DNA from: an uncultured virus (IMG/VR IMGVR_UViG_3300025610_000002) | Taxonomy: Duplodnaviria > Heunggongvirae > Uroviricota > Caudoviricetes | Virus record (IMG/VR): IMGVR_UViG_3300025610_000002 | Reading direction: 5' to 3' (one strand) | DNA: 64,000 nt | Part shown: piece after piece, positions 1-64,000 of the stretch | Position numbering within the stretch: the first letter of the stretch is position 1 | Layout of the letters: each line of letters starts with the position of its first letter | Notes under the pieces: model-generated | Seen by the model: only the letters and a program-made list of their open reading frames with translations | Database searches by the model: none | What the model was told of the DNA's origin: nothing | Translations under genes and position numbers: made by a program

Positions 1-400
1 CCATCGTTGGGAAAATCCCATCATCGCAATGCAAATACCAATCAATGGCGTCTTGGATTCGCAATTGGCTTCCGTGAACCTTGCCGTATCGGTGTGTGTA
101 TTCTTCACACAAGGCGAGTCCGTGGCGCAGAAGCCAATTGGCGTTCAAGAGCGATTGCCTTGCCCATATCGTTGAAGGGTGATTGAGCATGGCTGGCTTC
201 ATCAAATCCGACTCGGTTTGGGTATGGAAACTCTTCAAGTCACCAAGGGAAGGCTCAACGCCGTAGACCCCTTTGAAGATGAAGTAGAGAATGTTGGTGT
301 GCAACATTTGACAAGTTTCCGTTGGCATCTTAACCACATGCTTGTCCACCATTTGTTGAGCAGATTCAACAGGGCATTCGGAAAGTGCAAAGATGTTCAT
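1..400 (-). CDS. Pyrimidine-dimer DNA glycosylase (T4 endonuclease V/DenV-like), runs off the window edge
   Basis: Manual translation (not in ORF track): MNIFALSECPVESAQQMVDKHVVKMPTETCQML...NHPSTIWARQS...LCEEYTHRYGKVH matches the MNIF..DKHVVKM..HP..W..EY..RYGK.H pattern of the phage family. Confidence 0.85.
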   Translation of the reverse strand, partial: MNIFALSECPVESAQQMVDKHVVKMPTETCQMLHTNILYFIFKGVYGVEPSLGDLKSFHTQTESDLMKPAMLNHPSTIWARQSLLNANWLLRHGLALCEEYTHRYGKVHGSQLRIQDAIDWYLHCDDGIFPTM

Positions 401-528
401 TCAAAATCACCCACAAACACATCATCCAAAGATTCGTTCACGAAGAGTGGAATCTGGATTTTCTCAACCTTTTCAATAGCAGTTACTAATGCACTCACGA
501 CTTCAATTTCTAAAATTTGTTGAATCAT
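397..528 (-). CDS. Small hypothetical protein (43 aa)
   Basis: Manual translation MIQQILEIEVVSALV...; stop overlaps the next ATG; GAGGTGG upstream. Confidence 0.5.
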   Translation of the reverse strand: MIQQILEIEVVSALVTAIEKVEKIQIPLFVNESLDDVFVGDFE

Positions 529-667
529 CCTATCCACCTCATACCGTGAAAGGGACAGTCTATCATCAAGCGACCATCGGGAGAAGCCCCCTCAATTGTA
601 AGCCATTTAGGGAAAGCGCCGACTCCATCTCCGTTGTCCCATTCAGCAAAGCATTCACAAAACCAAC

Positions 668-817
668 TCATTCTTCATCACCTTTCCAATACCAAGTTTG
701 TTCGCCTAGTTCGTCCAAGGTCATGCCGAATGTTTCAGCAATTACAGTCATTGGGATGCACATATACCAACCAATGTCCCGGCTGGTTCCGTTGTATCCT
801 TTGTAGTTTTCACGCAT
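668..817 (-). CDS. Small hypothetical protein (49 aa)
   Basis: Manual translation MRENYKGYNGTSRDIGWYMCIP...; lies in a tightly packed minus-strand operon. Confidence 0.5.
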   Translation of the reverse strand: MRENYKGYNGTSRDIGWYMCIPMTVIAETFGMTLDELGEQTWYWKGDEE

Positions 818-937
818 AAATTCAATTATTTTATTCATATTTTCATCCTCCTAAGGGACATTTGGTATGCTTGATACGGGCGCATACCAAGACCCGTCAA
901 TTCTTTGAAGGCTTTACGCCTTCGCATTTCTTCTTCC

Positions 938-1174
938 TCACTCCTCTCCAAAAACTCCTGCTTGAACAGGTGCAGGGAGCCGGTGCGGATTATATCTTTC
1001 ATAGACTTCTTCATAGCAATCATCACACATTTTGATTATGATTTGTTCATTGGAAACCTCTTCATCAAATCGCTGAAACTGAATTCGCATGTGCATACTA
1101 GCACGAAGAAAACAGTTGTCGCAACGAATCACAGGTTCCATCTTAATTTTGTATTTCTTTAACCATTTAAACAT
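938..1174 (-). CDS. Small zinc-finger-like protein
   Basis: CDNC...CDDC pair; GAGGTGA upstream of the ATG. Confidence 0.6.
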   Translation of the reverse strand: MFKWLKKYKIKMEPVIRCDNCFLRASMHMRIQFQRFDEEVSNEQIIIKMCDDCYEEVYERYNPHRLPAPVQAGVFGEE

Positions 1175-1299
1175 AAATTCACCTCAAAGGCCGTGGGGGG
1201 AAGAGGTGGAGGTAGAACCGACCCCCGTTAGCGGATGGAGAAAAGTCCCCTCTTCATTACTCGCAAAAACCCCACAATCCTACCGAAGTAGGGAGAGTA

Positions 1300-2727
1300 T
1301 CATTGTGGGCGAGGCCCACAGTAATACAAGTTCTTTTTGGCCCGAGTGATAGCAACATAGCAAATGTTACGCTCCTCTTGAGGATTGGACGCCTTAGGAT
1401 GAGGCATCCTCTCAGTAGCCAACAGGAACACATTGTCGGCCTCAAGACCCTTAGCCTTGTGAACGGTGGACAACATAATGTCGCCCTTGCCCTCCGAAGA
1501 AAACACCCGTTCAATCTCGCTGATGATTTGACGCACAGTATCAACACGGTCGTTGAAGATGTGAATGCAATCCAACTTATCAGCAAGGGCCAAGGCTTGG
1601 TTCTTCTTGTCCTTCTTGACAAGTTTGGCCGTTTCCTTTTGGCCGTATTGAATCAAGAGAACACGGAACTCGCCCGTATCCATGTCCAACTTCTTACGAG
1701 CAACCTTCTTGACAAGATTGGTAAGACCCTTGTGCATATCCCGGCCAAGAACATAAGCAGACTTGCCTTCGGACAAGAGCGTGTAGAACGCTTGAGCCAA
1801 AGGAGCGTTGTATCGGCAAAGAACAATGTCGTCCTTGACAGGATTGAACTCAGCGAATTCCTTCACAAAGCCATCCTCTGCATCTTCACGACATGAGAAG
1901 TTACTTACATACCGGTTGGCTTCTGCAACCACATTCTTTGGGCAACGCCAAGTGAGAGTAAGTGGGAACTTGTTAATGTCCCTGCTCGTCATTTTTAGCA
2001 AGTCCACAAACATGTCCATGCTAGAAGAGTCAGCACCACGGAATCCGTAGATTGCTTGGTTGGGGTCGCCCACCACAACACAACGACCGTTCGGTTCAAC
2101 ACAACGGTAAATCAGTTGGCGTTGCATTTCGTTGAGGTCTTGCGCTTCGTCCACGAACACCACATCAAACTTCTCAACAGGAAGGTTTTCCACAACGGGA
2201 ATCCAAATCATGTCGTCAAAGTCAATGGTGGTGAAGTCACGACTCATTCGCATAATGCGAGGAAGCGAATCGTAAGCAATCACTTCATCCATGTCGGACT
2301 CAAAGTTGATGTTGAATTTGTCAATGAGGCGAGCGATTTGTTGGCGGTCGTTGCCTTCCACCAATGCGCCCTTCATCAAAGAAACCAACTTTGCAAGTGG
2401 GACGGCGAAGTAGTCACTACCGCACACCTCTTGAATAATCTTGAAGGTCTTGCTCTTGTCCATTTTGGTTCGGCCAGCACTACGAATGGCCTTGAAGCCA
2501 AAGGAATGCATCGTTGAGCAAACCACATCATCGGGGAGGCGTTCGCCAAGTTCGGTCGCAATGGACTTGTTGAATGCAAAGAAGGCCTTCTTGCCGCTCA
2601 TGCGGTTTGCGCCTTCAACGATGGTGAAGGTCTTACCAACACCAGCGCCAGCGTAGACTACAATGTGTCCATCGCCATTCTGCATATCGTTCCAAATGTT
2701 TTCTTGTTGTTCGGTTCCGGTTATCAT
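1300..2727 (-). CDS. UvrD/Rep-family SF1 helicase
   Basis: AGAGVGKT Walker A, TMHS, VFVDEAQD, VGDPNQAIYGFRGA, L..TWRCP, STVHKAKGLE, YVAITRAK; start MITG preceded by GGAG. Confidence 0.95.
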   Translation of the reverse strand: MITGTEQQENIWNDMQNGDGHIVVYAGAGVGKTFTIVEGANRMSGKKAFFAFNKSIATELGERLPDDVVCSTMHSFGFKAIRSAGRTKMDKSKTFKIIQEVCGSDYFAVPLAKLVSLMKGALVEGNDRQQIARLIDKFNINFESDMDEVIAYDSLPRIMRMSRDFTTIDFDDMIWIPVVENLPVEKFDVVFVDEAQDLNEMQRQLIYRCVEPNGRCVVVGDPNQAIYGFRGADSSSMDMFVDLLKMTSRDINKFPLTLTWRCPKNVVAEANRYVSNFSCREDAEDGFVKEFAEFNPVKDDIVLCRYNAPLAQAFYTLLSEGKSAYVLGRDMHKGLTNLVKKVARKKLDMDTGEFRVLLIQYGQKETAKLVKKDKKNQALALADKLDCIHIFNDRVDTVRQIISEIERVFSSEGKGDIMLSTVHKAKGLEADNVFLLATERMPHPKASNPQEERNICYVAITRAKKNLYYCGPRPQ

Positions 2728-2794
2728 TACTATTTCTCCTTGAAATTGACTCGCCCGATTGGGTCGGGGTGAGCCACCCATGCATCCCGGAGGT

Positions 2795-2808
2795 CCTTAA
2801 AAGGGGTT
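2795..2808 (-). promoter_or_regulatory. Archaeal BRE/TATA-like promoter of the leftward operon
   Basis: Minus strand reads AACCCCTTTTAAGG about 70 nt upstream of the helicase start; resembles the motif downstream of the early-region palindromes. Confidence 0.5.
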
Positions 2809-2950
2809 GACGGGCGATTCGTGGCTAGACATTACTATTTTTGCCATAGCATCCTCATCCTTATATTTATTCAATTACTAATAAGACTATTTTATACAGT
2901 TCATTCTACATTGTTCTACGAGGGGTATGCGGCGCAGTCCCCTTTTTTCC

Positions 2951-3083
2951 ATTTTTCTACTTATTTACACCCCCCCTCTCTTTCTCCATCTCTGTGACCC
3001 CCTCTTTCTACCTCTACTCCCCTCTAAGAGCAAATCTGAGGCCTTCTCAGGTATCGTAGATATATGTAAATAAGTATAAAAAT
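2951..3083. repeat. 19-bp inverted repeat (1 mismatch) flanking a pyrimidine-rich tract; candidate replication origin
   Basis: ATTTTTCTACTTATTTACA (2951-2969) versus TGTAAATAAGTATAAAAAT (3065-3083), inside a ~600-bp ORF-free divergent intergenic region. Confidence 0.6.
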
Positions 3084-3385
3084 AGAATAATATACTATTT
3101 TATTCAAAATCTCCCCAAATTCCCACCCTTTTTTCTACTTTCACCTGTAGAATCATCGTAGAATCATCCGACGCCTAACATATATGTTATAAGGATAAGG
3201 CCAATTGAAGGACCTGTAACAGGAATGACGGAAAATTTCATTCCAAAAACTAGGGGAAAAGAGAATGAAATAGGGTAGGGTTTTCTTGGTATTCAACGAA
3301 GTCGCTTTGTGGATGAGATGAAAATACCCTGCCTGCCCTTTAGGGCGTCCAACCAGCACGGACACACCCCATTGAGGTGAACATC

Positions 3386-3925
3386 ATGAAAACAGACGAA
3401 ACGAAACAACCGACCTTTGACGCCGCCCACCACCGGGCAAAGACCGGGGACCTCACCGAGGTTCTCAAGAAACACCCCCACCAGCGAGTTGAATTTGCTT
3501 TGGAGGACTACACCGACGCCGTGACTGCGGCTGAGGCCGACCCCTCCAAGGACAACATCAAGCAGGTGGCCCGCTTCTTTGACGCTCTCCGAGGGCAAGC
3601 GCAGAAGCAAGCCGACTCCGGCGTAACCGTCTACCTTGAAGCCATCCCCCTGCGGGTTGGTGGCGGTGGCGGCGTGTCCGAGCGCACCGTGAAGCGCAAC
3701 GCTATGGTTGAGGCCATGCGTGAAGCATACGACAACGGGACCATGACCGCCAGCGAGGTTATCACCAACCTCTATGACGCTCGCTTTGGTATCCGAGCCA
3801 ACAACGATGGAGAATACAAACCACTTACCGACTACATCACCTCCATCCTCACCACCATCGCAGAGGCCCAACTCAAGGCCGAAGAAGCGAAGGACGACGC
3901 TGAGGAGGTCGTTGCAGAGGAGTGA
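3386..3925 (+). CDS. Hypothetical early protein (GC-rich, strong codon bias)
   Basis: GAGGTGA RBS, ATG at 3386, C-ending codons, acidic C-terminus. Confidence 0.85.
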   Translation: MKTDETKQPTFDAAHHRAKTGDLTEVLKKHPHQRVEFALEDYTDAVTAAEADPSKDNIKQVARFFDALRGQAQKQADSGVTVYLEAIPLRVGGGGGVSERTVKRNAMVEAMREAYDNGTMTASEVITNLYDARFGIRANNDGEYKPLTDYITSILTTIAEAQLKAEEAKDDAEEVVAEE

Positions 3926-3972
3926 TTCACTCCTCACCCCAACAACCGGGGGGGTCCGTGCTGGATTGGACA

Positions 3973-3990
3973 CCCGCCCTTCGGGGCGGG
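3973..3990 (+). terminator. GC hairpin with UUCG loop
   Basis: CCCGCCC-TTCG-GGGCGGG downstream of the stop codon. Confidence 0.65.
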
Positions 3991-4007
3991 GTCCTTTCTA
4001 CGAACCC

Positions 4008-4043
4008 CAAAGATTACAACGGACCATATGGTTGGGACTTTGA
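4008..4043. repeat. Early-region palindromic element, copy 1
   Basis: CAAAG-N10-ACCATATGGT-N5-CTTTGA followed by AACCCTGCTTAAG. Confidence 0.85.
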
Positions 4044-4097
4044 CACAACCCTGCTTAAGCAAGGTCTGTGGTCGTGGTTGCTATAGGAGCGGCTAAC

Positions 4098-4358
4098 ATG
4101 AATGAAGAAGAAGCAATGAAGCGAATGAAAGCGATGATAACAGATGTGCAGGAGTTTGGAGCGAATGCGTCAAACGCATACTTCCTACTACACATGTTCC
4201 TCATGAAGAACGGGCGTGAGTTGTCAAAACTTCTCTTTCGCCTTGACGACAACAACGCAGAAGCATTTCGCACAGTCATGACTTTCGGCAACATTGCTGA
4301 ATTGACTGACTATGTAATGAGTGGGGGTAACAACGAGGAAGACGATTCGGTTGAGTAA
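4098..4358 (+). CDS. Hypothetical protein
   Basis: AGGAG RBS, ORF of 86 aa. Confidence 0.75.
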   Translation: MNEEEAMKRMKAMITDVQEFGANASNAYFLLHMFLMKNGRELSKLLFRLDDNNAEAFRTVMTFGNIAELTDYVMSGGNNEEDDSVE

Positions 4359-4445
4359 TCCCTACCGTGACATTTGGGATTACTTGCCGGAAGAATCACC
4401 TATTACCACCCCCACTACAACAGATTCTAAAGGAAGTGAAAAGAA

Positions 4446-4571
4446 ATGAACAGAACAGAAGAAGATTGCGTCGTCTGTCAAGGCGGCGTTGCAGAAGACT
4501 TGACCGAAACTTGTCCGGAGTGCTACGCACAGATAATTTTTGAATACCATGAAAGGAGAGGATTTCAATGA
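4446..4571 (+). CDS. Small zinc-finger protein (41 aa)
   Basis: Manual translation MNRTEEDCVVCQGGVAEDLTETCPECYAQ...; stop overlaps the next ATG. Confidence 0.6.
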   Translation: MNRTEEDCVVCQGGVAEDLTETCPECYAQIIFEYHERRGFQ

Positions 4572-5110
4572 CCAATTGGCAACGAGAAGCAGACCCAAGA
4601 GAAGCAGACATTGACGCTATCATTAGCGTCTTGAAGAACACCCACGAAGAATACTACATGAACGAGATTGCCCTCATGGAGCAAATCAATCACGAAGGTT
4701 GCATGTGCAACAAGAATGTGCAATCGGTTGACTTTGTAGGCGTTGAAGGCATTACGATGCCCATTGCGTATTGGACCTACCACAACGGCAAAGTTACTGC
4801 CCGACCGGACGCCTACACTTTCATTGAGCAACGGCCCATTGCGGAAGAGGACTACGAAATCTTGTGGAATAAAGATGGGATGATTCACCCCAACTACATC
4901 AACCTGCAAGCCAATGTGCGGATTGAAGACATGCGCCGAGAGTTTGTTCAAGAGGCGGTTCGCATCGCTTGTTTGCTCCCACTACTCTCAAACATGCCCC
5001 AAGATGTCATCTACGACATTGCGACTCACCGACGCACCGTGGAATACTACTTGGACGAAGAGGAAGGCCTTTGGCACATCTCCTTCCCACTAACGGAGGG
5101 TGAAGAGTAA
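4568..5110 (+). CDS. Hypothetical protein
   Basis: 180-aa ORF, RBS GGAGAGG, followed by a hairpin. Confidence 0.85.
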   Translation: MTNWQREADPREADIDAIISVLKNTHEEYYMNEIALMEQINHEGCMCNKNVQSVDFVGVEGITMPIAYWTYHNGKVTARPDAYTFIEQRPIAEEDYEILWNKDGMIHPNYINLQANVRIEDMRREFVQEAVRIACLLPLLSNMPQDVIYDIATHRRTVEYYLDEEEGLWHISFPLTEGEE

Positions 5111-5180
5111 CTCAATAGCGCATCCTAAGCCAGCCTTGGGCGGGGTTAATAGCCCCGTCCTCGGCTAGGGTTAGCAAGCC

Positions 5181-5213
5181 CAAAGATGTTACAACCATAT
5201 GGTTGCTCTTTGA
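5181..5213. repeat. Early-region palindromic element, copy 2
   Basis: CAAAG-N8-ACCATATGGT-N4-CTTTGA; preceded by hairpin GGGCGGGG..CCCCGTCC (5138-5160). Confidence 0.85.
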
Positions 5214-5229
5214 ATAACCTTAACTTAAT

Positions 5230-5590
5230 CGTCGGTCGGTGGTTAGGGCGTAACCCACCCAACACCGGTTAACGGGTGGGTGAACAGACCGGGACAGAAA
5301 CGGACATGAGTTCTCCAACGGCTTCAAGTAGCGCACAGACACCAAGCATTGGTCAACGGCCCTTGTGCAAGTGTGGCGGTGTAGTGTTAGCGAACGAACA
5401 CGAACGCAGAACGGAATGAAATGAAAAGGGCAGTCTAACCCGGCTCCTAGTCCATGTTGCCCCACGCAACAGGAAAGCCGTGGAAGCACCACCTAGCCGG
5501 GTGCATCCCTCTTACCACGAAACATTGTGGACGGACAGGCGTAAGATGTTAGGTGGCCCGTGGCGGGTTGGGTAAGCCACGGGTCGCCGC
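5230..5590 (+). ncRNA. Candidate structured non-coding RNA
   Basis: No convincing ORF between two cassette elements; several stems (CGGTC/GACCG, CACCCA/TGGGTG, ACCCGGCT/AGCCGGGT, CTTAC/GTAAG, GGCCCGTGGC/GCCACGGGTC). Confidence 0.4.
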
Positions 5591-5608
5591 CCATCGGGTT
5601 TTCCAACA

Positions 5609-5642
5609 CAAAGATACACAACCATATGGTTCAGCACTTTGA
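5609..5642. repeat. Early-region palindromic element, copy 3
   Basis: CAAAG-N7-ACCATATGGT-N6-CTTTGA followed by GAACCCTACTAAA. Confidence 0.85.
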
Positions 5643-5698
5643 GCAGAACCCTACTAAACGACCTTGCCGGATAGGTGCAACCTAATGGAGGAATCAAA

Positions 5699-5938
5699 AT
5701 GAGCCTTATGATTGAGATACTAGAAGACCGCTTGATGAAACATACTCTAACCAAAGTAGACGAAACGCTCCAACGCTTTTTCATCTACTCTCAAGAATAC
5801 TATGTCCCGGAGCGCACTTACGACCGAATAGTGCGCCTGCACAAGGATATGTTGGATGAGAAGGTTTTCGTTTACAAGTATGAGGATGCTATGCGCCTCA
5901 TGAAAGCCGCTGAGAAAGTCATGAATGCGGAGGCCTAA
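5699..5938 (+). CDS. Hypothetical protein
   Basis: GGAGG RBS, 79 aa. Confidence 0.75.
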   Translation: MSLMIEILEDRLMKHTLTKVDETLQRFFIYSQEYYVPERTYDRIVRLHKDMLDEKVFVYKYEDAMRLMKAAEKVMNAEA

Positions 5939-5940
5939 AC

Positions 5941-6099
5941 ATGGGCGCTCAACTCCGCTCTCTGTTTCACCTTCAAGTTCACCGCAATGTGGTTGATGGG
6001 CGACCTTCAAACTGCATTCGTGACGAATGCTATAACAACGGGCAAATCAACACCTGCATGTGTTGGTTTTGTCACCCCTATGAGGAGGAAGAAGAATGA
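5941..6099 (+). CDS. Small Cys-rich protein (52 aa)
   Basis: Manual translation MGAQLRSL...CIRDEC...CMCWFCHPYEEEEE; GGAGG upstream; stop overlaps the next ATG. Confidence 0.55.
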   Translation: MGAQLRSLFHLQVHRNVVDGRPSNCIRDECYNNGQINTCMCWFCHPYEEEEE

Positions 6100-6443
6100 C
6101 GAATCAAATCAGCCGAGATGCCGCCGCCGCTTTCCACTCTTCGCAACCATTCAAGCGAAGCAATACGGAAGTCAAAGTCAATGTTTGGTCTAATGAGGGC
6201 ATGGCTTACCATGAGGTCGGCCTTTACCTTCACGGCAACCGAATCGCTCACATGCTCACGGACTACAACATTGAAACCATGCAATTTGGAACGATGGTCT
6301 TCATTGATACCTGCGGTTGGAACACCGTTACAACACGGGCAAGGCTCAACGCTCTCCGTGGTGTGCAGGTCCAACAACGGAATTGGATTCTTTACCTCAA
6401 CGGTGAAGAGTGGGACGGCGAGAAGATTGAGGTGACTCCATGA
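6096..6443 (+). CDS. Conserved phage hypothetical protein
   Basis: LHGNRIA and CGWNTVTTRARLNAL, a pattern I recall from uncharacterised phage early proteins. Confidence 0.75.
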   Translation: MTNQISRDAAAAFHSSQPFKRSNTEVKVNVWSNEGMAYHEVGLYLHGNRIAHMLTDYNIETMQFGTMVFIDTCGWNTVTTRARLNALRGVQVQQRNWILYLNGEEWDGEKIEVTP

Positions 6444-6565
6444 AGCAAGATGGACCCTCTATCTACATGCAAAAAGTGACAAGGGTTTGTGCTAATATGG
6501 ACCACAAGGGGAAACTTACCTCCTGCTACTACTGCAAGTTGGTGCGCTTTACCTCCGCTGATTAG
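6440..6565 (+). CDS. Small hypothetical protein (41 aa)
   Basis: GAGGTGA RBS; C..H..CYYC. Confidence 0.5.
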   Translation: MKQDGPSIYMQKVTRVCANMDHKGKLTSCYYCKLVRFTSAD

Positions 6566-6586
6566 CGGCCCCCTGCGGGGGGTGAA

Positions 6587-6619
6587 TCAAAGTAACACCA
6601 TATGGTAGGACTGCTTTGA
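6587..6619. repeat. Early-region palindromic element, copy 4
   Basis: TCAAAG-N4-ACCATATGGT-N7-CTTTGA followed by TACCCTATCAA. Confidence 0.85.
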
Positions 6620-6655
6620 AGTCCTACCCTATCAACAGACTTAATGGATTAGAGC

Positions 6656-6937
6656 ATGAACCTTTACGAGGAGTTGAAAAAAGAGCGAGAAGCAGTCATT
6701 CAAGCGACCATGAACGATGAGTTTGAATGCGAAGCCGACAGAATGGACACGGTATTGTCCATTCAATCCCAATACCGCAAACTCATTGCCGACGCCGCCC
6801 TCATGACGAGTTGGAATATATCTCCCGAAGATTGGAAGAAAACGCCAAAGGCAGTCAAGAAAGCCATGCGCCAAACCGCACAAATCGCAGAGCAACAACA
6901 AACCATCATGGATTGGGTTCAAGCCTGCCCTGTTTGA
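6656..6937 (+). CDS. Hypothetical protein
   Basis: 93-aa helical ORF filling one cassette. Confidence 0.75.
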   Translation: MNLYEELKKEREAVIQATMNDEFECEADRMDTVLSIQSQYRKLIADAALMTSWNISPEDWKKTPKAVKKAMRQTAQIAEQQQTIMDWVQACPV

Positions 6938-6963
6938 TGGGAACCGGCCTTCGGGCCACGCCC

Positions 6964-6999
6964 TCAAAGTTCTATGACCATATGGTTGTAGCACTTTGA
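6964..6999. repeat. Early-region palindromic element, copy 5 (symmetric spacing)
   Basis: TCAAAG-N7-ACCATATGGT-N7-CTTTGA; preceded by GGCC-TTCG-GGCC, followed by GAACCTTATCAA. Confidence 0.9.
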
Positions 7000-7073
7000 G
7001 CGAGAACCTTATCAACGCCGTCCGGCGCTAAGGGCGTCTTAGCGGGGCGCTAGGACCTACAGGAGGAATACCT

Positions 7074-7604
7074 ATGACCGAAGAGAAAAGTAACCTAGAA
7101 CGATACGAAAACCGTTTGGCCCGCCTTATGGCCAAACTAGAAGAAGAAGGCAAGGAAGCCAACCAACGGGTAATCTTCGCCGTTGAAGACTGCCTTGACC
7201 CAGACATTGACAACAAACTCCGGACGCAGATGTATAACGGCGTCCGTGGTGTCGCTACCAAATACGGATACGGCGAATACCTCCCCGCCCAAGGTGAGCG
7301 AGGAACCGCCTCTGTTATCCAACCTACTCTTGACGCCGCTAAAACCGCCATTACGAGTTTCGTTATGGCCGGTCTTCAAGAAGCGCCGGAGGTTCTCGCC
7401 TTCCTGCGCCGTAAGAAGAACAAGAATGGCATCATCTACTACTCACCCGACACGCTCGTTGGTTGGTTGAATGACTCAACCGCCAAGCGCCTTGAGGACG
7501 ACCACAAGGACAACACCGCCGACCACAACCTGCAACCATTGCTTGACGCATACGCCGCTCACATGGAAGCAGAAGCCAACACGGGGGCTGATAACGAGGA
7601 GTGA
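7074..7604 (+). CDS. Hypothetical early protein (GC-rich, strong codon bias)
   Basis: AGGAGG RBS, 176 aa. Confidence 0.85.
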   Translation: MTEEKSNLERYENRLARLMAKLEEEGKEANQRVIFAVEDCLDPDIDNKLRTQMYNGVRGVATKYGYGEYLPAQGERGTASVIQPTLDAAKTAITSFVMAGLQEAPEVLAFLRRKKNKNGIIYYSPDTLVGWLNDSTAKRLEDDHKDNTADHNLQPLLDAYAAHMEAEANTGADNEE

Positions 7605-7691
7605 TTACCACTCCTTCCCGTGAAACCCGTCTTACCGCCCCGCTAGACACCTCTTAGCCCTACCCTAAGCGGGTAGGGTTAGTGGTCTACC

Positions 7692-7723
7692 TCAAAGTGG
7701 CATACACCCAACCATATGCTTTG
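7692..7723. repeat. Early-region palindromic element, degenerate copy 6
   Basis: TCAAAG-N13-ACCATATG-CTTTG; preceded by hairpin CCCTACCC-TAAGC-GGGTAGGG (7658-7678). Confidence 0.7.
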
Positions 7724-7913
7724 CATCTCAAATTTTTTATTATTACTAATACTTATTTACGCTTAGTTGGAGTAATAATCTGCTTAATTTGGCCAAAATA
7801 GCGGCTTTCTGAAGTAGTAACAACGAATTAGCATAAGCAATAGGTGGCCCAACTTTCGCCGTTTGCAAGAGGTAAGATTATATCCTGATAACCTCTGCGA
7901 TTGGTTGAGGGTC

Positions 7914-8126
7914 GTGACTCTAGAACGAGAAACTTACGATTTATTTCTTAGTTTGAAAGAAGACATTACATTGACATTACAAATGGCAAAACACCAATCC
8001 GATGATACGAAACTACAACAGAAACTCAATACTATTACTAAGGAATTACAAAAGTTAAGAAGTAAGATTACAAAACTAATACAACTTGACAGGGCAAAAG
8101 CAATAGAAGGCCAAACACGACTGTAA
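7914..8126 (+). CDS. Small coiled-coil protein
   Basis: GAGG RBS before a GTG; heptad pattern KLQQKLNTITKELQKLRSKI; AT-rich. Confidence 0.5.
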   Translation: MTLERETYDLFLSLKEDITLTLQMAKHQSDDTKLQQKLNTITKELQKLRSKITKLIQLDRAKAIEGQTRL

Positions 8127-8230
8127 AAAATACTATTTTTAAACCGGGAATAAGAAATACTAAAATTAAAAAAGTGGGTAAGTGCCAAAAAAATCGCCAG
8201 CAATTTTTTGAATATTTTTAGGTGGACATA

Positions 8231-8497
8231 ATGTGGGCAGATGAACTACGGAAGAAAGACCCGTTGGAGAGTGTAGCCGAAACAATTGGCAAGATTGCTC
8301 ATTTGTTCACGATGGGGCCATTGCCCAATTTACTTGAAAAATTGAATAAGGGTTTGAGTGAGGAGGCCTATTACGAATTAGAAGGAATGGGGCTTAATGA
8401 TTACATAGAATCCTTTCTAGTTGAGATGGAGAAAGCCAAAATGAGCGTTATTAAAATACAAACTTTGGTGGAAGGTTTTGACTACTTTGACGAGTGA
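8231..8497 (+). CDS. Hypothetical protein with variant N-terminal W-tag (MWADELRK)
   Basis: AGGTGG RBS; tag-like start. Confidence 0.75.
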   Translation: MWADELRKKDPLESVAETIGKIAHLFTMGPLPNLLEKLNKGLSEEAYYELEGMGLNDYIESFLVEMEKAKMSVIKIQTLVEGFDYFDE

Positions 8498-8521
8498 TTT
8501 GAGAAACTTTAGGTGAGCATT

Positions 8522-8734
8522 ATGTGGAAAGAAATTATTAAAAGAAACCCTCCAAACTGTTCTCATTGTAATGTCTATATGACTCCACAAGAAACACGCA
8601 GATACAAGAATAGATGTTCTCTTTGTAATAATGCGATTGAGCATTCCGAAAGAACAGGAAAGGAAATTCCGAATACTCATCAGCCTTCAAGACAATATGG
8701 TGAAGAAGGCTATACAGGAAAAGATTTTAGGTGA
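8522..8734 (+). CDS. Zinc-finger protein with N-terminal tag (MWKEIIK)
   Basis: AGGTGA RBS; CSHC...CSLC. Confidence 0.8.
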   Translation: MWKEIIKRNPPNCSHCNVYMTPQETRRYKNRCSLCNNAIEHSERTGKEIPNTHQPSRQYGEEGYTGKDFR

Positions 8735-8738
8735 TATT

Positions 8739-8771
8739 ATGTGGAAAGATACAATTAGAAAGGACTACTAG
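8739..8771 (+). CDS. 10-aa tag-only micro-ORF MWKDTIRKDY
   Basis: AGGTGA RBS at the usual spacing, ATG TGG AAA GAT ACA ATT AGA AAG GAC TAC TAG. Confidence 0.5.
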   Translation: MWKDTIRKDY

Positions 8772-8790
8772 TGAAACAGAGGTGAAGAAC

Positions 8791-9189
8791 ATGGATTGGA
8801 AAGAATACGGAGCAATGTTGCTTAAAGCGGAAGACAGTCACAAGGCTAGAAAAGGCACGATTAGGAAAAACGAGGTTTCGCCTTTGGCAAGAAAAGCATT
8901 TTCTATGCTTGAGGAATCGCTCGCATACATGAGAGAAACCTATCATGAAACTAAAGACAAGCGTTTCTTGAAGTTGTCCGAGGATATAGGAGCGTTGTAT
9001 GATAGTGCTTTCCCCGAAATGGGTGACTTATACGATTTCCGAAAGTCTTGCACTCAAAAAGCAGGTTGTTCCTGTGAAGAGTGTGTTGGAAAGGCTCTTA
9101 GCGACAAGCAACAGGAGATTGCAGAAATGGCTCCACCAAAGGACAAGATTGACGGTGCTGATTTCGCCGCTTTGAGAGAGAAGAGGTGA
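8791..9189 (+). CDS. Hypothetical head-associated protein (MDWKEYGAMLLKA)
   Basis: GAGGTGA RBS; repeated xxK-[AS] sites; C-terminal KDKIDGADFAALR EF-hand-like peptide. Confidence 0.8.
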   Translation: MDWKEYGAMLLKAEDSHKARKGTIRKNEVSPLARKAFSMLEESLAYMRETYHETKDKRFLKLSEDIGALYDSAFPEMGDLYDFRKSCTQKAGCSCEECVGKALSDKQQEIAEMAPPKDKIDGADFAALREKR

Positions 9190-9194
9190 AGAAG

Positions 9195-10187
9195 ATGTGG
9201 AAGGAGATTTTGAAAGGAAGAGGATTGATTGACCCTGAAAAAATTAAGGATGCTTTGAATTTTGAGAGAGAGCCTAGATTTGCGGGAAGTAAAGGGCAGA
9301 TACCTAAATTTTACCGTCACGGTGAAGAATCAGAATACGCTAATTTAACGGATTCTAACCTCTTAGATGTTGAATTTGAGGGGAGGGAAATTAGAGTTAA
9401 AGGTGACATTACAGTAGATGGTGAAACTATATCATTTACTGCCTCCCAAAGACTACCTAAACCATTAGCCGCTATGAGTAATCTCCCTTATAATCTGAGG
9501 CCCTTTCAAATTTCTTCTATTGATATTCCAAAGAAACTTTTGGAGGACGATAAAGAAGGAGATTTTGAGTATGAGATAAGGCAATTTATTGGGGATAACT
9601 TAGCAGAGTATTTCAATGGGTTTTTCCGATATTTTGAGAAGGATTTGAAATACGAATACCCAAATTTCTTTAGAACTAGTGAAGGTCTTCGTAGTGGTAA
9701 AGAGGATGATTACGGGAATGTTCGTTATGATAGAAGAAGCAAGCAACAGAGTTTCAAAGATGTTTTGCGAAAGCCGGACTCTTCCAATGTGAGAGAATTC
9801 AATGAAGTCATGTCCGACGCCTACAAGTATATCAAGGCACTTCCCGTTACTAAGTTGAAAGCACTCATCAAGAGAGGCATTGTGAAGGAAATTGAGAATC
9901 CCGAGGAGGAATACAAATATCAAGTTTTGAAGAGAAACCACATGATTGATGGTATGCCCATTGTTTTATTCTTTGATGAAGCCTTGTGGAGTGGCGGTGA
10001 AGAGTATGTCTTTGAAGTTACAGACGACCAAGGCACTTATGACCTGAACCTTTACGCTCGGTTTGATTTTGATGATGTAAACCGGAGCAATATTACTTCA
10101 AAGGAGCGGCAAAAACTCATTGATAATGCTAAGAAGTTCATGAAAATGTCACCGGAAAGCATCATTGAAGCCATTCTTAGGTCGTGA
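9195..10187 (+). CDS. Hypothetical protein with N-terminal tag (MWKEILK) and internal tag copy
   Basis: GAGGTGA RBS; internal SFKDVLRK at 9750-9773. Confidence 0.85.
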   Translation: MWKEILKGRGLIDPEKIKDALNFEREPRFAGSKGQIPKFYRHGEESEYANLTDSNLLDVEFEGREIRVKGDITVDGETISFTASQRLPKPLAAMSNLPYNLRPFQISSIDIPKKLLEDDKEGDFEYEIRQFIGDNLAEYFNGFFRYFEKDLKYEYPNFFRTSEGLRSGKEDDYGNVRYDRRSKQQSFKDVLRKPDSSNVREFNEVMSDAYKYIKALPVTKLKALIKRGIVKEIENPEEEYKYQVLKRNHMIDGMPIVLFFDEALWSGGEEYVFEVTDDQGTYDLNLYARFDFDDVNRSNITSKERQKLIDNAKKFMKMSPESIIEAILRS

Positions 10188-10191
10188 TACC

Positions 10192-10623
10192 TTGTCTTGG
10201 AAAAACAATCTCCGTATTATCAAGGCTACAGAGGATAGTTTCTTCTCTTTTACCTCTAGAGATGGGGGTAGAGTTGTTTCCATTTACATTGATGGGAATT
10301 ACGAAGTGGACGATTACGACATTAAGGTGAATTCCCAACATGGTCTTGAAGGAAACAAATACTACGAGCAGGTTTCTAGTATTGAAGGACGAATTGATTT
10401 CTATGAAACCTTTGATGATGAGGACGGCGATGTGATTTCTCATGAGTTTAAGATTGATGGGAAGGAAATTGAGGCGAATTACAAGGTTGAGTTGACCGAG
10501 ATTGGCCAAAACGCAGTCTTTGTTTTGGAAATGGGCATTGATACAGTTGATTTGGACTTTAGAGTTGAAGGTAAGAGCCTCATTTTGAAGTCTGCAAGCG
10601 TTGGTTTTACGGCTGAGAACTGA
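10192..10623 (+). CDS. Acidic beta-rich hypothetical protein (MSWKNNLRIIK)
   Basis: TTG start after GTGA; tag variant. Confidence 0.75.
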   Translation: MSWKNNLRIIKATEDSFFSFTSRDGGRVVSIYIDGNYEVDDYDIKVNSQHGLEGNKYYEQVSSIEGRIDFYETFDDEDGDVISHEFKIDGKEIEANYKVELTEIGQNAVFVLEMGIDTVDLDFRVEGKSLILKSASVGFTAEN

Positions 10624-10635
10624 GTTGATGTTCTT

Positions 10636-10875
10636 ATGACGAATTGGCAAGGCGAAATTTTGCGTGATGGTGTTACTGCCAAGCAAAAAAGAGCCATTTT
10701 TGAAACCTTAGAGGCCGTTCCTGTGGCAAATTGGGCCACGATTATGGAAGGGCTGAAAAACCGAGGAGTCAAAAGGTTCCAAAACAAGAACATTCGTCGT
10801 TTTTTGAACAATTCGCCGGAAATTGATGTGCGAAAGGACCGATATGACAATGCTGAATACAGATTGAGGCGGTGA
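10636..10875 (+). CDS. Small winged-helix-like protein (MTNWQGEILR)
   Basis: 79 aa, basic, helix-turn-helix-like pattern. Confidence 0.7.
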   Translation: MTNWQGEILRDGVTAKQKRAIFETLEAVPVANWATIMEGLKNRGVKRFQNKNIRRFLNNSPEIDVRKDRYDNAEYRLRR

Positions 10876-10879
10876 TTCC

Positions 10880-11461
10880 ATGCCTCGCTGGTTTGAAATT
10901 CTAAAAAAAGTGGAATTGATGAGTGAAAACGAGGCTTCAACGCAAATGGAGGCCTTTACGAGAGCCGTTGAGCGTGGTTATCCTTCTGTTATCACTCCAT
11001 TGACCTTGGTAGCGAAGGTAAAGGACGGAAAAGTGCTTGGTTTTACCTCTTTTAGTGACATGGGGAAGTTTTTCTTCGTGGGTTCGTCTTTGGTTTCGCC
11101 CGAAGCGAGAGGAACGGGGATTTATGGCGAGGTTATTCGGTATAGGGACACTCAAACGGGTGGAAAACCGAGAATTACGCTCATTGGGGCAAAAAAACCG
11201 GAGCATATTGCGACAGTATCCAAGGTTATTGAGCGTAACAATGGCGTTAAGGTTAATTCGTATGAACAAGTGCGTGACATTATGGACGAAAGCACTTACA
11301 ACCAAATGAGAGTGCTTCCTATGTATCGTTATGACGCTCTTGGCGGTAGTCAAGATGTGGAAAAGGTGGCCGGAGCGGTAACTACATCAAGTGCGGCTCA
11401 TTCACATCTCTTTAGGCCAACTTACGGCGGTCGTCGTAAGCGGAGAAAGAAGGAGGACTGA
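10880..11461 (+). CDS. GNAT-family acetyltransferase-like protein with tag (MPRWFEILK) and basic C-terminal tail
   Basis: VSPEARGTGIYG resembles GNAT motif A (V.P..RG.G); VKDGKVLGF strand; C-terminal GGRRKRRKK. Confidence 0.7.
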   Translation: MPRWFEILKKVELMSENEASTQMEAFTRAVERGYPSVITPLTLVAKVKDGKVLGFTSFSDMGKFFFVGSSLVSPEARGTGIYGEVIRYRDTQTGGKPRITLIGAKKPEHIATVSKVIERNNGVKVNSYEQVRDIMDESTYNQMRVLPMYRYDALGGSQDVEKVAGAVTTSSAAHSHLFRPTYGGRRKRRKKED

Positions 11462-11463
11462 AA

Positions 11464-12459
11464 ATGGCGAAGAAGGTGCAGAAGGTTACGGCGAAGGTCG
11501 GGGACGCTACTGTTACTCGTAGTGGTTCCATTACTTTCCCGGAGAAATACAAGAAGTGGGAGTCCACTTGTCGTAGTTTAGGGCCGGGTTCCATTGGTGG
11601 TAAGGTCAATCTTTTGACTTGGTTGAAGCGGCACGGTAAGCCCCGAAGAAAGGGGCCAAACTCAAACGATGGTAGTAGCGGTATGGCGGTTACTCTTCAA
11701 AACATCAATCGTATTTTGGAAAGCAGGCAGAATGGGATTTACGAAGAGGATGATGTTTTCTCCTTCAAGGATATTCTAGAAGAAATGGAAGAATATAATG
11801 CAGAGGGTAGTAATCTCAATCCTTCCAACATTCCCTTTACCACTTATCCCGTTGACTCCGATGGAGATAGAATTCCGGATTCGGACCCAAAAACTGTTTT
11901 TGGTCACTATTTGACGCCCTACTTCTATGGTAAGTATGGGTCCGATGGCGTTCCTTCTCAAGAAGCCGCCGCAGAATTCTTCTCTGCGAACAAGAACGAG
12001 GCCAATCCTCCCATCAAGCAAGCCATGTTTGGCGGTTCATTGTTCCCTGCTGGAACCGATTTGTATTCCATTATTCAGTTGGCCATCAAAGAGATTGAGG
12101 ATTTACAGTATGACTTGGAGATTCGTTCCGGTCGTTCTCCTGTGGGATTGGTGAATGTTCCTTCGTTTAGAAAGAAGTTGGGACAGGCTATCAACTCATC
12201 TTTGGTTGACGGTAAAATCAGCATTAGTGGTGTCAAGGGCAAGTTGGAAGGTATTCGTTTCCCTATTGCTACTGAGAAGGAGCAACAATTCGTGGCTGAA
12301 TACTCCAAGACGAAGAACATTGCAGGTGACTTCAAGGCTTTCAAGTTGGTTTCAATGACGCCTGCAAACACGAAGCGTTTGATTGAAACTTACATGGCGA
12401 CGGGTAAGGGCAAAGAGCGTGATATTGTCAAGTCGTGGGTTGATTTGGTGAGAGTATGA
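11464..12459 (+). CDS. Hypothetical protein with C-terminal tag-like motif (IVKSWVDLVRV)
   Basis: 331-aa ORF, GGAGG RBS. Confidence 0.85.
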   Translation: MAKKVQKVTAKVGDATVTRSGSITFPEKYKKWESTCRSLGPGSIGGKVNLLTWLKRHGKPRRKGPNSNDGSSGMAVTLQNINRILESRQNGIYEEDDVFSFKDILEEMEEYNAEGSNLNPSNIPFTTYPVDSDGDRIPDSDPKTVFGHYLTPYFYGKYGSDGVPSQEAAAEFFSANKNEANPPIKQAMFGGSLFPAGTDLYSIIQLAIKEIEDLQYDLEIRSGRSPVGLVNVPSFRKKLGQAINSSLVDGKISISGVKGKLEGIRFPIATEKEQQFVAEYSKTKNIAGDFKAFKLVSMTPANTKRLIETYMATGKGKERDIVKSWVDLVRV

Positions 12460-13109
12460 GAAGAAAGAGTTGCGCCTTTTGTCAACACGAAGATGTTGAT
12501 GAGTTAGAGCGAGCCTTGGATGCTTGTGAAATCTCTTGCGATACTTTGGACGAGCAAGAAGGATGGCGTAGCGGGACTTCTGCCCAACACCAAAGAAACC
12601 ACATGGAGGCTTTTGCGGCAAGTAGCAACCCCAAGTGCAACTTCTGTGTTGACCCCATGCGAAAGCAATACGAGGTGGGTCTTAGCGACGGTAAATTGGA
12701 AACCTCTGTTGTGGCTGATATGCTGAGTGTTTCCAAACAACAGGTTCAGCGCCACATGAAGCACCACTTGGCTCCCATTGTGCAGGAGTCAGCCGCTACT
12801 ATCATCGCTAAGAAAGAGGTCAATGAGGTTGACATGTTGGCTAACAACCTTGAGGTGCTTGATGGCAAACTTACAGAGATTGCTTCAAGGGATGATTTGG
12901 ATTCCAAAGAGTTGGATGCTTTGGTTAAATTAGCGAGAGAGATTCGTGAGTCATTGAAATACATGATGGAGTTTAAGGGCAAACTTGTGCATAAGCGTCA
13001 AGATACTATTATCGTTGCACAGATGCAAATTGTCCAAGAGGTTCTAGCACAAGGCCATCCGGAAGTTTGGCTTGATGTTAAGAAGAAGATGCAGGAGAGA
13101 TTGCAATGA
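12456..13109 (+). CDS. Tandem zinc-finger/HTH plus coiled-coil protein, possible terminase small subunit
   Basis: Two repeats CxxC...HxxxH (CAFC..HQRNH; CNFC..HMKHH) and a C-terminal helical region; lies upstream of TerL; TerS role is inference. Confidence 0.55.
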   Translation: MRRKSCAFCQHEDVDELERALDACEISCDTLDEQEGWRSGTSAQHQRNHMEAFAASSNPKCNFCVDPMRKQYEVGLSDGKLETSVVADMLSVSKQQVQRHMKHHLAPIVQESAATIIAKKEVNEVDMLANNLEVLDGKLTEIASRDDLDSKELDALVKLAREIRESLKYMMEFKGKLVHKRQDTIIVAQMQIVQEVLAQGHPEVWLDVKKKMQERLQ

Positions 13110-13312
13110 GTTGGAAAGATATTGTGAAGGAAGATTATCCCGAAATTGTTTGGACAGACGAAAAGAAAATTAGTGCATGGGTTGATGGGAGAGGCCCATA
13201 TACCAAAGAATCAATCGCCACAGAATTAAAAAGAATAGGAACTTACGACAAAAGAAAGGAATTTATTTCTGTTCGGGGTGGACAAATCCCTACTGAATCG
13301 GCGTGGGAATAG
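13106..13312 (+). CDS. Small tagged protein (MSWKDIVK)
   Basis: ATG overlaps the previous stop. Confidence 0.75.
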   Translation: MSWKDIVKEDYPEIVWTDEKKISAWVDGRGPYTKESIATELKRIGTYDKRKEFISVRGGQIPTESAWE

Positions 13313-13323
13313 GAGAGATTAGC

Positions 13324-13563
13324 ATGAAGAAAGATGTAAATGTTGACAGATATGAAAAGGATTTGATGAATCTTATTGAAAATCTTAGATTGGTAATCCA
13401 GCAAAAAGATTTGAAATTGGCTGAAAATACTATTGAAGATATTAAAGATTTGATGGAGTTGTATCGGGATGCTATGCAGAATAGGCTGAGTTATCCTAGA
13501 GATGATGGAGATATTCATGAAGATAGTGGCTTGAATCCTTCAGATTTACGACGCGTCGGTTAG
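13324..13563 (+). CDS. Small helical hypothetical protein
   Basis: GGAG RBS before MKKDV. Confidence 0.65.
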   Translation: MKKDVNVDRYEKDLMNLIENLRLVIQQKDLKLAENTIEDIKDLMELYRDAMQNRLSYPRDDGDIHEDSGLNPSDLRRVG

Positions 13564-13574
13564 GAGAGATTGCA

Positions 13575-13826
13575 ATGACTTGGAAAGCCATCATCAAGGG
13601 CGAAAAGGAATACTCCGCTATTCTTGACGCAATTGAGAAAGTGGAACAGACAATTGAAGGCATTCATCAACACATTGAGGACACGGCAGTTGACCTACAC
13701 AGAAGATTCGGTGTCGGAACTCTAGAAGAATACAGAAAAACAATGAAGAGTTCAATGGCTTCATCTCTTAGTATGGCAGAGGAGCGATTAGCACAATTAA
13801 GAGAGGCATTAGAGCGTTCATTTTAG
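13575..13826 (+). CDS. Small tagged coiled-coil protein (MTWKAIIK)
   Basis: GGAG RBS; tag. Confidence 0.75.
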   Translation: MTWKAIIKGEKEYSAILDAIEKVEQTIEGIHQHIEDTAVDLHRRFGVGTLEEYRKTMKSSMASSLSMAEERLAQLREALERSF

Positions 13827-13836
13827 AGGGATTGAA

Positions 13837-14001
13837 ATGAAGTGGATTGAAGTTGTCAAGGGAAAGGGTGTTGTGGCCTATAGCGGAACTTGCCCTAAGT
13901 GTGGTAGGTTTGCTGAAAACGGAAAACCATGTCCGGCTAATCTTCCAGCAAAGTCTTCGGGTGTTCCTTCTACAAGTGCTTGCCCTATGAAGGTGGAATG
14001 A
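13837..14001 (+). CDS. Small tagged Cys-containing protein (MKWIEVVK, 54 aa)
   Basis: Manual translation; CPKC..C..C; stop overlaps the next start. Confidence 0.7.
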   Translation: MKWIEVVKGKGVVAYSGTCPKCGRFAENGKPCPANLPAKSSGVPSTSACPMKVE

Positions 14002-14204
14002 TGGATTGGAAATCAGTAATCAAGCGGGATACTTTATCCCGACTACAGAAGGAAACCATTGATGGTTTCGTTGCTTCCAAAGACAAGGTAACGGTCCGTG
14101 AGGTTTCACAGAATCTTATGATTAAGTTGGGTTATCAAAACCAAGCAGGAAGAAGGGCCATTGAAGCCTATCTAGAGAACAATTATCCGGAAAAGTTGGA
14201 GTGA
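14001..14204 (+). CDS. Small tagged HTH-like protein (MDWKSVIK)
   Basis: AGGTGG RBS; tag. Confidence 0.75.
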   Translation: MDWKSVIKRDTLSRLQKETIDGFVASKDKVTVREVSQNLMIKLGYQNQAGRRAIEAYLENNYPEKLE

Positions 14205-16063
14205 TTGGCTTGGACTTTCCTCGTAGCGTTGACTTCTCTTACCTCTTGACCAATTACTTGTTGCCGAGAGGCAGAGGAGAAAATGTTGAGCAATTGGATA
14301 GCACATCGGGTCCACGGGAATTGATTGAGGACATAAAGGCAAAGGGAGCAAATTACACGAATGTTCGCAAACTCTTGGAGCCTTTTCGTGAGAAATCCCT
14401 TGTTCGGATTAAGCAGACACTCAAAAGCGTATATGGGCAAGACTTGGACAGAGTTGAAGTCTTGGCTGGTAGGAAGGGTATCAAACCTCAACGCTTGCCG
14501 AGCGTTTTAGCCCCTATTATCTACGACATGATGCCGGAACTTGAGAAGACTCTAGAAGAAAAGAGTCTTCCGGAACTTATCTCTCAATTTGCTAGAGATA
14601 AGGATAAGGCTACGGGTGTGCGTTTGGCTAAATTGATTCAAAATCGCTTAAACATTAGAAATGACTTATCACAGGCTAAGGTAAGTTCTGAGGATTTGAT
14701 GGACGCATTCTATTCCATTTCACCTAGTCCCGAAAGTGTGAACTTGAAGGAAATGGAAGTGGATGAATCAAAACTTTCGGAAGAGGATAAGAAAAAGCCA
14801 TTTGCCGCACAACTTCGTCAACAAACGCAAAACGAAGTTGATGAAAGGTTGGACAAACTCAATCGGGATTTGAATACGAAGACTGCCGTTGTTGTTTTCC
14901 GCTACAAGAAAAAGAATGGCGAAACAGGAGGCAAGATTGGGTATCTTCCCGTTAAAGAGTTGCTTGCAGGAAAGACAGGCCAATTTGAAAAAGCCGGGAT
15001 TAGAGATGCCATGTCTACGCCTCGCTATCTTGTCATTTCCTACCCCAAAATTTGGTGGATTATCAACAAGGGCATAGAGTATGCCCCTGTTACGGTGACG
15101 CTCAAAGAAACGCAAGGTGCGGAAGAAGAAGCACCCGAATACAGAATCAACGATAGTCCGTTGCTATTCTATAATTATGCTCAAATGTTGAAGGGTGCGA
15201 GAAGTCAAGACCAAATCGGTAACTTGACGGTTCGCCGCAAATACATGCTTCCTAAACTTCCCGGTAGGAGTATTTCTAAGAACAGTCCTATTTTCCAAAG
15301 TATTGCGGGAAAGGGTATTTCGCTCAATCCCACCATACAGGAAATTCTGAGGAACCCAATCTATTTGGATACGCTTTTGGAAAGTAGCGGTCTTAGCGAA
15401 CAAAGAATCAAGGATATTTTCACGAATGTTCAAGGGTCCAACCTAACCAATCGTGCTATTCGTATCAATCAAGACTACAAAGATGAGGTCGTTTCCTTGA
15501 TGGAGAATGAAGATGCAATCATTGAGGAGTTGAAGGATGAAGGGTTTGATGAATTGAAACCTATAGATTCTCAAGTGGAGTTTTCCCAAGGAATTGGTTT
15601 AGACAACTACCTTCTTTTCCTCACGGACAATTTGGAGATTGTTTCAGCACTCAAGACCTACATTAGAGAAGAGGTTTCTTCTAAGGCTATCTCGGACCTT
15701 CTCATTGAAATTCCAAAGCAGAAGACCGCAGATAAGAGAAACTTTGCGGAAACTCTTAGCCCGGACTTCAACACGAAGACCGCTCTCCACAGTCTAGTTC
15801 TCATCGGTTCACAAAAAAACAACGCCATTCGTGACCTACTTACGACAAAGGAAGATAGAACAATGACCAATCGCAAATTCCTTAGAGAGTTGAAGAAGGT
15901 CACGCTTGATTTTATTGAAGAGTTAAAGGCAGGAATCACCGAAAAGTTGGAAGACATTTTGGCCGAACCGGAACACTACAAAAAGGTAGTCAATGAGGAC
16001 ATTTTTAATATCTTGGTGCGACACGGAATATTGTTAGGGGGTAACGAAAGTGAGGTTGAGTGA
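14201..16063 (+). CDS. Large hypothetical protein (620 aa), possible internal virion protein
   Basis: Long ORF, translationally coupled to its neighbours; no motif recognised. Confidence 0.85.
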   Translation: MIGLDFPRSVDFSYLLTNYLLPRGRGENVEQLDSTSGPRELIEDIKAKGANYTNVRKLLEPFREKSLVRIKQTLKSVYGQDLDRVEVLAGRKGIKPQRLPSVLAPIIYDMMPELEKTLEEKSLPELISQFARDKDKATGVRLAKLIQNRLNIRNDLSQAKVSSEDLMDAFYSISPSPESVNLKEMEVDESKLSEEDKKKPFAAQLRQQTQNEVDERLDKLNRDLNTKTAVVVFRYKKKNGETGGKIGYLPVKELLAGKTGQFEKAGIRDAMSTPRYLVISYPKIWWIINKGIEYAPVTVTLKETQGAEEEAPEYRINDSPLLFYNYAQMLKGARSQDQIGNLTVRRKYMLPKLPGRSISKNSPIFQSIAGKGISLNPTIQEILRNPIYLDTLLESSGLSEQRIKDIFTNVQGSNLTNRAIRINQDYKDEVVSLMENEDAIIEELKDEGFDELKPIDSQVEFSQGIGLDNYLLFLTDNLEIVSALKTYIREEVSSKAISDLLIEIPKQKTADKRNFAETLSPDFNTKTALHSLVLIGSQKNNAIRDLLTTKEDRTMTNRKFLRELKKVTLDFIEELKAGITEKLEDILAEPEHYKKVVNEDIFNILVRHGILLGGNESEVE

Positions 16064-18443
16064 TGAAGACTTTGACTCCTTAAATGTGGATGGCGCAAAG
16101 ATTACTGCTTACTTTGAGATTGAAGTTGGCGGTAGGGCGCTTCCTAGACCTACTCCTATTTTTGAGCCTATCATTGAAAACTACAAGGAAACCGGAAACA
16201 TTCGGTCGGCAATGAAAAAGATGCGGCGTATCATTGTAGCCAAATTAGAAGAGGAAGCCGAATCTCTTGGTCTTGAAGAGGACGAAGATGCAGATGATAT
16301 TAGTGACCGAGTGAATAAAATATTCACAGAACAGTTGGCCCTTGGTCTTCTTCAACCCGAAGTTGCAGATGTTGGAGCGTTACAGAGCAAAGCCAACTAC
16401 GAGAAGATTCTCAACAGTATCTTTTCCGGCGTCCGATACGAGCAGAAGAAAATCACCTTTGAGGTTTTCACAGGACAAAAGATGGAGAGTAGCAAGTTTT
16501 CGCTTTTGTCAAAAGAGGTTCAACCCGAAGACTTGGAAAGAAGATACAAGAAAAAAGAGAAGGAGTTTCCTGTTGATTTTGAGTCTTTGATGGAATATGA
16601 GAATGCGAAAGAGAATTTTGAAGCGGCTAAAGTCGGTGTGCAGAAGGCTTCCGATATGAGGAGCAAAGTTGAGCGTTCTAACATTAAATCAGTTCTTGAG
16701 ATTCGTGACCCTGTTCTTTCTCTTCTCGGTGGGACTTCCAAGACTATCATCACTCGTAAGGATTCCATTTACCGTGGTTGGAAAGAGGTTAGTGGTAAAT
16801 TTGCAGACTTAGAGAAAGCAAATAAAGCCCTCATTGCTAAATTTAAATCTCCTAACGCTCAAGAGAAGAAATTCAAAGAGGTAGCAGAAAAGTTAGAGAA
16901 TTATGTTGAGGAATATTCTCAGCAAGCGGTTCCTGTTAAAGAAAAGGAGCGGGTGGCTCTTGACCTCATTTTTACATTCTTGAAGAAGTATGGTAAGATT
17001 GTAGAAGAAGCCGAGGAAAGAGATTCTACATTAGGCGTAGGTGAGATGGACCTCAGCCAAAAGGATATTCAAGATACCGAACAGGCCTACAACGACAAAG
17101 TTGACCCTATCACCAAGTATTACTTGACGAAGATGCTGGATGGAGTTTTTGTTCCAAAAGCCTCTGCTGGTGAAATCAAAGAAATGATTAGGACTTTCAT
17201 TAGGGAAGACTTGCCTGCTTTGGATACCGATGATTTCAACTCTTTAGACCGTTTCATTAATGATATTCCCGATATTGATGTTTACAAGGGTGAAGCCTTC
17301 TTACCCGTGCAGTTTGCTCCTATGCTCAATGTCAAGGAATTGAAAGATAAAGCAGGACCTATCAACGATAATTACGAAGATTATCTAAGAGCCTTGGGTG
17401 GTTTGATTGAAGAAGGTAGTTACCGAATGGGTTCTTCTACTATCCATAATGTGATTACCGGCGGAACAGATTTCGGCTCGGAAAGAGATTACAGATACTC
17501 TGCTCGTAGCACACCAAGACAAATGGAGTTCCGTGAAACATCTTATGCAGAAGAGTTGAAGGCAGTTCTACAGGCACTCCAAGCCTATCTCTTTACTCCA
17601 ACACAAAACCCTCTACTCTCATTAGGCTACTCTTTCCAAGAAATTAGAAAACCAAAGGAATTCAAGATTCTTTCCGTTTATGCGGCGAACTCTTTGGGTG
17701 AAGAAAACATGTCAACACAGGCAATTTCCTCGTTGTATGATAGATACCAAAAGAGGCCAAGAGCGGCCATGTTCACCAACAAACAATTGAAGGTGCTAGA
17801 AACCTTCTTGGTTGGTCTTCGTAGAAACTTTACCTTTGATGCTATGGAAAAGAATCTAGAAGCAGTCTATCAATCCGTAATCAAACCCGTTTACAGAAAA
17901 GCCGGTAGTGGTTTCCTTGACCGAACTCACAGGGCTTTTGGTAAGTGGACTGCTAGTATCTTCAACAAGTTGTTTGAGAAGGGAGAATATACGCACCCTT
18001 CGGGTGTCACAAGTGCAGAAGTCAAGAATGCAGAAGTTGAAGTTGATGATGTTCTAGAGTTAGAGGCTTTCCTTGAGTTGAAGGATTTCATTATCAACAA
18101 CAAGGACAGAATCTCTACGAGTAGCACGAAGAAAACACTCAACAACATCATTAATGAATTCAACACTTTGATGAAATCCAAAAAGTTGCGAAACAGAATC
18201 TTGGATGCTCACGACGCTTTCCGTATCTTGAAGGGCTTCCCCATCTACTACGCAAGAGGGGACATTGATTCCGTTACTGATGTTTCATTCATAATTGACA
18301 AAATCCACCATGAGATGGGCCTCAATGTTGTTGCTACGGACATTGTAAAAATGGTTGAAGAGGTTGACTCCTTCGCTAACATCGCCACAGAAGTTGGTCT
18401 TAGCGAGGAAGTTGTGTATTTCACAAAAGCGCACTTTAGGTGA
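16050..18443 (+). CDS. Large helical hypothetical protein (797 aa), possible internal virion protein
   Basis: Long ORF directly upstream of TerL; C-terminal HTH-like segment (FANIATEVGLSEEVVY). Confidence 0.85.
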   Translation: MRLSDEDFDSLNVDGAKITAYFEIEVGGRALPRPTPIFEPIIENYKETGNIRSAMKKMRRIIVAKLEEEAESLGLEEDEDADDISDRVNKIFTEQLALGLLQPEVADVGALQSKANYEKILNSIFSGVRYEQKKITFEVFTGQKMESSKFSLLSKEVQPEDLERRYKKKEKEFPVDFESLMEYENAKENFEAAKVGVQKASDMRSKVERSNIKSVLEIRDPVLSLLGGTSKTIITRKDSIYRGWKEVSGKFADLEKANKALIAKFKSPNAQEKKFKEVAEKLENYVEEYSQQAVPVKEKERVALDLIFTFLKKYGKIVEEAEERDSTLGVGEMDLSQKDIQDTEQAYNDKVDPITKYYLTKMLDGVFVPKASAGEIKEMIRTFIREDLPALDTDDFNSLDRFINDIPDIDVYKGEAFLPVQFAPMLNVKELKDKAGPINDNYEDYLRALGGLIEEGSYRMGSSTIHNVITGGTDFGSERDYRYSARSTPRQMEFRETSYAEELKAVLQALQAYLFTPTQNPLLSLGYSFQEIRKPKEFKILSVYAANSLGEENMSTQAISSLYDRYQKRPRAAMFTNKQLKVLETFLVGLRRNFTFDAMEKNLEAVYQSVIKPVYRKAGSGFLDRTHRAFGKWTASIFNKLFEKGEYTHPSGVTSAEVKNAEVEVDDVLELEAFLELKDFIINNKDRISTSSTKKTLNNIINEFNTLMKSKKLRNRILDAHDAFRILKGFPIYYARGDIDSVTDVSFIIDKIHHEMGLNVVATDIVKMVEEVDSFANIATEVGLSEEVVYFTKAHFR

Positions 18444-18447
18444 TACT

Positions 18448-19875
18448 TTGGAAATCAATGCGCTTAACCTAGAGCATGAAATGGACTTGCGCCTTTCGCA
18501 ACAGTCCTTTGCTTATTTCTTTGAGCATGTTTTAGGTTTCCAAATGACGGACCATCAATTGGAATGGCTCAATCTTATGGATGAGAGCAATCGCAATGTG
18601 ATTATCTGTAGTCGTGGTCACGGTAAGTCCGTCTTCATGCATTCGTGGGTGGCTTGGAACCTTCTCTTCCAACCTCCACCTTACCAAATCGTTTACATGT
18701 CTTCTAACCAAAAGCAGACGAACATGCACATGAAGTCCATTGACAAATTGTTCAACAATCCTCTTTTAGGGAAGTTCAAGCCAACGGGTTCCAAAGGTTG
18801 GGCCGTTGAAGAAATGAATCTCGTCAATGGTAACTCCATTGTTGCTCGTTCGGTCAACTCACAGGTTCGTGGTCTTCACCCACAAGAGATTATCATTGAC
18901 GACCCTCTCAAGGAGTTTAGCCTTACGGGTATCCAAAAGGTCACTGATTGGTTTTTCGGTGACATGATTCCTGCGCTTCACCATTCTGCATCGCTAAGAA
19001 TCATCGGGACGCCATTCAGTTACACGGACATTTATTCCCAACTAGAGGAGAACTCTCAGTATCTAGTGAGAAAGTATCCCTGTTTGAATGCTCTTAACGA
19101 ACCCTTGTGGCCCGAACGATGGGATTACGATTCACTCATGGACAGGAAGGCTGAGATTGGCTCTCTTAAGTTCACAAGAGAATACATGTGTGTGCCTATC
19201 TCCACGGGGACTTCTTTGTTCAATCCCGAATACATTGAGAATGCGAAGAATAAGCATTTGGTCTTGAGTGCAAGGCGTCGTGAAGGCTACAAATACTTCG
19301 TTGGTATTGACCCTGCTATCTCTACAGATGGCGACTACAATGTAATTACGGTTTTAGAAGTGGACCAGCACGACAACAAATCAATCGTTTACATTGACCG
19401 GGCAAAGAATGTAGAGTTTAGAGAGAACCTACAGAAGATTCGCCTCATTGGTAAAATCTTCAATCCGGAAGTTGTTCTGTTTGAAACCAACACCTTTGCT
19501 AAGTCGTTCACTCAAGAGTTGCGAAATATCTCTGACATTAATGTGCATGACTTCAACACAACGAGAAAGAAGAAGCAGGACATTATTTTGAATTTACAAA
19601 TGAATTTTGAGAATTCCAAGATTCATCTTCCGTATGGTAACGAAGAGAGCAAGAGAGTTACAACTGCGCTTGTTGAGGAGTTGTCAATGTTCTCTATTAC
19701 CGATAAGGGACGCTTTGAAGGTGTGGGCGCTCACGACGACATGGTGATGAGTTTAGCATTGGCTAATGCCGCTACGCAGAGGGCTAGTGAAAATTTCTTA
19801 TTGCTTGACGACTTGGGACTCTTTGATGCAAAACCTGTTAATCCGTATCGGGGTATCATGGGACTGAACTTTTGA
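18448..19875 (+). CDS. terL: Terminase large subunit
   Basis: Walker A SRGHGKS, RGLHP-EIIIDD Walker B, IGTP coupling motif, RNase H-like GIDPA and HDDMVMSL; TTG start after AGGTGA. Confidence 0.95.
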   Translation: MEINALNLEHEMDLRLSQQSFAYFFEHVLGFQMTDHQLEWLNLMDESNRNVIICSRGHGKSVFMHSWVAWNLLFQPPPYQIVYMSSNQKQTNMHMKSIDKLFNNPLLGKFKPTGSKGWAVEEMNLVNGNSIVARSVNSQVRGLHPQEIIIDDPLKEFSLTGIQKVTDWFFGDMIPALHHSASLRIIGTPFSYTDIYSQLEENSQYLVRKYPCLNALNEPLWPERWDYDSLMDRKAEIGSLKFTREYMCVPISTGTSLFNPEYIENAKNKHLVLSARRREGYKYFVGIDPAISTDGDYNVITVLEVDQHDNKSIVYIDRAKNVEFRENLQKIRLIGKIFNPEVVLFETNTFAKSFTQELRNISDINVHDFNTTRKKKQDIILNLQMNFENSKIHLPYGNEESKRVTTALVEELSMFSITDKGRFEGVGAHDDMVMSLALANAATQRASENFLLLDDLGLFDAKPVNPYRGIMGLNF

Positions 19876-19881
19876 GGTGAT

Positions 19882-21222
19882 ATGATGCCAACTTCCCAAG
19901 AATTAGCAGAGGCTAGCGATAAACTTGAAGAGATGGCGGAAGCCCAAGAAGAGGCTGAAAACGATTTAGATAGTCTAGCCTCATCACTCAAGAAAAACTT
20001 CGTTATTCGTTCCGAGCATGAAATTGTTTCCGAGGTTTGCAAGGAATACAAAATCAACGCTACGCAAGCAAAGAAGATGGTTGAGGCTTTCCCACCAAAA
20101 TACACTTTCTATGACCAAAGTATTCCCGATGTGATTAAGACGCTTAGGAAGGAGAGAAGGGGTCTTAAGGGCGATTCTAGGGAGAAGATGGCCAAGAGTA
20201 TAGATACCCTCATTGAAGGCTATTCCGAGCATCTAGAGAAGTGCCTAGATAGCATCTATTGGCTCAACCCCTACAAGCAGACCGTGAGGAAGATGGGTTT
20301 CAAAGAAACGGACTTGATTAAACTCCATTCGCTAAAGTCTGCTGATGAAAGACGAGCAGTTGTTGATGTTCTCTGCAAGTATTGGGAGGCAGAGTTGGAC
20401 CGTAATGAAGTCAACTATGGTCGCATCTACGCTCAACTTGACAAGGAAATGAAGATGGCAAAGAGTGAATACAAGAAGTTGGTTAAGGAAATTCCCGATA
20501 CGATTTTGCGAAAGAGCATCAAGGACAAGACCAAGGAGTTTATTCTCAAGCAGGTTTGTGCAGAGCAAGGCATTAGTGCTAGGCAAATCCATGACAGAAT
20601 GCCCTTGCAACTCCACAACCGTAACTCTTGGAACACCATCGCTAAGATTTCCAAGGAGTTGGATATTGTTTCCTTGGAAGGAAGATACTACAAAGTCAAC
20701 TCCGAGATTAAGAAGAACATTTGGGCTTACACGGCGGCGTTTATTGACTCGGATGGCTACATTACAATGGACCGTAAGCACAACCCAAGAGTGGGCTTGA
20801 TTGCTACAGGAGAGCGTGGTAAGGCGTTCATGCAAGAGATTCACAAGGCTATTGGTTTTGGGAAGTTGCACCTTGACCAAAAATCTCCGCAGGATACTCG
20901 CCCGGTCAACCGTTTGAATTTTTATTCGCAGGATGATGTTTACAATTTGTTGACGAAGTGTTTGCCTCATTTTAGAATGAAGAAAGGCAATGCGAAATTG
21001 TTGTTAGAGTTGGTTCGTATCAAGAAAGGCTACAAGAAAGAGCCTTGGTATAAAGAGCGATGCGATGAGATTTTCAAATTGATGAAGTGGGAAAATCACC
21101 GTGACCATGTTGGTTATGATTTCGCTAAGGAAGGTATTTACATTGATGATATTCAAAAATACAAAGACAATTGTAAAATGTCTTTGATGGATGAAAGAGA
21201 ACAAATTGGGGTGGTTCTTTGA
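19882..21222 (+). CDS. Coiled-coil/HTH protein with C-terminal LAGLIDADG domain
   Basis: WAYTAAFIDSDGYI single LAGLIDADG motif, IGFGKL, LPHFRMKK; GISARQIHDR HTH. Confidence 0.8.
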   Translation: MMPTSQELAEASDKLEEMAEAQEEAENDLDSLASSLKKNFVIRSEHEIVSEVCKEYKINATQAKKMVEAFPPKYTFYDQSIPDVIKTLRKERRGLKGDSREKMAKSIDTLIEGYSEHLEKCLDSIYWLNPYKQTVRKMGFKETDLIKLHSLKSADERRAVVDVLCKYWEAELDRNEVNYGRIYAQLDKEMKMAKSEYKKLVKEIPDTILRKSIKDKTKEFILKQVCAEQGISARQIHDRMPLQLHNRNSWNTIAKISKELDIVSLEGRYYKVNSEIKKNIWAYTAAFIDSDGYITMDRKHNPRVGLIATGERGKAFMQEIHKAIGFGKLHLDQKSPQDTRPVNRLNFYSQDDVYNLLTKCLPHFRMKKGNAKLLLELVRIKKGYKKEPWYKERCDEIFKLMKWENHRDHVGYDFAKEGIYIDDIQKYKDNCKMSLMDEREQIGVVL

Positions 21223-21725
21223 GTTGGGAAGATATTCTCAAAAGAGGCAGGGTTCCTCCAAAGAAACCTACTAAGAAAGAGAAGCCCGATACGAGTTGGC
21301 AGAATAAATTGCCGGAGAAGGAGAGAGATGACTATACTCCACCGGCAAATATCGTTGAGCAAATAAAGGAAGAAAGCGCAAGAGAGGCTCGGCTAAAAGA
21401 ATACATGGAGCGGGAAGAAGAACGCAAAAATCGCCAACGCCACTACTCTTTATCCGATGAAGAAAAAGAAAGAAGACGAAGAGATAAAGAGTGGGATGAA
21501 CGAAGGGCTAGAGAGGAACGCATTAAAGCGGCAAAAAGAGCAGGAACCCACAGACCCAAAAAGGGTCAAAAAAGGAATCAAAATCCAAGGCAACAAGCCC
21601 CTAAGAAAACTCGCTCTCAAAGAAGGGCGGCTAGTGAGGCTAAGGCGAGAAGAGAGGCTAATCTGGAAGCACAAAGAAGAGAAGATGCGGCTAGAGCCGC
21701 AAGAGATAGAAGGAGAGGACTTTGA
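21219..21725 (+). CDS. Highly charged Arg/Lys/Glu-rich tagged protein (MSWEDILK)
   Basis: Tag; protamine-like composition. Confidence 0.8.
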   Translation: MSWEDILKRGRVPPKKPTKKEKPDTSWQNKLPEKERDDYTPPANIVEQIKEESAREARLKEYMEREEERKNRQRHYSLSDEEKERRRRDKEWDERRAREERIKAAKRAGTHRPKKGQKRNQNPRQQAPKKTRSQRRAASEAKARREANLEAQRREDAARAARDRRRGL

Positions 21726-21886
21726 TGGATTTATACCTTGAACAATTTATTGACGATATGGTGAGTAACTTGGAATATAGAAATGGAATTTTCAAGACGA
21801 CTTGGGACTATACCCTTGTTGGTTTGTTCTTTATTGTGGCTCTCCCTATCGTTGGATTTCTTGCACTCAAGGAGCGATTCTTGTGA
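21725..21886 (+). CDS. Small single-TM membrane protein (53 aa)
   Basis: Manual translation MDLYLEQF...YTLVGLFFIVALPIVGFLALKERFL; coupled to both neighbours. Confidence 0.6.
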   Translation: MDLYLEQFIDDMVSNLEYRNGIFKTTWDYTLVGLFFIVALPIVGFLALKERFL

Positions 21887-22062
21887 GTTGGAAGGATATT
21901 CTCAAGAGAAGCGGCTACAAACCTGCTAATCCTTCTCTATGGAGTCGGGCTATTGCGGCGGCAAAAGCCAAATACGATGTTTACCCTTCTGCTTATGCTA
22001 ACGCTTATGCTTCTAAATGGTATAAGAAAAAAGGCGGAACATGGCGCAAGTCTAAGAAGTGA
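21883..22062 (+). CDS. Small basic tagged protein (MSWKDILK; YPSAYANAY..WYKKKGG)
   Basis: GTG start after GGAG; motif recalled from small basic phage proteins. Confidence 0.8.
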   Translation: MSWKDILKRSGYKPANPSLWSRAIAAAKAKYDVYPSAYANAYASKWYKKKGGTWRKSKK

Positions 22063-22067
22063 ATTAC

Positions 22068-22334
22068 ATGTGCGAAACTTATTGGGAAGACATTCTGTAT
22101 AAGGGATGGGTGGCTTGCCCTTGTCCTAAGAAAGGAAGACCAAAACCTTGTGGTAGACCCGATGCTTCGGTAGGAAAGAAAAGAAGATGCCGACCAACAT
22201 GTGACGCTTGCAAAGATTATCCTAGAAGGATGGGTAAGAGAGGAAAACCCCAAAAGAGAAAGGCCGGAACTTTTAGAGCGGAGAAAAGGTATGGACTTCG
22301 TGGTTGGTTAGGAAGAAGAGGTGGTAAAGAATGA
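22068..22334 (+). CDS. Small basic Cys-rich tagged protein (YWEDILYK; KPCGR..CRP)
   Basis: Tag variant; very basic. Confidence 0.75.
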   Translation: MCETYWEDILYKGWVACPCPKKGRPKPCGRPDASVGKKRRCRPTCDACKDYPRRMGKRGKPQKRKAGTFRAEKRYGLRGWLGRRGGKE

Positions 22335-22810
22335 ATTGGAAAGATATTTTGAAGATTTCTCGTTTAGAGTTGGAAATCGCTAGAGAGTATGCGCCGGAAG
22401 AGTTGGCTAAGAGAGGAAGAAAAGTCACTCGTCCGGATTCTAAGAGGCTCAAAGGTCGTCCTATGAGTCGCTTTAATGAAGAAGACGCAAATAGGGCGAA
22501 AAGAGAAAGAGATAAAATTATGAGCAGAGGGAAAGCCCTAAGAGAAGCAGAAGAAGCGAGGCAGAAGGCATTGGAAGAATATCGCAACTCTCCGGAGGCC
22601 AAGAAAACACAGAAATACGGAAAGGTGATGTGTCGGGATTGCGGCTCAGAATACTATGCTGATGATAATTTTAAAGGTAAATGTGATGGCGGGGATAGTT
22701 ACACCAATAATTACGGAGGCAAAGACGGTGGTTGCGGAGCCGAAGGCGATGATATGTTTACTGTTGTTGAACAAGGCGAAATGGGTAATACCGAGAGATA
22801 CATGAGGTAG
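22331..22810 (+). CDS. Tagged basic protein with C-terminal zinc ribbon (MNWKDILK)
   Basis: GAGGTGG RBS; CRDC...C...C. Confidence 0.8.
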   Translation: MNWKDILKISRLELEIAREYAPEELAKRGRKVTRPDSKRLKGRPMSRFNEEDANRAKRERDKIMSRGKALREAEEARQKALEEYRNSPEAKKTQKYGKVMCRDCGSEYYADDNFKGKCDGGDSYTNNYGGKDGGCGAEGDDMFTVVEQGEMGNTERYMR

Positions 22811-22815
22811 TGATT

Positions 22816-23334
22816 ATGTCATGGGAAGATATTCTAAAGCAACCTTCGCTAACCCCTCAAGAGGAACAAGAGATTCAATCCATGATGCGATTTAGAAACA
22901 TGGATAGGGAATCTGCGGAGAAGTCTGTTAGGCGTAAGTATGGTAAGTTGGGGCAAGTGAGGCAACCTGTAGGTAGGTTGACGAAAGAGGATATTCTAAA
23001 GCGAAAGCCCAAGTCCGGCCCTAGAGAAGCCGCTCGTAAGAGAATGAAGGCTAAGGGGCTAAGGTCGTTCAATAAACCGCAACGCCTCAACGATGATTCG
23101 GATAAATCGCACCATGTCATGGCTTCCGAAGGTGGGAAATACAAATACATCAAGTTCGGACAGAAGGGCGTCAAGACCAATCAAACTGCTGGACAACGCA
23201 GAGCCTTCAAGTCACGCCATGCAAAGAATATCAAGCGTGGAAAAATGTCTGCGGCTTATTGGGCTGATAAGGTCAAGTGGAATCCAAGCAAGACCAAAGA
23301 GAAGAAGAACAAGAAATGGCGGAAGGGTTCGTGA
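22816..23334 (+). CDS. Tagged basic protein (MSWEDILK; second TKEDILK) with IKFGQ..RRAFKSRH..SAAYW..W domain
   Basis: C-terminal domain pattern recalled from small basic phage/NCLDV proteins. Confidence 0.8.
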   Translation: MSWEDILKQPSLTPQEEQEIQSMMRFRNMDRESAEKSVRRKYGKLGQVRQPVGRLTKEDILKRKPKSGPREAARKRMKAKGLRSFNKPQRLNDDSDKSHHVMASEGGKYKYIKFGQKGVKTNQTAGQRRAFKSRHAKNIKRGKMSAAYWADKVKWNPSKTKEKKNKKWRKGS

Positions 23335-23714
23335 TGTGGAAAGATGTTTTGAAAGCACCCTTTGATACTAGGGAATATGAAGAGGCTACTTTTTCTATGG
23401 CTGGTTTAAGGAAGTTCCTAGTTGAGTTCCTAGACGAGCGGATTAGAGGCGCAATAAGGACACGGCGAAGGCCAAGAAGAGATGAAGACGGTAGGACATA
23501 TACAGTAACGATAAACAAATACAATCTTAATCGTAAGGATTCGGAAAATTTGGGTAAACTGCTAAGAAAGGACCGAACAGATTTCACCGAGAGAGTGAAA
23601 AAGATATTTAGAGAAGAATACAACATGGTTAATGTCAAATTTAACCGAGGGCCTTGGTATGAAGACCACTATGGGGTTCTTGAGTTTACCTTCCAAATCA
23701 AGGATGGGCTTTGA
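23334..23714 (+). CDS. Tagged hypothetical protein (MWKDVLK)
   Basis: ATG overlaps the previous stop. Confidence 0.75.
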   Translation: MWKDVLKAPFDTREYEEATFSMAGLRKFLVEFLDERIRGAIRTRRRPRRDEDGRTYTVTINKYNLNRKDSENLGKLLRKDRTDFTERVKKIFREEYNMVNVKFNRGPWYEDHYGVLEFTFQIKDGL

Positions 23715-23728
23715 GGTTCGTGAGGCCC

Positions 23729-23743
23729 AAAGCAATTAAAAAG
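23729..23743 (+). promoter_or_regulatory. Putative archaeal TATA promoter upstream of the portal gene
   Basis: AAAGCAATTAAAAAG about 40 nt upstream of the ATG. Confidence 0.45.
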
Positions 23744-23777
23744 GCGAACCACTACATTTTGATTAGGGGAATTGGTC

Positions 23778-25409
23778 ATGGCTGAAAAAAGGCGATTCTC
23801 CTTCACCAATCTCTTCCGTAGGACGACCCCTACACCGGCTGACCGAAAGGTGTTCAATGTCGGAATTCAAGAGCGTGAAAACTCTTACATGATGACGGCT
23901 CCATTGGTTTACAATGTCGTCAATCAGTCCGTTATCGTGCGAACCTGTATTACACAACTCAAGCAGGAGATTTTTCGCCGGGGCTATGTTTGGGAAAAGG
24001 CCTACGAGTCCCGTTGTAATTCTTGTCAAAAGACTCACAAGATGCCCGTAGAGGTTTGTGCTAGATGTGATTCTCCGGATTTGAAGAAGCCCGACCCAAA
24101 GCAATTGGAATATGCCGAGAACTTCATTGAAGGATATGTGAACAAGTCCGAACAGAAATTCATTGATGTGTTCAAGGAGTTGGAAGATGACCTCAACATT
24201 ATGGACGACGCCTACATTGTTCTCGTCAAGGAATACTACTTGGACGGCAATGGAAAAATCCGTATGCATCGCATCAAAGAGTTGTTCCGTGGCGACCCCG
24301 TGACCATGAGCATTTACGCTGATGAGGTTGGGATTAGAGGAACCAAAGGCTTCACTTGTATCAATCACCGTTCGTTCTTAGCCCAAGAACCTCATGAGCC
24401 ATGTCAAGAGTGCCGTGGTCCTGTTTATCCGATTCATTATGTCAACAGAGCAAACGGTGAGGAGCAGTATTTCATTGAGGGAGAGGTTCTTCACTTTAGC
24501 AAATACAGTCCTAGTAGACTCTATGGACACTCGCCCATTCTTACATTGTTTAACAACATCATGACGCTCATTGCTATGGAGAATTATGTCAATTCATCTT
24601 ACACTAAGAGTCGTATGCCGAGAGGCTTACTTGCCGTGCAAACCCGTAACATGGACTCTATGGCGGCATTTTGGCGAGGCGTAAAAGAGCGCATGGAACA
24701 AGACCCCCACTACATTCCTGTTATGGGTATTGAAGCAGAGAACGGTAAGGGTTCTGTTGAGTGGATTAAGTTCATGGATAGCCTCAAAGAAATGGAGTAT
24801 GTTGCAGTTAAGGACGATTTGCGTGACCGTATCTCTGCCTTCTATGGCGTAAGTAAGGTCTTCATGGCCGACAATACAACGAGTGGTGGTTTGAACAACG
24901 AGGGTATGCAAATTCTTGTGACGAATCGTGCCGTGCAAATGGCGCAGAATGTTTACAACAACTATGTCTTCCCCTTCTTGACAAAGCAATTCGGTATTAC
25001 TGATTGGGTCTTGAAACTGCCTCCAAGCGAAGAGGAGGACGAAGTTGCAGTTTTGCGAAAGCGTGAGTTAGAAGTCAACATTGCCGCCTCAACCAAGAAT
25101 CTTGGGTTTGAAGTTGACATGGACGAAGATGGTAACTTTACTTTCTCTAAGCCGGAGCCCAAAGAAGAGGAGGCTCCGGAAGAAGGACCGGTTGAAACCA
25201 ATCCGATGGCCGGTTCCAACATTGACCAAAGAGAATTAGCAGAGGCTCAAATGGCTTCTTTGGAAGAAGGTTCTAAGCCTCAAGAGAACCCGCCAGCCAC
25301 AAGGAATAAAGCGAGGATGAGCGTAGGACCCGATAAGAGGCTTACAGGATTGCCGCAAGATGCTGGTAATCAAAATGTAGATAGGAGAAGCGAAGGGAGA
25401 GTGAGATGA
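23778..25409 (+). CDS. Portal protein with zinc-ribbon insertions
   Basis: DDAYIVL, EVLHF..SPSRLYGHSPI, MPRGLL, ISAFYGV motifs of HK97/PBSX-type portals; CNSC..CARC and C..H..CQEC inserts. Confidence 0.9.
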   Translation: MAEKRRFSFTNLFRRTTPTPADRKVFNVGIQERENSYMMTAPLVYNVVNQSVIVRTCITQLKQEIFRRGYVWEKAYESRCNSCQKTHKMPVEVCARCDSPDLKKPDPKQLEYAENFIEGYVNKSEQKFIDVFKELEDDLNIMDDAYIVLVKEYYLDGNGKIRMHRIKELFRGDPVTMSIYADEVGIRGTKGFTCINHRSFLAQEPHEPCQECRGPVYPIHYVNRANGEEQYFIEGEVLHFSKYSPSRLYGHSPILTLFNNIMTLIAMENYVNSSYTKSRMPRGLLAVQTRNMDSMAAFWRGVKERMEQDPHYIPVMGIEAENGKGSVEWIKFMDSLKEMEYVAVKDDLRDRISAFYGVSKVFMADNTTSGGLNNEGMQILVTNRAVQMAQNVYNNYVFPFLTKQFGITDWVLKLPPSEEEDEVAVLRKRELEVNIAASTKNLGFEVDMDEDGNFTFSKPEPKEEEAPEEGPVETNPMAGSNIDQRELAEAQMASLEEGSKPQENPPATRNKARMSVGPDKRLTGLPQDAGNQNVDRRSEGRVR

Positions 25410-25666
25410 TGAATTGGAAAAATATCCTAAAGGAAAAGTTTGACCATGATGTTGAAGATGTTAAGGGCTTTCATCCTAAATATAAGCATCTCGCTTATTA
25501 CGAAGCCAAACCCTACTATGGTTCTTATCTTATCACTTCTCCCGCAAAAGATGGTTCTATTTTGATGAGCGAAGATGATACTAGGGCCATGTTTGAAGAT
25601 AGAATGGATGAGGGCTACGGATATTTTGTGGATGATTATCTAGATTTTTTTGAGAAGGAGGAATGA
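25409..25666 (+). CDS. Tagged acidic small protein (MNWKNILK)
   Basis: Tag; overlaps the portal stop. Confidence 0.75.
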   Translation: MNWKNILKEKFDHDVEDVKGFHPKYKHLAYYEAKPYYGSYLITSPAKDGSILMSEDDTRAMFEDRMDEGYGYFVDDYLDFFEKEE

Positions 25667-25890
25667 GTATGAGTGATGCGGCACGAAGAGAAAAAGAGTT
25701 GGTGAAAGAGTTGGCTAAGGTCCGTTCACAAAGAGCGGCAGAAGACAGAACGGTGAGAGTGAGTCGGGATTATTCCCTTGGTGGCTTGCCTCCCGATACT
25801 ACGCACAAAGCAAAGCGTGGTTCTGCTGATACGCCCGATGTGGTCCAACTCCCTCTGCGTAAGCGAAACCGAACCGAGAACAAGTGGTGA
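25663..25890 (+). CDS. Small hypothetical protein
   Basis: GGAGG RBS, 75 aa. Confidence 0.7.
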   Translation: MSMSDAARREKELVKELAKVRSQRAAEDRTVRVSRDYSLGGLPPDTTHKAKRGSADTPDVVQLPLRKRNRTENKW

Positions 25891-25895
25891 GGCTC

Positions 25896-27641
25896 ATGTC
25901 TTACATGGATATTCTCAAACTCAAAGTTGATAGCCAAGAGGCTAAAGACGAGTTGATAGAAGAATTATCCCAAGATTTAGAAGAACTTCAAAACTTTAGA
26001 CCTGAATTGGTTGGCTCAAAGAAAAGACCTAAATCAAAACCAAGTAGAAAGGTCGGTCAAAAAAGAGGCAAGAAAACGAAAATCCCTACAACTATTGGAG
26101 GGAAATACAAGACCTCCGTTAGGCAGGAATTTGAAGTAATCTTAAGAGATATTACAAGAGCCATTGAAGAACAAAAACTAGCCAATCGTGTTAAGGGTGA
26201 ATCTGAAACTGATATTACCTATATGGGTCGTAAAATTAGGTTGACTACTCCGGAAAAGGCACTTCCTAGAATTGCTTTTACTTTTCTAGTTGATTCTGTC
26301 AAAGAAGAATTAGAAAACGCTAAGAACGCCGAAATTAGGGAAACTAAAGAAAGAGATACCGGCCCCAAACCAAACCTCACTCCTAGGGAAGCAACTTCCG
26401 AAGAACAAAAGAAGCGAGTTGAAGAACAAATCAATTCTACAATCAAAGAAGGGGGAGGTAAGAGTGAATTCAATTACGAACTCTTGGAAGAACAAATCAA
26501 CAATCTTCTAGATGTAGAGGACTTCTTGCAATATTTAGAAGAAGGTCGCTCTACCGTCTATCGTAAGAAAATCGGAATGGTTGTTGAGAGCGCAACCAAA
26601 GTCTTTGATTTGTTTGGCTCTCTACTCAAGAGCGGTTCGGATATTAGTGCTATCCTCAAGACAATCCTTGAGGAGTTAAAGGAAACTGAAAGGAAAGCCA
26701 CTAACCTTTTGTCTGAAGATAAATTCAAAAAGCACCCCTATGATGCTGGTGTTCTTCGTGAGTCAATGAAGGCAATCCAAGATTATCTCCGATTTAGAGT
26801 TCAAACCTCAAAGGATTATCACACCCTTACAACGAGGACCGTTAAGGTGCTTAGAAACCTCGCTGAATTTGTAGATAGTGCTTGGAAACACTCTATTGGA
26901 AGAGGACCTATCAGCCTAGATTACAATCTTTTAGGGGACAGTCTTTCGGAACAAAAAAACAATTTTTCTTTCTTGAAGATTCTTGCTAGGAATGACCAAG
27001 AACACATGTATCGCTACGCCCCAGAGAATAAGAACATCTTGATGAAACTTGTTGATATGAAAGGTAAGGGTAAGAGATACATCAAACATAGACCCGGCAA
27101 AGGGGAATCTTTATCCAAAAAACAAGAAAATCAAAACAAACTGTATGATAAGTATCTCAACTTGGGCCTTGGAATTACAAGCGTCTTTACTGATTTCGTT
27201 GAAGGACCCGATAAAGACGAAAAATCTGCAAGTAAATTTCTCCAAGACTTGGAGAGTCAAGGGTTTAAGCAAAGAAAGGTTGCGGGTAAGACAGAATATA
27301 AATTCACTCATGAAGACGAGGATGCAACTTTCACAACTCCTAACGGTAAAGTCTACAAAGTCGGTGATGTAATTGATGCCGAAGAGTATCTTGCTCTTAT
27401 TGAGGAATACAATCCAAAGGACACTCTTCTTGATTATATTGCTAGCCAATACAAGAGAGATGAGGGACGCATTCTAGATGTGCGAATGGATAGGCAACTC
27501 AAAGGGCAATTGGATAAACTCAAAAGTAAAATTGACTCTATGCTTTCTTCTAGAATGGAAGAAAAGCCCGACCTTGAAATGAATGTGCCAACTACATTCA
27601 AAGATGTTAGAGAACAGAGGCTCAAAGAAGAGGAGGAGTAA
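25896..27641 (+). CDS. Large charged helical protein with tag variant (MSYMDILK)
   Basis: GGTGAGG RBS; about 581 aa. Confidence 0.85.
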   Translation: MSYMDILKLKVDSQEAKDELIEELSQDLEELQNFRPELVGSKKRPKSKPSRKVGQKRGKKTKIPTTIGGKYKTSVRQEFEVILRDITRAIEEQKLANRVKGESETDITYMGRKIRLTTPEKALPRIAFTFLVDSVKEELENAKNAEIRETKERDTGPKPNLTPREATSEEQKKRVEEQINSTIKEGGGKSEFNYELLEEQINNLLDVEDFLQYLEEGRSTVYRKKIGMVVESATKVFDLFGSLLKSGSDISAILKTILEELKETERKATNLLSEDKFKKHPYDAGVLRESMKAIQDYLRFRVQTSKDYHTLTTRTVKVLRNLAEFVDSAWKHSIGRGPISLDYNLLGDSLSEQKNNFSFLKILARNDQEHMYRYAPENKNILMKLVDMKGKGKRYIKHRPGKGESLSKKQENQNKLYDKYLNLGLGITSVFTDFVEGPDKDEKSASKFLQDLESQGFKQRKVAGKTEYKFTHEDEDATFTTPNGKVYKVGDVIDAEEYLALIEEYNPKDTLLDYIASQYKRDEGRILDVRMDRQLKGQLDKLKSKIDSMLSSRMEEKPDLEMNVPTTFKDVREQRLKEEEE

Positions 27642-27643
27642 TC

Positions 27644-27991
27644 ATGTGGGAAAGAATTCTCAAAGAAGATGTGCGTAAGGAATACAGTCCGGTGCTTGAC
27701 ACCTTGGATGAAAAGAAGCGAAAGAAACTCAAGAAGACTCTGCAATCAACAGAGCCTACAGAGTATTTCGGACAAGACTTTACTCGCCTTGGTGAGTTGA
27801 TTGACATGCTCAAGGAATTAGAGTTTGTCAAATCGGACGAAAAACTCAACAAGAGATTCAAGTCCATTGACGAAAGGAACATTGATATGTTGGCCCTCTC
27901 TAGCAAACTCCGTAAGGAATACGAATTGTTGTATCGCCAACTTCGTGAAATCGTTTATCCAAAGAGAAAGGGGGATTTGAGAGATGAGTGA
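27644..27991 (+). CDS. Tagged helical protein (MWERILK)
   Basis: GGAGGAG RBS. Confidence 0.8.
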   Translation: MWERILKEDVRKEYSPVLDTLDEKKRKKLKKTLQSTEPTEYFGQDFTRLGELIDMLKELEFVKSDEKLNKRFKSIDERNIDMLALSSKLRKEYELLYRQLREIVYPKRKGDLRDE

Positions 27992-28208
27992 TACACAAGA
28001 AGAAATGTTGGGTGTGTTGAAGGCATTGGTTGAGCGTATTCAGTCGCTTGAGAAGACCGTGTATCATCAAGACAATTTGTTGATGAAGTCCGGATTCGTT
28101 GTTGCTCAAACTCCTGTTCCTTCTATGAATGCATCTACTATGCCCACAGATGATATGATTCACAAAATGTCGTGGGACGACATTGAGAAATTTGTAAACG
28201 GACGGTGA
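27984..28208 (+). CDS. Small scaffold-like protein with C-terminal tag (MSWDDIEK)
   Basis: N-terminal coiled coil, LMKS and IHKM sites, C-terminus resembles that of the protease/scaffold. Confidence 0.75.
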   Translation: MSDTQEEMLGVLKALVERIQSLEKTVYHQDNLLMKSGFVVAQTPVPSMNASTMPTDDMIHKMSWDDIEKFVNGR

Positions 28209-28212
28209 TACC

Positions 28213-28440
28213 ATGCCCGAAAAACTGACGAGAGAAGAAGCACTAGTGGCTAAGACGATTGAGCAAGTGCGTATTGTGAAGGAACTTATTCAGCAAGAGA
28301 ATGAAGTTATGTTACCTTATGATGATGGGATGGAAGAAGTCAAGGTCAAGCGACCTAAGGCTACAACCACCAAAGTTACCAATGAAGGTAGCGATGAGAA
28401 CGGATTCGGTTCTGCTGGCGAAACTGTTGAATTCAAATGA
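28213..28440 (+). CDS. Small hypothetical protein
   Basis: GGTGA RBS, 75 aa. Confidence 0.7.
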   Translation: MPEKLTREEALVAKTIEQVRIVKELIQQENEVMLPYDDGMEEVKVKRPKATTTKVTNEGSDENGFGSAGETVEFK

Positions 28441-28449
28441 GTGGTCTAA

Positions 28450-30987
28450 ATGGCCTCTGCTGGTTTGATGGTGGGCAAGGTCAAAGCGCCTGCCTCGGAT
28501 GAAATTCTTTCTCTCTTTGAAAAGGTCCGAGTTGCTTACCTTTCAGCCAAAGAGGACAAGAAAGAATATGGCGGTCGTTGGAGAAACGCCTTAGAAGAAA
28601 TTGAAGAAGCCTTTGATTCTCTTTCCACTCTTGGAAAGGAATTGAAGAATTTCTTGGACGAAAGGCATCTTAACGACGATGATGCAAAGGACCCGGAAAG
28701 CACAACTGCTCGTATTATTTACGAGGCTATCAAAGACATGCGATTTGAATCCGACAAGGTGCAAGACCCATTCGCAGACCGTTTTAAGGGCGATGTGTTG
28801 GAAGCATTACTCAGCGATATTGGCATGATGGTGAAATTTATTCACTATGCTATTCGTTCCGATGATAAAGCATTATCGGGGAAGTTCTACGAATCTAAAG
28901 AGTTGCAACCGGATGAGATTACGAATGGTTTAGATGGTCTTGACTTAGAAGTTGATGATGTTCCTCTTTACATCATTGAACATTATGGCGACGATAAAGA
29001 TTCTAGAAAAGTAGAATCTCAATACAAGAAAGCCAAAGCAATTCTTGATGAAATGATTCTTTCCGAATCTTCCGAAGAGGAATTAGAAGAATTGGAAGAA
29101 GTGGATTTGCATAAGGCAGAAAAATCCGAAAAGGAAAAGGCCGTAAGTCAATTCATTATTCCAAACAAGCCGATGTATCGTATCTTTGATATTGACGACA
29201 TGAAGGAACTTAAAGGATTCAGCGGAGAATATGTTGTTCAAGAAAAATACGATGGTATGCGTATTCAAATTCATAAGATTGACAACAAGGTTCAAATTTT
29301 CTCCTACAACAAGAAAGACATTACAGAGAAGTGTTCTTCTCAAGTCAAGGAGTTGCAAAAGAAATCCTACGGTGATTGCATCCTTGATGCAGAACTGATT
29401 TTGTTTGATGGGGACAAGGCCCTCCATCGTGCCGATACAGTAGCCCATGTTTTCCAAAATAAATACAAAGAGGCTAGACTCCGAGCGCATGTTTTTGATA
29501 TTATGCGCCATGAGGCTCAAGACCTTACGGATACGCCTCTGCGTGACCGAATCAACATTCTCTTCAACAATTATGCCGTTAAGTCGTCTTCGGATTTGGT
29601 CTTCCCTTCAAAGAAGGATACGAGGATTGCTGACTCCTTGAAGGACATTGACGATTACGCCAAGGAAATTATGGACATGCCTACGGCAGAAGGCGTGGTC
29701 ATTAAGGACATTGAATCTACTTATTTCATCGGGACAAAGAAGAATCCAAAGTGGATTAAGTGGAAGAAGTTTGTTGATTTGGACATGTTGGTTTTGGATA
29801 AGAAATCAACAAAGTCGGGCTTGTATTCCTACTCTCTTGGCGCTGGTCCCGTTGCTGATGAAGACGAGGGCAAGCACATTGTAGAATACGAAGGCCGACG
29901 ATACATGAATGTTGGAAAGGCACTTAACACCAAGATTAAGGCAGATGTTGGACAAATCATTCGTGTGAAGGTTGACGAGGTTAGAGAAGATAACGGAAGA
30001 TTCACTCTTTATTCGGCTAAGGTTGTAGAGGTTCCCGAAGTGGAATTACCGGATAAGATTGTCACTTTACAGATGCTTTCGGGAGATACTAAGCCTTCTA
30101 TCAAATACAAGGCATTGTCCTTGAAGAAAGGCATTGGTATTACTGATGGTATTCATGGAACTGCAATGATTATTGCAAAGAGTATGGATGGGTTTACTAT
30201 TTACGGTTTCCAAGAGAATAATCTCATGGCTAAGAATGCTCTCCAAGACTTGGACATGTGGAAACAAGAAGCGGAGCAGATGATGAAAACAATGCAGAGT
30301 AATGTTCGCTCCGCCGTTATTCGTTATGTCAAGGACGCCACTTCTAGAAATAAAGAAGTGACAGTCAAAGAGTTGGATGAATTCTTATCCCGCAACTATG
30401 CTAATGAGTATTCTAGTTTGTTTGAGAACAAGCAAGACTTCCTTAAATTCCTTAAGGGGCAAAAAGAATTGAGTCATTTCTTGGATGCTAGTGAATACAT
30501 TACTGTGCGGGGCAACAAAGTCTTTGTTGATGAGAGTGTTTTACAAAAAGAAGAGGAGCCGTCTAAATTCAAGGTGTATCTTCGTAAAGATGGCAACTTG
30601 AATTTCTCTGTTCGTCATAAAGGTGAGAATCTTATGTGGACGATTGACTTACAGACCGACGATGACATTTTCTCTTTGTTCGGTAAAGCAGTCAAGTATC
30701 CTGCTGAGATTTCCGAACAACAAGATACTCATGACCTCTTAGATGAAGGCGATGTTACCGTTGGCGTTCAGCGACATGGATACCACGAATACATCTTGAA
30801 CGGTAACAAGTTTGAAACCAAACTACACTTCCGAGTTGTAGAGATGGATGGTGAGAAGACTTGGATTGCTTGGACGGGCTATGAGCAAGACCCTGTTGAC
30901 CCCGATACAGATGAAGGGGTATGGAATATCTATAATGATAAGTTCAAAAGTATAAAATTGGATAAAAATACGGATAAGGTTAAATAG
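28450..30987 (+). CDS. Multidomain ATP-dependent DNA ligase in the head module
   Basis: Ligase motifs QEKYDGMR (I), ILDAEL (III), HVFDIM (IIIa), EGVVIK (IV), WIKWKK (V); long acidic N-terminal and extra C-terminal domains. Confidence 0.9.
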   Translation: MASAGLMVGKVKAPASDEILSLFEKVRVAYLSAKEDKKEYGGRWRNALEEIEEAFDSLSTLGKELKNFLDERHLNDDDAKDPESTTARIIYEAIKDMRFESDKVQDPFADRFKGDVLEALLSDIGMMVKFIHYAIRSDDKALSGKFYESKELQPDEITNGLDGLDLEVDDVPLYIIEHYGDDKDSRKVESQYKKAKAILDEMILSESSEEELEELEEVDLHKAEKSEKEKAVSQFIIPNKPMYRIFDIDDMKELKGFSGEYVVQEKYDGMRIQIHKIDNKVQIFSYNKKDITEKCSSQVKELQKKSYGDCILDAELILFDGDKALHRADTVAHVFQNKYKEARLRAHVFDIMRHEAQDLTDTPLRDRINILFNNYAVKSSSDLVFPSKKDTRIADSLKDIDDYAKEIMDMPTAEGVVIKDIESTYFIGTKKNPKWIKWKKFVDLDMLVLDKKSTKSGLYSYSLGAGPVADEDEGKHIVEYEGRRYMNVGKALNTKIKADVGQIIRVKVDEVREDNGRFTLYSAKVVEVPEVELPDKIVTLQMLSGDTKPSIKYKALSLKKGIGITDGIHGTAMIIAKSMDGFTIYGFQENNLMAKNALQDLDMWKQEAEQMMKTMQSNVRSAVIRYVKDATSRNKEVTVKELDEFLSRNYANEYSSLFENKQDFLKFLKGQKELSHFLDASEYITVRGNKVFVDESVLQKEEEPSKFKVYLRKDGNLNFSVRHKGENLMWTIDLQTDDDIFSLFGKAVKYPAEISEQQDTHDLLDEGDVTVGVQRHGYHEYILNGNKFETKLHFRVVEMDGEKTWIAWTGYEQDPVDPDTDEGVWNIYNDKFKSIKLDKNTDKVK
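30973..30987 (+). promoter_or_regulatory. Putative late promoter (BRE/TATA) for the protease-MCP operon
   Basis: GATAAGGTTAAATAG about 30 nt upstream of the ATG at 31016. Confidence 0.5.
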
Positions 30988-31015
30988 TCAATTAGAGAAC
31001 GAGGAGTTGAGAAGA

Positions 31016-32185
31016 ATGTCTTCCATCGTTAAGGCTGAAACTCATGAGGATTTCAAAATCATCAAGAGCGACAAACTAATGATTGGGGGATATGCTTCTA
31101 TTGAAATGGTGGACAAGCAAAACGACCTCATTACCCTAGAGTCATTGAAAGAAGCCGTTAAAAAATTCATGGAGCAGAAGAGTTTTCGGAATGTAATGAC
31201 CAATCACTCAAATGTTCAAGTCGGAGAAGTAATTGACAGTTACAGAGATACAAGCGGGAGGCTATGGAAAACAGAAGTGGATGATGTTGGCTTCTTCGTA
31301 GTGATTAAACTCCGTGATGATATTGAAAAAGCAAAAGAAATTGGACGAGGCATTCGCAAAGGAACATTGAGGTCTTTTAGCATAGGAGGACAGGCGCTAC
31401 AGAAAGTGAAAAAGCGAAGTGAAGAGTTGGGCGAATACAACGAGATTAGCAAACTTGAACTTCATGAAGTGACCATCTGTGAAAAAGGAATCAACCCCGA
31501 AGCGAAATTTGACATTTTGAAACAACAAAAGGTGAAAGACATGACGAAATTGGAAAAAGCATTGGCGGAATTGGACACTCTTCTCGCAGAAGTGAACACT
31601 CTCCGTAAGGAAGAAGAAGAAGAACCCGCTATGGAAAACATGGGCGGAGAAGAAGAAATGATGGACATTGAAGCCTACGAGCGAGCAGAAAAGGGCGCAA
31701 AGCCTACTGTTGACGGTGGCTCTTTGGAAACCGGCGAGCCAGCAGACCTCGTTGTTGTGTCCGGTGGCCGACCAACCGGTTCCTCTCAAGCCGCAGAGGA
31801 AGGTCAGGTTAGCAAAGCCTTTGACAACGCTGAATTTGGAACGCTCAACCTCTCCAATGAGAACATTGAGAAGGCTTACGCACAATTCCGTGCCGAGCAG
31901 ATGGAAGAGTTGGCTCTCAAGAACCTTGAGTCCACCTTCGCTAAGAGATTTGAGGCTGAGATGGCTAGCCGTGAAGAAATGGTTGCTAAGTCGGAATACG
32001 ATGCTCAGTCCGAGATTGCTTCTCTCCGAGAGCAATTCTCTTCGCTCCGCAAGTCGTTAGAGAACGGCGCACAAGAAATTCGCAAGGCTAACGAAGCCGC
32101 CCAAGAAACCACGACCCTTTCCTTGGATGAGGTCGCTGAAATGTCTTGGAGCGACATTCACAAGATGGCCAGCGGAAACTATTGA
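31016..32185 (+). CDS. Prohead protease (HK97/XkdF-like) fused to scaffold
   Basis: IGGYASIEMVDKQND, MTNHS..VG, GTLRSFSIGG, LHEVTICEKGINP; acidic coiled-coil C-terminal half; directly upstream of MCP. Confidence 0.9.
   Translation: MSSIVKAETHEDFKIIKSDKLMIGGYASIEMVDKQNDLITLESLKEAVKKFMEQKSFRNVMTNHSNVQVGEVIDSYRDTSGRLWKTEVDDVGFFVVIKLRDDIEKAKEIGRGIRKGTLRSFSIGGQALQKVKKRSEELGEYNEISKLELHEVTICEKGINPEAKFDILKQQKVKDMTKLEKALAELDTLLAEVNTLRKEEEEEPAMENMGGEEEMMDIEAYERAEKGAKPTVDGGSLETGEPADLVVVSGGRPTGSSQAAEEGQVSKAFDNAEFGTLNLSNENIEKAYAQFRAEQMEELALKNLESTFAKRFEAEMASREEMVAKSEYDAQSEIASLREQFSSLRKSLENGAQEIRKANEAAQETTTLSLDEVAEMSWSDIHKMASGNY
31541..32185 (+). CDS. Nested in-frame scaffold protein (internal start)
   Basis: AAGGTGA RBS immediately upstream of in-frame ATG MTKLEKAL at the protease/scaffold boundary. 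Confidence 0.55.
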   Translation: MTKLEKALAELDTLLAEVNTLRKEEEEEPAMENMGGEEEMMDIEAYERAEKGAKPTVDGGSLETGEPADLVVVSGGRPTGSSQAAEEGQVSKAFDNAEFGTLNLSNENIEKAYAQFRAEQMEELALKNLESTFAKRFEAEMASREEMVAKSEYDAQSEIASLREQFSSLRKSLENGAQEIRKANEAAQETTTLSLDEVAEMSWSDIHKMASGNY

Positions 32186-32196
32186 GGTGATGAAAA

Positions 32197-33528
32197 ATGG
32201 GTTACATTAACACGATTAGAGATTTAGAAGCAGCAACTTACGGACTACCAAACTTTGGCGGCAACTCCTTGCTTAAGCAAGCAGGTGTTGTGCAGGGCCT
32301 TCACACGGCTCACGACATTGCCGATGCAAGCGCAAGCGGTGTTTCCGGTATTGGGACCACCACCGGCATGTATAATGTCATCTACGGACAAAAGGTTTGG
32401 TCTATGCTGAACCGTGAAGTCAACGCCCTCGCTATGCTCTCCAAGAGAGCCTACGCTTCCAGCGGTTGGCGAATCCTCAAGAGTCGTCCATTCGGTGGTA
32501 GCGCCGCTACTCTTACCTTGCAAAGCGACGGCACGGGCGGCGGCATTGGTTCCGACGACCCACAAGCAGACGAGATTGGTGGTGTTCCTGAGAACGCCGG
32601 TCTTTCTACTGCCGCTGACGGTCTTGGTAGCATGGCTCCAACCTACGCTCAACTCTTCATGAGTCCAAAGACTGTGGCTCATCAGTTTGACATTTCCGAA
32701 CTCGCTATGGAGATGGCTCAAATTGACGATGGCCTCGGTGACATTCGGGCTATCATCCGTGAAGACATGGGTAAGGCTCACGCCGAAGCACAGAACAAGA
32801 TGCTGGTTATGCCTCTTGAGTTCTACGGTGAATCTTCCGCTCTTGGCGACATTGAGCGAAACTACACCTCGCTCTTGAAGATTGTTTCCAGCCGAGCAGA
32901 GATTCTTGCTTTGGACGCTGGCGTTCTCGCTACTGACACGGCTTCCGCTACCAACGCCCTTGGTAAAATCTACGGCGAGGAGCGATTTACTGCCGCTTCT
33001 TTCCTTGACTCCGAAGTTGACTCCGGGACCTACGCCGCTTCTTCGGTTCGTGCTTTGACGCTGACCAAGATTAACGACATGATTCGCCGTCTGCGAGTCG
33101 CTGGTGGTTCGCCCAAGGTTATCCTTACGGGCTACGATACCATCCAAGCAATCGCTGACTTGCTCCAAGCACAAGAGCGATTCATGGACCGCAAGGAAGT
33201 TATTCCTACCGTGAACGGTGTGCGTGGTATCAAGGGTCAAGAAGTCGGTTTCCGTGTGGCTACCTACTACGACATTCCTCTTATCCCTGTGAAGGAAATG
33301 ACCTCCACCACCAACTCGGCTGACACCGGTATTAGCGACATGCTTTTCCTTGACACGGACCATCTTTGGCTCCAAGTCATGAAGCCTACGCAATACTTTG
33401 AAGACGGTATTTCCAACGGGAACCCATTCGGTGTGGGTCGCCTTGGGAACCAAGCCCTTTACCGCACCATTGCGGAAACGGGTTGTTCCTTCTTCTTGGG
33501 CCAAGGTAAGATTACGAACATCGCTTGA
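32197..33528 (+). CDS. Major capsid protein (HK97 fold)
   Basis: Follows the protease; strongest codon bias in the window; YGQKVWSMLNRE, PKTVAHQF, TYYDIPLIP, FLDTDHL patterns typical of archaeal tailed-virus MCPs. Confidence 0.9.
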   Translation: MGYINTIRDLEAATYGLPNFGGNSLLKQAGVVQGLHTAHDIADASASGVSGIGTTTGMYNVIYGQKVWSMLNREVNALAMLSKRAYASSGWRILKSRPFGGSAATLTLQSDGTGGGIGSDDPQADEIGGVPENAGLSTAADGLGSMAPTYAQLFMSPKTVAHQFDISELAMEMAQIDDGLGDIRAIIREDMGKAHAEAQNKMLVMPLEFYGESSALGDIERNYTSLLKIVSSRAEILALDAGVLATDTASATNALGKIYGEERFTAASFLDSEVDSGTYAASSVRALTLTKINDMIRRLRVAGGSPKVILTGYDTIQAIADLLQAQERFMDRKEVIPTVNGVRGIKGQEVGFRVATYYDIPLIPVKEMTSTTNSADTGISDMLFLDTDHLWLQVMKPTQYFEDGISNGNPFGVGRLGNQALYRTIAETGCSFFLGQGKITNIA

Positions 33529-33539
33529 GGTGATTAAGC

Positions 33540-33806
33540 ATGGCTTTTTCATCTACGATTACCGAAACCACGGTGTTTGGTAACAAGCGTGTTGCATACG
33601 GGACCTTCACCAATGGTGGTTCCGATACCGGCGGCGACATTGAAACCGGTTTGGACCGAGTGGATGCTATTCACCTCGTCCACTCCGGGTCTGCCGTTGT
33701 TGCTTCGGCTCCCGTTGTAAACGAAACCTTCCCATTGGCTAGCGGTGATGTGACCATTGTAACGGTCGCTGATGCTGACGGCTTTTGGATTGCTTACGGG
33801 GCTTGA
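33540..33806 (+). CDS. Small beta-rich virion protein (possible capsid decoration/cement)
   Basis: Right after MCP; Gly/Thr/Val-rich; GAGGTGA RBS. Confidence 0.65.
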   Translation: MAFSSTITETTVFGNKRVAYGTFTNGGSDTGGDIETGLDRVDAIHLVHSGSAVVASAPVVNETFPLASGDVTIVTVADADGFWIAYGA

Positions 33807-33818
33807 GGAGGGTCTTAA

Positions 33819-34136
33819 TTGGCGACCATCAAATTAAATGATGATTGCGAATGGGACTCTCGGCAACTTCAAGGTAAAGAAGGCAAATTTGAAGTTACGA
33901 AGGCTGAATCCATTGAGGTTTCAGCCTTCGTAGCCTCTCACTACTACGCAAGCCACCGCTTAGATGTGGTGTTTGCTGAAAGTGACCGAAAGGAATTGTC
34001 TTCTCTGCCCGATAGAGAGTTGTCTATGTTAGCGGTTGCATTACAATGCGAGCCTAGCGAAGTCGTCAATCTGCTTCTTCCTAAGAAGAAGGCCCCTCGT
34101 AAGAAGGCCTCTTCAAAGAAAGAGCAATCCGAATGA
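33819..34136 (+). CDS. Hypothetical protein with basic C-terminal tail
   Basis: TTG start after GGAGG. Confidence 0.7.
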   Translation: MATIKLNDDCEWDSRQLQGKEGKFEVTKAESIEVSAFVASHYYASHRLDVVFAESDRKELSSLPDRELSMLAVALQCEPSEVVNLLLPKKKAPRKKASSKKEQSE

Positions 34137-34141
34137 AGGAC

Positions 34142-34156
34142 AAAACCTTCATTAAT
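34142..34156 (+). promoter_or_regulatory. Putative promoter for the membrane/GTPase operon
   Basis: AAAACCTTCATTAAT about 35 nt upstream of the ATG at 34188. Confidence 0.5.
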
Positions 34157-34187
34157 GGATGATTGATAGTCCTCTTTAGGTGATAAC

Positions 34188-34511
34188 ATGCCCGACGCAT
34201 CTAGGTCTAGTGGAGTTTTGACTGCATCAGCAGTCATTGTAGCAAATCCGTGTAACTTGAAGAGTGTTCACATCACTTGCAGAGCCAACGGCGCTGACGA
34301 ATACATCTTGAAGATTTTTGATTCCGAGGATGCTACCTTAACAGGTAACACGGAATTGGTGCGATTTGTATTCAATGGCGACTCGTCTGCAAACAATGTG
34401 GAGGCTGACATGCACGGTGTCCTCGCTAGAGAAGGACTCTACGCTCAAGTTACTGCCCCTGCTTCACCCGATGCCGCTTCACACTTCGCTTTTAGTGTGG
34501 AGTTCAACTGA
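34188..34511 (+). CDS. Small beta-sandwich protein
   Basis: AGGTGA RBS; beta-strand pattern. Confidence 0.75.
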   Translation: MPDASRSSGVLTASAVIVANPCNLKSVHITCRANGADEYILKIFDSEDATLTGNTELVRFVFNGDSSANNVEADMHGVLAREGLYAQVTAPASPDAASHFAFSVEFN

Positions 34512-34520
34512 GGTGAAACA

Positions 34521-34919
34521 ATGGCGGCTTTGAACGCAGATACAAGGCTCATCATGACGATTCTTTTCGTTGGAGTGGTGAGTGGTGCGAATGTTTTCTT
34601 CTACGCTCAGTATGGTTCCAATTTCCCCTACACTCATTTGGCTCATGGAGTCCTATTCGGTCTTATTACTGTCGGTGCTATTCTCATCATGAAGGCAGTC
34701 AACGACTTGTTCTTGAACGACTACATTGAACAGGGCTTACTTGACCGAAGAATTGAGGCTTATTGGAAGTTGAAGACCAAGGAAGAACAACAGAGAAAGC
34801 GTATGCAAGAATCTCTCAAGACCTTCCAAACGGACTTTAACACGACGAGGGTTCCCGAAATTTCTACTTATAACAACGACAACGAATTAGGAGCAGAATT
34901 CTTAGCCTCTTTGCAATGA
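34521..34919 (+). CDS. Two-TM membrane protein with C-terminal coiled coil
   Basis: Hydrophobic segments LIMTILFVGVVSGANVFFY and GVLFGLITVGAILIM. Confidence 0.85.
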   Translation: MAALNADTRLIMTILFVGVVSGANVFFYAQYGSNFPYTHLAHGVLFGLITVGAILIMKAVNDLFLNDYIEQGLLDRRIEAYWKLKTKEEQQRKRMQESLKTFQTDFNTTRVPEISTYNNDNELGAEFLASLQ

Positions 34920-34928
34920 GGTGATTGA

Positions 34929-35147
34929 ATGCCTTTAGGGGATTTGATGGGTTTCTCGGACTCCGACTACGCCTACAATCAGCAGAGAGCGCACTCTGCT
35001 GACATGTTCTTCATGAAGATGAGGTTCTATTTTTGGGGTTCTTGTGCCGTTCTCTCATCGTTCCTTATCGGGAACATCATGGGCGTCTTTGACTTGAATG
35101 TAGTGGGTTGGATGGTAGACGCATTTACAGGTCTTTGGGGGCATTGA
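34929..35147 (+). CDS. Small membrane protein
   Basis: FYFWGSCAVLSSFLIGNIMGVF TM segment and amphipathic C-terminus. Confidence 0.8.
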   Translation: MPLGDLMGFSDSDYAYNQQRAHSADMFFMKMRFYFWGSCAVLSSFLIGNIMGVFDLNVVGWMVDAFTGLWGH

Positions 35148-35148
35148 T

Positions 35149-35811
35149 ATGTCCCTTCTTACCGGCTTTGCGGTAGTCATTACAGAAGCCGCTATTGCCT
35201 TCTACAAGAAAATACACGCAATCAATTTCGGAGTTTACGGTGCTACAATGGTTGGAAAGACGACACTACATCATCAATTACGAACAAGAGGTGAGGTCGC
35301 TCAAATTAAAGAGCGAACAGTAGGCTTACACAGACCCACAAGAAAGGTCGTCAAGATTGATGGGGAAGCCCATACATTACGCACTTCCGATGTTGGAGGA
35401 GAGTCCATCTATTGGAAGGAATGGATGAAGGACATTAAATCTAGAAAGGTGAAATACATCATCTTCATGATTGACCACCGACACTTGGATAGTGGTGCTA
35501 ATCTAGACCATCAACTCGCATGGAAATTTCTTGTAGACGGTATTTGTTCAACGAGATGGCCTAACGGTAAGAAGAAAAAAGAAGAGGATTACCCCTTAGC
35601 GATTGGCCTTTGGGCAAACAAATACGACATTTGGGGTGAAAAGCACAAACATGATGGCGAGATTGGCGACCATCCTATCTTCAAACCGTTTCAATACGGA
35701 ATGCAAAAACTAAATGAACGAGGAATACCGACACATAAATACATAGTTTCGGCTAAATCGCAACCCGAAATGGTTTATCGTGGCGTTACAACGATGATTA
35801 AGGACTACTGA
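35149..35811 (+). CDS. Arf/Sar1-like small GTPase (Ras superfamily)
   Basis: G1 GATMVGKTT, G2 RTVG, G3 DVGGE, YIIFMID, G4 WANKYD, G5 VSAK; hydrophobic N-terminal helix. Confidence 0.9.
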   Translation: MSLLTGFAVVITEAAIAFYKKIHAINFGVYGATMVGKTTLHHQLRTRGEVAQIKERTVGLHRPTRKVVKIDGEAHTLRTSDVGGESIYWKEWMKDIKSRKVKYIIFMIDHRHLDSGANLDHQLAWKFLVDGICSTRWPNGKKKKEEDYPLAIGLWANKYDIWGEKHKHDGEIGDHPIFKPFQYGMQKLNERGIPTHKYIVSAKSQPEMVYRGVTTMIKDY

Positions 35812-36449
35812 TGAGCATGTTTCAACAACCGAATTTGATTGGCGCACAATCGGCGCAGACTACAAATCCATTCTTGCCTCCTTTGACGCAAGCAAGAGCG
35901 CCGGGTCCTGTAGAGGAATACCAATATCGGACGCTTAAGCCCAAAAAAAGGCTCAAGGAGATTCGCCAAGTTTTGATGGCCGAGAAGAAAAAATTTTTAT
36001 TTTTGAAATACAGTTGGAAGTTCAATCTTCGTGACCGTTGCGTTGTTTGTGGTGTGCATCATGTTTGGGATGCTGGTGATTATTTGCGGCCTCCTATCCC
36101 TCTTAGTCATGTGGAAAAGGGTCGTCCAATGAAGGGAACCTACTGTCCAAAACACGCCGGTATTCACAAGCAAATGGAAATGCTACAACAACAAATCATG
36201 GCTGAAGAACATGGTCTTGACTTTAAGGCGTTTATTCCAAAGCCTAGAGTTCCGCAAGTCTTATCAAAAGGGCCGCTAACCACATTATCACAGGCCGATA
36301 TAGTTTCGCTAACGGGCGCTGGATGGGTGATTACAAGACCTCAAACAAAGAAGGACGAAACCCCTCCCGAAGAAGTAGTGAGATTAAGCCAAGAGATGCG
36401 TAATTCATTGGAAAGAATGCAATTTTTGATTGAAGGAAAAGGTGAATGA
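35811..36449 (+). CDS. Zinc-finger protein
   Basis: CVVC...YCPKH; Pro/Gln-rich N-terminus; coupled to the GTPase gene. Confidence 0.8.
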   Translation: MSMFQQPNLIGAQSAQTTNPFLPPLTQARAPGPVEEYQYRTLKPKKRLKEIRQVLMAEKKKFLFLKYSWKFNLRDRCVVCGVHHVWDAGDYLRPPIPLSHVEKGRPMKGTYCPKHAGIHKQMEMLQQQIMAEEHGLDFKAFIPKPRVPQVLSKGPLTTLSQADIVSLTGAGWVITRPQTKKDETPPEEVVRLSQEMRNSLERMQFLIEGKGE

Positions 36450-36450
36450 A

Positions 36451-37119
36451 ATGGTATTTGGTCCTAGTAACAACGACATTGTGGGTGCTATTGGTGCTTC
36501 TCAAGAGTCGCAATTCAAAACGGTGAACAATCTCCTGTCCTTGCAGGACAACCATGTTGAAGAATTCTTCCAATATCACGGGCATAGATTTCTTACCTCT
36601 TTAGAGAAGTTAATGGAAGATGTAACGGAAAGAGTGGTTTCGCAAATGTTGGCTAAGTTGGAATTCATTCAAGATTCTACTACGGGTAAGATTACTGTTC
36701 ACCCCGATTGCCTTAGGGAATACGAGAAGATTACCCAAGAAAACATTCAGTTGGACATTAATTCTATTATGCAATCAGCCATTGATACTGAAGTCGTCAA
36801 TCAAAGAAAGATGGCCAAGCAACAATACCTTGAATCTCAAGGCTTTTCCTCCCCTCAAATGGGTGGCGGTCAAATGGCTGGCCCTACCGCTGGCATGGCT
36901 TTAGCAGGAGTGACCGGGAACACTCAACAATACCAACAAATGCAGGGTGCTATGAACAACGGTAGCGGATACCCGGTCCCCCCTAACGGAACCGATGGCT
37001 ACGGTCGCCCGTATTGGATTGATGCTCAAGGCCAAATGTCTTACGAACCTCCTTCAAGTGGGCTTCATTTAGGTGCGGCAATCCAAAAGGGTGCGGCTTG
37101 GGCTAAATGGTTAATGTGA
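36451..37119 (+). CDS. Helical protein with Gln/Gly/Pro low-complexity region and C-terminal amphipathic helix
   Basis: GGTGA RBS; ends LGAAIQKGAAWAKWLM. Confidence 0.85.
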   Translation: MVFGPSNNDIVGAIGASQESQFKTVNNLLSLQDNHVEEFFQYHGHRFLTSLEKLMEDVTERVVSQMLAKLEFIQDSTTGKITVHPDCLREYEKITQENIQLDINSIMQSAIDTEVVNQRKMAKQQYLESQGFSSPQMGGGQMAGPTAGMALAGVTGNTQQYQQMQGAMNNGSGYPVPPNGTDGYGRPYWIDAQGQMSYEPPSSGLHLGAAIQKGAAWAKWLM

Positions 37120-37130
37120 GTTGATTTGAT

Positions 37131-38462
37131 TTGGTTGAATACAAAGTCCAAATCGGCAACGCTATTCTAGACGCAACTGCGTTTGGTAAGAGTAAGATTG
37201 TCAAGAATATTTTTCAGTCCTATTTAGAAGGCTACACGCCCGGAGATAAGGACGAGGATTTTGATAATCAAATTGAAAAATTAGAGGTTGTCAATAGAGG
37301 AACGAGTTACGAAGACAATGTTAGACCCGTTTTAGAACTTCTAGATGAGGAACTTGAAAGATTAGAAACTAAAGATATTGGTAAAACTTCTATCAAGTTT
37401 GACAAGAAAAAATTTGCTCTTGATTCCTCGGAGGATGAAGAAGGTAAATCCTTCGCCATTGATACAGACCAATTTGATTTTTCCCTTAGAGATTTAACCG
37501 ACGATAGCAAAATCAATCAAATCCTAGGGTTCGGGGAATACACTAGAGAGTTTGAAGATTTAACTTCAGTTAAGGATATTACAAAGGAAATTAATGAAAG
37601 GCTAGATAGAAGTTTCCCAACTCTCTTCAACTATGTTCAAGAGAATTTAGTAGTGAAGAAAGAAGGAGAATCTACTGTTCTGTATTTTGATGATGGTGAT
37701 TTCACTATGAATGTCTTGAGAGAGTTTTCTCCTTCTCGCTTGTCTTTCAAGAGAGAGAAAGGTGGGTCTAAATCGGCTGAATTTTCTTCGTATTTGCGTT
37801 TGGTTGAATTAGAAGAGAAGGTTTCGGATTTCCGGGATACTCCTACGGAACTTGTAAAGGAGATTCAAAAGAGTTGGAGAAATGAATTCTACGAACTTTC
37901 CATTGAAGGAAAGAGAAACGAACTCCCAATTGCTCGTCTAAAGGATATTAAAGAAGGCAGTAGAGAAGCCGCAGAACTATTCATCAAGACTATTTTCAAT
38001 GGTGATAGGGCAATTAAAATCTTTAATGACGCCTACAATGTTTCCAATGAGATTGTTGATGTTAAGTTGACTTTCCCCAACGAAATATTGTGTGACCCGG
38101 AAGGAGAAACAGAAGGCGCTCAAGCATTCGCTAGTAGTGCCAAGGTTTTGGACGCCCCAATCATGGTGGAAAGAATTACTTCCGGAACCATGACTTGGAC
38201 CTCTACGGATAGACCCGGTATGGAAGGCTACATTAGAGATATTGACCCATACGATAGAGGCGCTAGAGTGGACGGCGAGAGAGTCAAGGTCATGGGAGAG
38301 TTACCTCCCTACTTCCCTCAAGGCATGACAAGAGGCGATTCGGAAAAGGTCATTGATATTCTTGAGGATTTCTTGTATTCAACTGCGGCCAATTATTTGG
38401 AGTTGAAAGAAGCAATTCAAGAAGCATTGGCGAAATTACCCGACACAACTGAGGAGGAGTAA
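37131..38462 (+). CDS. Acidic hypothetical protein (443 aa)
   Basis: Long ORF, TTG start; no motif recognised. Confidence 0.8.
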   Translation: MVEYKVQIGNAILDATAFGKSKIVKNIFQSYLEGYTPGDKDEDFDNQIEKLEVVNRGTSYEDNVRPVLELLDEELERLETKDIGKTSIKFDKKKFALDSSEDEEGKSFAIDTDQFDFSLRDLTDDSKINQILGFGEYTREFEDLTSVKDITKEINERLDRSFPTLFNYVQENLVVKKEGESTVLYFDDGDFTMNVLREFSPSRLSFKREKGGSKSAEFSSYLRLVELEEKVSDFRDTPTELVKEIQKSWRNEFYELSIEGKRNELPIARLKDIKEGSREAAELFIKTIFNGDRAIKIFNDAYNVSNEIVDVKLTFPNEILCDPEGETEGAQAFASSAKVLDAPIMVERITSGTMTWTSTDRPGMEGYIRDIDPYDRGARVDGERVKVMGELPPYFPQGMTRGDSEKVIDILEDFLYSTAANYLELKEAIQEALAKLPDTTEEE

Positions 38463-38464
38463 CT

Positions 38465-39586
38465 TTGCCTGTATCATCATCCCCAAGCGACTACACCAAC
38501 ATTGATGTTGACTACTCGCAAGGAAAGGGCTACTACACGGACAAATCTGCTATTGCAGACCTCCTGCAAATCCCTGCCTTTACTTCAGTTACCAATCCTA
38601 CTGATGCTCAGATTGGTAGTATTATCAAGCGTGTAGAGGGGATAATTGACGATAAAGTAGGGCGTTCTTACAGACCAATTATTTGGAAGGACGAGTTTAG
38701 GGATTTTGAATTTACTCGCCATCCTATTCAATCCTATTACGGCGGGTATGTTGGATTTGTCCAACTCAATCAAATGAAGATTAGAAAGATTATCAGTTTG
38801 CAAGTTTGGGAAGGCAACAACTACAGAGAGTTAGCCTCTGCTCAAGCCAGCATTGATTTGGATACGAGCGGCTACAACAACATCAATACGATTACCATTC
38901 AGTTACCCAATTCCGGTGACTCTTGGGTGTTGAAATACAACGGGCATACTGACGCTCCTGCCGCTTCTGCTTCTTTTAATTCCTCCTTTGGTGCAAAGAC
39001 CACGGCCAAAGAAATCGCCGCACTCATCAATGAAGAGTTCCCCTCCAAGACGGCTCAGTTTACAGGAGCAACTACAGAGAAGGCGCTTCTCTCTACTCCC
39101 AATTCCTACAACATCTCGGACTTTTTCTACGCCTACACCGACAAACAGGACGGAACGAAGATTCACATTTCTAGTCTGTTGGAGGGAGAAGATGGCTCCG
39201 ACTGCACTATTACAGTTGCAGACCAAGCAGGAAAGGATTCGTCAACTACGGTTGAAGACTTTACTGATAAACAAGAGATGCGTCGTCTTGGTGATTTTTG
39301 GACGATGGACAACGATGGTAGAATCTTCTTCCTCAAGCGTTATCCTTACCACAACAAGAATTCAGTCATTGTCAACTTTATTGCCGGTGATGGTCGTGTT
39401 CCTTCTGCTATCCACGAAGCGGCTACGAAACTTGTAGCGGCTGAGATTCTTCGCCACGACGACCAAACCATTCTCATTGCCGAAACGGGAGCCAATATCT
39501 CTACCAAAGAGAAGTATGACATTCTGCGAAAGGAAGCAATGGAGATTCTTGACGGCAAGAAGGACCTTGTGTATTTGATTGATTGA
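38465..39586 (+). CDS. Putative head-tail adaptor with a large insertion
   Basis: IKRVEGIIDDKVGRSY and V.V.FIAG..RVPSAIHEAATKLVA ends resemble gp15/gp6-type adaptors; position before tail genes. Confidence 0.65.
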   Translation: MPVSSSPSDYTNIDVDYSQGKGYYTDKSAIADLLQIPAFTSVTNPTDAQIGSIIKRVEGIIDDKVGRSYRPIIWKDEFRDFEFTRHPIQSYYGGYVGFVQLNQMKIRKIISLQVWEGNNYRELASAQASIDLDTSGYNNINTITIQLPNSGDSWVLKYNGHTDAPAASASFNSSFGAKTTAKEIAALINEEFPSKTAQFTGATTEKALLSTPNSYNISDFFYAYTDKQDGTKIHISSLLEGEDGSDCTITVADQAGKDSSTTVEDFTDKQEMRRLGDFWTMDNDGRIFFLKRYPYHNKNSVIVNFIAGDGRVPSAIHEAATKLVAAEILRHDDQTILIAETGANISTKEKYDILRKEAMEILDGKKDLVYLID

Positions 39587-39587
39587 T

Positions 39588-39800
39588 ATGTCATTTCAAG
39601 ACGCAAAGAAAATCTTTGAGCGTTTTTTGGAGAGGGAAAAAGAGAGAAACATACAGATGTTGGAACTCTCTAGACTGCTTGGTGTTGATTTTACCTTTTC
39701 CAACGAAGAAATGATAAAGCAGGCAGAAGAGGCATTTGTAGCGCACATGGAGTTAGAAGTGCAGAAGATGATTGAGGGGGCTTTAGATGGACGAGGTTAG
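39588..39800 (+). CDS. Small hypothetical protein
   Basis: 70-aa helical ORF between connector genes. Confidence 0.65.
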   Translation: MSFQDAKKIFERFLEREKERNIQMLELSRLLGVDFTFSNEEMIKQAEEAFVAHMELEVQKMIEGALDGRG

Positions 39801-40293
39801 TTTGGTTATTGACTTGCTTGATACCCAATGGTCAACTTCTGCAACTTCGCTTGTCAATGATGGAGTCATTGATGTTTCACATTCGGCTAAACCCAATCTC
39901 ATTGATGTTCGCTCATTGGAAAAGAACAAGGGTGTGAGGTATGACCTCTCTTCTAAAGATGTGATTATTGTGTTTGAGGACTCAAATGAAATCATCTATC
40001 CTACTCTTTTCTACGATACTCGTAGAGAGGTGTTCAATTTCACGCTTCACATTAGGACGGTGCATGATGAACGAGGCGCTACAGATGCCGATTTCGGAAA
40101 AGACAGGCTAAGGGCTTTATACTTGATAACCCGTCACGCAATTGAGAGCAATCGTAGGGGGTATGAGTCTTCGGATAATTCGTGTTTCAATCAACTCTAT
40201 TTCGGTTCACGAAGCGAGTCAAATGACAGAGCAAAACGATTATTCGGATACAAAATCAACCTCACGGCAAATCGGCGCTCATTACTCCCCTAG
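39787..40293 (+). CDS. Putative tail terminator/completion protein
   Basis: 168 aa, directly upstream of the tail tube; alpha/beta pattern; call is positional. Confidence 0.55.
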   Translation: MDEVSLVIDLLDTQWSTSATSLVNDGVIDVSHSAKPNLIDVRSLEKNKGVRYDLSSKDVIIVFEDSNEIIYPTLFYDTRREVFNFTLHIRTVHDERGATDADFGKDRLRALYLITRHAIESNRRGYESSDNSCFNQLYFGSRSESNDRAKRLFGYKINLTANRRSLLP

Positions 40294-40317
40294 GGTTTGT
40301 TTGTAGGAAGTGGGATT

Positions 40318-42288
40318 ATGGCAAGACCAAATATATTTTTAGGAAGCGGTGCATCGGTAACTTTTGTTCCCGAAGTGGATATTTATTTGAAGCCTACCTC
40401 TTTGAACGCAGATAAAAATGAACTCCTTATCCATTCGGATTTTACTGCTAACTTTGACTTGGTTAATGACCTGTATGTGGGTTGTGTTTTAGAGTTCTAC
40501 GATAATGGAACGCTTACAACCACTCACAGAATTACTTCCAATACCGGGACGAGGATTACCTTTCACCCCGCACAAACAGGAATTACTTTGGATACGACAA
40601 ATGATTACTACAGGCTCAAGGGATATGGTGCGCCTTGTCCCGCTAAAAAAGTCCTAGGTGGCTCAAACATTTACACCGCAGAAGTCACCAATTTTACCTT
40701 TGCTAGCGATACTAAAACGGACTATAGCGGGGATTGGATTTACTTCCACGAAATTCAAACAAGCGATGCGGGGGCAGAAAGAGCAGTTGTTGTTTGGTGG
40801 AATACTACAGGAGCCGAAACCGTTCCTAGTCATGGATTAGCAGGCACTCCTCTTGTTGTAGAAGTTGATATTTCCGACTCCGGACTTACCACTCAAGAAG
40901 AATACATTGCGGCTACTGTTGCGGCTATCAATGCAGAAAGTGTGGACTTAACCGCTAGTAGAAGCAACAACATTTTGATTATCACCAATACTTATGGTGG
41001 ACCCACTACTGATGCAAACTCTAGTAATGCGAGCCACATTACACATGAAACCGCTACGCAAGGTTCTACTGTTCTCTCGTCTTCTACTGCCAAAAAACTC
41101 AACTCGGACAATTGGTTAGGTATCGTTGAGTCTTTGACTTTCCCTAGTGTTGATGTTGAATTCAAACAACAGAACCTCTTTGTTGGTGGTAGTCGTAACT
41201 ATACCTACCAATACAAGGGGATTGAAACGGCAGGAAACGCCAGCATCGGCATTGTTGCAAATCATGGTGCTTGGCTTTACTATTTCTTCGGCAAGTGTGA
41301 TTCTATCTCCGCAACTCTTCTTTCTTCCACGAATCCGGCGAGTGATTTCGCAGGCGCACTTACCGGTGAAAACAAGTTTTACCTTAACGGTGCTTCAATT
41401 ACTGACACCGGGCCTCTCTTCTATCGTAGCATTGACAACGAAATGACTCCTCCCGTTCTTAGAGGACAAGATACCTATACGGACTTACAACAATTGGACC
41501 CCCCTACTATTGACGCTGATGGCCATATCACCAAAGCCATCACTTACACCTTTACCGAACAGGAGGGCGACGACTTGCCTTCTTTCGCTCTTGAACAGGT
41601 CTTCTCTAAGTTGCCAAGTTCAAACACTTACAGAACCAGCACGGACAACGACAACGAAGACACCAACTTCGTTCTCATTGCTACAGGGAACAGAGTCAAC
41701 ACTCTTACCATGACTGCTAACGAGAATGAAGAACTGAAAATGACGATGGATTGCATGCCTCGCAAGGTTCACAACTTGGAAAAAACCGAATCCTATGAGG
41801 CTAGAAGAGGCGTTACAAACGAAACCGAATTCATCAACTACTATAGTGAAGATGCTTGTTTGGAACCATTCTTCTTCTCTAGTGGTTCCATTAGTATGTT
41901 TGGTCAAGACTTCATGAGAATTACAAACTTTACCTTGACTATGAACAATACCTTGACGGATAAGCGATTTATTGGTATTGGTAGCAAGACCGTAAAGGAT
42001 GCTATTCCTGCTCAAAGAACTTACGAGTTGACCTTCTCCGCTCTCGTTACTGACGATATGTTGTTCAATGAATTGAAGAATCAACACGAAACTACAGGAA
42101 CGGTAATTGACCTTATCTTTGACAAGGGTAGCGAAGAACAAATCCGATTGAAGTTTGACGACTACTTCTTGACGACGAACACTTGGCCAATTCCCGAAGA
42201 CAAGGGGGCCGTGACTGTTGAGGCAACCATTATCCCACGCTCTTTGAGTTCTTGCACGGTCAAGACTCATTGGATTTTGCAGGGGTGA
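40318..42288 (+). CDS. Major tail (tube) protein with inserted domains
   Basis: DLPSFALEQ, GNRVNTLTM, PFFFSSGSI, ITNFTLTMNNTL, AQRTYELTF resemble tail-tube proteins; followed by chaperones and tape measure. Confidence 0.75.
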   Translation: MARPNIFLGSGASVTFVPEVDIYLKPTSLNADKNELLIHSDFTANFDLVNDLYVGCVLEFYDNGTLTTTHRITSNTGTRITFHPAQTGITLDTTNDYYRLKGYGAPCPAKKVLGGSNIYTAEVTNFTFASDTKTDYSGDWIYFHEIQTSDAGAERAVVVWWNTTGAETVPSHGLAGTPLVVEVDISDSGLTTQEEYIAATVAAINAESVDLTASRSNNILIITNTYGGPTTDANSSNASHITHETATQGSTVLSSSTAKKLNSDNWLGIVESLTFPSVDVEFKQQNLFVGGSRNYTYQYKGIETAGNASIGIVANHGAWLYYFFGKCDSISATLLSSTNPASDFAGALTGENKFYLNGASITDTGPLFYRSIDNEMTPPVLRGQDTYTDLQQLDPPTIDADGHITKAITYTFTEQEGDDLPSFALEQVFSKLPSSNTYRTSTDNDNEDTNFVLIATGNRVNTLTMTANENEELKMTMDCMPRKVHNLEKTESYEARRGVTNETEFINYYSEDACLEPFFFSSGSISMFGQDFMRITNFTLTMNNTLTDKRFIGIGSKTVKDAIPAQRTYELTFSALVTDDMLFNELKNQHETTGTVIDLIFDKGSEEQIRLKFDDYFLTTNTWPIPEDKGAVTVEATIIPRSLSSCTVKTHWILQG

Positions 42289-42292
42289 TACC

Positions 42293-42454
42293 TTGACGAC
42301 CGTTCAAGGAAAAGACCGCTACACAAAGATGCAGGAATACCGTGAGCGTCTTGAGCGTGAACGGCAGGAGCAAGCGGCGAAACCTGCTCCAAAAAAGAGG
42401 GGGCGAAAGCCCAAAGTTGTCAAGGAGGAAGCCGTGGACACGGACTCCGAGTGA
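42293..42454 (+). CDS. Small charged protein with AT-hook-like KKRGRKPK (53 aa)
   Basis: Manual translation; GGGGTGA RBS before TTG. Confidence 0.6.
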   Translation: MTTVQGKDRYTKMQEYRERLERERQEQAAKPAPKKRGRKPKVVKEEAVDTDSE

Positions 42455-42505
42455 TACATTCCACCAACATTGTTTGTTTGTTGGTTTTATGAAGGTGGAA
42501 GAAAC

Positions 42506-42862
42506 ATGAATACTGTAAAAGATAAATCGGTGCTTTTTGCACACACAGAAGAGAAGTGCTACGAACTACAAGTAGCGCCACAAAGTGACGAATGCCTCAA
42601 GGTTTGGGTTAGAGAACCCACTTGGCTTGAAGTTGAGCAAGCCCTTACAACTTTGATGAAGATTGATGCAAAGAAGCAAGACATGGGGATTGACCTCAAC
42701 GCTATGTATCGCTATCTCGTTGAAAAGTTCGTCACAAGAACCGAACCTAGTTTGACTACAATTGAACTTATCCGACTCAATCCCTTTATTGGGAATCAAT
42801 TAAAGGAAGTCTTGCCTAATCCTTTAGCCATCTTTGAGGAGAACGAGGAAAAAAACGAGTGA
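42506..42862 (+). CDS. Tail assembly chaperone (lambda gpG-like)
   Basis: Between tube and tape measure; ends on slippery A-AAA-AAC. Confidence 0.75.
   Translation: MNTVKDKSVLFAHTEEKCYELQVAPQSDECLKVWVREPTWLEVEQALTTLMKIDAKKQDMGIDLNAMYRYLVEKFVTRTEPSLTTIELIRLNPFIGNQLKEVLPNPLAIFEENEEKNE
42850..42856 (+). promoter_or_regulatory. -1 programmed ribosomal frameshift site A AAA AAC
   Basis: X XXY YYZ heptamer in the correct phase; the -1 frame continues CGA GTG ATG AGA into ORF 42859-43071. Confidence 0.8.
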
Positions 42863-43071
42863 TGAGAGATGCGGTTAGAAGAGGGCCAAAAGACCCTCAA
42901 ACTGCTTCTCTCATGATTACCTACACTCTTAGCAAAGCCTTAGCCATTAGCCCTATAGAAATCATGAAAATGCCTGCTACAATGGTTATGGACTTCCTAT
43001 ACATACATCGGAACTTTGAAGAATTGAAGGCTGATACAATAGAACAGGAAATGAAGAAGGTGAAGAAGTGA
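42859..43071 (+). CDS. Frameshift extension of the tail chaperone (gpT-like)
   Basis: In the -1 frame of the upstream ORF; LAISPIEIMKMP pattern. Confidence 0.7.
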   Translation: MMRDAVRRGPKDPQTASLMITYTLSKALAISPIEIMKMPATMVMDFLYIHRNFEELKADTIEQEMKKVKK

Positions 43072-44417
43072 GTGATGTAATCCGTCAAGCATCCGATGAG
43101 GCTACCCGTGCGGCTTCTGTTTTTACTGAACTTTCTAGAGCAATCGGAAATACCGATTACTCGGCTGAACAATTCAATGGCCGGATGCAAGGCTTTGCTA
43201 AAGTAATGGCCTACACTAACAAGATTGGATACGCAACTCTACCGTTTTACTTTCGTCTTAAAAACAGAGTTGAAACGAGCCTATTGGCTATTGGTAAATT
43301 TTCTGAAGCATTGAAGGGACAAAACGACCAAGTGGGGCTTTTGGGTAAATCATTCAAGGCTCTAGGAAGCCAATACCAAAAGGCAAAATCAATCTTGGGT
43401 CCTTCGTTCTCTAGAACACTACGAACTTCTCAAGATAGAATGAGGCCACCGCAATACGACACATCGGTATCGCAAAAAAGCAAAAAACAAATGGCGATGG
43501 AATCTTTAGATTATTTGTCATTTGGACTTGCAGGAAAAAGTGCTAAGTTGGGCGCATCCATTATGGGATTCATAAAAATGCAAAATAAGGGTAGAGTGTT
43601 TAATCAAAAATTATACAAGATAGGAGCAAAAGCCAATGAGAAGGTAAACGAATACTATACTAAAATCAAAGGCGTTCCGGTTAGAAAAATAATGCTAAGT
43701 TTAGGTTCTTTCTTGTTATTCGGTCTAAAAGCCTTAATTATTCTGACTTTAGCAATGACCGCATTGATTATTTTATTCAAGAGTAAGGCGGTTCAAAATA
43801 CCGTCCGAAGAATTATGGATATACTAATGGAGGTTGGTTCTGTCATCTTTGATGCATTGAAGACGGTCTTTGACGGATTTATGCTCATCTTCAAGGCTCT
43901 GATGGGCGGAGAGGGCTTCATGAAATCTCTAGGGATGGCTCTAAAGGGATTGGGTAAAATTTTCTTTGGGATTCTCAAGGGCCTATTTGGAGTTGCATTC
44001 GTAGTTTTGAAGGGATTGTTGAAGGTTGTAATTGGGGCCATCTACGATGTTGGGTCATATATTGTCCAAGGGTTAGCGAATGCATTTGGTTTCGTGGCTA
44101 AGGCTGGTAAATTTATAGGGAATATTATGATGCCCGGAACTCCTTTTGCAATGGCGAGAGGAGGTGTTTCTTCCGGGGGTATGACTCTTGTAGGAGAAGA
44201 AGGACCGGAACTTGTGCGGCTCCCTACCGGTGCTAGAGTTTACTCAAATCAACAATCTAGGAGAATGGCTACCGGGACTACGAACAACATCACGGTAAAT
44301 GTCCAAGGACGCATTGGTGCTTCCGATACGGAACTACGACAAATTGCTTCTAAGATTGGTCAAATGATAAACAAAGAAGTGAACAGAACGACTTCTTCTA
44401 GAGGGACCTTGGGGTGA
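43068..44417 (+). CDS. Tail tape measure protein
   Basis: Helical, hydrophobic repeats; C-terminal MARGGV..GGMTLVGEEGPELV motif; follows the chaperone pair. Confidence 0.85.
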   Translation: MSDVIRQASDEATRAASVFTELSRAIGNTDYSAEQFNGRMQGFAKVMAYTNKIGYATLPFYFRLKNRVETSLLAIGKFSEALKGQNDQVGLLGKSFKALGSQYQKAKSILGPSFSRTLRTSQDRMRPPQYDTSVSQKSKKQMAMESLDYLSFGLAGKSAKLGASIMGFIKMQNKGRVFNQKLYKIGAKANEKVNEYYTKIKGVPVRKIMLSLGSFLLFGLKALIILTLAMTALIILFKSKAVQNTVRRIMDILMEVGSVIFDALKTVFDGFMLIFKALMGGEGFMKSLGMALKGLGKIFFGILKGLFGVAFVVLKGLLKVVIGAIYDVGSYIVQGLANAFGFVAKAGKFIGNIMMPGTPFAMARGGVSSGGMTLVGEEGPELVRLPTGARVYSNQQSRRMATGTTNNITVNVQGRIGASDTELRQIASKIGQMINKEVNRTTSSRGTLG

Positions 44418-44421
44418 TTAA

Positions 44422-45096
44422 ATGGCTGACCACTATGTATTTCTTAGAATTGGTGCAGGTTCTCAAGGTGGAAACGAACTTACGGACAACATCATCCCCC
44501 TAAAGGCAACAAGCGTTTCTATTTCTACAAGTAAAACTATTCCTTCTTTGGATATTCCGTTTAGTGGTTTGTTGACCGGTGAATCGGTTACTGCCGCTTT
44601 GGATTTAGGTATGTCTAGTAAGAGTATTTCCGTTAGCGGATTTCTGCTAGAGGATACTATTACTAAGAAGTTTGATGGGGAATCGGACGCTATCACAAGA
44701 AAATTTACGGCTATTGAATTGGCTCAACTCATTCATTCTAGTGTTGATTCTACAGGGCTACAATCTTATCAAGCCATTAACGAATTGATTTTTCTTTATG
44801 ATTCTAAAGTTGACGAGAATTATGTGCAGAGAGATAGTCCCCAACTCATCCCGTTCAATTATGCGGCGAGAGGGCAAGGAGGGTTTACTGATGGAACCTT
44901 TGACAATCAAGGCGTGGCTTATCCAGCAAATTTTCCCACAAGTAGCACATCGGACGGCATGAAAGGATTCATTCGTTCCTTCAACACTACAATTGATTCA
45001 ACCACGATTGATATTGCTTTTGATTTGCAATTTGAAGTTGCTCAAGTGTTCCCTCAAGGCAACATTATCACTAAGATTCAAGACGCATTGGAGTGA
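44422..45096 (+). CDS. Putative distal tail protein
   Basis: Position after the tape measure; beta-rich. Confidence 0.55.
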   Translation: MADHYVFLRIGAGSQGGNELTDNIIPLKATSVSISTSKTIPSLDIPFSGLLTGESVTAALDLGMSSKSISVSGFLLEDTITKKFDGESDAITRKFTAIELAQLIHSSVDSTGLQSYQAINELIFLYDSKVDENYVQRDSPQLIPFNYAARGQGGFTDGTFDNQGVAYPANFPTSSTSDGMKGFIRSFNTTIDSTTIDIAFDLQFEVAQVFPQGNIITKIQDALE

Positions 45097-45100
45097 TTTC

Positions 45101-46234
45101 ATGTATCGTCTTCTCACCGGAAAGCAACGAAGTCTTGTCTTCCCGGTGATGTGCAACGCCTTTGTTCGCATTGATTATTCCGACAACATTCCTAGAGGTG
45201 AAGATGGAATTTATGAAAATAGTGACGACCAAACCTACGGTCTTTGGAACCACAAGGATTCATTCACAATTGAAACGACGCTTACACCATACGACATTAA
45301 TGGACCCGGTGGAATTACAACGATTCCTTCTGTTACCGCATCGGAAAAAATGATGGATGGGATTAGTCGCACGACTTTAAATGACGCTACAGAGCGAGCA
45401 AAGAGGCCATCTTACAAATACCTCAAAGAGGCAGATAAAGAAGATTACGAGATGAGAGTTTTCCACAGTAGCAAAGTCAAACTTTCTCTTGTCAATGATA
45501 CTGAACATACCGTCAACAACCCATCAAAATACAGAGTGAAGTTTGAGTTGACACTTGGAAGCACAAACCAAACGCTTCTTAGTCCTGTTGTTATCTCGCC
45601 AATCTTCGGTAAATCTTCGGCTACGGACAACACGGTTGGATTTGACTACAATGGGAAATACAAATACGAAGAGGCTACAACTGCTAGCATCTCTAGTTAC
45701 ACTTCTGTTCTCAAACTGATTATCTTTGATGCAAACATTGAGAGTGATTTCCACGAAGGGCAAGAGTTATTCGTTCGCAATGGGTTTGGGGTGACTTCTG
45801 TAGGGAAGGTTGACACCGTTTCGGGAACAACTGTAGAGTTGGTTTCTTCTTATTCCGGAACCTTAGATTCCACCACTCCTATTCTCATTGCTACAACGAA
45901 GAATCCCATTTACACACAAGAAGTTCATCACATTGCCGCTACTTACAACAATCTTAGCAAAGTTATGAAGATTTACTACGGTGGTGTTGAGGTTGCTTCT
46001 ACTGAGCATACTGCTACAGACGCCTTCGCCTTTGACAAGGAGGACTTTTACCTTGGTTCCAACGGAACTTCAAGCACGGCAGAGGATTCAGCAAAGGACA
46101 ACAACCAATTCATGGGCGAGTTACATGAGTTTGCTATCGTGAACGGGGCAAGTGAAGTTTTTGATACGGCAAGCCTTCGCCCTAGATATGCAGAAACTCT
46201 TCTGTATTTCCGATTTGAGGAGGTGGATGCATGA
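45101..46234 (+). CDS. Tail protein with LamG/ConA-like domain
   Basis: SFTIET, HHIAATYN, KIYYGG, FMGELHEFAI. Confidence 0.75.
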   Translation: MYRLLTGKQRSLVFPVMCNAFVRIDYSDNIPRGEDGIYENSDDQTYGLWNHKDSFTIETTLTPYDINGPGGITTIPSVTASEKMMDGISRTTLNDATERAKRPSYKYLKEADKEDYEMRVFHSSKVKLSLVNDTEHTVNNPSKYRVKFELTLGSTNQTLLSPVVISPIFGKSSATDNTVGFDYNGKYKYEEATTASISSYTSVLKLIIFDANIESDFHEGQELFVRNGFGVTSVGKVDTVSGTTVELVSSYSGTLDSTTPILIATTKNPIYTQEVHHIAATYNNLSKVMKIYYGGVEVASTEHTATDAFAFDKEDFYLGSNGTSSTAEDSAKDNNQFMGELHEFAIVNGASEVFDTASLRPRYAETLLYFRFEEVDA

Positions 46235-49200
46235 CGCAATATGCTCTTAGAAAGGGGACTGCACCTAACCCTGCATCCATCATTACCACCATAAATGACG
46301 CTACCAACAATGTCAACTTTGACTGCCCTACCAACCCCGTCTTTTATGAGCAGACCCTTACAACTTCGGCTCATCGGCTTTTCTCGTATGTTTCTACTGA
46401 TGCTAGCCACAGCCAAGACTTCGTTCAAGAGTTAGTTTCGGGGGATTCGGGCGGAACCCAATACAACAACTTGAGCAATACTGAGGGCTACAGTATTCAT
46501 TGCTATGAAGACTCTTCGCAAACAGGGCTACGACTCAACAGTTTAGATAGTGACTATGATTACTTCGTTCTTATTCACTCCAATGATTTGTTGCAACACC
46601 ACTTTGCTAGAATTACAGAGGTTAGAACAGGTGATGTGGACGGAGATTTCTTTGACTTTGAGCCACGACTCGGTAAGAAGATTCCTAGAGATACCAAATT
46701 TATGGTGTTTCGTGGTCCAGAGAAAACAGAAACAAGTATTGTTGCTCTTTCGGCGGGTGTTCTCAATCAACAAATTACCGCAGGTGGCTCTACTTACAAT
46801 TATCAGCGTTCCTATATTTGTGCTAGACCTATCTTTTACTTCTACAAGGACCGCTTAGATAAAAAGGGAGAGTTGGACCACAATAAGAAGTATTTCACTA
46901 AATACGAAAACACTTCTACCACTAGCGCAACAATTACGCCTAGTGATACAAATTGCTTCGTTACTGCTCCCGACTACAATAATCGCATTGTGGACTACAG
47001 TAGATACACGATTAAGGCGACTTTGGTTGATAATCTTAGGGATTTAGACGACCCAACAAAGAACGCTATTACTTCTAACGAAGGCTACACTCTACCGGCG
47101 AACGATTTCACAGATTACGATGAATGTTTCTTCAACGCTAGAAGAGATTCAAACAATGTTTACGATTCTAGTGATGCTTCTACTCTCGTTCTTACCGGGC
47201 CTTATCGGTATATTCACTACAATTATTCACCCGAAAAAGCCAATACGAATTTTTCTCTTGCTTCGTTCAATGTCTTTGAATCGGTTGGGCAGAAGGGCGG
47301 GTATGCAGAAGCAAAACTCATTGACACTCAGCGCATTCTTTCTTCAAAGATTCAAGAGCAGGACTTGATGAGAGTTCGCCACCGAGTTCATACGGCTCGT
47401 CTAGAAGAATTCTTTGCTCTCAAAGCGACCGTTAATGCAGTCGTAAGCGGTAACAACTACACCTTTGATACAGAGTATGACCTAGATGATTTCTTTTCTG
47501 TTGGTGATAAGGTCAAAGTCGGAGATAGAATCCTTATTGTCAACACAATTGGCCTCTTCTCATCTAACCAACAGAACATTACCTTTGAAAGCGATAGCAG
47601 GCTTGAAAGCGCCTCTTCTTTCTCTACTGACTCTTATACCCTATCGGCAGGAGATAGGCTCTACAGACGGGCTTGGAACGCCTCTAAAGGGACTTTGCTT
47701 ACGACCTTCAAGACAGTTGATGGGCGGCACAACAATTTGAAAGTGATTTTCAACACACTCATGGAAGCCACCGTTACTTCTTCCAACCGAGAACACAAGA
47801 CCCTCACTCTAGATTTGAACGATTCTCTCTACGAATCGGTTTCAAATGTGGATTTTTTGACAGGAATCTACAGTTTAGAAATTGAGAGGTTTGAAGGGAA
47901 CATTGAACAAATTGATACTCAAAGAGAATTCGGGCAGAATTTCTTGAAGATTTATGGCCGAAGCAATTATTCAAAATTAATTTCTCCAACAGTAAACAAG
48001 AATTATTTGTTTAGCAAGGATATTATTTATTCTTCCAATAGCCCCTACAATAATTTGGTTAAGGTTGGGACTTCTTCAGATGTTTCTTTTGCTAGCGACG
48101 AATTTGATTTAGATGCAGACTCAGCGGTTACTTTGAGTAGCGGAGATAAATTGTTTATTCGATACGATAATAGGTCTATCGCCTATATTGGGGAGTTTGA
48201 CCGGCATCCCCGTGTATTTTTTATTCCCGATAGGTCAGTTATTGAATTAAAAGGAAATTCTTTAGCATCTTGCTATGTTCCCGGCTCACCCCCTATTACC
48301 GTAGATATTTACAAGGCTAACACTAAGAATTACATATTTTCCAAAGCACTTTCGGCAGATAACAGACTTACATCTTTTGCAACGAGTTTAACTGCGGCTA
48401 CAGAAAAAGGTGTATTCTTTGAAAGTGGCGTGGATATTTCCGATAACACTTCTTTGACGAAAACTTCGGTTTCTACTGATGATAAAGCGATTGGCTATCA
48501 TATCAATGACCCTACAAATATCAGCAAAGACGAAGCATTCCAAGCAAGGCTCTCCGATGGAGATTCAACTTTCTCTACTTTTGATACGGTGAATACTCTT
48601 GCTGACTTTACTGTTGTTTCAACTACAAAGAAGGACGGTAAGACGATTATTGAGTTGGCCCCCTATGTTCCTATTACTCTAGGCAGAATGGAATACAACG
48701 ATGCAGATGAAACCGAAATTACCTTTTCTTCTTGGGGTGTTACTACCGGGTCAATTACAAAATCCTCCAATCAAAGATACATTGAATTGAGTGGTAATCC
48801 GGGCTTCTACGGGGATGAAGGTGAACCTATTTACATCAATGAAGTATTTGCAGGATACATTACCCAAGTAATCAAACCTAGCACTACTGCGAATTGGCGG
48901 GTGTATGTTGACCGTGCAGTAGAATACAGTAGCGGCGATACAGTCAAGGTATTGGACCAAACTTTGCTATCTACAGGTTCAACGGGTGGCGGAGAAAGGA
49001 CAAAAGAAACTCACGACCTCTATTTGGTGAATGGAGCGCACCTTCATGGAGGTAAATTTGTTGCTCTCATCAACAGTTACTTTGCTGATGGTGTTCCTCA
49101 TGTGATGAATTTTCACATTGAACAAGGCCTTACAACCAACATTCATCGTCACGGCTACCCGCTCTATAGAATTCACCATTTTGAGAAAGGAGTTTTTGAT

Positions 49201-52200
49201 TATATTTCTTCTCCGGTTAATAAATCAATCAGCAAAGAAGATTCTAATTATTACGAAGGAGGTAGTAAACTAAAGTATTACGGGGTTTCTTACAAGATTA
49301 ATCCAGCAAGGCTCTACGAATCTTTTACTTTCTACGATGGAATTATTGGTAGAAATCTAATTCAAGGTTCTTCGCATCAACATATGCCTGTTGAGCGTCG
49401 TGGTAATCATCCTGCTAGTGGGTCGTTGTATTTTGATTACAATATCTTTGAAAGTGGGCATAGCAAAGATGTGGTTGTTTCTGGTAGCGAACCCGATGTT
49501 CCGCAGTTTTCATCCATTAACCGATACCGACCTAGGGATATTCTACAACAATTTGACCCTAAAGCACAACGCTTGTTTTTGTTTGCTACTTCAGACCTTT
49601 TACCTTCTTCTAGCAAGAGAAGTGATAGTATCTTTAACTCCTCCGTGATTACAGAGAAAGAAGACCTGTTAAATTTCAAATTACTACTTTTGAATAATTC
49701 TTCTTCTGATTCGTATTCTGTTGCCCAATCCAATTTCAGTTCAACCGGTTCTTCTGTTAAAATGACGGACGAGAATTACGAAGATGCTTCTATTATTGAA
49801 GTTGACCGTGACATTACAAAACTAATGAAAACGGGAATTATGCGACTCACAGAAGTTGTCTTTGATTGCGCCTTCAATCAATTCAATCCCGAAAAGCCTC
49901 CTAAGTCAACAAAGACGCTTCCTCAATTTATCTACTACTACCATGAGGTTTCTTCTCTTGGTGTTACCGTTTCTAGTTATGGAACAAACGAAATTGAAGT
50001 CAGTTCTGCAATTACAGTAGCAAATAATGAGGTTCTCATTGATGATGAGGGAAATCTCATCGGAACTGCGAATGGCGCACAATCAAGTGTAACTACTGTT
50101 TCTCTTAACGCAAATCCTATTCCTACCGATAGCGGTAGTGAATACACAGGGACTCTCTACAAAGCGACAGTTAAGAAAACTACAATTAAGGGTCATGGGG
50201 AAAAGGACTCTCTTCTTGAATTTGAAGAGAATATCAATCTATTGAGAGGAACTGTTCTCAATAGCAGTTATGCCCCTAGTAATTTCTCTACAGTCTTTGG
50301 AAATGCCATCAATAGTCCCGGCGGAACTGCGGCTACTCAAAAATCCCACTTGATTCTTCCTCTGAGTTTCAATGATGAAGACGAGATTGGTAATTCAGTT
50401 GACGGACACCCTAGCCTTTGGTTAAAGAAAATTGACTCTCTCCCGGACTCCGCCGGTAGTAGAGATTCATTCTTGGATTCGCAACTACACGGGGTTTTCC
50501 TAGACAGATATGATGTTGAAGACGGTCTTCGTAGTAACAACGGTCTTAGCCGTGGGACGGCTTTCCCTGCAAACTACAACACTCATTTACGAAAATACGA
50601 TAACGACATTACTACTTTGAATATGGGACTTCGTAATGATTACGACTTCTTGTATTTTGAAGGCCCTTATGGTGATTCTAGAACTGCAACTTCCAATGAT
50701 GGTGAAGGGGTTCTCATCGGATTTAAGTTGCGCCTTGCTATTAATTACGGCCTCTCAAACATTACCCGTTCTACGCAATATGGTCCGGGCGGAAAAACTC
50801 TCTACAAATACACAATCACTTCCGAACCTGTTCTAGATTACATCAAAGATTTAACCGGTTGCTATTTGGTATCCGAAGAAGGCACGGTATATGGGGAAGA
50901 CGATAACGGAGCGGCAGTCCGGGTGAATACTAGCACACCTACCCCACCGCAAGGCATCAACAATGTCATGCCCGATGATGTAGGATATGTTCTTTCACAT
51001 GAGATTGATAGTAGTGATTCTACATTGACGCACATTCTCCTCGTTGACGCAGATTTGACCAACGGATACTACAGAGTAATGCAACCGAATGAAACGGCAT
51101 TTTACGAATTTACGCCAAACAGAATCAAAATGAATACGCTTTCCAGCGAATACACGAAGGTTCCTTATGAAAATAAGACATACGATGTGACAAGAGATTA
51201 CCTCTTTGGATACGGCTCCGGTGGTCGTGACTTCAATAGTGTAAACAATGCGGGACACAATGAAGCCGTCCTTTCCATGTATGTTCTTGTGGACCCCGAC
51301 AGGCAAGACATTGACACCAATAGAAGCGAATTGGTTACGAGGACCTTTGGTTGGTCGCATTATGTGTTTTCCGGGGATGCGTTTGAATACACAAAACAGT
51401 TCAGCGTGTGTTTAGCCGATGGTGAAACGACCTACAAAACAAGTCTTGTAGCAGAATACCTTAGCAATACGAGAGGGGCTTACATTGAATTCGGTGAAAT
51501 GCAGGAAATGAATGGTGTCGTTTCAGTTTCGGAAATGATTACCATTACCACTTCCAAGAATGTTTCAATTAACCCCAAGAGGGCAATGATTGGTTCCGTT
51601 GTTTCTATCGCCAATGAAGCAGAAGATATTCTCAATGACCTGTTTGAATCCAATGATTTGGAATACGAGTTCACGGATACAAATGATTACCCTCTATTCC
51701 TTGCCCCAAACTATAAGAGCGTAGACTTGTTTTCAGCCATCAATTATGTTCTTCAGCGCAAGAAAAAGGTATTGATTTACGAAAACGACAAGTTTACTGT
51801 GAAAAATAAAGATAACTCTAGCCTTTATCCAAAGATTTTCTTGAGCGATTCCAATAACAAGATTCAGATTAAGGACTTCAACCGTTCAAGTGGTCTGTTT
51901 GACCTTTACAATGAAATTATTGTGTATGGTGATTCGCATGTTTCTACCAAACGAAACCTACGAAGTATTGACAAGATTGGCAAAAAGACACTTGAGTTTG
52001 AAGACAAGACTATCTTTACTCAAGAAGATGCAGATGAGAAAGCCATTGAATTGCTTAGGCAACATTCCAAAACCAATGAGAAAATTACGATGGAGATTGG
52101 CCATGTAGGATTGAGCCAACTCCGGGCAGGCGATACCATTGATTTGGAATTGACTCAAGAAGGTGTATCTAGAGGCCAATATCTCATCTTGGAAATGGAA

Positions 52201-52524
52201 CATCAAATTGATGGATTCATCAAATTGGAACTTGGGCGATTCAGTAAGGGCTTGGAAGACAGACTCGCAGAAGTTCTCATTTCCACAAAACAAAATAGAG
52301 CATTCCTTCGCTCAAAGGAATTGGCTTCCGCCAACGAGAATGCATCCTTGCTGGACCTCATCAATGTGAGGGAACGAAAACTATTGGTGCAGACTCGGAC
52401 CTCTTCGGGAGGAAGTTCTTTTAACATAGGTTTCGTGGAAGAAATTGGGTTTGATACCGCAATGGGCTTTGGAACTTCCGGGGCAAGTATTACAACCACA
52501 ACTGTTAGGGAGGTGGAATATTGA
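46231..52524 (+). CDS. Large tail tip/baseplate hub protein (2097 aa)
   Basis: Beta-rich; C-terminal hub-like region (DLYNEIIVYG, SIDKIGKK, LRAGDTI..YLILEMEH). Confidence 0.75.
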   Translation: MTQYALRKGTAPNPASIITTINDATNNVNFDCPTNPVFYEQTLTTSAHRLFSYVSTDASHSQDFVQELVSGDSGGTQYNNLSNTEGYSIHCYEDSSQTGLRLNSLDSDYDYFVLIHSNDLLQHHFARITEVRTGDVDGDFFDFEPRLGKKIPRDTKFMVFRGPEKTETSIVALSAGVLNQQITAGGSTYNYQRSYICARPIFYFYKDRLDKKGELDHNKKYFTKYENTSTTSATITPSDTNCFVTAPDYNNRIVDYSRYTIKATLVDNLRDLDDPTKNAITSNEGYTLPANDFTDYDECFFNARRDSNNVYDSSDASTLVLTGPYRYIHYNYSPEKANTNFSLASFNVFESVGQKGGYAEAKLIDTQRILSSKIQEQDLMRVRHRVHTARLEEFFALKATVNAVVSGNNYTFDTEYDLDDFFSVGDKVKVGDRILIVNTIGLFSSNQQNITFESDSRLESASSFSTDSYTLSAGDRLYRRAWNASKGTLLTTFKTVDGRHNNLKVIFNTLMEATVTSSNREHKTLTLDLNDSLYESVSNVDFLTGIYSLEIERFEGNIEQIDTQREFGQNFLKIYGRSNYSKLISPTVNKNYLFSKDIIYSSNSPYNNLVKVGTSSDVSFASDEFDLDADSAVTLSSGDKLFIRYDNRSIAYIGEFDRHPRVFFIPDRSVIELKGNSLASCYVPGSPPITVDIYKANTKNYIFSKALSADNRLTSFATSLTAATEKGVFFESGVDISDNTSLTKTSVSTDDKAIGYHINDPTNISKDEAFQARLSDGDSTFSTFDTVNTLADFTVVSTTKKDGKTIIELAPYVPITLGRMEYNDADETEITFSSWGVTTGSITKSSNQRYIELSGNPGFYGDEGEPIYINEVFAGYITQVIKPSTTANWRVYVDRAVEYSSGDTVKVLDQTLLSTGSTGGGERTKETHDLYLVNGAHLHGGKFVALINSYFADGVPHVMNFHIEQGLTTNIHRHGYPLYRIHHFEKGVFDYISSPVNKSISKEDSNYYEGGSKLKYYGVSYKINPARLYESFTFYDGIIGRNLIQGSSHQHMPVERRGNHPASGSLYFDYNIFESGHSKDVVVSGSEPDVPQFSSINRYRPRDILQQFDPKAQRLFLFATSDLLPSSSKRSDSIFNSSVITEKEDLLNFKLLLLNNSSSDSYSVAQSNFSSTGSSVKMTDENYEDASIIEVDRDITKLMKTGIMRLTEVVFDCAFNQFNPEKPPKSTKTLPQFIYYYHEVSSLGVTVSSYGTNEIEVSSAITVANNEVLIDDEGNLIGTANGAQSSVTTVSLNANPIPTDSGSEYTGTLYKATVKKTTIKGHGEKDSLLEFEENINLLRGTVLNSSYAPSNFSTVFGNAINSPGGTAATQKSHLILPLSFNDEDEIGNSVDGHPSLWLKKIDSLPDSAGSRDSFLDSQLHGVFLDRYDVEDGLRSNNGLSRGTAFPANYNTHLRKYDNDITTLNMGLRNDYDFLYFEGPYGDSRTATSNDGEGVLIGFKLRLAINYGLSNITRSTQYGPGGKTLYKYTITSEPVLDYIKDLTGCYLVSEEGTVYGEDDNGAAVRVNTSTPTPPQGINNVMPDDVGYVLSHEIDSSDSTLTHILLVDADLTNGYYRVMQPNETAFYEFTPNRIKMNTLSSEYTKVPYENKTYDVTRDYLFGYGSGGRDFNSVNNAGHNEAVLSMYVLVDPDRQDIDTNRSELVTRTFGWSHYVFSGDAFEYTKQFSVCLADGETTYKTSLVAEYLSNTRGAYIEFGEMQEMNGVVSVSEMITITTSKNVSINPKRAMIGSVVSIANEAEDILNDLFESNDLEYEFTDTNDYPLFLAPNYKSVDLFSAINYVLQRKKKVLIYENDKFTVKNKDNSSLYPKIFLSDSNNKIQIKDFNRSSGLFDLYNEIIVYGDSHVSTKRNLRSIDKIGKKTLEFEDKTIFTQEDADEKAIELLRQHSKTNEKITMEIGHVGLSQLRAGDTIDLELTQEGVSRGQYLILEMEHQIDGFIKLELGRFSKGLEDRLAEVLISTKQNRAFLRSKELASANENASLLDLINVRERKLLVQTRTSSGGSSFNIGFVEEIGFDTAMGFGTSGASITTTTVREVEY

Positions 52525-52859
52525 TTACCGATGAAGCAAGAGCAGACCTCGCAAACTACTTGAAGACAACTTACACCAAGGCTAGAATTGGATTAGGCGG
52601 GAACAGTAGCAGTCCTATTTCCGAAGACCTTGATGTTCCCATTTATGATGTAAGCACGGTCGTTCGTTCTCTTTCCGATGAGAATGTTGTAGATTTCAAA
52701 TTCTCTGTGGCGGGTTCTGCAATCTCCGGATACACGATTCGTGAATTGGGTATCTTTGATGCGACATATTCCAAGATGCTCACACGGCTCAACTTTGAAG
52801 GGATTGGTCCCTTCTCATCGGGCGATGTGGACTTCTTTGTGACCATTGAGGTGGAGTGA
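52521..52859 (+). CDS. Small tail tip/fibre attachment protein
   Basis: ITDEAR..IGLG..TIRELGIFD pattern of tail-fibre N-terminal/collar domains. Confidence 0.6.
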   Translation: MITDEARADLANYLKTTYTKARIGLGGNSSSPISEDLDVPIYDVSTVVRSLSDENVVDFKFSVAGSAISGYTIRELGIFDATYSKMLTRLNFEGIGPFSSGDVDFFVTIEVE

Positions 52860-52860
52860 A

Positions 52861-55557
52861 ATGACGAGTAGCGACAATAGCGGAGGATTCAGCAGAATGG
52901 CGGTTGACCCCACATTAGGGGGTCTTCGTGACGGAACTGATTTCCCACATAGCGGCATCTTCCATGCTTTGAACATAGCGAGTGGGGGCAGTTATGCCGT
53001 GCTGGATGGGAACAACTTTGACATTACGCAAAGTGATTCATCGGGCAATACGCAGTTTGTTGTAGCGGCTGGTAGAGTGTTTAGAGATGGAGAATACCTT
53101 GCAGAAATCGCTACTGCTACCTTTACACAAGGGACTCCTGCTACCTTTGACGAACCAACGGCTGGTAATATGTATTACCTTCTTGTTGTAAACGCCAGCA
53201 ATGTTTTGGAACTGAAAGATAATAACAGTTTAACGGCAGTAGATATTGTTCCTGTTCCTGCCGCAGGAGATATTCCTATTGCGGTTATTCGTTTGGCCGC
53301 AGGAGAAACTACAACTCAGCGGCATATTCAATTCTTGACTACCGGTAAAACAAGCAATTCAGTTAGTATTGGTTATCCTAGCGGCTCCAATTATAGTGAG
53401 CAGTTGTCCATCACAAGCGATGGAACAAATGTTGCTTTTGCTGGTGCTAGTAATAGTGATATTCAGTTTACGCCTTCGGGTTCGGGACAAGTTGATGTGA
53501 CTACGGGTGATATGATTGTCAGCAATGGGAATTTTGAGGTTCCCAATGGATACTCGGAACTCACAGTAGTTAAGAGTGTAACTGATGGAGGGGCCGCAGG
53601 ATTAGTTGCAGGAACTCCTGTTTATCCAACGAATTACGCCTCCGGAAAAATTATCGTGGATAAAGCCGATGCTACTCAAGCAGATGGAAAATACCCTGCG
53701 ATTGGTTTGGTGTATGCTAATATCTCTTCGGGTGGTAACGGTAAGGTTGTCGTCAACGGGTTAACCGGAGATATTGGAGCGGCTTTGTTTGATGCTGGTT
53801 CCTATTCCGAGGGCGATGTGATTTATCTTTCCCCCAATGTTGGAAAACTTACGAACACTCGCCCCAATGCAACTACGGATATTGTTCAAAACATTGGTAG
53901 AATCGTTCATCTTAGTTCTTTTACTGCGGGTTCTTCGGGAACGGCGAAAATTCTAGTGCAGGGTTCGGGCCGTTCAAACGATGTTACGAACGATGGCTTT
54001 GTAACCACTAATGCTTCTTCTATTCCTAACTCTAGACAGATTACTGCTGGAACAGGAATTGCGCTTAACGATGGTGGTGCTGGCTCAACTCTTGAAGTTG
54101 TCAATTCAGCACCCGACCAAACAGTAAGTTTGACCGGGGCAGGCATTACCGAAGTTACAGGGACTTATCCCAACTTTACTATTACTTCCACAGAAGAAGA
54201 TACATTAAATTCAGTAACAGGAAGGGGCAACACAACCACCAATAATATTACTGTTGGTAACTTAAGTGCCGGAGAAACTGATGTTGACGGATTAACGAAC
54301 AGTAAACACTTGGTTGCATCTAAGAAAGAAGCCTTACTAGCAGACTTCCCTGTTTTGGGTGGTGGTCCTCCGATTGAAGATATGGTCTTCTATATCAATG
54401 AACCGGGGCCGTTTGGATTACCTGATGCCTCGGCTCATGATGGAACCGTTATTACGCTCAAGAATATCTATGCGGCGGCAGTAACGATTTCTTCTCTTGC
54501 AGGGCAACTCATTGATGAAGGCGTTTTCTCTCACGATGCAAGGCTTACTGCGGCCAATACCATTACTTTGGATAGAATGGAAAGCATTACTTTGCAGGGC
54601 GTCACAGATGCTTTGGCTACTTTAACAACAGGGTGGATGGTTATTGATACTGATAGCGACACAGATACCGATACGGGCATCCTAAATGTTGTTGAAGATA
54701 CTACGCCACAATTGGGTGGTATGTTGGATGTCAACGGTAATTCCATTGGGGACGGCACTAATGAATTGCTCAGTTTTTCGGAAACAGCGAGCGCAGTAAA
54801 TTATCTTGAAATTACCAATGCCGCCACAACAAATGACCCTAAGTTATCTGCGGCTGGTAGTGATACCAATATTGGTATTGAAATTGAATCTAAAGGAACC
54901 GGGCTAATAACATTAGATGGTAATGTTTTGATGGGGGAAGTCGTCGGGACTTACGGGACCGCACCTAGAAACTTGAACTTAATTGGCCCGGATGCAGTTA
55001 TGCGAGTTGCCCGAACATCAACACTTGCCTACGCTCCGGCGATGGAATTGATTCACCTATCTTCAGATGGAAACACCACCAACGCATATTTTGACATTTT
55101 TTTAGAAACAGACAAACTTCAATTTAGAGATAGAACAACTGCTGGTGGCGCAGGTCAAGCGGCAGGAATTGAAATCCTTACTCTCATGGAGGGAACAGGT
55201 AAAGTTGGAATTCAAAATCCCTCACCTACTGCTGACTTAGACCTTGTGGACGGGGGAACATTCCGTTCAACAAGGCTTCTAACTGTCAATATTACGGCTG
55301 ACGATACTTTAACTGAAAGTGAACACGCCGGTAGGTATTGTTTTGTAACGGGTGCTAGCAGAACTATTACTTTGGGGGCGACAACGGCTGATGTAGCGGC
55401 AGGTATTCATTACACTTTAATTAGTAACGACGCCAACGGCTTCACACTAACTTCCACGAAAACAATGAATGGTTCATCTGATGATATTACCGTTACTGCG
55501 AGAAACGCTGTAACTATTATTGCCGATGGGTCTAATTATGTTGTATTAGGTGCGTGA
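52861..55557 (+). CDS. Tail fibre protein (mosaic)
   Basis: Gly/Thr/Ser-rich; ITAGTGIAL, VTGRGNTTTNNI, VEDTTPQLGGMLDVNG, GKVGIQNPSP fibre modules. Confidence 0.8.
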   Translation: MTSSDNSGGFSRMAVDPTLGGLRDGTDFPHSGIFHALNIASGGSYAVLDGNNFDITQSDSSGNTQFVVAAGRVFRDGEYLAEIATATFTQGTPATFDEPTAGNMYYLLVVNASNVLELKDNNSLTAVDIVPVPAAGDIPIAVIRLAAGETTTQRHIQFLTTGKTSNSVSIGYPSGSNYSEQLSITSDGTNVAFAGASNSDIQFTPSGSGQVDVTTGDMIVSNGNFEVPNGYSELTVVKSVTDGGAAGLVAGTPVYPTNYASGKIIVDKADATQADGKYPAIGLVYANISSGGNGKVVVNGLTGDIGAALFDAGSYSEGDVIYLSPNVGKLTNTRPNATTDIVQNIGRIVHLSSFTAGSSGTAKILVQGSGRSNDVTNDGFVTTNASSIPNSRQITAGTGIALNDGGAGSTLEVVNSAPDQTVSLTGAGITEVTGTYPNFTITSTEEDTLNSVTGRGNTTTNNITVGNLSAGETDVDGLTNSKHLVASKKEALLADFPVLGGGPPIEDMVFYINEPGPFGLPDASAHDGTVITLKNIYAAAVTISSLAGQLIDEGVFSHDARLTAANTITLDRMESITLQGVTDALATLTTGWMVIDTDSDTDTDTGILNVVEDTTPQLGGMLDVNGNSIGDGTNELLSFSETASAVNYLEITNAATTNDPKLSAAGSDTNIGIEIESKGTGLITLDGNVLMGEVVGTYGTAPRNLNLIGPDAVMRVARTSTLAYAPAMELIHLSSDGNTTNAYFDIFLETDKLQFRDRTTAGGAGQAAGIEILTLMEGTGKVGIQNPSPTADLDLVDGGTFRSTRLLTVNITADDTLTESEHAGRYCFVTGASRTITLGATTADVAAGIHYTLISNDANGFTLTSTKTMNGSSDDITVTARNAVTIIADGSNYVVLGA

Positions 55558-55562
55558 TTAAA

Positions 55563-56465
55563 ATGTATTTGGGTGTTGCTGGTGCTTGCGCTGAACAGAA
55601 AGCAAATGCCTCCACTACCGCCTATACTTTAGAAGGCATCACCTTCCAAGATACGGGTGACTTCGTTGGGCAATACACAGTTGACTTGGGAATCGGCACG
55701 GGGAAGTTGGTGATTATTGACCTTGCAGGGGACTTCGTTGAAGCCTATGACTTTGATGATGCGAGTATGCCAGCCGTTAACGGAAGTGCTAATGAAACTG
55801 ATAACCCCGGCCTCTCAAATCCCCGTGGGTTCACCTTTGGTGACAACGGTAATTACTACTATGTGGGTGGAACTGCCAGTCCTTGGGTTAGGCGGCTCGC
55901 CCTTAGCACCGCATATGATGTGAGTAGTGCTGGAACTGCACAGAACATTAGCAGTTCATTACATAATGCTGGTGTGCAGGGTATCGCATTCAACGACAAT
56001 GGAACAAAACTCTTCATTGCAGACCAAGGATTCGTCAAGACTGTCACGCTTACAACTGCTTGGGATTTGAGTGCTGGTTCAACCTCAACGCACACAATTA
56101 GTAGCACAACTGATAGTGACGGTGACTCAATCAACAATCTCTCCTGTATTCGCTTCAACGCTGATGGAACAAAGATGTTCCTTTCTTACCGCACTTCATT
56201 CGGGGACCAAGCACAAACCGCCAATCATCCTAAAATTGCTGAGTTTGACCTAAGCACGGCATATACGGTGTCAACCAAAACATTCGTCCGTCACTTAGAT
56301 GTTCACCCTTACCTTGGTCTTTATGACACAACGCCCATTCCCCGACCCACATTCATTGGTGGGTTTGATTGGAACTCCGATGGAACTCAACTGTTTATGT
56401 CGGCGGTTCACCAAGACGCTTCCGATAGTGTTGGTCCGAAGATTTTGAGATACGCTCTTTCTTGA
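55563..56465 (+). CDS. Beta-propeller protein, probable receptor-binding subunit
   Basis: Repeats F.D/N.DGTKLF/MF and LSTAYDVS/LTTAWDLS. Confidence 0.75.
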   Translation: MYLGVAGACAEQKANASTTAYTLEGITFQDTGDFVGQYTVDLGIGTGKLVIIDLAGDFVEAYDFDDASMPAVNGSANETDNPGLSNPRGFTFGDNGNYYYVGGTASPWVRRLALSTAYDVSSAGTAQNISSSLHNAGVQGIAFNDNGTKLFIADQGFVKTVTLTTAWDLSAGSTSTHTISSTTDSDGDSINNLSCIRFNADGTKMFLSYRTSFGDQAQTANHPKIAEFDLSTAYTVSTKTFVRHLDVHPYLGLYDTTPIPRPTFIGGFDWNSDGTQLFMSAVHQDASDSVGPKILRYALS

Positions 56466-56503
56466 TTCCGCAAGGTTTATTTTCTACACTTGAATGTCGG
56501 TGT

Positions 56504-57343
56504 GTGAGAGTTTCTATCTACGAAGTCGGTCCTAGGGATGGCCTACAGGCCCTTGAAGAATTTGTCCCAACTGAGGTCAAGCAACGGCTGATTGCTTCCC
56601 TCTATGAAGCAGGGCTTGAGCATGTTGAAGAAACGAGTATGGTTCATCCTCGCCTCGTCCCCCAAATGGCCGACGCCGAGGAAGTTTTCTCTAAGGGAGC
56701 AGTCTTGGTTCTCAACGAGAGAGGATATAAAAGAGCAAAATCGGTAGGTGCTTCAAAAATCAACATAGTATTTTCTCCCTGTGAAACATTTAATTTGAAA
56801 AACATGAATAAAACTAGAAGCGAATTAATTCTCATGTATCGTAATTTCTTAGATAAGACTCCTAAAGATGATGTTAGAGTGTATTTGTCAATGGCCTTTG
56901 GTAGTCCTTATAGTGGTAGTTTTACTGAACAACAGATTCGCTTGTGTTTGCGAGATGTGAAGATGCTCGGCACTACTGTTGTTTTCTCCGATACTGTTGG
57001 GGTTGGGTTGGAGAAGGAAGTGGCTCTCTTTGCTAAACTTGCTAGAGAAGAAGGCCTTACGCCAGCCCTGCACCTTCATCATAAAGGAAAAGAAGAAAGA
57101 GCAATGTCATTAGTAAGAGCAGGATTGCTAGCAGGTATTACCCAATTTGATTCTAGCATCGGTGGTCTTGGCGGTTGCCCATTCGTGGAAGAAAGCGGGG
57201 CTAATCTTTCTACTGAAACGCTGGCTGAAAGCCTAAATGCTTGGGGTTTTGAAACAGGAATTGATTTGGAAAAACTTCGTAAATCCAGCAAAATCGCTGG
57301 AAAAATCAAAATGAAAAAAGGGGCCGCATGGCTCGTCAATTAA
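56504..57343 (+). CDS. hmgL: Hydroxymethylglutaryl-CoA lyase-like enzyme (DRE-TIM)
   Basis: IYEVGPRDGLQ, VPQMADA, YLSMAFGSP, SDTVG, LHLHH, GLGGCPF, NLSTE. Confidence 0.9.
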   Translation: MRVSIYEVGPRDGLQALEEFVPTEVKQRLIASLYEAGLEHVEETSMVHPRLVPQMADAEEVFSKGAVLVLNERGYKRAKSVGASKINIVFSPCETFNLKNMNKTRSELILMYRNFLDKTPKDDVRVYLSMAFGSPYSGSFTEQQIRLCLRDVKMLGTTVVFSDTVGVGLEKEVALFAKLAREEGLTPALHLHHKGKEERAMSLVRAGLLAGITQFDSSIGGLGGCPFVEESGANLSTETLAESLNAWGFETGIDLEKLRKSSKIAGKIKMKKGAAWLVN

Positions 57344-57366
57344 GACGAACCATACGACCCCAAAAT

Positions 57367-57498
57367 TCACTTCCAAATACCGTTGCAACTACGGCATTCC
57401 CACAGTTTTACCTTTCCATCGGACCCAATGTAGAATCCTTGTATTCTTATTGCAATGGTGCGTTCACCGCAATAAGGGCATTTCTGCCTCAAACTCAT
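57367..57498 (-). CDS. Small zinc-ribbon protein (43 aa)
   Basis: Manual translation MSLRQKCPYCGERT...WECRSCNGIWK. Confidence 0.7.
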   Translation of the reverse strand: MSLRQKCPYCGERTIAIRIQGFYIGSDGKVKLWECRSCNGIWK

Positions 57499-57644
57499 TT
57501 CTTCTCATCTCGTTGATTCATGAGTCTTTTCATGTATTCTTCAACGGATTGTTCGGTCAAATTAGACCCACCAAAAGCGGCGAAAAACAACAGAATCGTA
57601 ATCGCCATAAACAAAAAAGTCCCGACCCATTCCCATGTAGACAT
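57495..57644 (-). CDS. Small single-TM membrane protein (49 aa)
   Basis: Manual translation MSTWEWVGTFLFMAITILLFFAAFGG...; coupled at both ends. Confidence 0.7.
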   Translation of the reverse strand: MSTWEWVGTFLFMAITILLFFAAFGGSNLTEQSVEEYMKRLMNQRDEKK

Positions 57645-58237
57645 TACCAATCAACCTCCAAATTCAACATCTCTTCCTTTTCAACAGAGAAAGCCTTGAC
57701 GATACCGTTCTCTTGACCATACTTCCAAAGGTCATACACAATCTTGGTATCCTTCATACAATACTCAACAACCTTGTCATATTCACCTTGTTTCCAAAGT
57801 TTGGGTGCGTCTGCACTCTCCATCAACTTGGAAGTATTGAGGGTGTTTTGGCCTAGGTTTTGCAACTGAAACCGTTCACCATAAGCCTTGGTCAAGATTC
57901 TACTTGTGTCAATGTAACGCTTATCGTTCAAGTATTTTTGAACACAGTAAATGTCCATTGAGTCTTTGAGAATCGCCAAATCAAAAGAAGCAATGTTGTG
58001 ACCAAGAAGCACACCACCCTTCTCAAAATGCTCATCAAGGTCGTATTTCAAATCCCTCAATGACTTGATGATGTTACCCGACTTCGCAAACGAATCCAAA
58101 GGCTCGTCAACATACACCGTTCCAACCGAACCGTCCCAAGTAGCGACAGTAGAAACTTGGAACATGTGCGTATTACCAAAACCCCCGATTTCATGGGACA
58201 TGTTTTTGGTTTCAATGTCCAAAGCAAGCACGGTCAT
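57644..58237 (-). CDS. RNase H-like DEDD 3'-5' exonuclease (YprB-like)
   Basis: LALDIET, GHNIASFDL, YIDT, EYCMKDT. Confidence 0.9.
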   Translation of the reverse strand: MTVLALDIETKNMSHEIGGFGNTHMFQVSTVATWDGSVGTVYVDEPLDSFAKSGNIIKSLRDLKYDLDEHFEKGGVLLGHNIASFDLAILKDSMDIYCVQKYLNDKRYIDTSRILTKAYGERFQLQNLGQNTLNTSKLMESADAPKLWKQGEYDKVVEYCMKDTKIVYDLWKYGQENGIVKAFSVEKEEMLNLEVDW

Positions 58238-58241
58238 GTAA

Positions 58242-58481
58242 TCACTTCTTGGAGGGAGTGGACCACGCCTGCTTAATCTTCTGCTCGGTTTCATCAACGG
58301 ACTCAACGGGTTCATCGGTGCGGCGCTTAAGGAAGGCCACAATGTTGGTGTTCGCTACTGTAAGCATGGAACAACACTCCCATCCTTCTTCTCCGTAAGT
58401 GTTCAAAGATTCAATGATAACCTTAGGTCCCTTTGTCACATCAAACACGATAAATGTATTTTCCCACTTCATCTTACTCAC
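58242..58481 (-). CDS. DUF4177-like small protein
   Basis: KWE..., LNTYGEEGWE, FLKR pattern. Confidence 0.7.
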   Translation of the reverse strand: MSKMKWENTFIVFDVTKGPKVIIESLNTYGEEGWECCSMLTVANTNIVAFLKRRTDEPVESVDETEQKIKQAWSTPSKK

Positions 58482-59964
58482 CTTTTAACTTAATGTAGAC
58501 TGTTTTTCCTTCTTTTCTAGTATCAAAGTCGGCAGAAATACTCTTGAAGTTGCGATAGATGATTGCTTGTTTCTTCCCGGTTACTCGTTCCACTTCATCA
58601 AAGAGTTTCTTCTTCAAGAGGTATCCATCTTCTTCCTTGTCAAGTCGCACATAGGCTTTCAAGATTTCACCATTAAGCGGAGTGACCTTCTGCTTCTCTA
58701 GGCTCATTTCTAACCACTCTTTCAATGATTTATAGCAGTTCCGGACGATGAAGGCGGCTTGGTTTACATTGCGGGAACTCACAATAAACCGCTTATCCTT
58801 GTCTTTGATGGAGTTGGCCTCAGCCACGCAACAAAGAATTGCAATCTTACCAAGCAAACCCAACCAACGAGTTTGGAAGTTTTTCACAATGTCACGAACA
58901 GGACCAACTGAAGAATCACTCCACTTGTCCATGTCGTCAAGACGCATCTGCAAAGTGTCGTTGAAGTTGGGCGAGAAGCGAATGGTAAGGCGAGCATCAG
59001 CGTCACCGGTAGAAGACTCCTTGGCCGTTTCATCGTAGCGTTGCTTCGTTGTTTCGTAGACCTTGAACAGGGCATTTGCGAATCGGTCAATGGGCATGTC
59101 GCTCTCTTCAATGACACCAAAGTTTGCTACAATCTTCTCACGAATGTTGCGTTGCTTCTCTTCGGAAACATGGCGAACCAAGACCAAGGCTCTTTGGAAA
59201 AGACCCGTTTCAACGATAGCACTATCCAAATTCTTTGGGTGGAAAGTAGTGGCTAAGATGGAACGCTCGGACTTACAAACAACCTTTGGCCCTTCCTTGA
59301 GTTTCTTAGTAATCCTCCAAGAGGAACCGCAAAGACTGTTGCAGAGCGTGTTGAGGTAAGTGACAATACCTTCCTTGTGTTGAGTTTGCTTGAAGATACC
59401 GGAGTTGGAAAACTCGTCCCAACGAGCAAGTCCGTGACCATCCAATTCACCCTTGATGTGATTCCATCGTTGGTTTCCATCTTCGTCAATGTAGGGGTCT
59501 TGGTAGCCAATCAAGGCCGCATCCGTGTATTCAACAATGTCAAAGTTGTCGTATTGTTGTAGTGGGATAGAGATTGGCTCCTCGTTAGCATCAATCTCAT
59601 TGTTGTTGTCCTTTTGGATACGGGCAATCTCTTCCCTAGGAAGATACTTCTCAACCGTGTTGATTCGTTCCCAAAGCATCTCGGAAACAGGCAAAACGAA
59701 GTCCATAATAGCAGTCTTACCGGTCCCGGAGTTTTGAATCCAAACAAAGTGCAGTCGGGAGTCGTCGCTTGACTTACCCCTAGGAATATGCACAAATTGT
59801 TTCACGGCTTGTCCAATCAACACAAGACAGGTCAATGCGGCAGGAATGTCGTTGTATTTGGAATACTTCAACGCCTCTTGCATCCATTCTTCAATGAGAG
59901 CAGGCAACTTTGTTGCTCCCTTGTCTTCTGCGGTTTCTTCTTCAAAATAAATGTCTTCATTCAT
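58474..59964 (-). CDS. AAA+ ATPase, probable replicative helicase (MCM-related) with C-terminal winged helix
   Basis: QNSGTGKT Walker A, TDAALIG, RWDEF Walker B, SILATT, GLFQR. Confidence 0.7.
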   Translation of the reverse strand: MNEDIYFEEETAEDKGATKLPALIEEWMQEALKYSKYNDIPAALTCLVLIGQAVKQFVHIPRGKSSDDSRLHFVWIQNSGTGKTAIMDFVLPVSEMLWERINTVEKYLPREEIARIQKDNNNEIDANEEPISIPLQQYDNFDIVEYTDAALIGYQDPYIDEDGNQRWNHIKGELDGHGLARWDEFSNSGIFKQTQHKEGIVTYLNTLCNSLCGSSWRITKKLKEGPKVVCKSERSILATTFHPKNLDSAIVETGLFQRALVLVRHVSEEKQRNIREKIVANFGVIEESDMPIDRFANALFKVYETTKQRYDETAKESSTGDADARLTIRFSPNFNDTLQMRLDDMDKWSDSSVGPVRDIVKNFQTRWLGLLGKIAILCCVAEANSIKDKDKRFIVSSRNVNQAAFIVRNCYKSLKEWLEMSLEKQKVTPLNGEILKAYVRLDKEEDGYLLKKKLFDEVERVTGKKQAIIYRNFKSISADFDTRKEGKTVYIKLKGE

Positions 59965-60656
59965 ATTTTCACTTTCCTTTCACTATAAAGAACCTCTAAA
60001 ATTCTAGAGGCAGTCTTCTCACCTATTCCGTCAATTGTCGTGATTTCGTTGACGGGGTGGAGTCCAATTTCTTGGATTGAGCCAAACTTCTCAATGAGGG
60101 CTTTAGCCTTTTTGTATGATACGCCCTTGATTGAACACAATACATCAAGTCGCAAGTCGTCCGTAGTGACTCGCTTAATCAGTTCGGGGCGGATTGCTTC
60201 ACGGTTGATGGGTTTGATTTTACAGAAGGCAGTAATCAACATTGATGCCTCCTTCTCACTCTCTACCCACATTGGTTTCGTATCCGTGTCCAAAGCGATT
60301 CTAGATATGCCTCCCAAAAATTTATTCTTTAAGAGGATTCTTCTGCTCTCTCTAGGCATTTTACTATTGGAGTTGTCAATTACAGTTTCTATTGCATCAT
60401 CCAAAGAACCGTAAATAATTACAAAGTTTAGGTTAAAGTGCCTATCCATATTGTCAATTTGATTCCAAATTCTTTTTGACATTACAGAACCAAGAAAGTC
60501 AATTGTAGACTTTGCTTCAAAGCACATGTCTTCAAAGACATAATCTCCAACTTCAATCCACTTCTTCTCAGTAGTAATTCCTAGATACTTAGCATCTGCT
60601 TCTACCAAGCCCACAAGTTTGGAGCCTTCTTTTTCTCGGCTATCAATTACAAGCAT
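59961..60656 (-). CDS. ERCC4/XPF-type nuclease with HhH repeats
   Basis: VIDSRE, VGDY, FEAKS..DF, IKGV..KKA and IDGIGEKTA. Confidence 0.9.
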   Translation of the reverse strand: MLVIDSREKEGSKLVGLVEADAKYLGITTEKKWIEVGDYVFEDMCFEAKSTIDFLGSVMSKRIWNQIDNMDRHFNLNFVIIYGSLDDAIETVIDNSNSKMPRESRRILLKNKFLGGISRIALDTDTKPMWVESEKEASMLITAFCKIKPINREAIRPELIKRVTTDDLRLDVLCSIKGVSYKKAKALIEKFGSIQEIGLHPVNEITTIDGIGEKTASRILEVLYSERKVKI

Positions 60657-60979
60657 CAGTCAACCCACCGTAGCAAACTTGTGTATTTTGGTCGCACATG
60701 TTTGTAGTCCTTCTGCGTTCCAATGAATTTGAAGACCAACCATTCGGGCCACTCTTCCGGGTATTCACTACCTTCATCTTTGAACGACTTGTGACGGTAT
60801 CTAAACTCGCCCATGTAAAGTGGGTCAAACTTCCACACAACTCGGTCGCCTTCCATGTAGACTTCCCAACCGTCTTGATTGATGATTCTTCTAGGGTGCG
60901 GGTGTTCCACATCTTCCAAATCATCAATGTAGGTTGGTGCGCTCATCATTTTGTTCCAATCATTTTCATTGTATCTCAT
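60656..60979 (-). CDS. Hypothetical protein
   Basis: 107-aa ORF coupled to both neighbours. Confidence 0.7.
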   Translation of the reverse strand: MRYNENDWNKMMSAPTYIDDLEDVEHPHPRRIINQDGWEVYMEGDRVVWKFDPLYMGEFRYRHKSFKDEGSEYPEEWPEWLVFKFIGTQKDYKHVRPKYTSLLRWVD

Positions 60980-62019
60980 TGTTTTTCCTCCTTATCTAAG
61001 TAGTCGGGGTAGCGCCAGCAACGGCCAACACAATACCCTTCGGGGATGAGTTTGGTTTTACAGTTAGGAGTTTTGTAATTACCAAATACTGTGAACTTTG
61101 CATGTCTTCTTGTGGTGGCTTTATCCCAATCCAGCCACACTCCATCAATAGAAGCAAGCCGTTCAATTTCATCAATGACTCTATCCAAGACTTCCTTCTT
61201 TTGCTCGTCCGTAATCAATCTCGTTCGTTGCGTGAGTAGGTCACGATACCATGCTACAAGGTAGGCTCTCGCCATGTGGCTTGGATTCTCCACCATCACG
61301 GAGTTGTGAAGGCACGGAAGGAGGGGCAAACTGCCCTCAATCTTCGTGACTTTGACCTCTTCACCGCTCATTTCAATGGGCGGCAAATTTGGCCATTTTA
61401 CGGGGTTAGAGTTTGACACTTTTCTTGCGATGAGCCTAGGCTCAGAGGCCAACTTTTTGATTTCTTGAAGGCCCGATTTTAGGTCGTCTTCAAAGATGGG
61501 GATGCAATAGTAAGGGACACCGTTTTCGTCCGAAGATGAGAGGTTCACCGTGTTGGGGACTCTCCTCAATCGGGTAGTTTGTCCTACTCGGTCGTCCAAG
61601 GTAGAGCCTTCCGGTAAGAGTCCCTTGATGATTCGGTGGAACGCTTGGATATTCCGAATGTCGTCGGTCACTTCACCATACACAAACAGGTGGAAGCCCT
61701 TACCGGAGAAAAACATGGTGTGTAAATAGTCATGATTGTTGATGTAATCCACCACGACTTTCAAATCTTCAAACGCCTGCTCCAAGTTACCATCATGTGC
61801 ATCAAAATCTAAGAACACTCTGTCAAGAATTACAGAGGCTTCAATCTTAGCCGTTTCAGCAAAGGCGGCGAAATCGTAAACACTAGTGTAAACATTCGTG
61901 CGATTGTTGAATTCTTTGATGAACGAAATGTATTCATTCTTCGTCTTCACTATTTTTCTCTTCATCTGTGGTGCGTTCTTGATGTGACTCCCCGCCCACA
62001 CTTCTCTCGGAAACTTCAT
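60976..62019 (-). CDS. Archaeo-eukaryotic primase, PriS fused to PriL Fe-S domain
   Basis: FLDFD, FSGKGFH, D..RLRRVPNT catalytic motifs; C-terminal LPC..PNC..YCVGRC cysteines. Confidence 0.9.
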   Translation of the reverse strand: MKFPREVWAGSHIKNAPQMKRKIVKTKNEYISFIKEFNNRTNVYTSVYDFAAFAETAKIEASVILDRVFLDFDAHDGNLEQAFEDLKVVVDYINNHDYLHTMFFSGKGFHLFVYGEVTDDIRNIQAFHRIIKGLLPEGSTLDDRVGQTTRLRRVPNTVNLSSSDENGVPYYCIPIFEDDLKSGLQEIKKLASEPRLIARKVSNSNPVKWPNLPPIEMSGEEVKVTKIEGSLPLLPCLHNSVMVENPSHMARAYLVAWYRDLLTQRTRLITDEQKKEVLDRVIDEIERLASIDGVWLDWDKATTRRHAKFTVFGNYKTPNCKTKLIPEGYCVGRCWRYPDYLDKEEKQ

Positions 62020-62308
62020 TTTTATTACCTCCAAAGTTAATTGTTGCTTCTTCTAGCATTTGCATTACTACTCCTGCTATCTCTCCGTTTAGTTGTGTCT
62101 TAACGATGTGCCTAAAGGCATCTTCAATCGTATAGCCAACTAATCCTTCGTTGATTTTAGTTTCTCTTACTAACTCAAACCTATCAATAAGTTTGGACTC
62201 GTTGTAGATTTCATCAGCAAGATAACTGACTGTTTGCTTGATGTTGGAAATTTCTTTGAATGTCCAATCTCTTGCAAGAACCTTTAATTTAATTTCCTCA
62301 CTATTCAT
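61934..62308 (-). CDS. Hypothetical protein
   Basis: 124 aa from MNSEE; 3' end overlaps the primase start. Confidence 0.7.
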   Translation of the reverse strand: MNSEEIKLKVLARDWTFKEISNIKQTVSYLADEIYNESKLIDRFELVRETKINEGLVGYTIEDAFRHIVKTQLNGEIAGVVMQMLEEATINFGGNKNEVSERSVGGESHQERTTDEEKNSEDEE

Positions 62309-62312
62309 TCCA

Positions 62313-63218
62313 TCACAACCAAGTTTGTTCGTCACAGATTGGGAAGAAGGAACAATGCATACAAGTCTTCGCAAAGAATTTCTCCGGATAGGATTGGTCT
62401 TCATAAGCCTTAATTAATCTAGCAATGGACTTCATTAATGCAGTCGTGGTAGCCTTGACAACCTTCTCGCAAAAGAAATGGTTGGAAACAGGATAATACC
62501 AAGACCAATGCGTAACGGGAATGTTTGGTTCCATTCCAGCATTACGCAGAATAGCGTCCGAAGAATTCTCAATCATGAGTTTGTAGAAAGCCATTTCCTT
62601 TCGCATACTCGTTTTCTTGTAGTCCTTCCAAGCACCGGTCTTGAATTCCATTGGAATGAACCCACCATCTTCCAAGAATACACGGTCAATGATTCCCTGC
62701 AAGTGGACTTTGTAATCTCGTCGTAGAGGGTTCTTTGGGTCTGTATTGGCACGAATCCAAATCTCGCAATCAAGTTTACCTTCATTACAAGCAGGAAGGT
62801 AAGAGTCCAATTTATCTTCATTCCTAGCATCAATGAAGCGTTGTGCTTCAAAGAGTGCAATGTCGGCGTAGTCGTAGAAGTAGTCGTCGTCTTCCGGGAA
62901 AAGCGAGGTGCAGTAGCCTACAACTTCGTCGGGAGTCATGCCTTCTGCCTTCTTAATGTCAAAATCGTTGAAGAAGTCTTCACGGGCATTGTGCATGATG
63001 GTTCCCTTTCGCATGGCTTCTGTTTGGTCAATAGGGCGGCGTTCCACATACGAGAATTGGTATTTCTTTGGACACCACTCAAAGGTTCCAAGTGAAGACT
63101 TTGTAATCTTCAAGATGGGTTCTGTGGGGTCGTCGTAGTTTTCCGGTAACCATTGATAGGTATATTCATCCATCGCTTCAATATCTGCATTGTATTTTTC
63201 TTCGTTATTCAAAACCAT
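62313..63218 (-). CDS. PD-(D/E)XK Cas4/RecB-like exonuclease
   Basis: EWCPKK, GTIMH, GIIDRV..EFKTG, C-terminal CMHC..C (four-Cys Fe-S pattern). Confidence 0.9.
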   Translation of the reverse strand: MVLNNEEKYNADIEAMDEYTYQWLPENYDDPTEPILKITKSSLGTFEWCPKKYQFSYVERRPIDQTEAMRKGTIMHNAREDFFNDFDIKKAEGMTPDEVVGYCTSLFPEDDDYFYDYADIALFEAQRFIDARNEDKLDSYLPACNEGKLDCEIWIRANTDPKNPLRRDYKVHLQGIIDRVFLEDGGFIPMEFKTGAWKDYKKTSMRKEMAFYKLMIENSSDAILRNAGMEPNIPVTHWSWYYPVSNHFFCEKVVKATTTALMKSIARLIKAYEDQSYPEKFFAKTCMHCSFFPICDEQTWL

Positions 63219-64000
63219 TCCTCCAATGTTTTCATTTTTGTTCGTATTTTATTTGTGTCCCAATTCATAGCCTTGTAGATAGGCTCGGCTTTCTTGACGA
63301 CTTGCTCGGCATAGTGCGCCCAATCGGGAGTAAATTGTTGTAGTTCCTCAAAGGTCCTACCAGCAACATAAGTTGCTTCTACTGCTTTTCCGGTAATCGG
63401 ATGGATGAAGTGGCCTACAGGCTTCACCCGAATGTGGACATAAGAATCCACATCAAGAGGCAAACCGTTCTGCTGATGCGCCCAAATAAATCCAGCACTA
63501 CCAGCACTATAGGTTGGCTTCTTTCCATCTTTTGTTCTAAGGTGGCTAAAGTCCTTGCCGCACTTGGAACAGTAAGCATCAAACTTGCCTCCAGTATGTT
63601 TCCTGTAGGTTTGGAATGCGGTCGTTTTCCTACCACAAGAACACTTTAGGTCAAAGTTTTCGGGCTTAAAGCGGCTTCTTTTGACAATATCTGTAAAGTC
63701 AACTTCACCTCTCTTGACCTTAGAATACAGGTCGTTGAGGTAATTGTTGATTTCATCAAAGGGCTTCTGTTCAACCCACATCATCAACACCGTCTTTTGA
63801 ATGTCCTTAGCAAACTTCGTTTCAGCGAGTTTCTTTGCAGTAAAGCCCGTCATTGCAAACTTAGGCTCCTCAAGCCAAACACCGTCAAGCCAAGATACAA
63901 GACCAGCATTGCGATTCTTTGTCGTTCCAACACCGAGGCTAGAGTAGAATTTTTCAAACTCTAAAACTACGGGGTGTTGTTCCAATCCCAAAACATTGGG
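63209..64000 (-). CDS. polB: Family B DNA polymerase, C-terminal part (start outside window)
   Basis: LEFEK, KNRNAG, MTGF, FAKDIQ, PDWAHYAEQ..P thumb motifs; CSC..CSKC zinc insertion. Confidence 0.85.
   Translation of the reverse strand, partial: PNVLGLEQHPVVLEFEKFYSSLGVGTTKNRNAGLVSWLDGVWLEEPKFAMTGFTAKKLAETKFAKDIQKTVLMMWVEQKPFDEINNYLNDLYSKVKRGEVDFTDIVKRSRFKPENFDLKCSCGRKTTAFQTYRKHTGGKFDAYCSKCGKDFSHLRTKDGKKPTYSAGSAGFIWAHQQNGLPLDVDSYVHIRVKPVGHFIHPITGKAVEATYVAGRTFEELQQFTPDWAHYAEQVVKKAEPIYKAMNWDTNKIRTKMKTLEEWF

What the first reader, a model, noticed from the sequence alone, without database searches (positions are those of the whole stretch)
8231..32185. Shared 8-residue tag (M-x-W-x-x-I-L-K) on about 21 unrelated head-module proteins, matching the scaffold C-terminus: candidate capsid cargo-loading system
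Seen: ORFs at 8231 (MWADELRK), 8522 (MWKEIIK), 8739 (MWKDTIRK), 8791 (MDWKEYGAMLLK), 9195 (MWKEILK), 10192 (SWKNNLRIIK), 10636 (WQGEILR), 10880 (WFEILK), 13106 (MSWKDIVK), 13575 (MTWKAIIK), 13837 (MKWIEVVK), 14001 (MDWKSVIK), 21219 (MSWEDILK), 21883 (SWKDILK), 22068 (YWEDILYK), 22331 (MNWKDILK), 22816 (MSWEDILK), 23334 (MWKDVLK), 25409 (MNWKNILK), 25896 (MSYMDILK) and 27644 (MWERILK) share only this peptide. Codons vary, so conservation appears to be at the protein level. The same motif ends the protease/scaffold (MSWSDIHK, 32141-32164), a small scaffold-like ORF (MSWDDIEK, 28167-28190) and ORF 11464 (SWVDLVR). I saw it on no early, tail or replication gene. Established: scaffold C-termini bind the inner capsid surface (P22, herpesvirus), T4 internal proteins carry a cleavable N-terminal capsid-targeting sequence, and encapsulins load cargo via short peptides. 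Inference: the tag mimics the scaffold's capsid-binding helix and loads a variable set of proteins into the head for delivery on infection.
Basis: partly seen in the sequence, partly recalled or inferred. Interest (0 to 1): 0.92.

Follow-up and report, generated by a model that had tools for sequence, protein, structure and literature searches.

The report
Shared address tag on magrovirus proteins
About twenty unrelated small proteins of an uncultured ocean archaeal virus begin with the same eight-residue peptide, which resembles the tail of the virus's own head-building scaffold and so probably marks them for loading into the virus head, though no virus particle has been examined.

Summary
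All 21 listed ORFs carry the peptide at the stated places: 16 score 9.6 bits or more and 5 are weaker or split variants. The window is a magrovirus-like archaeal tailed virus.

- **Lineage-wide:** the tag gives 432 N-terminal hits on the portal strand against 2 on the other, in 80 related contigs.
- **Protein level:** the Leu column uses five codons of both codon boxes.
- **Carriers:** 482 tagged proteins fall into 143 unrelated families; 142 of 143 representatives have no membrane-like segment.
- **Location:** tagged genes sit only in the gap-free packaging, head and tail gene array, never in the replication module.
- **Scaffold match:** the two best non-N-terminal matches in the whole window proteome are the C-tails of the protease-scaffold fusion and of a small scaffold-like ORF. 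Each scores 13.6 bits; 7 of 300 shuffles reach that.

These tails always carry His where the tag has Leu. They also occur in distant relatives that lack N-tags.

My best reading is a T4-CTS-like load-and-clip tag for procapsid cargo (confidence 0.5). This scan has noted similar shared tags on other phages.

The parts
8231..8497 (+). ORF 88 aa, weak tag variant MWADELRK; first gene of the rightward array
   Evidence: did not match the regex and is not among the top PSSM hits
8522..8734 (+). ORF 70 aa, tag MWKEIIK, Cys4 zinc-ribbon-like body
   Evidence: (18.7 bits)
8739..8771 (+). Tag-only stub MWKDTIRKDY followed by two stops, with its own GGTGA site
8791..9189 (+). ORF 132 aa, split variant MDW-KEYGAM-LLK
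   Evidence: split form also seen
9195..10187 (+). ORF 330 aa, tag MWKEILK; no family found
   Evidence: (20.8 bits)
10192..10623 (+). ORF 143 aa (TTG start), split variant SW-KNNLR-IIK
   Evidence: 4.7 bits
10636..10875 (+). ORF 79 aa, weak variant MTNWQGEILR
10880..11461 (+). ORF 193 aa, tag MPRWFEILK, basic C-end
   Evidence: (19.9 bits)
11464..12459 (+). ORF 331 aa with a Leu-type tag at its C-end (SWVDLVR, 12433-12453)
13106..13312 (+). ORF 68 aa, tag MSWKDIVK
   Evidence: 17.4 bits
13575..13826 (+). ORF 83 aa, tag MTWKAIIK
   Evidence: 15.2 bits
13837..14001 (+). ORF 54 aa, tag MKWIEVVK, zinc-ribbon-like
   Evidence: (10.1 bits)
14001..14204 (+). ORF 67 aa, tag MDWKSVIK
   Evidence: 15.8 bits
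21219..21725 (+). ORF 168 aa (TTG start), tag SWEDILK, pI 10.6
   Evidence: (20.7 bits)
21883..22062 (+). ORF 59 aa (GTG start), tag SWKDILK, pI 10.3, phrog_27331 body
   Evidence: (21.5 bits)
22068..22334 (+). ORF 88 aa, MCETYWEDILYK (W at residue 6), Cys-rich, pI 10.3
   Evidence: (9.6 bits)
22331..22810 (+). ORF 159 aa, tag MNWKDILK
   Evidence: 21.5 bits
22816..23334 (+). ORF 172 aa, tag MSWEDILK, pI 10.8, phrog_7595 body at residues 73-155; 27 of 32 family members tagged
   Evidence: (20.7 bits)
23334..23714 (+). ORF 126 aa, tag MWKDVLK
   Evidence: 19.6 bits
25409..25666 (+). ORF 85 aa just after the portal, tag MNWKNILK
   Evidence: 20.8 bits
25896..27641 (+). ORF 581 aa, MSYMDILK (Y or F in place of W across its family); start uncertain
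   Evidence: (5.6 bits)
27644..27991 (+). Conserved 115-aa helical protein, tag MWERILK. Relatives carry the split form MTW-DYYGEGEDF-ILK. The tag is a low-confidence free N-end in the AF2 model
   Evidence: (16.8 bits)
27984..28208 (+). Small scaffold-like ORF 74 aa with C-tail MSWDDIEK (28167-28190)
   Evidence: 13.6 bits
31016..32185 (+). Prohead protease (S78) fused to a long helix. C-tail MSWSDIHK at 32141-32164; protease domain ends in invariant F-D-I-L-K at 31508-31522
32197..33528 (+). Major capsid protein, candidate partner of the tails and tags
23778..25409 (+). Portal protein (context; untagged)
18355..19875 (+). Large terminase (context; untagged)

Best explanation
The peptide M-x-W-[KQE]-[DE]-I-L-K is a protein-level short linear tag. 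It sits on a flexible end, usually the N-end, of many unrelated, soluble, mostly small accessory proteins. Their genes are inserted in the late packaging/head gene array of magroviruses.

I read it as a capsid-targeting and processing tag of the kind phage T4 uses (the CTS). The proposed steps, all inferred:
1. During head assembly the tag engages the same machinery that recognises the C-tails of the protease-scaffold fusion and of the small scaffold-like protein. That machinery is either the inner face of the HK97-fold capsid protein or the substrate groove of the S78 prohead protease.
2. The carriers are thereby enclosed in the procapsid.
3. The tag is probably clipped after its near-invariant Lys.
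4. The cargo leaves with the DNA at the next infection.

Shown here: the motif exists; it is selected at the protein level; it is modular on unrelated bodies; it is restricted to the late array; and it resembles the scaffold/protease tails. Binding, cleavage, encapsidation and delivery are all inferred.
For: 1. Protein-level selection. The Leu column uses CTA 85, CTT 53, TTA 53, CTC 45 and TTG 41; I/V and K/R swaps are conservative.

2. Modularity.
- 482 tagged proteins fall into 143 families once the tag is removed, 84 of them singletons.
- The bodies of 14 window carriers are unrelated; the best BLASTP E-value is 0.02.
- Many families are tagged in nearly all members: 33/37, 27/32, 18/18, 16/18, 10/10.

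3. Location and likely timing.
- The genes form one gap-free co-oriented array from 8231 to the MCP, with a largest gap of 63 nt.
- In relatives, N-tags lie from -16 to +8 kb around the portal start.
- In five complete genomes they sit only on the portal strand near the structural genes.
- None occurs in the window's DNA-metabolism flanks.

4. Link to head assembly.
- With a PSSM built from 73 independent N-tags, the two top non-N-terminal hits in about 18,000 window positions are the C-tails of the protease-scaffold and of the small scaffold-like ORF, at 13.6 bits each. The next hit scores 6.7. Only 7 of 300 shuffled proteomes reach 13.6.
- The tail is present in 64 of 66 proteases.
- It persists in distant relatives without N-tags, as expected of an old capsid-assembly element.

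5. Clip-site hints.
- Lys is 96-98% conserved.
- The protease domain ends exactly in F-D-I-L-K, or F-x-V-L-K in distant relatives.
- The HK97 maturation site is K103/S104 (PMC10275583, passages).

6. Physical plausibility.
- 142 of 143 family representatives have no membrane-like segment.
- In the AF2 model of the 27644 protein the tag is a free end with pLDDT below 50 on a helical body.
- 10 of the 20 full-length listed carriers have pI of 9 or more.

7. Precedents.
- T4 CTS (PMC7411985, passages).
- Scaffold C-ends contacting the capsid N-arm, and SaPI1 CpmB competing with the 80alpha scaffold (PMC12749128, passages).
Against: - No test of binding was possible, and no virion proteome exists for these uncultured viruses.
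- The scaffold/protease tails always have His where the tags have Leu. They continue with [ML]-[VA], which tags lack. Their position 8 drifts (K/N/S) in a second virus group while the tag keeps Lys. The two motifs may therefore have different readers.
- The tag can be internal in fused proteins. Tagged genes also occur after the MCP in one relative, so 'terminal' and 'head module' are not strict.
- Twenty or more cargo species per genome is many for a ~90 kb tailed virus.
- Cargo functions are unknown. Only 1 of 80 family representatives has a Pfam hit, a soluble PAP2-type phosphatase.
- Late timing is inferred from gene order only.
- The AF2 model of the protease is poor (mean pLDDT 50.3), so nothing can be said about where its tail docks.
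Confidence: 0.5

Rival explanations
1. Docking motif for a different shared partner, not the capsid. Candidates are a virus-encoded chaperonin (magroviruses carry thermosome/GroEL genes), a host hub protein, or mutual bundling of the amphipathic ends. The tag would then organise or regulate the accessory proteins in the cytoplasm.
For: - The motif behaves like a generic short linear motif on a free end.
- It can be internal.
- The Leu-type tags and His-type scaffold tails differ consistently, so they need not share a reader.
- Magroviruses encode chaperonins (PMC5434244, Results section read).
Against: - It does not explain why the best matches outside N-ends are exactly the two proteins that must enter the procapsid.
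- It does not explain why tagged genes are confined to the late structural array.
- No chaperonin gene was seen in this window.
Confidence: 0.2
2. Only a recognition/cleavage site of the S78 prohead protease, comparable to the herpesvirus release and maturation sites. It would mark proteins for processing or timed destruction, with no role in loading or delivery.
For: - Lys is near-invariant at the last position.
- F-D-I-L-K lies exactly at the end of the conserved protease domain, where homology to distant relatives stops.
- The motif sits 6-11 residues before the C-ends of the protease and the scaffold-like ORF.
- It occurs at internal junctions in fused proteins.
- HK97 cuts after K103 (PMC10275583).
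Against: - Removing eight N-terminal residues has no obvious purpose without a targeting role.
- Prohead proteases are, as far as I recall, active only inside procapsids, so substrates must already be inside. That collapses this rival into the best explanation.
- W stays invariant even when 8-10 residues separate it from ILK. This points to a second function for the W part.
Confidence: 0.1
3. A very short amphipathic membrane-targeting helix. The comparison is with the terminal membrane-targeting sequence of MinD (recalled) and with the W3-containing N-end of frog dermaseptins. It would bring the proteins to the host membrane.
For: - W, I and L fall on one helical face with K, D and K on the other, as the sequence shows directly.
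- ALWKDILK-type strings turned up only in dermaseptin antimicrobial-peptide papers. This comes from the listing of 10 of the 11 papers that hold any of the four strings.
- Two small membrane proteins sit in the structural array at 34521-35147.
Against: - Only three hydrophobic residues and a net charge of +1, which is weak for a membrane anchor.
- The residues after the tag are not consistently amphipathic.
- It does not explain the related tails on the protease and scaffold.
- No membrane is known in tailed archaeal virions (my recall).
Confidence: 0.05
4. A nucleic-acid-level signal: a translation-initiation context, an operator for an RNA-binding repressor, or a recombination cassette that spreads with the ribosome site. 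The peptide would then be a by-product.
For: - Some neighbouring genes share nearly identical start regions, for example 13106 and 13575 with 31 of 44 nt identical.
- A tag-only stub exists at 8739.
- The motif is fixed relative to the start codon.
Against: - Leu uses five codons from both codon boxes; Ile uses ATT, ATA and ATC; Lys uses AAA and AAG.
- The median identity of 44-nt start regions is only 18 of 44.
- The motif also works in-frame at C-ends and internally.
- Insertions preserve W and ILK as amino acids.
Confidence: 0.04

Closest known systems
Capsid targeting sequence (CTS) of phage T4 internal proteins IPI-III and Alt
   Same: A short N-terminal peptide shared by otherwise unrelated proteins, which loads them into the prohead and is then cut off by the prohead protease (PMC7411985, passages). 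As here, a constant tag sits on variable accessory bodies.
   Different: - T4 uses a different protease family and a 10-20 residue tag that binds the scaffolding core (PMC7411985).
- Here the virus is archaeal and the protease is HK97-type S78.
- The tag is 8 residues and resembles the scaffold/protease tail.
- It is carried by about 20 genes per genome and 143 families overall.
- Loading and cleavage are untested here.
C-terminal capsid-binding ends of scaffolding proteins and prohead proteases (P22, 80alpha, HK97 gp4, herpesvirus), and the scaffold mimic SaPI1 CpmB
   Same: - A short conserved tail shared by the protease and a separate scaffold-like protein, conserved over deep divergence.
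- Scaffold C-ends contact the capsid N-arm, and CpmB competes for that site (PMC12749128, passages).
- The HK97 protease C-end as an encapsidation signal is my recall of Duda et al. 2013. I saw that paper only in reference lists; it is not held.
   Different: In the known cases the tail serves assembly proteins only. Here a near-copy of it sits on the opposite end of a large, variable set of non-assembly proteins.
Encapsulin cargo-loading peptides
   Same: Short terminal peptides direct unrelated cargo into an HK97-fold shell (my recall). Here too the tags are terminal, modular and on soluble proteins.
   Different: This is a genome-packaging virus with portal, terminase, protease and tail. 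The motif sequence is different, and pocket binding is untested.
Propeptide-bearing ejection proteins of giant phages (SPN3US, phiKZ)
   Same: Many head-internal proteins are processed by the prohead protease at a consensus site (abstracts of PMC7411985 and PMC10052503).
   Different: No single short shared tag is described in the text I read. The hosts are bacteria and the genomes are jumbo-sized.

Membership tests
T4-type capsid targeting sequence | Short N-terminal peptide shared by otherwise unrelated proteins of one virus | tested here: met
T4-type capsid targeting sequence | Tag ends at the prohead protease's cleavage consensus and is removed | tested here: inconclusive
   Lys is 96-98% conserved and the protease domain ends in F-D-I-L-K. 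HK97 cuts after K103 (PMC10275583). There are no cleavage data.
T4-type capsid targeting sequence | Carriers are found inside proheads and virions | not testable with these tools
   The viruses are uncultured. I found no virion proteome in the three magrovirus papers I searched.
T4-type capsid targeting sequence | T4-type prohead protease (gp21 family) and scaffolding core | tested here: not met
   The protease matches Peptidase_S78 (HK97 type) at 40.1 bits, against a cut-off of 21.
Encapsulin cargo-loading system | Terminal peptide on cargo plus an HK97-fold shell protein | tested here: met
   The tags are terminal in most cases. The MCP matches SU10_MCP and the PHROG major head protein. The fold is inferred from family, not from a model.
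Encapsulin cargo-loading system | Peptide docks in a pocket on the inner face of the shell protein | not testable with these tools
Encapsulin cargo-loading system | Shell without portal, terminase or genome packaging | tested here: not met
   Portal, large terminase, tail tube and tail proteins are present.
Scaffold/protease C-terminal capsid-binding tail | Same short tail on the protease and on a separate scaffold-like protein, at the extreme C-end | tested here: met
   64 of 66 proteases and 48 of 79 small ORFs match the regex; the other small ORFs carry variants such as the window's WDDIEK.
Scaffold/protease C-terminal capsid-binding tail | Conserved across diverged relatives together with the MCP | tested here: met
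   L082 (MCP 41% identical) ends in SWQDIHFMARGGK. L163/L165 have PWTKVHD and L166 has MTWREVED. The tail is absent from halovirus HVTV-1.
Scaffold/protease C-terminal capsid-binding tail | Tail binds the major capsid protein | not testable with these tools
   The AF2 protease model is too poor to use.
Magroviruses (marine group II archaeal tailed viruses) | Halovirus-like MCP/portal/protease block, ~90-100 kb marine contigs, DNA ligase and a rich DNA-metabolism set | tested here: met
   - The MCP's only hits among deposited phages are haloviruses and methanogen viruses.
- 389 IMG/VR relatives were found, with contigs up to 96 kb, one with terminal repeats.
- A ligase domain is present.
- The description is from PMC5434244 (Results read).
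- No named magrovirus genome was compared directly.

The most novel reading that the evidence does not exclude
Magroviruses run an encapsulin-like cargo-loading system inside a true virus. The N-tag would be a transplanted copy of the scaffold's capsid-binding tail, whose conserved Met could have served as a ready-made start codon. It would dock in the same pocket of the HK97-fold capsid protein. The virus could then ship a fast-evolving arsenal of over a hundred protein families into marine group II archaea. That would supply a living intermediate between viral scaffold tails and encapsulin cargo peptides, and a programmable protein-packaging tag for archaeal capsids.
Probability: 0.2. Interest if true: 0.85.

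Novelty: new variant of a known kind. Interest (0 to 1): 0.68.

Why it matters
Magroviruses are among the most abundant archaeal viruses in the surface ocean, and most of their genes are unannotated (PMC5434244).

A single eight-residue label that unites about 20 genes per genome, and 143 families across relatives, would give a first functional handle on this dark matter. The proteins would be candidate virion-delivered factors acting at the very start of infection of uncultured Poseidoniales.

It would also be the first capsid-targeting tag proposed for an archaeal virus, and for an HK97-type protease/scaffold system. Its direct sequence link between scaffold tail and cargo tag bears on how encapsulin cargo peptides may have arisen.

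The idea is directly testable in heterologous expression, because only three parts are needed: MCP, protease-scaffold and tag-reporter.

I found no mention of the motif in three magrovirus papers (term searches). A full-text search for four tag strings found them only in unrelated papers; 11 papers hold at least one string and 10 were listed.

Tried and rejected
- **Complex prediction of MCP (alignment A1) with the tagged 27644 protein (A2):** No statement on binding follows from this.
- **Whole genome of the window:** not held.
- **AF2 of the protease-scaffold (A3, 55 sequences):** mean pLDDT 50.3. Only a long helix at 281-364 and a short helix over the tail at 378-385 are usable. No inference on intramolecular docking is possible.
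- **AF2 of the 27644 protein, then Foldseek against PDB:** only generic four-helix bundles, E-values 0.9 or worse.
- **ESM Atlas for the two largest carriers:** no usable hit.
- **Pfam on 80 of 143 tagged-family representatives (the 80 longest):** 1 hit, PAP2. The other 63 representatives were not scanned.
- **Loose Pfam on five large window proteins:** nothing credible.
- **Is 25896 a MuF-like head protein?** No similarity to the HVTV-1 'head assembly' protein (E = 0.18).
- **Homologue search for 10880:** only 10 hits, none annotated.
- **Halovirus HVTV-1:** neither N-tags nor the tail motif.
- **This scan's notes on this genome and its look-alikes:** none.
- **Nucleotide-signal reading:** rejected on codon evidence.
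- **Common-ancestry reading of the carriers:** rejected because the bodies are unrelated.
- **Tagged PAP2 protein as a membrane protein (which would have argued against packaging):** it has no hydrophobic segment.
Full report
**What the window is**

Pfam and PHROG scans of my gene calls place a complete tailed-virus morphogenesis array on the + strand:
- large terminase, 18355-19875
- HNH endonuclease, 19882-21222
- portal, 23778-25409
- an 845-aa protein with an ATP-dependent ligase domain, 28450-30987
- S78 (HK97-type) prohead protease fused to a long helix, 31016-32185
- major capsid protein (MCP), 32197-33528
- tail tube, chaperone and large tail proteins further on

The flanks carry DNA-metabolism genes, some on the other strand: UvrD-type helicase, pyrimidine-dimer glycosylase, ERCC4 nuclease and PD-(D/E)XK nuclease.

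Among deposited phage genomes the MCP hits only haloarchaeal tailed viruses (24-26% identity) and methanogen viruses. The portal has 389 relatives in IMG/VR, on contigs up to 96 kb. This fits the published description of magroviruses, viruses of marine group II archaea (PMC5434244, Results section read). I did not compare with a named magrovirus genome. No whole genome is held for the window.

- With a PSSM trained only on relatives, 16 window ORFs score 9.6-21.5 bits in their first residues.
- Five are weaker or split variants: 8231, 8791, 10192, 10636 and 25896.
- 8739 is a ten-codon stub made of the tag alone.
- A six-frame regex gives 31 hits in the window. Fourteen are starts of + strand ORFs between 8525 and 27647 and two are C-ends.
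- No N-terminal hit falls on the 16 minus-strand flank genes, nor on the 24 genes from the MCP onward.

**It is a property of the lineage**

- In 80 portal-related loci, the regex at an ORF start occurs 432 times on the portal strand and twice on the other.
- W is residue 3 in 319 of 1754 called genes, against a W background of 0.94%.
- In five complete 90-96 kb relatives, a degenerate DNA pattern for W-x-x-I-L-K gives 8-18 hits on the portal strand, 0-2 on the other and 0-1 for a reversed control. All hits lie within about 17 kb of the portal, and none lies in the large replication block.
- A second virus group (MCP 64% identical) carries the tag too: 133 of 1334 called genes.
- More distant relatives (MCP 41-46%) and halovirus HVTV-1 do not.

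These counts rest on my own heuristic gene calls and on related, non-independent contigs. After dereplication, 366 of 435 instances remain unique.

**Selection is on the peptide, not on the DNA**

- The Leu column uses CTA 85, CTT 53, TTA 53, CTC 45 and TTG 41. Ile uses ATT, ATA and ATC. Lys uses AAA and AAG. Substitutions are conservative (I/V/L, K/R).
- Start regions of 14 window carriers share a median of only 18 of 44 nucleotides. A few neighbours are much closer, such as 13106 and 13575 at 31 of 44, which suggests local copying of the start cassette.

**The carriers are unrelated and variable**

- After removing the tag, 482 tagged proteins from 167 loci and the window fall into 143 families, 84 of them singletons.
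- Bodies of window carriers show no significant similarity to each other.
- Within families the tag is nearly always kept: 33/37, 27/32, 18/18, 16/18, 10/10.
- Core morphogenesis proteins (portal, terminase, MCP, ligase-domain protein) never have it.
- 142 of 143 family representatives lack any membrane-like segment.
- Only 1 of 80 representatives scanned has a Pfam family, a PAP2-type phosphatase with no membrane segment.
- Ten of the 20 full-length listed carriers have pI of 9 or more, and the cluster 21219-23714 is strongly basic.

**Anatomy of the tag**

- The consensus is M-[ST]-W-[KQE]-[DEN]-[IV]-[LI]-K, with Lys at 96-98%.
- In the conserved 27644 family, W is invariant. Most members carry a split form, MTW-DYYGEGEDF-ILK. 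The window's 8791 and 10192 look like the same kind of split.
- W and ILK therefore behave as two elements.
- The tag also occurs at C-ends of some families (for example ...KKWFEVLKTGK*...PEWKKILRGD*, and the window's 11464 product ...SWVDLVRV*), and internally in fused proteins such as ...ASGYVKKGWKEILKK-DPKKGTG....
- In an AF2 model of the 27644 protein, the body is a helical bundle (pLDDT about 70-80). Residues 1-12 are a low-confidence free end with a short helix.

**The link to the head-assembly machinery**

- With an 8-column PSSM built from 73 independent N-tags, the two best matches anywhere in the window proteome outside N-ends are the C-tails of the small scaffold-like ORF (KMSWDDIEKF) and of the protease-scaffold (EMSWSDIHKM).
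- Both score 13.6 bits and the next hit scores 6.7. A score that high appears in 7 of 300 shuffled proteomes.
- The tail is present in 64 of 66 proteases and, by the same regex, in 48 of 79 small ORFs.
- It is a distinct variant, M-[DS]-W-x-D-I-H-[KN]-[ML]-[VA]. It always has His where N-tags have Leu. In the second virus group its position 8 drifts while the tag keeps Lys.
- The tail is older than the tags. A virus with 41% MCP identity ends its 131-aa pre-MCP ORF in SWQDIHFMARGGK. Viruses at about 46% MCP identity end the protease in ...PWTKVHD... or ...MTWREVED..., without any N-tags.
- The conserved Met two residues before W in the tails is not a start codon, yet it mirrors the initiator Met of the tags.

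**A second echo**

The conserved protease domain ends exactly in F-D-I-L-K, which is invariant in 55 sequences. The equivalent is F-E-V-L-K or F-Q-V-L-K in distant relatives. Homology to L082 stops there, and the alignment with L165 turns weak and gapped just after it. HK97, the founder of the S78 family, cuts its capsid protein at K103/S104 (PMC10275583, passages).

**Reading**

The shown facts are these:
- The motif is a protein-level, modular label on free ends of unrelated soluble proteins.
- Their genes are inserted in one gap-free co-oriented late array; the largest gap between 8231 and the MCP is 63 nt.
- The label is related to the tails of the two proteins that must enter the procapsid.

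This is the pattern known from phage T4. There, a short N-terminal capsid targeting sequence loads internal proteins and Alt into the prohead and is then clipped (PMC7411985, passages).

Scaffold C-ends contact the capsid N-arm in several phages. A satellite protein, CpmB, competes with the 80alpha scaffold for that site, which is a precedent for mimicry (PMC12749128, passages). That the HK97 protease C-end is itself an encapsidation signal is my recall of Duda et al. 2013. I could not read it.

I therefore favour a load-and-clip tag for procapsid cargo (0.5). Two sub-models remain open:
- A protease-groove motif in which the protease-scaffold itself carries the cargo in and then cuts after Lys. 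The split W...ILK forms, the invariant Lys and the F-D-I-L-K domain end lean towards a composite of address plus cut site.

**Evidence against**

- Binding, cleavage and encapsidation are untested. The complex predictor was unavailable, and the protease model was too poor to show where its tail sits.
- The Leu/His difference may mean different readers.
- Tags can be internal.
- In relative G005, three tagged genes are inserted after the MCP, between conserved post-head genes. 'Head module' should therefore be read as 'late structural array'.
- Cargo functions are unknown.

**Rivals**

- Another shared partner such as the viral chaperonin (0.2).
- A cut site only (0.1).
- A short membrane-targeting helix (0.05). 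The string ALWKDILK is the N-end of frog dermaseptins.
- A nucleic-acid signal (0.04), largely excluded.

**Novelty**

- Term searches of three magrovirus papers found no mention of an N-terminal motif: PMC5434244, PMC11706807 and PMC10160649.
- A three-term library search for magroviruses, N-terminal and motif gave three papers. By title and abstract start, none concerns such a tag.
- The four tag strings occur in 11 held papers. The 10 listed are all on unrelated subjects.
- This scan has noted comparable shared N-terminal tags on several bacterial phages, all read as T4-CTS-like and none tested on particles. I did not test those notes.
- What is new here: the archaeal host lineage, the HK97-type protease/scaffold context, the explicit sequence link between cargo tag and scaffold/protease tail, and the size and turnover of the tagged repertoire.

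I class it as a new variant of a known kind.

Noticed in passing
window 8739-8771: A ten-codon ORF made of the tag alone (MWKDTIRKDY, then two stops) with its own GGTGA site. It looks like the remnant of a lost carrier gene, or a free tag peptide.
   Followed up: partly
window 13086-13129 and 13555-13598: The start regions of two unrelated carriers are 31 of 44 nt identical (AGGAGAGATTGCAATGA.TTGGAAAG). This suggests local copying of the ribosome-site-plus-tag cassette.
   Followed up: partly
window 33367-33384 (MCP residues 391-396): The MCP itself holds a conserved internal W-L-[QSA]-V-[ML]-K (DHLWLQVMKPTQY). It scores 11.2 bits with the 6-column tag PSSM. It could be chance or meaningful.
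   Followed up: no
window 31508-31522: The invariant F-D-I-L-K lies exactly where the conserved S78 protease domain ends and homology to distant relatives stops. It may be a self-release site.
   Followed up: partly
L035:4569-5144 and its 15-member family: A tagged protein with a complete PAP2-type phosphatase motif set but no membrane segment. It is the only carrier family with a Pfam assignment.
   Followed up: partly
L038:6980-7453, L040:9160-9708, L013:9049-9540 and others: Fused proteins in which a ~45-aa basic domain (PIxKxKxGYxWGSKG...AAYASGYVKK) precedes an internal copy of the tag and the usual body.
   Followed up: partly
L168 (G005:C1:58500-66500), reverse strand: In this complete relative, tagged genes (MWEDILKK..., MWKKILKN..., and a W-Q-D-I-L-K start) are inserted after the MCP, between conserved post-head genes.
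   Followed up: yes
window 56462-57343: An HMGL-like (aldolase / pyruvate carboxyltransferase type) domain protein, E = 6.7e-19, sits at the end of the tail array. It may be an auxiliary metabolic gene, although the founding paper reported none.
   Followed up: no
window 34521-35147: Two small ORFs just after the head genes begin or end in long hydrophobic stretches, read by eye (no hydrophobicity scan was run on them); unusual in a tailed-virus structural module.
   Followed up: no
window 28450-30987: An 845-aa protein with an ATP-dependent DNA ligase domain sits inside the head module, between the scaffold-like ORFs and the protease.
   Followed up: no
literature: The string WKDILK is the conserved N-end of frog dermaseptin antimicrobial peptides (ALWKDILK...), a membrane-active amphipathic helix with Trp at position 3. 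It is probably convergence.
   Followed up: no
window 6096-6443: A Kyanoviridae Gp96-like domain protein (E = 3e-9) lies in the flank next to the DNA-repair genes.
   Followed up: no

Follow-up and report, generated by a model that had tools for sequence, protein, structure and literature searches.

The window (the whole stretch of DNA that was analysed, 64 kb out of a genome of ~92 kb) belongs to a magrovirus, one of the tailed viruses that infect Poseidoniales (Marine Group II archaea). The locus under study comprises a short spacer and six ORFs as follows:

34135..34187, plus strand: spacer upstream of p107, with an inverted repeat, an A/T box and an SD-like motif
34188..34511, plus strand: p107, soluble protein of 107 aa (ORF); invariably opens the block in window-like viruses
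34521..34919, plus strand: p132, membrane protein of 132 aa (ORF, hydropathy, conservation)
34929..35147, plus strand: p72, small protein of 72 aa with one transmembrane (TM) segment (ORF, hydropathy)
35149..35811, plus strand: small GTPase of 220 aa (G1-G5 motifs, AF2 model, profile)
35811..36449, plus strand: Cys/His protein of 212 aa, probably zinc-binding (conserved C77-x2-C80 ... C112-x2-H115)
36451..37119 (or from 36430), plus strand: p229/p222, Gln/Gly-rich helical protein (ORF, starts of relatives)

Little space separates these ORFs, the successive gaps measuring 9, 9 and 1 nt, followed by a 1-nt overlap in which the Cys/His gene starts on the stop of the GTPase gene, and then a gap of 1 nt; the last five genes together span ~2.6 kb. 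For the last gene, ATG 36451 (222 aa) is the most likely start rather than TTG 36430, because its homologues open with MxFG(T/P)SN. The block is flanked by prohead protease and MCP genes upstream and by tail tube and tape-measure-like genes downstream. A previous reading of this DNA, made from the sequence only, had listed the same six ORFs and quoted the motifs RTVG, DVGGE, IIFMID, ANKYD and SAK, all of which are present. Its placement of the block between the MCP and head-tail genes is right as regards the MCP, but the ORFs downstream of the block (37131-39586), which it took for head-tail genes, belong to no named family of Pfam or PHROG.

All six genes occur in the same order in 36 of 36 loci selected via the capsid gene, the selection being restricted to those that offer 4.5 kb or more of room. 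The block of window-like viruses is without exception placed between the MCP and downstream conserved structural-region genes. There is also a divergent set of viruses, with a GTPase ~30% identical to that of the window-like viruses, in which 82 loci have the order TM, TM, GTPase, Cys/His homologue and helical Gln-rich homologue. In 78 of these 82 loci the block sits directly ahead of an HTH gene, the window homologue of which (34% identity, E 2.5e-40) is found 22 kb away at 12447-13091. The divergent-set block adjoins the block leading to terminase-side genes and is outside the head genes. The cassette has changed place relative to the head genes on a homologous backbone with its composition kept, and therefore the five-gene core (2-TM, 1-TM, GTPase, Cys/His and Gln/Gly-rich proteins) is a self-contained magrovirus module. 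Synteny in relatives, set beforehand as a refuting test of the sequence-only reading, is preserved both in the 36 of 36 loci and across the ~30% GTPase identity. The cross-locus scans were queried with single proteins. A variable slot for accessory genes adjoins the cassette, of which no description was found in the literature searched.

The module does not include p107, which had previously been counted as a cassette member and which falls outside the conserved core, no homologue being present within 7 kb of the divergent-set GTPases. This protein has 12 invariant alignment columns; its only Pfam row is a sub-threshold one to DUF7112 (E 0.06) and its profile has no PDB match better than E 0.14.

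The spacer at 34135..34187 is a candidate archaeal promoter of the block. It has an inverted repeat (GAAGG/CCTTC, 34135-34150) spanning the stop of the ORF upstream of p107, an A/T box (CATTAA, 34150-34155) at -38 from the p107 ATG, and an SD-like motif (AGGTGAT, 34178-34184). The box corresponds to the TATA-like motif reported earlier and is recurrent: among 43 unique upstream regions from relatives, 29 have such a box between -70 and -26, whereas 200 shuffles gave 6.7 on average and at most 14 (no probability is attached to this, as the sequences share ancestry). The SD-like motif is found in 39 of the 43. A sigma-70 and intrinsic-terminator scan of 33400-37400, which is ill-suited to archaeal promoters, returned sites no commoner than in shuffles. 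Metatranscriptome contigs from four runs cover the cassette with short pieces of 151-261 nt only (34042-34192, 34340-34659, 34781-35103 and 36321-36581), for which DNA carry-over is possible. Long pieces cover 31.0-33.9 kb; these contigs give no ranking of genes and their uncovered parts are uninformative.

On its motifs and its predicted structure, the product of 35149-35811 is a genuine small GTPase (Ras superfamily, TRAFAC). It possesses G1 (GATMVGKT, 31-38), G2 (T57), G3 (DVGGE, 81-85), W92, the stretch IIFMIDHRH (104-112), G4 (NKYD, 157-160) and G5 (SAK, 201-203), with G1-G5 invariant in 27 aligned relatives of 68-100% identity. It and the MCP are the most strongly conserved among the genes of this block (70-100% identity for the GTPase). 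Its AF2 model (pLDDT 70, pTM 0.70) has a Ras-like fold, with at least 500 Foldseek matches at E<=0.001 that are all, among the matches listed, small GTPases or G-alpha, and with VIA Z-scores up to 16.1 across residues 22-220. A tblastn search of a phage collection, from which near-identical records may be missing, gave no match. The N-terminus is hydrophobic at residues 2-22 (Kyte-Doolittle mean of 1.7 and Eisenberg mean hydrophobicity of 0.65 over the first 19 residues) and is modelled by AF2 as a helix at 3-22, in agreement with the hydrophobic N-terminal helix described before. Motifs were tallied over unique sequences, 57 of them window-like and 58 divergent. All 57 window-like ones have Glu at the catalytic position (DxGGE); the 58 divergent ones are split between Gln (35), Glu (8), Asp (6) and His (2), the motif not being found in the other 7. 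The former argument that this Glu points to a neighbouring gene product as GAP is weak, Glu being specific to one clade.

The nearest known family of the GTPase appears to be Arf/Arl/Sar1/SR-beta, from which it is nevertheless very divergent. The best PDB match of its family profile is Arl3 (5di3_A, E 3.3e-11) over the full length, whereas matches to Ras/Rab (~1e-8) extend over the N-terminal half only. VIA gave Z-scores of 16.1 for Arf6, 15.7 for a Loki RagA-like protein, 15.5 for SR-beta and 15.1 for Sar1, with Ras/Rab at 13-14.5; rows less than 1 Z apart are tied, and many lie within 1-2 Z of the top. The Foldseek order for the model has G-alpha, Ras and Rab at the top. Six distant relatives found with the profile (E 1.5e-12 to 8.1e-4) exceed the cut-off of the Pfam Arf family PF00025 (27-57 bits, cut-off 22.3), and 15 of 31 family members match PF00025 at E<=1. 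The window GTPase itself yields no Arf match at E<=1 and remains under every curated cut-off, with MMR_HSR1 at 18 bits (cut-off 21.9), TIGR00231 at 20.4 (42.5), Roc at a sub-cut-off 18 bits and SRPRB at 15.4 (25), the last being matched by 20 of 31 members at E<=1. SR-beta chains align to the model with Z 15.5 and 14.6, and no SR-alpha-like partner was seen. The Arf/Sar1-like identity proposed earlier is in keeping with the profile and fold affinity, but the window protein does not reach the Pfam Arf cut-off.

Searching with the GTPase profile gave 78 matches among 1.84 billion representatives. One distant relative (P0195) comes from an Anaerolineae MAG. Two relatives passing the Arf cut-off (P0158 and P0169) gave no match in viral contigs; these and similar relatives are singletons on short contigs, and searching with a profile of the Arf-passing distant relatives retrieved 8 proteins only. 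The remark that such GTPases are typical of eukaryotes and Asgard archaea leaves out bacterial relatives such as P0195 and also the vesiculation GTPases of the ArvA type in Euryarchaeota and DPANN (PMC10927574).

Hydropathy bears out the 2-TM and 1-TM proteins of the sequence-only reading. Two TM segments are predicted in p132 (approximately residues 9-29 and 39-59), followed by a C-terminal charged helical tail of ~70 aa which is probably cytoplasmic, and one in p72 (approximately residues 31-59), the N-terminus of which carries a conserved RAHSAD motif. Within the late-gene (+) block of the window, TM-like segments are confined to p132, p72, the GTPase and the tape-measure-like gene. No Pfam or PHROG family was found for p132, nor a Pfam family for p72. 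The divergent set has positional counterparts of both: one ahead of the GTPase with one or two TM segments, for which hhalign with p132 is weak (probability 19.5%, E 1.2e-3), and one of 73-99 aa with a single TM segment, for which hhalign with p72 is not significant (3.2%). The architecture of p132 and p72 fits that of holins, these being small, late, with one to three TM segments and a charged C-terminus. Neither protein matches the holin families of Pfam or PHROG, and given holin diversity such a miss excludes little.

The Cys/His protein probably binds zinc, as suggested by the conservation of C77, C80, C112 and H115 (C77-x2-C80-x31-C112-x2-H115), which is in keeping with the CxxC/CxxH zinc finger first noted; C77, G81, T110, C112 and H115 are invariant in 33 sequences from both virus sets. 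It is homologous to the product of the gene following the divergent GTPases (hhalign 97.1%, E 4.9e-11). The GTPase and Cys/His genes need not be translationally coupled, because small unrelated genes lie between them in 33 of 80 loci. The AF2 model (pLDDT 70, pTM 0.49) retrieves nothing with Foldseek at E<=0.001, its profile nothing from PDB better than E 0.14, and Pfam, including ArfGap and OapC, no family at E<=0.1. The ESM Atlas has no model of this protein or of p229, with feature matches of at most 0.86 or none. An ArfGAP finger is of the form CxxC-x16-CxxC with an Arg after it; identification of the Cys/His protein as an ArfGAP was rejected on its finger spacing and on the lack of a Pfam or fold match.

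The last protein, p229 (numbered from 36430), has a conserved helical domain at approximately residues 29-139, a Gln/Gly/Met-rich linker, a conserved stretch YPxPPxGxDxYGRPYWxD...YEPP and a tail, QKGAAWAKWLM. In the divergent viruses the helical domain has a homologue in the second gene past the GTPase (hhalign 95.8%, E 7.8e-9), whereas the stretch and tail at the C-terminus are conserved among window-like viruses only and are absent from the divergent set. The tail had been considered an amphipathic helix: its conservation stands but its amphipathic nature is not supported, as its hydrophobic moment of 0.23 is equalled in 29% of shuffles. The p229 profile has no PDB match better than E 0.14, and in Pfam p107, p132 and p229 give unrelated sub-threshold rows only. 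The segment YGRPYWxD...YEPP has what we take to be a likeness to WW-domain-type motifs; a WW-domain link was discarded, there being no Pfam WW match at E<=0.1.

With regard to lysis, 84 ORFs of the window (20 + 64) were compared with PHROG and none has a match in the lysis category, which agrees with the earlier statement that the window has no recognisable holin or endolysin. The search covers 64 kb of the ~92 kb genome, so a lysis gene could sit outside the window.

The reading that we favour, at a little under an even chance, is that the cassette works as a GTP switch anchored in the membrane, through which the host membrane is remodelled or breached at a late stage of infection. The two TM proteins would be seated in the host cytoplasmic membrane, with the GTPase held at the same membrane through its N-terminal helix, and in its GTP-bound form the GTPase would bind the two soluble partners, of which the Cys/His protein would probably be a regulator of hydrolysis or an effector. 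Late in infection this assembly may deform or breach the membrane, allowing tailed virions to exit a host without a known wall polymer, with the GTP cycle setting when or where the breach occurs. Counted in favour of egress are the invariant G1-G5 motifs, the Arf-like affinity, the membrane link, the conserved linkage, the lack of another lysis candidate and the precedent of ArvA. Against it are the TM proteins, which match no holin family and whose hhalign scores between the virus sets (19.5% and 3.2%) do not establish homology, the GTPase falling short of curated cut-offs, the Cys/His protein resembling neither OapC nor ArfGAP in Pfam, the genes inserted ahead of the Cys/His gene, the part of the genome beyond the window where a lysis gene could sit, and the location of the window-lineage block among genes for head-to-tail morphogenesis, a setting equally suited to assembly. 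The interpretation given earlier survives in its Arf-like GTPase, membrane helix, synteny and absent lysis gene, loses p107 membership and is weakened in its Glu/GAP argument. A more specific proposal, namely a portable egress or vesiculation machine of magroviruses with an Arf/Sar1-like switch, membrane receptors of its own and two dedicated soluble partners, is somewhat unlikely as it stands.

The same location could suit a membrane-anchored platform for assembly or packaging, tethering capsid or tail morphogenesis or a replication-assembly zone, with the GTPase as checkpoint. The window-like block is always placed between the MCP and structural-region genes, and that of the divergent set adjoins the block leading to terminase-side genes. 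However, the block shifts relative to the head genes without change of composition, and no tailed-virus assembly pathway known to us depends on membrane proteins or on a small GTPase, so this explanation is considered unlikely.

A device for vesiculation or trafficking resembling ArvABC or Sar1 would form host-membrane vesicles or internal compartments, serving as decoys, as a virus factory or for release without lysis, and would not rupture the cell. The GTPase ArvA of Haloferax is Arf-like, has an amphipathic helix at its N-terminus and drives vesicle formation with ArvB, of the DUF2073 family, and the Zn-ribbon protein ArvC; such GTPases occur in Euryarchaeota and DPANN (PMC10927574). The viral parts list is comparable to ArvA and its Zn-ribbon partner, and the GTPase has Arf/Sar1/SR-beta-like affinity in sequence and fold. 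Set against this, Pfam finds no OapC (PF09845) in any cassette protein and no DUF2073-type family among their matches, and PF09845 is absent from the closest virus record available for the comparison (G001), the Haloferax control being positive. Philosof et al. (PMC5434244) place most magrovirus reads in the fraction of free particles (<0.2 um), which is uninformative on vesicles. Such a device is slightly less likely than the assembly platform.

Superinfection exclusion or surface remodelling, in which GTPase-switched membrane proteins would block further viruses or alter receptors, would agree with small membrane proteins in a mobile, self-contained unit beside a variable accessory-gene slot. 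Exclusion genes are usually patchy, whereas the cassette is present in all 36 capsid-anchored loci with room and its GTPase is one of the block's most conserved genes, making this improbable. Least probable are virion-borne ejection proteins, packaged and later forming a membrane conduit for DNA entry, to which the window-lineage position in the structural module, the TM segments and the low-complexity Gln/Gly regions would be suited, as the divergent-set block lies outside the head genes and no ejection protein known to us is a GTPase.

To our knowledge, no exit route has been described for tailed archaeal viruses, nor has any magrovirus gene been linked to release. Magroviruses are ranked third in marine virus abundance, behind SAR11 phages and cyanophages, by Philosof et al. 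(PMC5434244), and a conserved membrane-acting module in them would bear on ocean archaeal mortality. If the proposal of a portable egress or vesiculation machine is true, the cassette would be the first known GTP-timed release system in any prokaryotic virus and would provide an exit mechanism for tailed archaeal viruses from wall-less hosts. It represents an Arf-type GTPase with a private set of partners outside eukaryotes and Asgard archaea, and would add a viral case to the ArvABC precedent of GTPase-driven membrane work in Euryarchaeota. The small size of its core makes it testable through expression in a model archaeon.

Among known systems, the closest are members of the Arf family (Arl3 5di3_A, Arf6 3lvr_E, Sar1 1m2o_B and SR-beta 2fh5_B), along with chains 8oun_A/8oum_A ('GTP-binding protein'). 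Shared with this family are the Ras-like G domain and N-terminal membrane-directed helix, a DxGG-type G3, a conserved Trp located 11 residues beyond the Asp of that motif and the hhFhhD strand past switch II. In contrast, the window GTPase is viral, with Glu for the catalytic Gln in its clade, SAK as G5 as in Ras/Rab, a basic insert (WPNGKKKK) before G4 and an N-terminal helix that is hydrophobic rather than amphipathic.

The ArvABC (OapABC) system of Haloferax volcanii likewise has an Arf-like archaeal GTPase with an N-terminal helix and an adjacent zinc-protein gene, acts on the cell membrane and, as in the cassette, has a zinc protein suggested as regulator (PMC10927574). The partners in the cassette differ, being two TM proteins and a Gln-rich protein. 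A close tie of the viral GTPase to the large ArvA family is unlikely, because the viral profile matched so few representatives (78 of the 1.84 billion).

Phage holin/antiholin cassettes also have small proteins of one or two TM segments with a charged C-terminal tail in a late region; the cassette differs in having no holin family match and no endolysin. We know of no GTPase in any described holin system. Finally, giant-virus GTPases such as the mimivirus Rab (5xc5_A, fold match Z 14.5) are also virus-encoded Ras-superfamily switches, but those are near-copies of host Rab in viruses of eukaryotes, while the cassette GTPase is deeply divergent, belongs to an archaeal tailed virus and is accompanied by dedicated neighbours.

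The ORF map of the window is that of a tailed virus, in which the following genes were recognised:

18355-19875, large terminase
23772-25409, portal
28450-30987, ATP-dependent ligase, within the structural block
31007-32185, prohead protease
32197-33528, major capsid protein (MCP)
35149-35811, plus strand, GTPase of 220 aa
35811-36449, plus strand, Cys/His protein
40297-42288, tail tube domain protein
43068-44417, tape-measure-like protein
Elsewhere in the window, archaeal-type replication and repair genes: ERCC4/XPF with HhH, PD-(D/E)XK nuclease, UvrD helicase

The GTPase has 390 relatives at E ≤ 0.01, among them gp088 of Poseidoniales virus YSH_150918, which is 75% identical, and four that carry the label 'GTPase SAR1 family protein' from JGI automatic annotation. 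As described by Philosof et al. (PMC5434244), magrovirus groups A and B also have the ligase located inside the structural module. The YSH_150918 relative and this position of the ligase identify the virus as a magrovirus, one of the tailed viruses of Marine Group II archaea. Where the tail-gene block ends, there is a gene for an HMGL-like (pyruvate carboxyltransferase-type) domain protein (56462-57343, Pfam E-value 6.7e-19), which may be an auxiliary metabolic gene; a similar ORF, compared by its N-terminal sequence only, lies near the cassette in L085, a locus of a relative (10941-11789).

The six ORFs that the sequence-only reading had placed in one cassette are all present and tightly packed, namely p107, p132, p72, the GTPase, the Cys/His protein and p229 (or p222), the last of which most likely starts at ATG 36451. 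Hydropathy gives two transmembrane (TM) segments in p132 and one in p72, as had been claimed, and also bears out the hydrophobic N-terminus of the GTPase. The proposed zinc finger corresponds to C77-x2-C80 ... C112-x2-H115 in the Cys/His protein; 33 sequences drawn from two virus sets that are deeply separated all keep C77, C112 and H115. The amphipathic C-terminal tail suggested for the last protein was not upheld, its hydrophobic moment of 0.23 being matched by 29% of shuffles and hence not significant. This protein also has a conserved stretch at residues ~181-208 (36979-37080), YPxPPxGxDxYGRPYWxDxxGQxxYEPP, found in the close relatives of the virus (the window-like set) only. The stretch may resemble a WW-domain core; Pfam gave no WW match to it.

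The GTPase motifs listed in the sequence-only reading are present and are invariant across 27 relatives. On its own, the window GTPase falls below every curated cut-off; its highest Pfam scores are 12-18 bits (MMR_HSR1, Roc, SRPRB, Ras and G-alpha), and TIGR00231 reaches 20.4 bits. Of 1.84 billion representative proteins, only 78 matched a profile built from the 27 family members (E ≤ 0.001), most of them fragments of the family itself, and the family is thus narrow and isolated. Among these, ~20 are distant relatives at full length (20-34% identity), each with a hydrophobic stretch at the N-terminus. With the distant relatives included in the profile, the top match was Arl3 over its full length (E-value 3.3e-11), then 8oun_A and 8oum_A, both titled 'GTP-binding protein'; mini-Gq, EngA, Rab33B and Ras follow with E-values of about 1e-8. 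The Pfam Arf cut-off is passed by six of the distant relatives (27-57 bits), and among the 31 members scanned no family has a better E-value than Arf (1.9e-15). A structural search against representatives is led by Arf6, a Loki RagA-like GTPase, SR-beta, Sar1 and Arl13B (Z 16.1-14.7), with small margins to Ras and Rab (Z 13-14.5); in the Foldseek order, G-alpha, Ras and Rab come first. The profile, Pfam and structural results place the GTPase closest to the Arf type. Because of the small margins and the Foldseek order, it is filed as working like, and nearest to, the Arf family and not as an established member. At the position of the catalytic Gln, all 57 window-like GTPases have Glu; of the 58 in a second, divergent set, in which the GTPase is ~30% identical, 35 have Gln, 8 Glu, 6 Asp and 2 His, and in 7 the motif was not found.

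In the 80 loci found with the GTPase, the gene order protease-MCP-...-p107-p132-p72-GTPase-Cys/His-p229 is kept as far as the contig reaches, and missing cassette genes fall at contig ends by reading of the locus table. A sample independent of the GTPase was taken from the best 80 loci found with the capsid gene, in which MCP identity is 73% or higher; here all six genes occur in order in 36 of 36 loci with at least 4.5 kb beyond the MCP; the others were too short (43) or had no MCP match to the profile (one). The cassette is therefore syntenic in relatives, as had been expected of it.

Precisely at the junction of the GTPase and Cys/His genes, 33 of the 80 loci (including L003, L009, L011, L019, L025 and L028) carry an insertion of one to three small, unrelated ORFs of 97-204 aa. 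No Pfam family was found for these, and all 25 distinct inserted ORFs of at least 90 aa share the N-terminal tag MWxx(I/V)(L/I)K. This slot is empty in the window, with the GTPase-Cys/His junction at 35811. Directly after the cassette lies a highly variable gene of 443 aa (37131-38462), which is 98-100% identical only in five loci, those of the window's near-identical group that extend to it, shows 28-30% identity in four other loci and has no tblastn match in the remainder.

The divergent set consists of viral contigs found with two distant GTPases from the profile search, P0134 (81 relatives) and P0136 (4 relatives). Its cassette has the order 1-2-TM protein, 1-TM protein of 73-99 aa, GTPase, Cys/His protein (256-340 aa) and Gln/Gly/Met-rich protein (190-270 aa), with a further 2-TM protein of ~80 aa in 63 of 82 loci. 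By comparison of profiles with each other, the Cys/His proteins (97.1%, E-value 4.9e-11) and the Gln/Gly-rich proteins (95.8%, E-value 7.8e-9) are homologous between both sets, mismatched control pairs giving 0.1-10%; the TM proteins match weakly (19.5% and 3.2%). No p107 homolog was found within 7 kb of the divergent cassette. Its upstream flank is a giant ORF in 37 loci, a GP88-like gene in 14, a group II chaperonin in 8 and a C5 methylase in 3, and downstream an HTH gene is present in 78 of 82 loci, the homolog of which in the window (12447-13091) lies 22 kb upstream of the cassette. The same core with different flanks and a displaced HTH homolog show that the five genes from p132 to p229 have been relocated together within a related backbone. 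This relocation is the strongest evidence in the analysis that the core forms a single functional unit and does not intrinsically belong to the head or neck.

The 'TATA-like motif' reported before p107 finds some support in an A/T box, [AT]TTAA[AGT], which occurs between positions -70 and -26 relative to the start of p107 in 29 of the 43 unique upstream regions, with most instances at -48 to -36, against a mean of 6.7 and a maximum of 14 in 200 shuffles; as the upstream sequences share ancestry, this enrichment is a hint only. An SD-like motif precedes p107 in 39 of the 43 regions. Directly before or around the box there is an inverted repeat (34135-34150 in the window and the same place in relatives) that varies with compensating changes (GAAGG/CCTTC, GAAAC/GTTTC, AACCC/GGGTT, CTCTAT/ATAGAG) and may form a hairpin with a regulatory or terminator function, linked to the promoter-like box. 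Further upstream, a strong RNA hairpin (33896-33932; 13-bp stem, 11-nt loop, dG -31.7, z -4.3) sits ~90 nt past the p88 stop. It recurs with compensated changes in the close relative L009, and only 6 of 50 MCP-p107 spacers were found to contain a perfect stem of 9 bp or longer. RNA-library contigs from four runs over protease-MCP-p88 all stop at 33882-33904, one with adapter sequence at 33904, which hints weakly at a candidate transcript end or processing site near the hairpin. The hairpin is within a putative ORF (33819-34136; 105 aa, TTG start) which has 29-67% identity in relatives, is missing from many of them and may not be a gene in every lineage.

With regard to function, the analysis establishes which parts the cassette has, that they are conserved and where membrane segments are predicted. 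These parts fit a membrane-bound GTP switch made of two integral membrane proteins, a GTPase with a hydrophobic helix of its own and two soluble partners, a role that we infer for the cassette. The absence of a recognisable lysis gene noted earlier holds for the 84 window ORFs scanned, and the only small TM proteins of the late block belong to the cassette. Together with the fit of the parts, this leads us to favour, tentatively, a part in late membrane remodelling or breaching for virus release. That the cassette would instead provide a platform for assembly is unlikely, and vesiculation without lysis is quite unlikely. A role in superinfection exclusion is very doubtful, and it is highly improbable that these are ejection proteins.

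No paper linking magroviruses or Poseidoniales viruses to any GTPase was found in the literature searched, and the term 'GTPase' does not occur in the main texts or the text supplements of PMC5434244, PMC10160649, PMC11706807, PMC7318539 and PMC8651126, with unreadable gene tables possible for PMC10160649 and PMC11706807. By Pfam and by its zinc protein, the cassette is not a copy of ArvABC (OapABC), the Haloferax vesiculation system: no Pfam match to OapC was found in the cassette proteins or in the nearest virus record, the spacing in the zinc protein differs from that of ArfGAP, and its model gave no fold match. The nearest functional precedents of the cassette are Arf/Sar1 and, within the Euryarchaeota, the Arf-like GTPase ArvA, knockout of which abolishes vesicle formation, while its Zn-ribbon neighbour ArvC limits it (PMC10927574).
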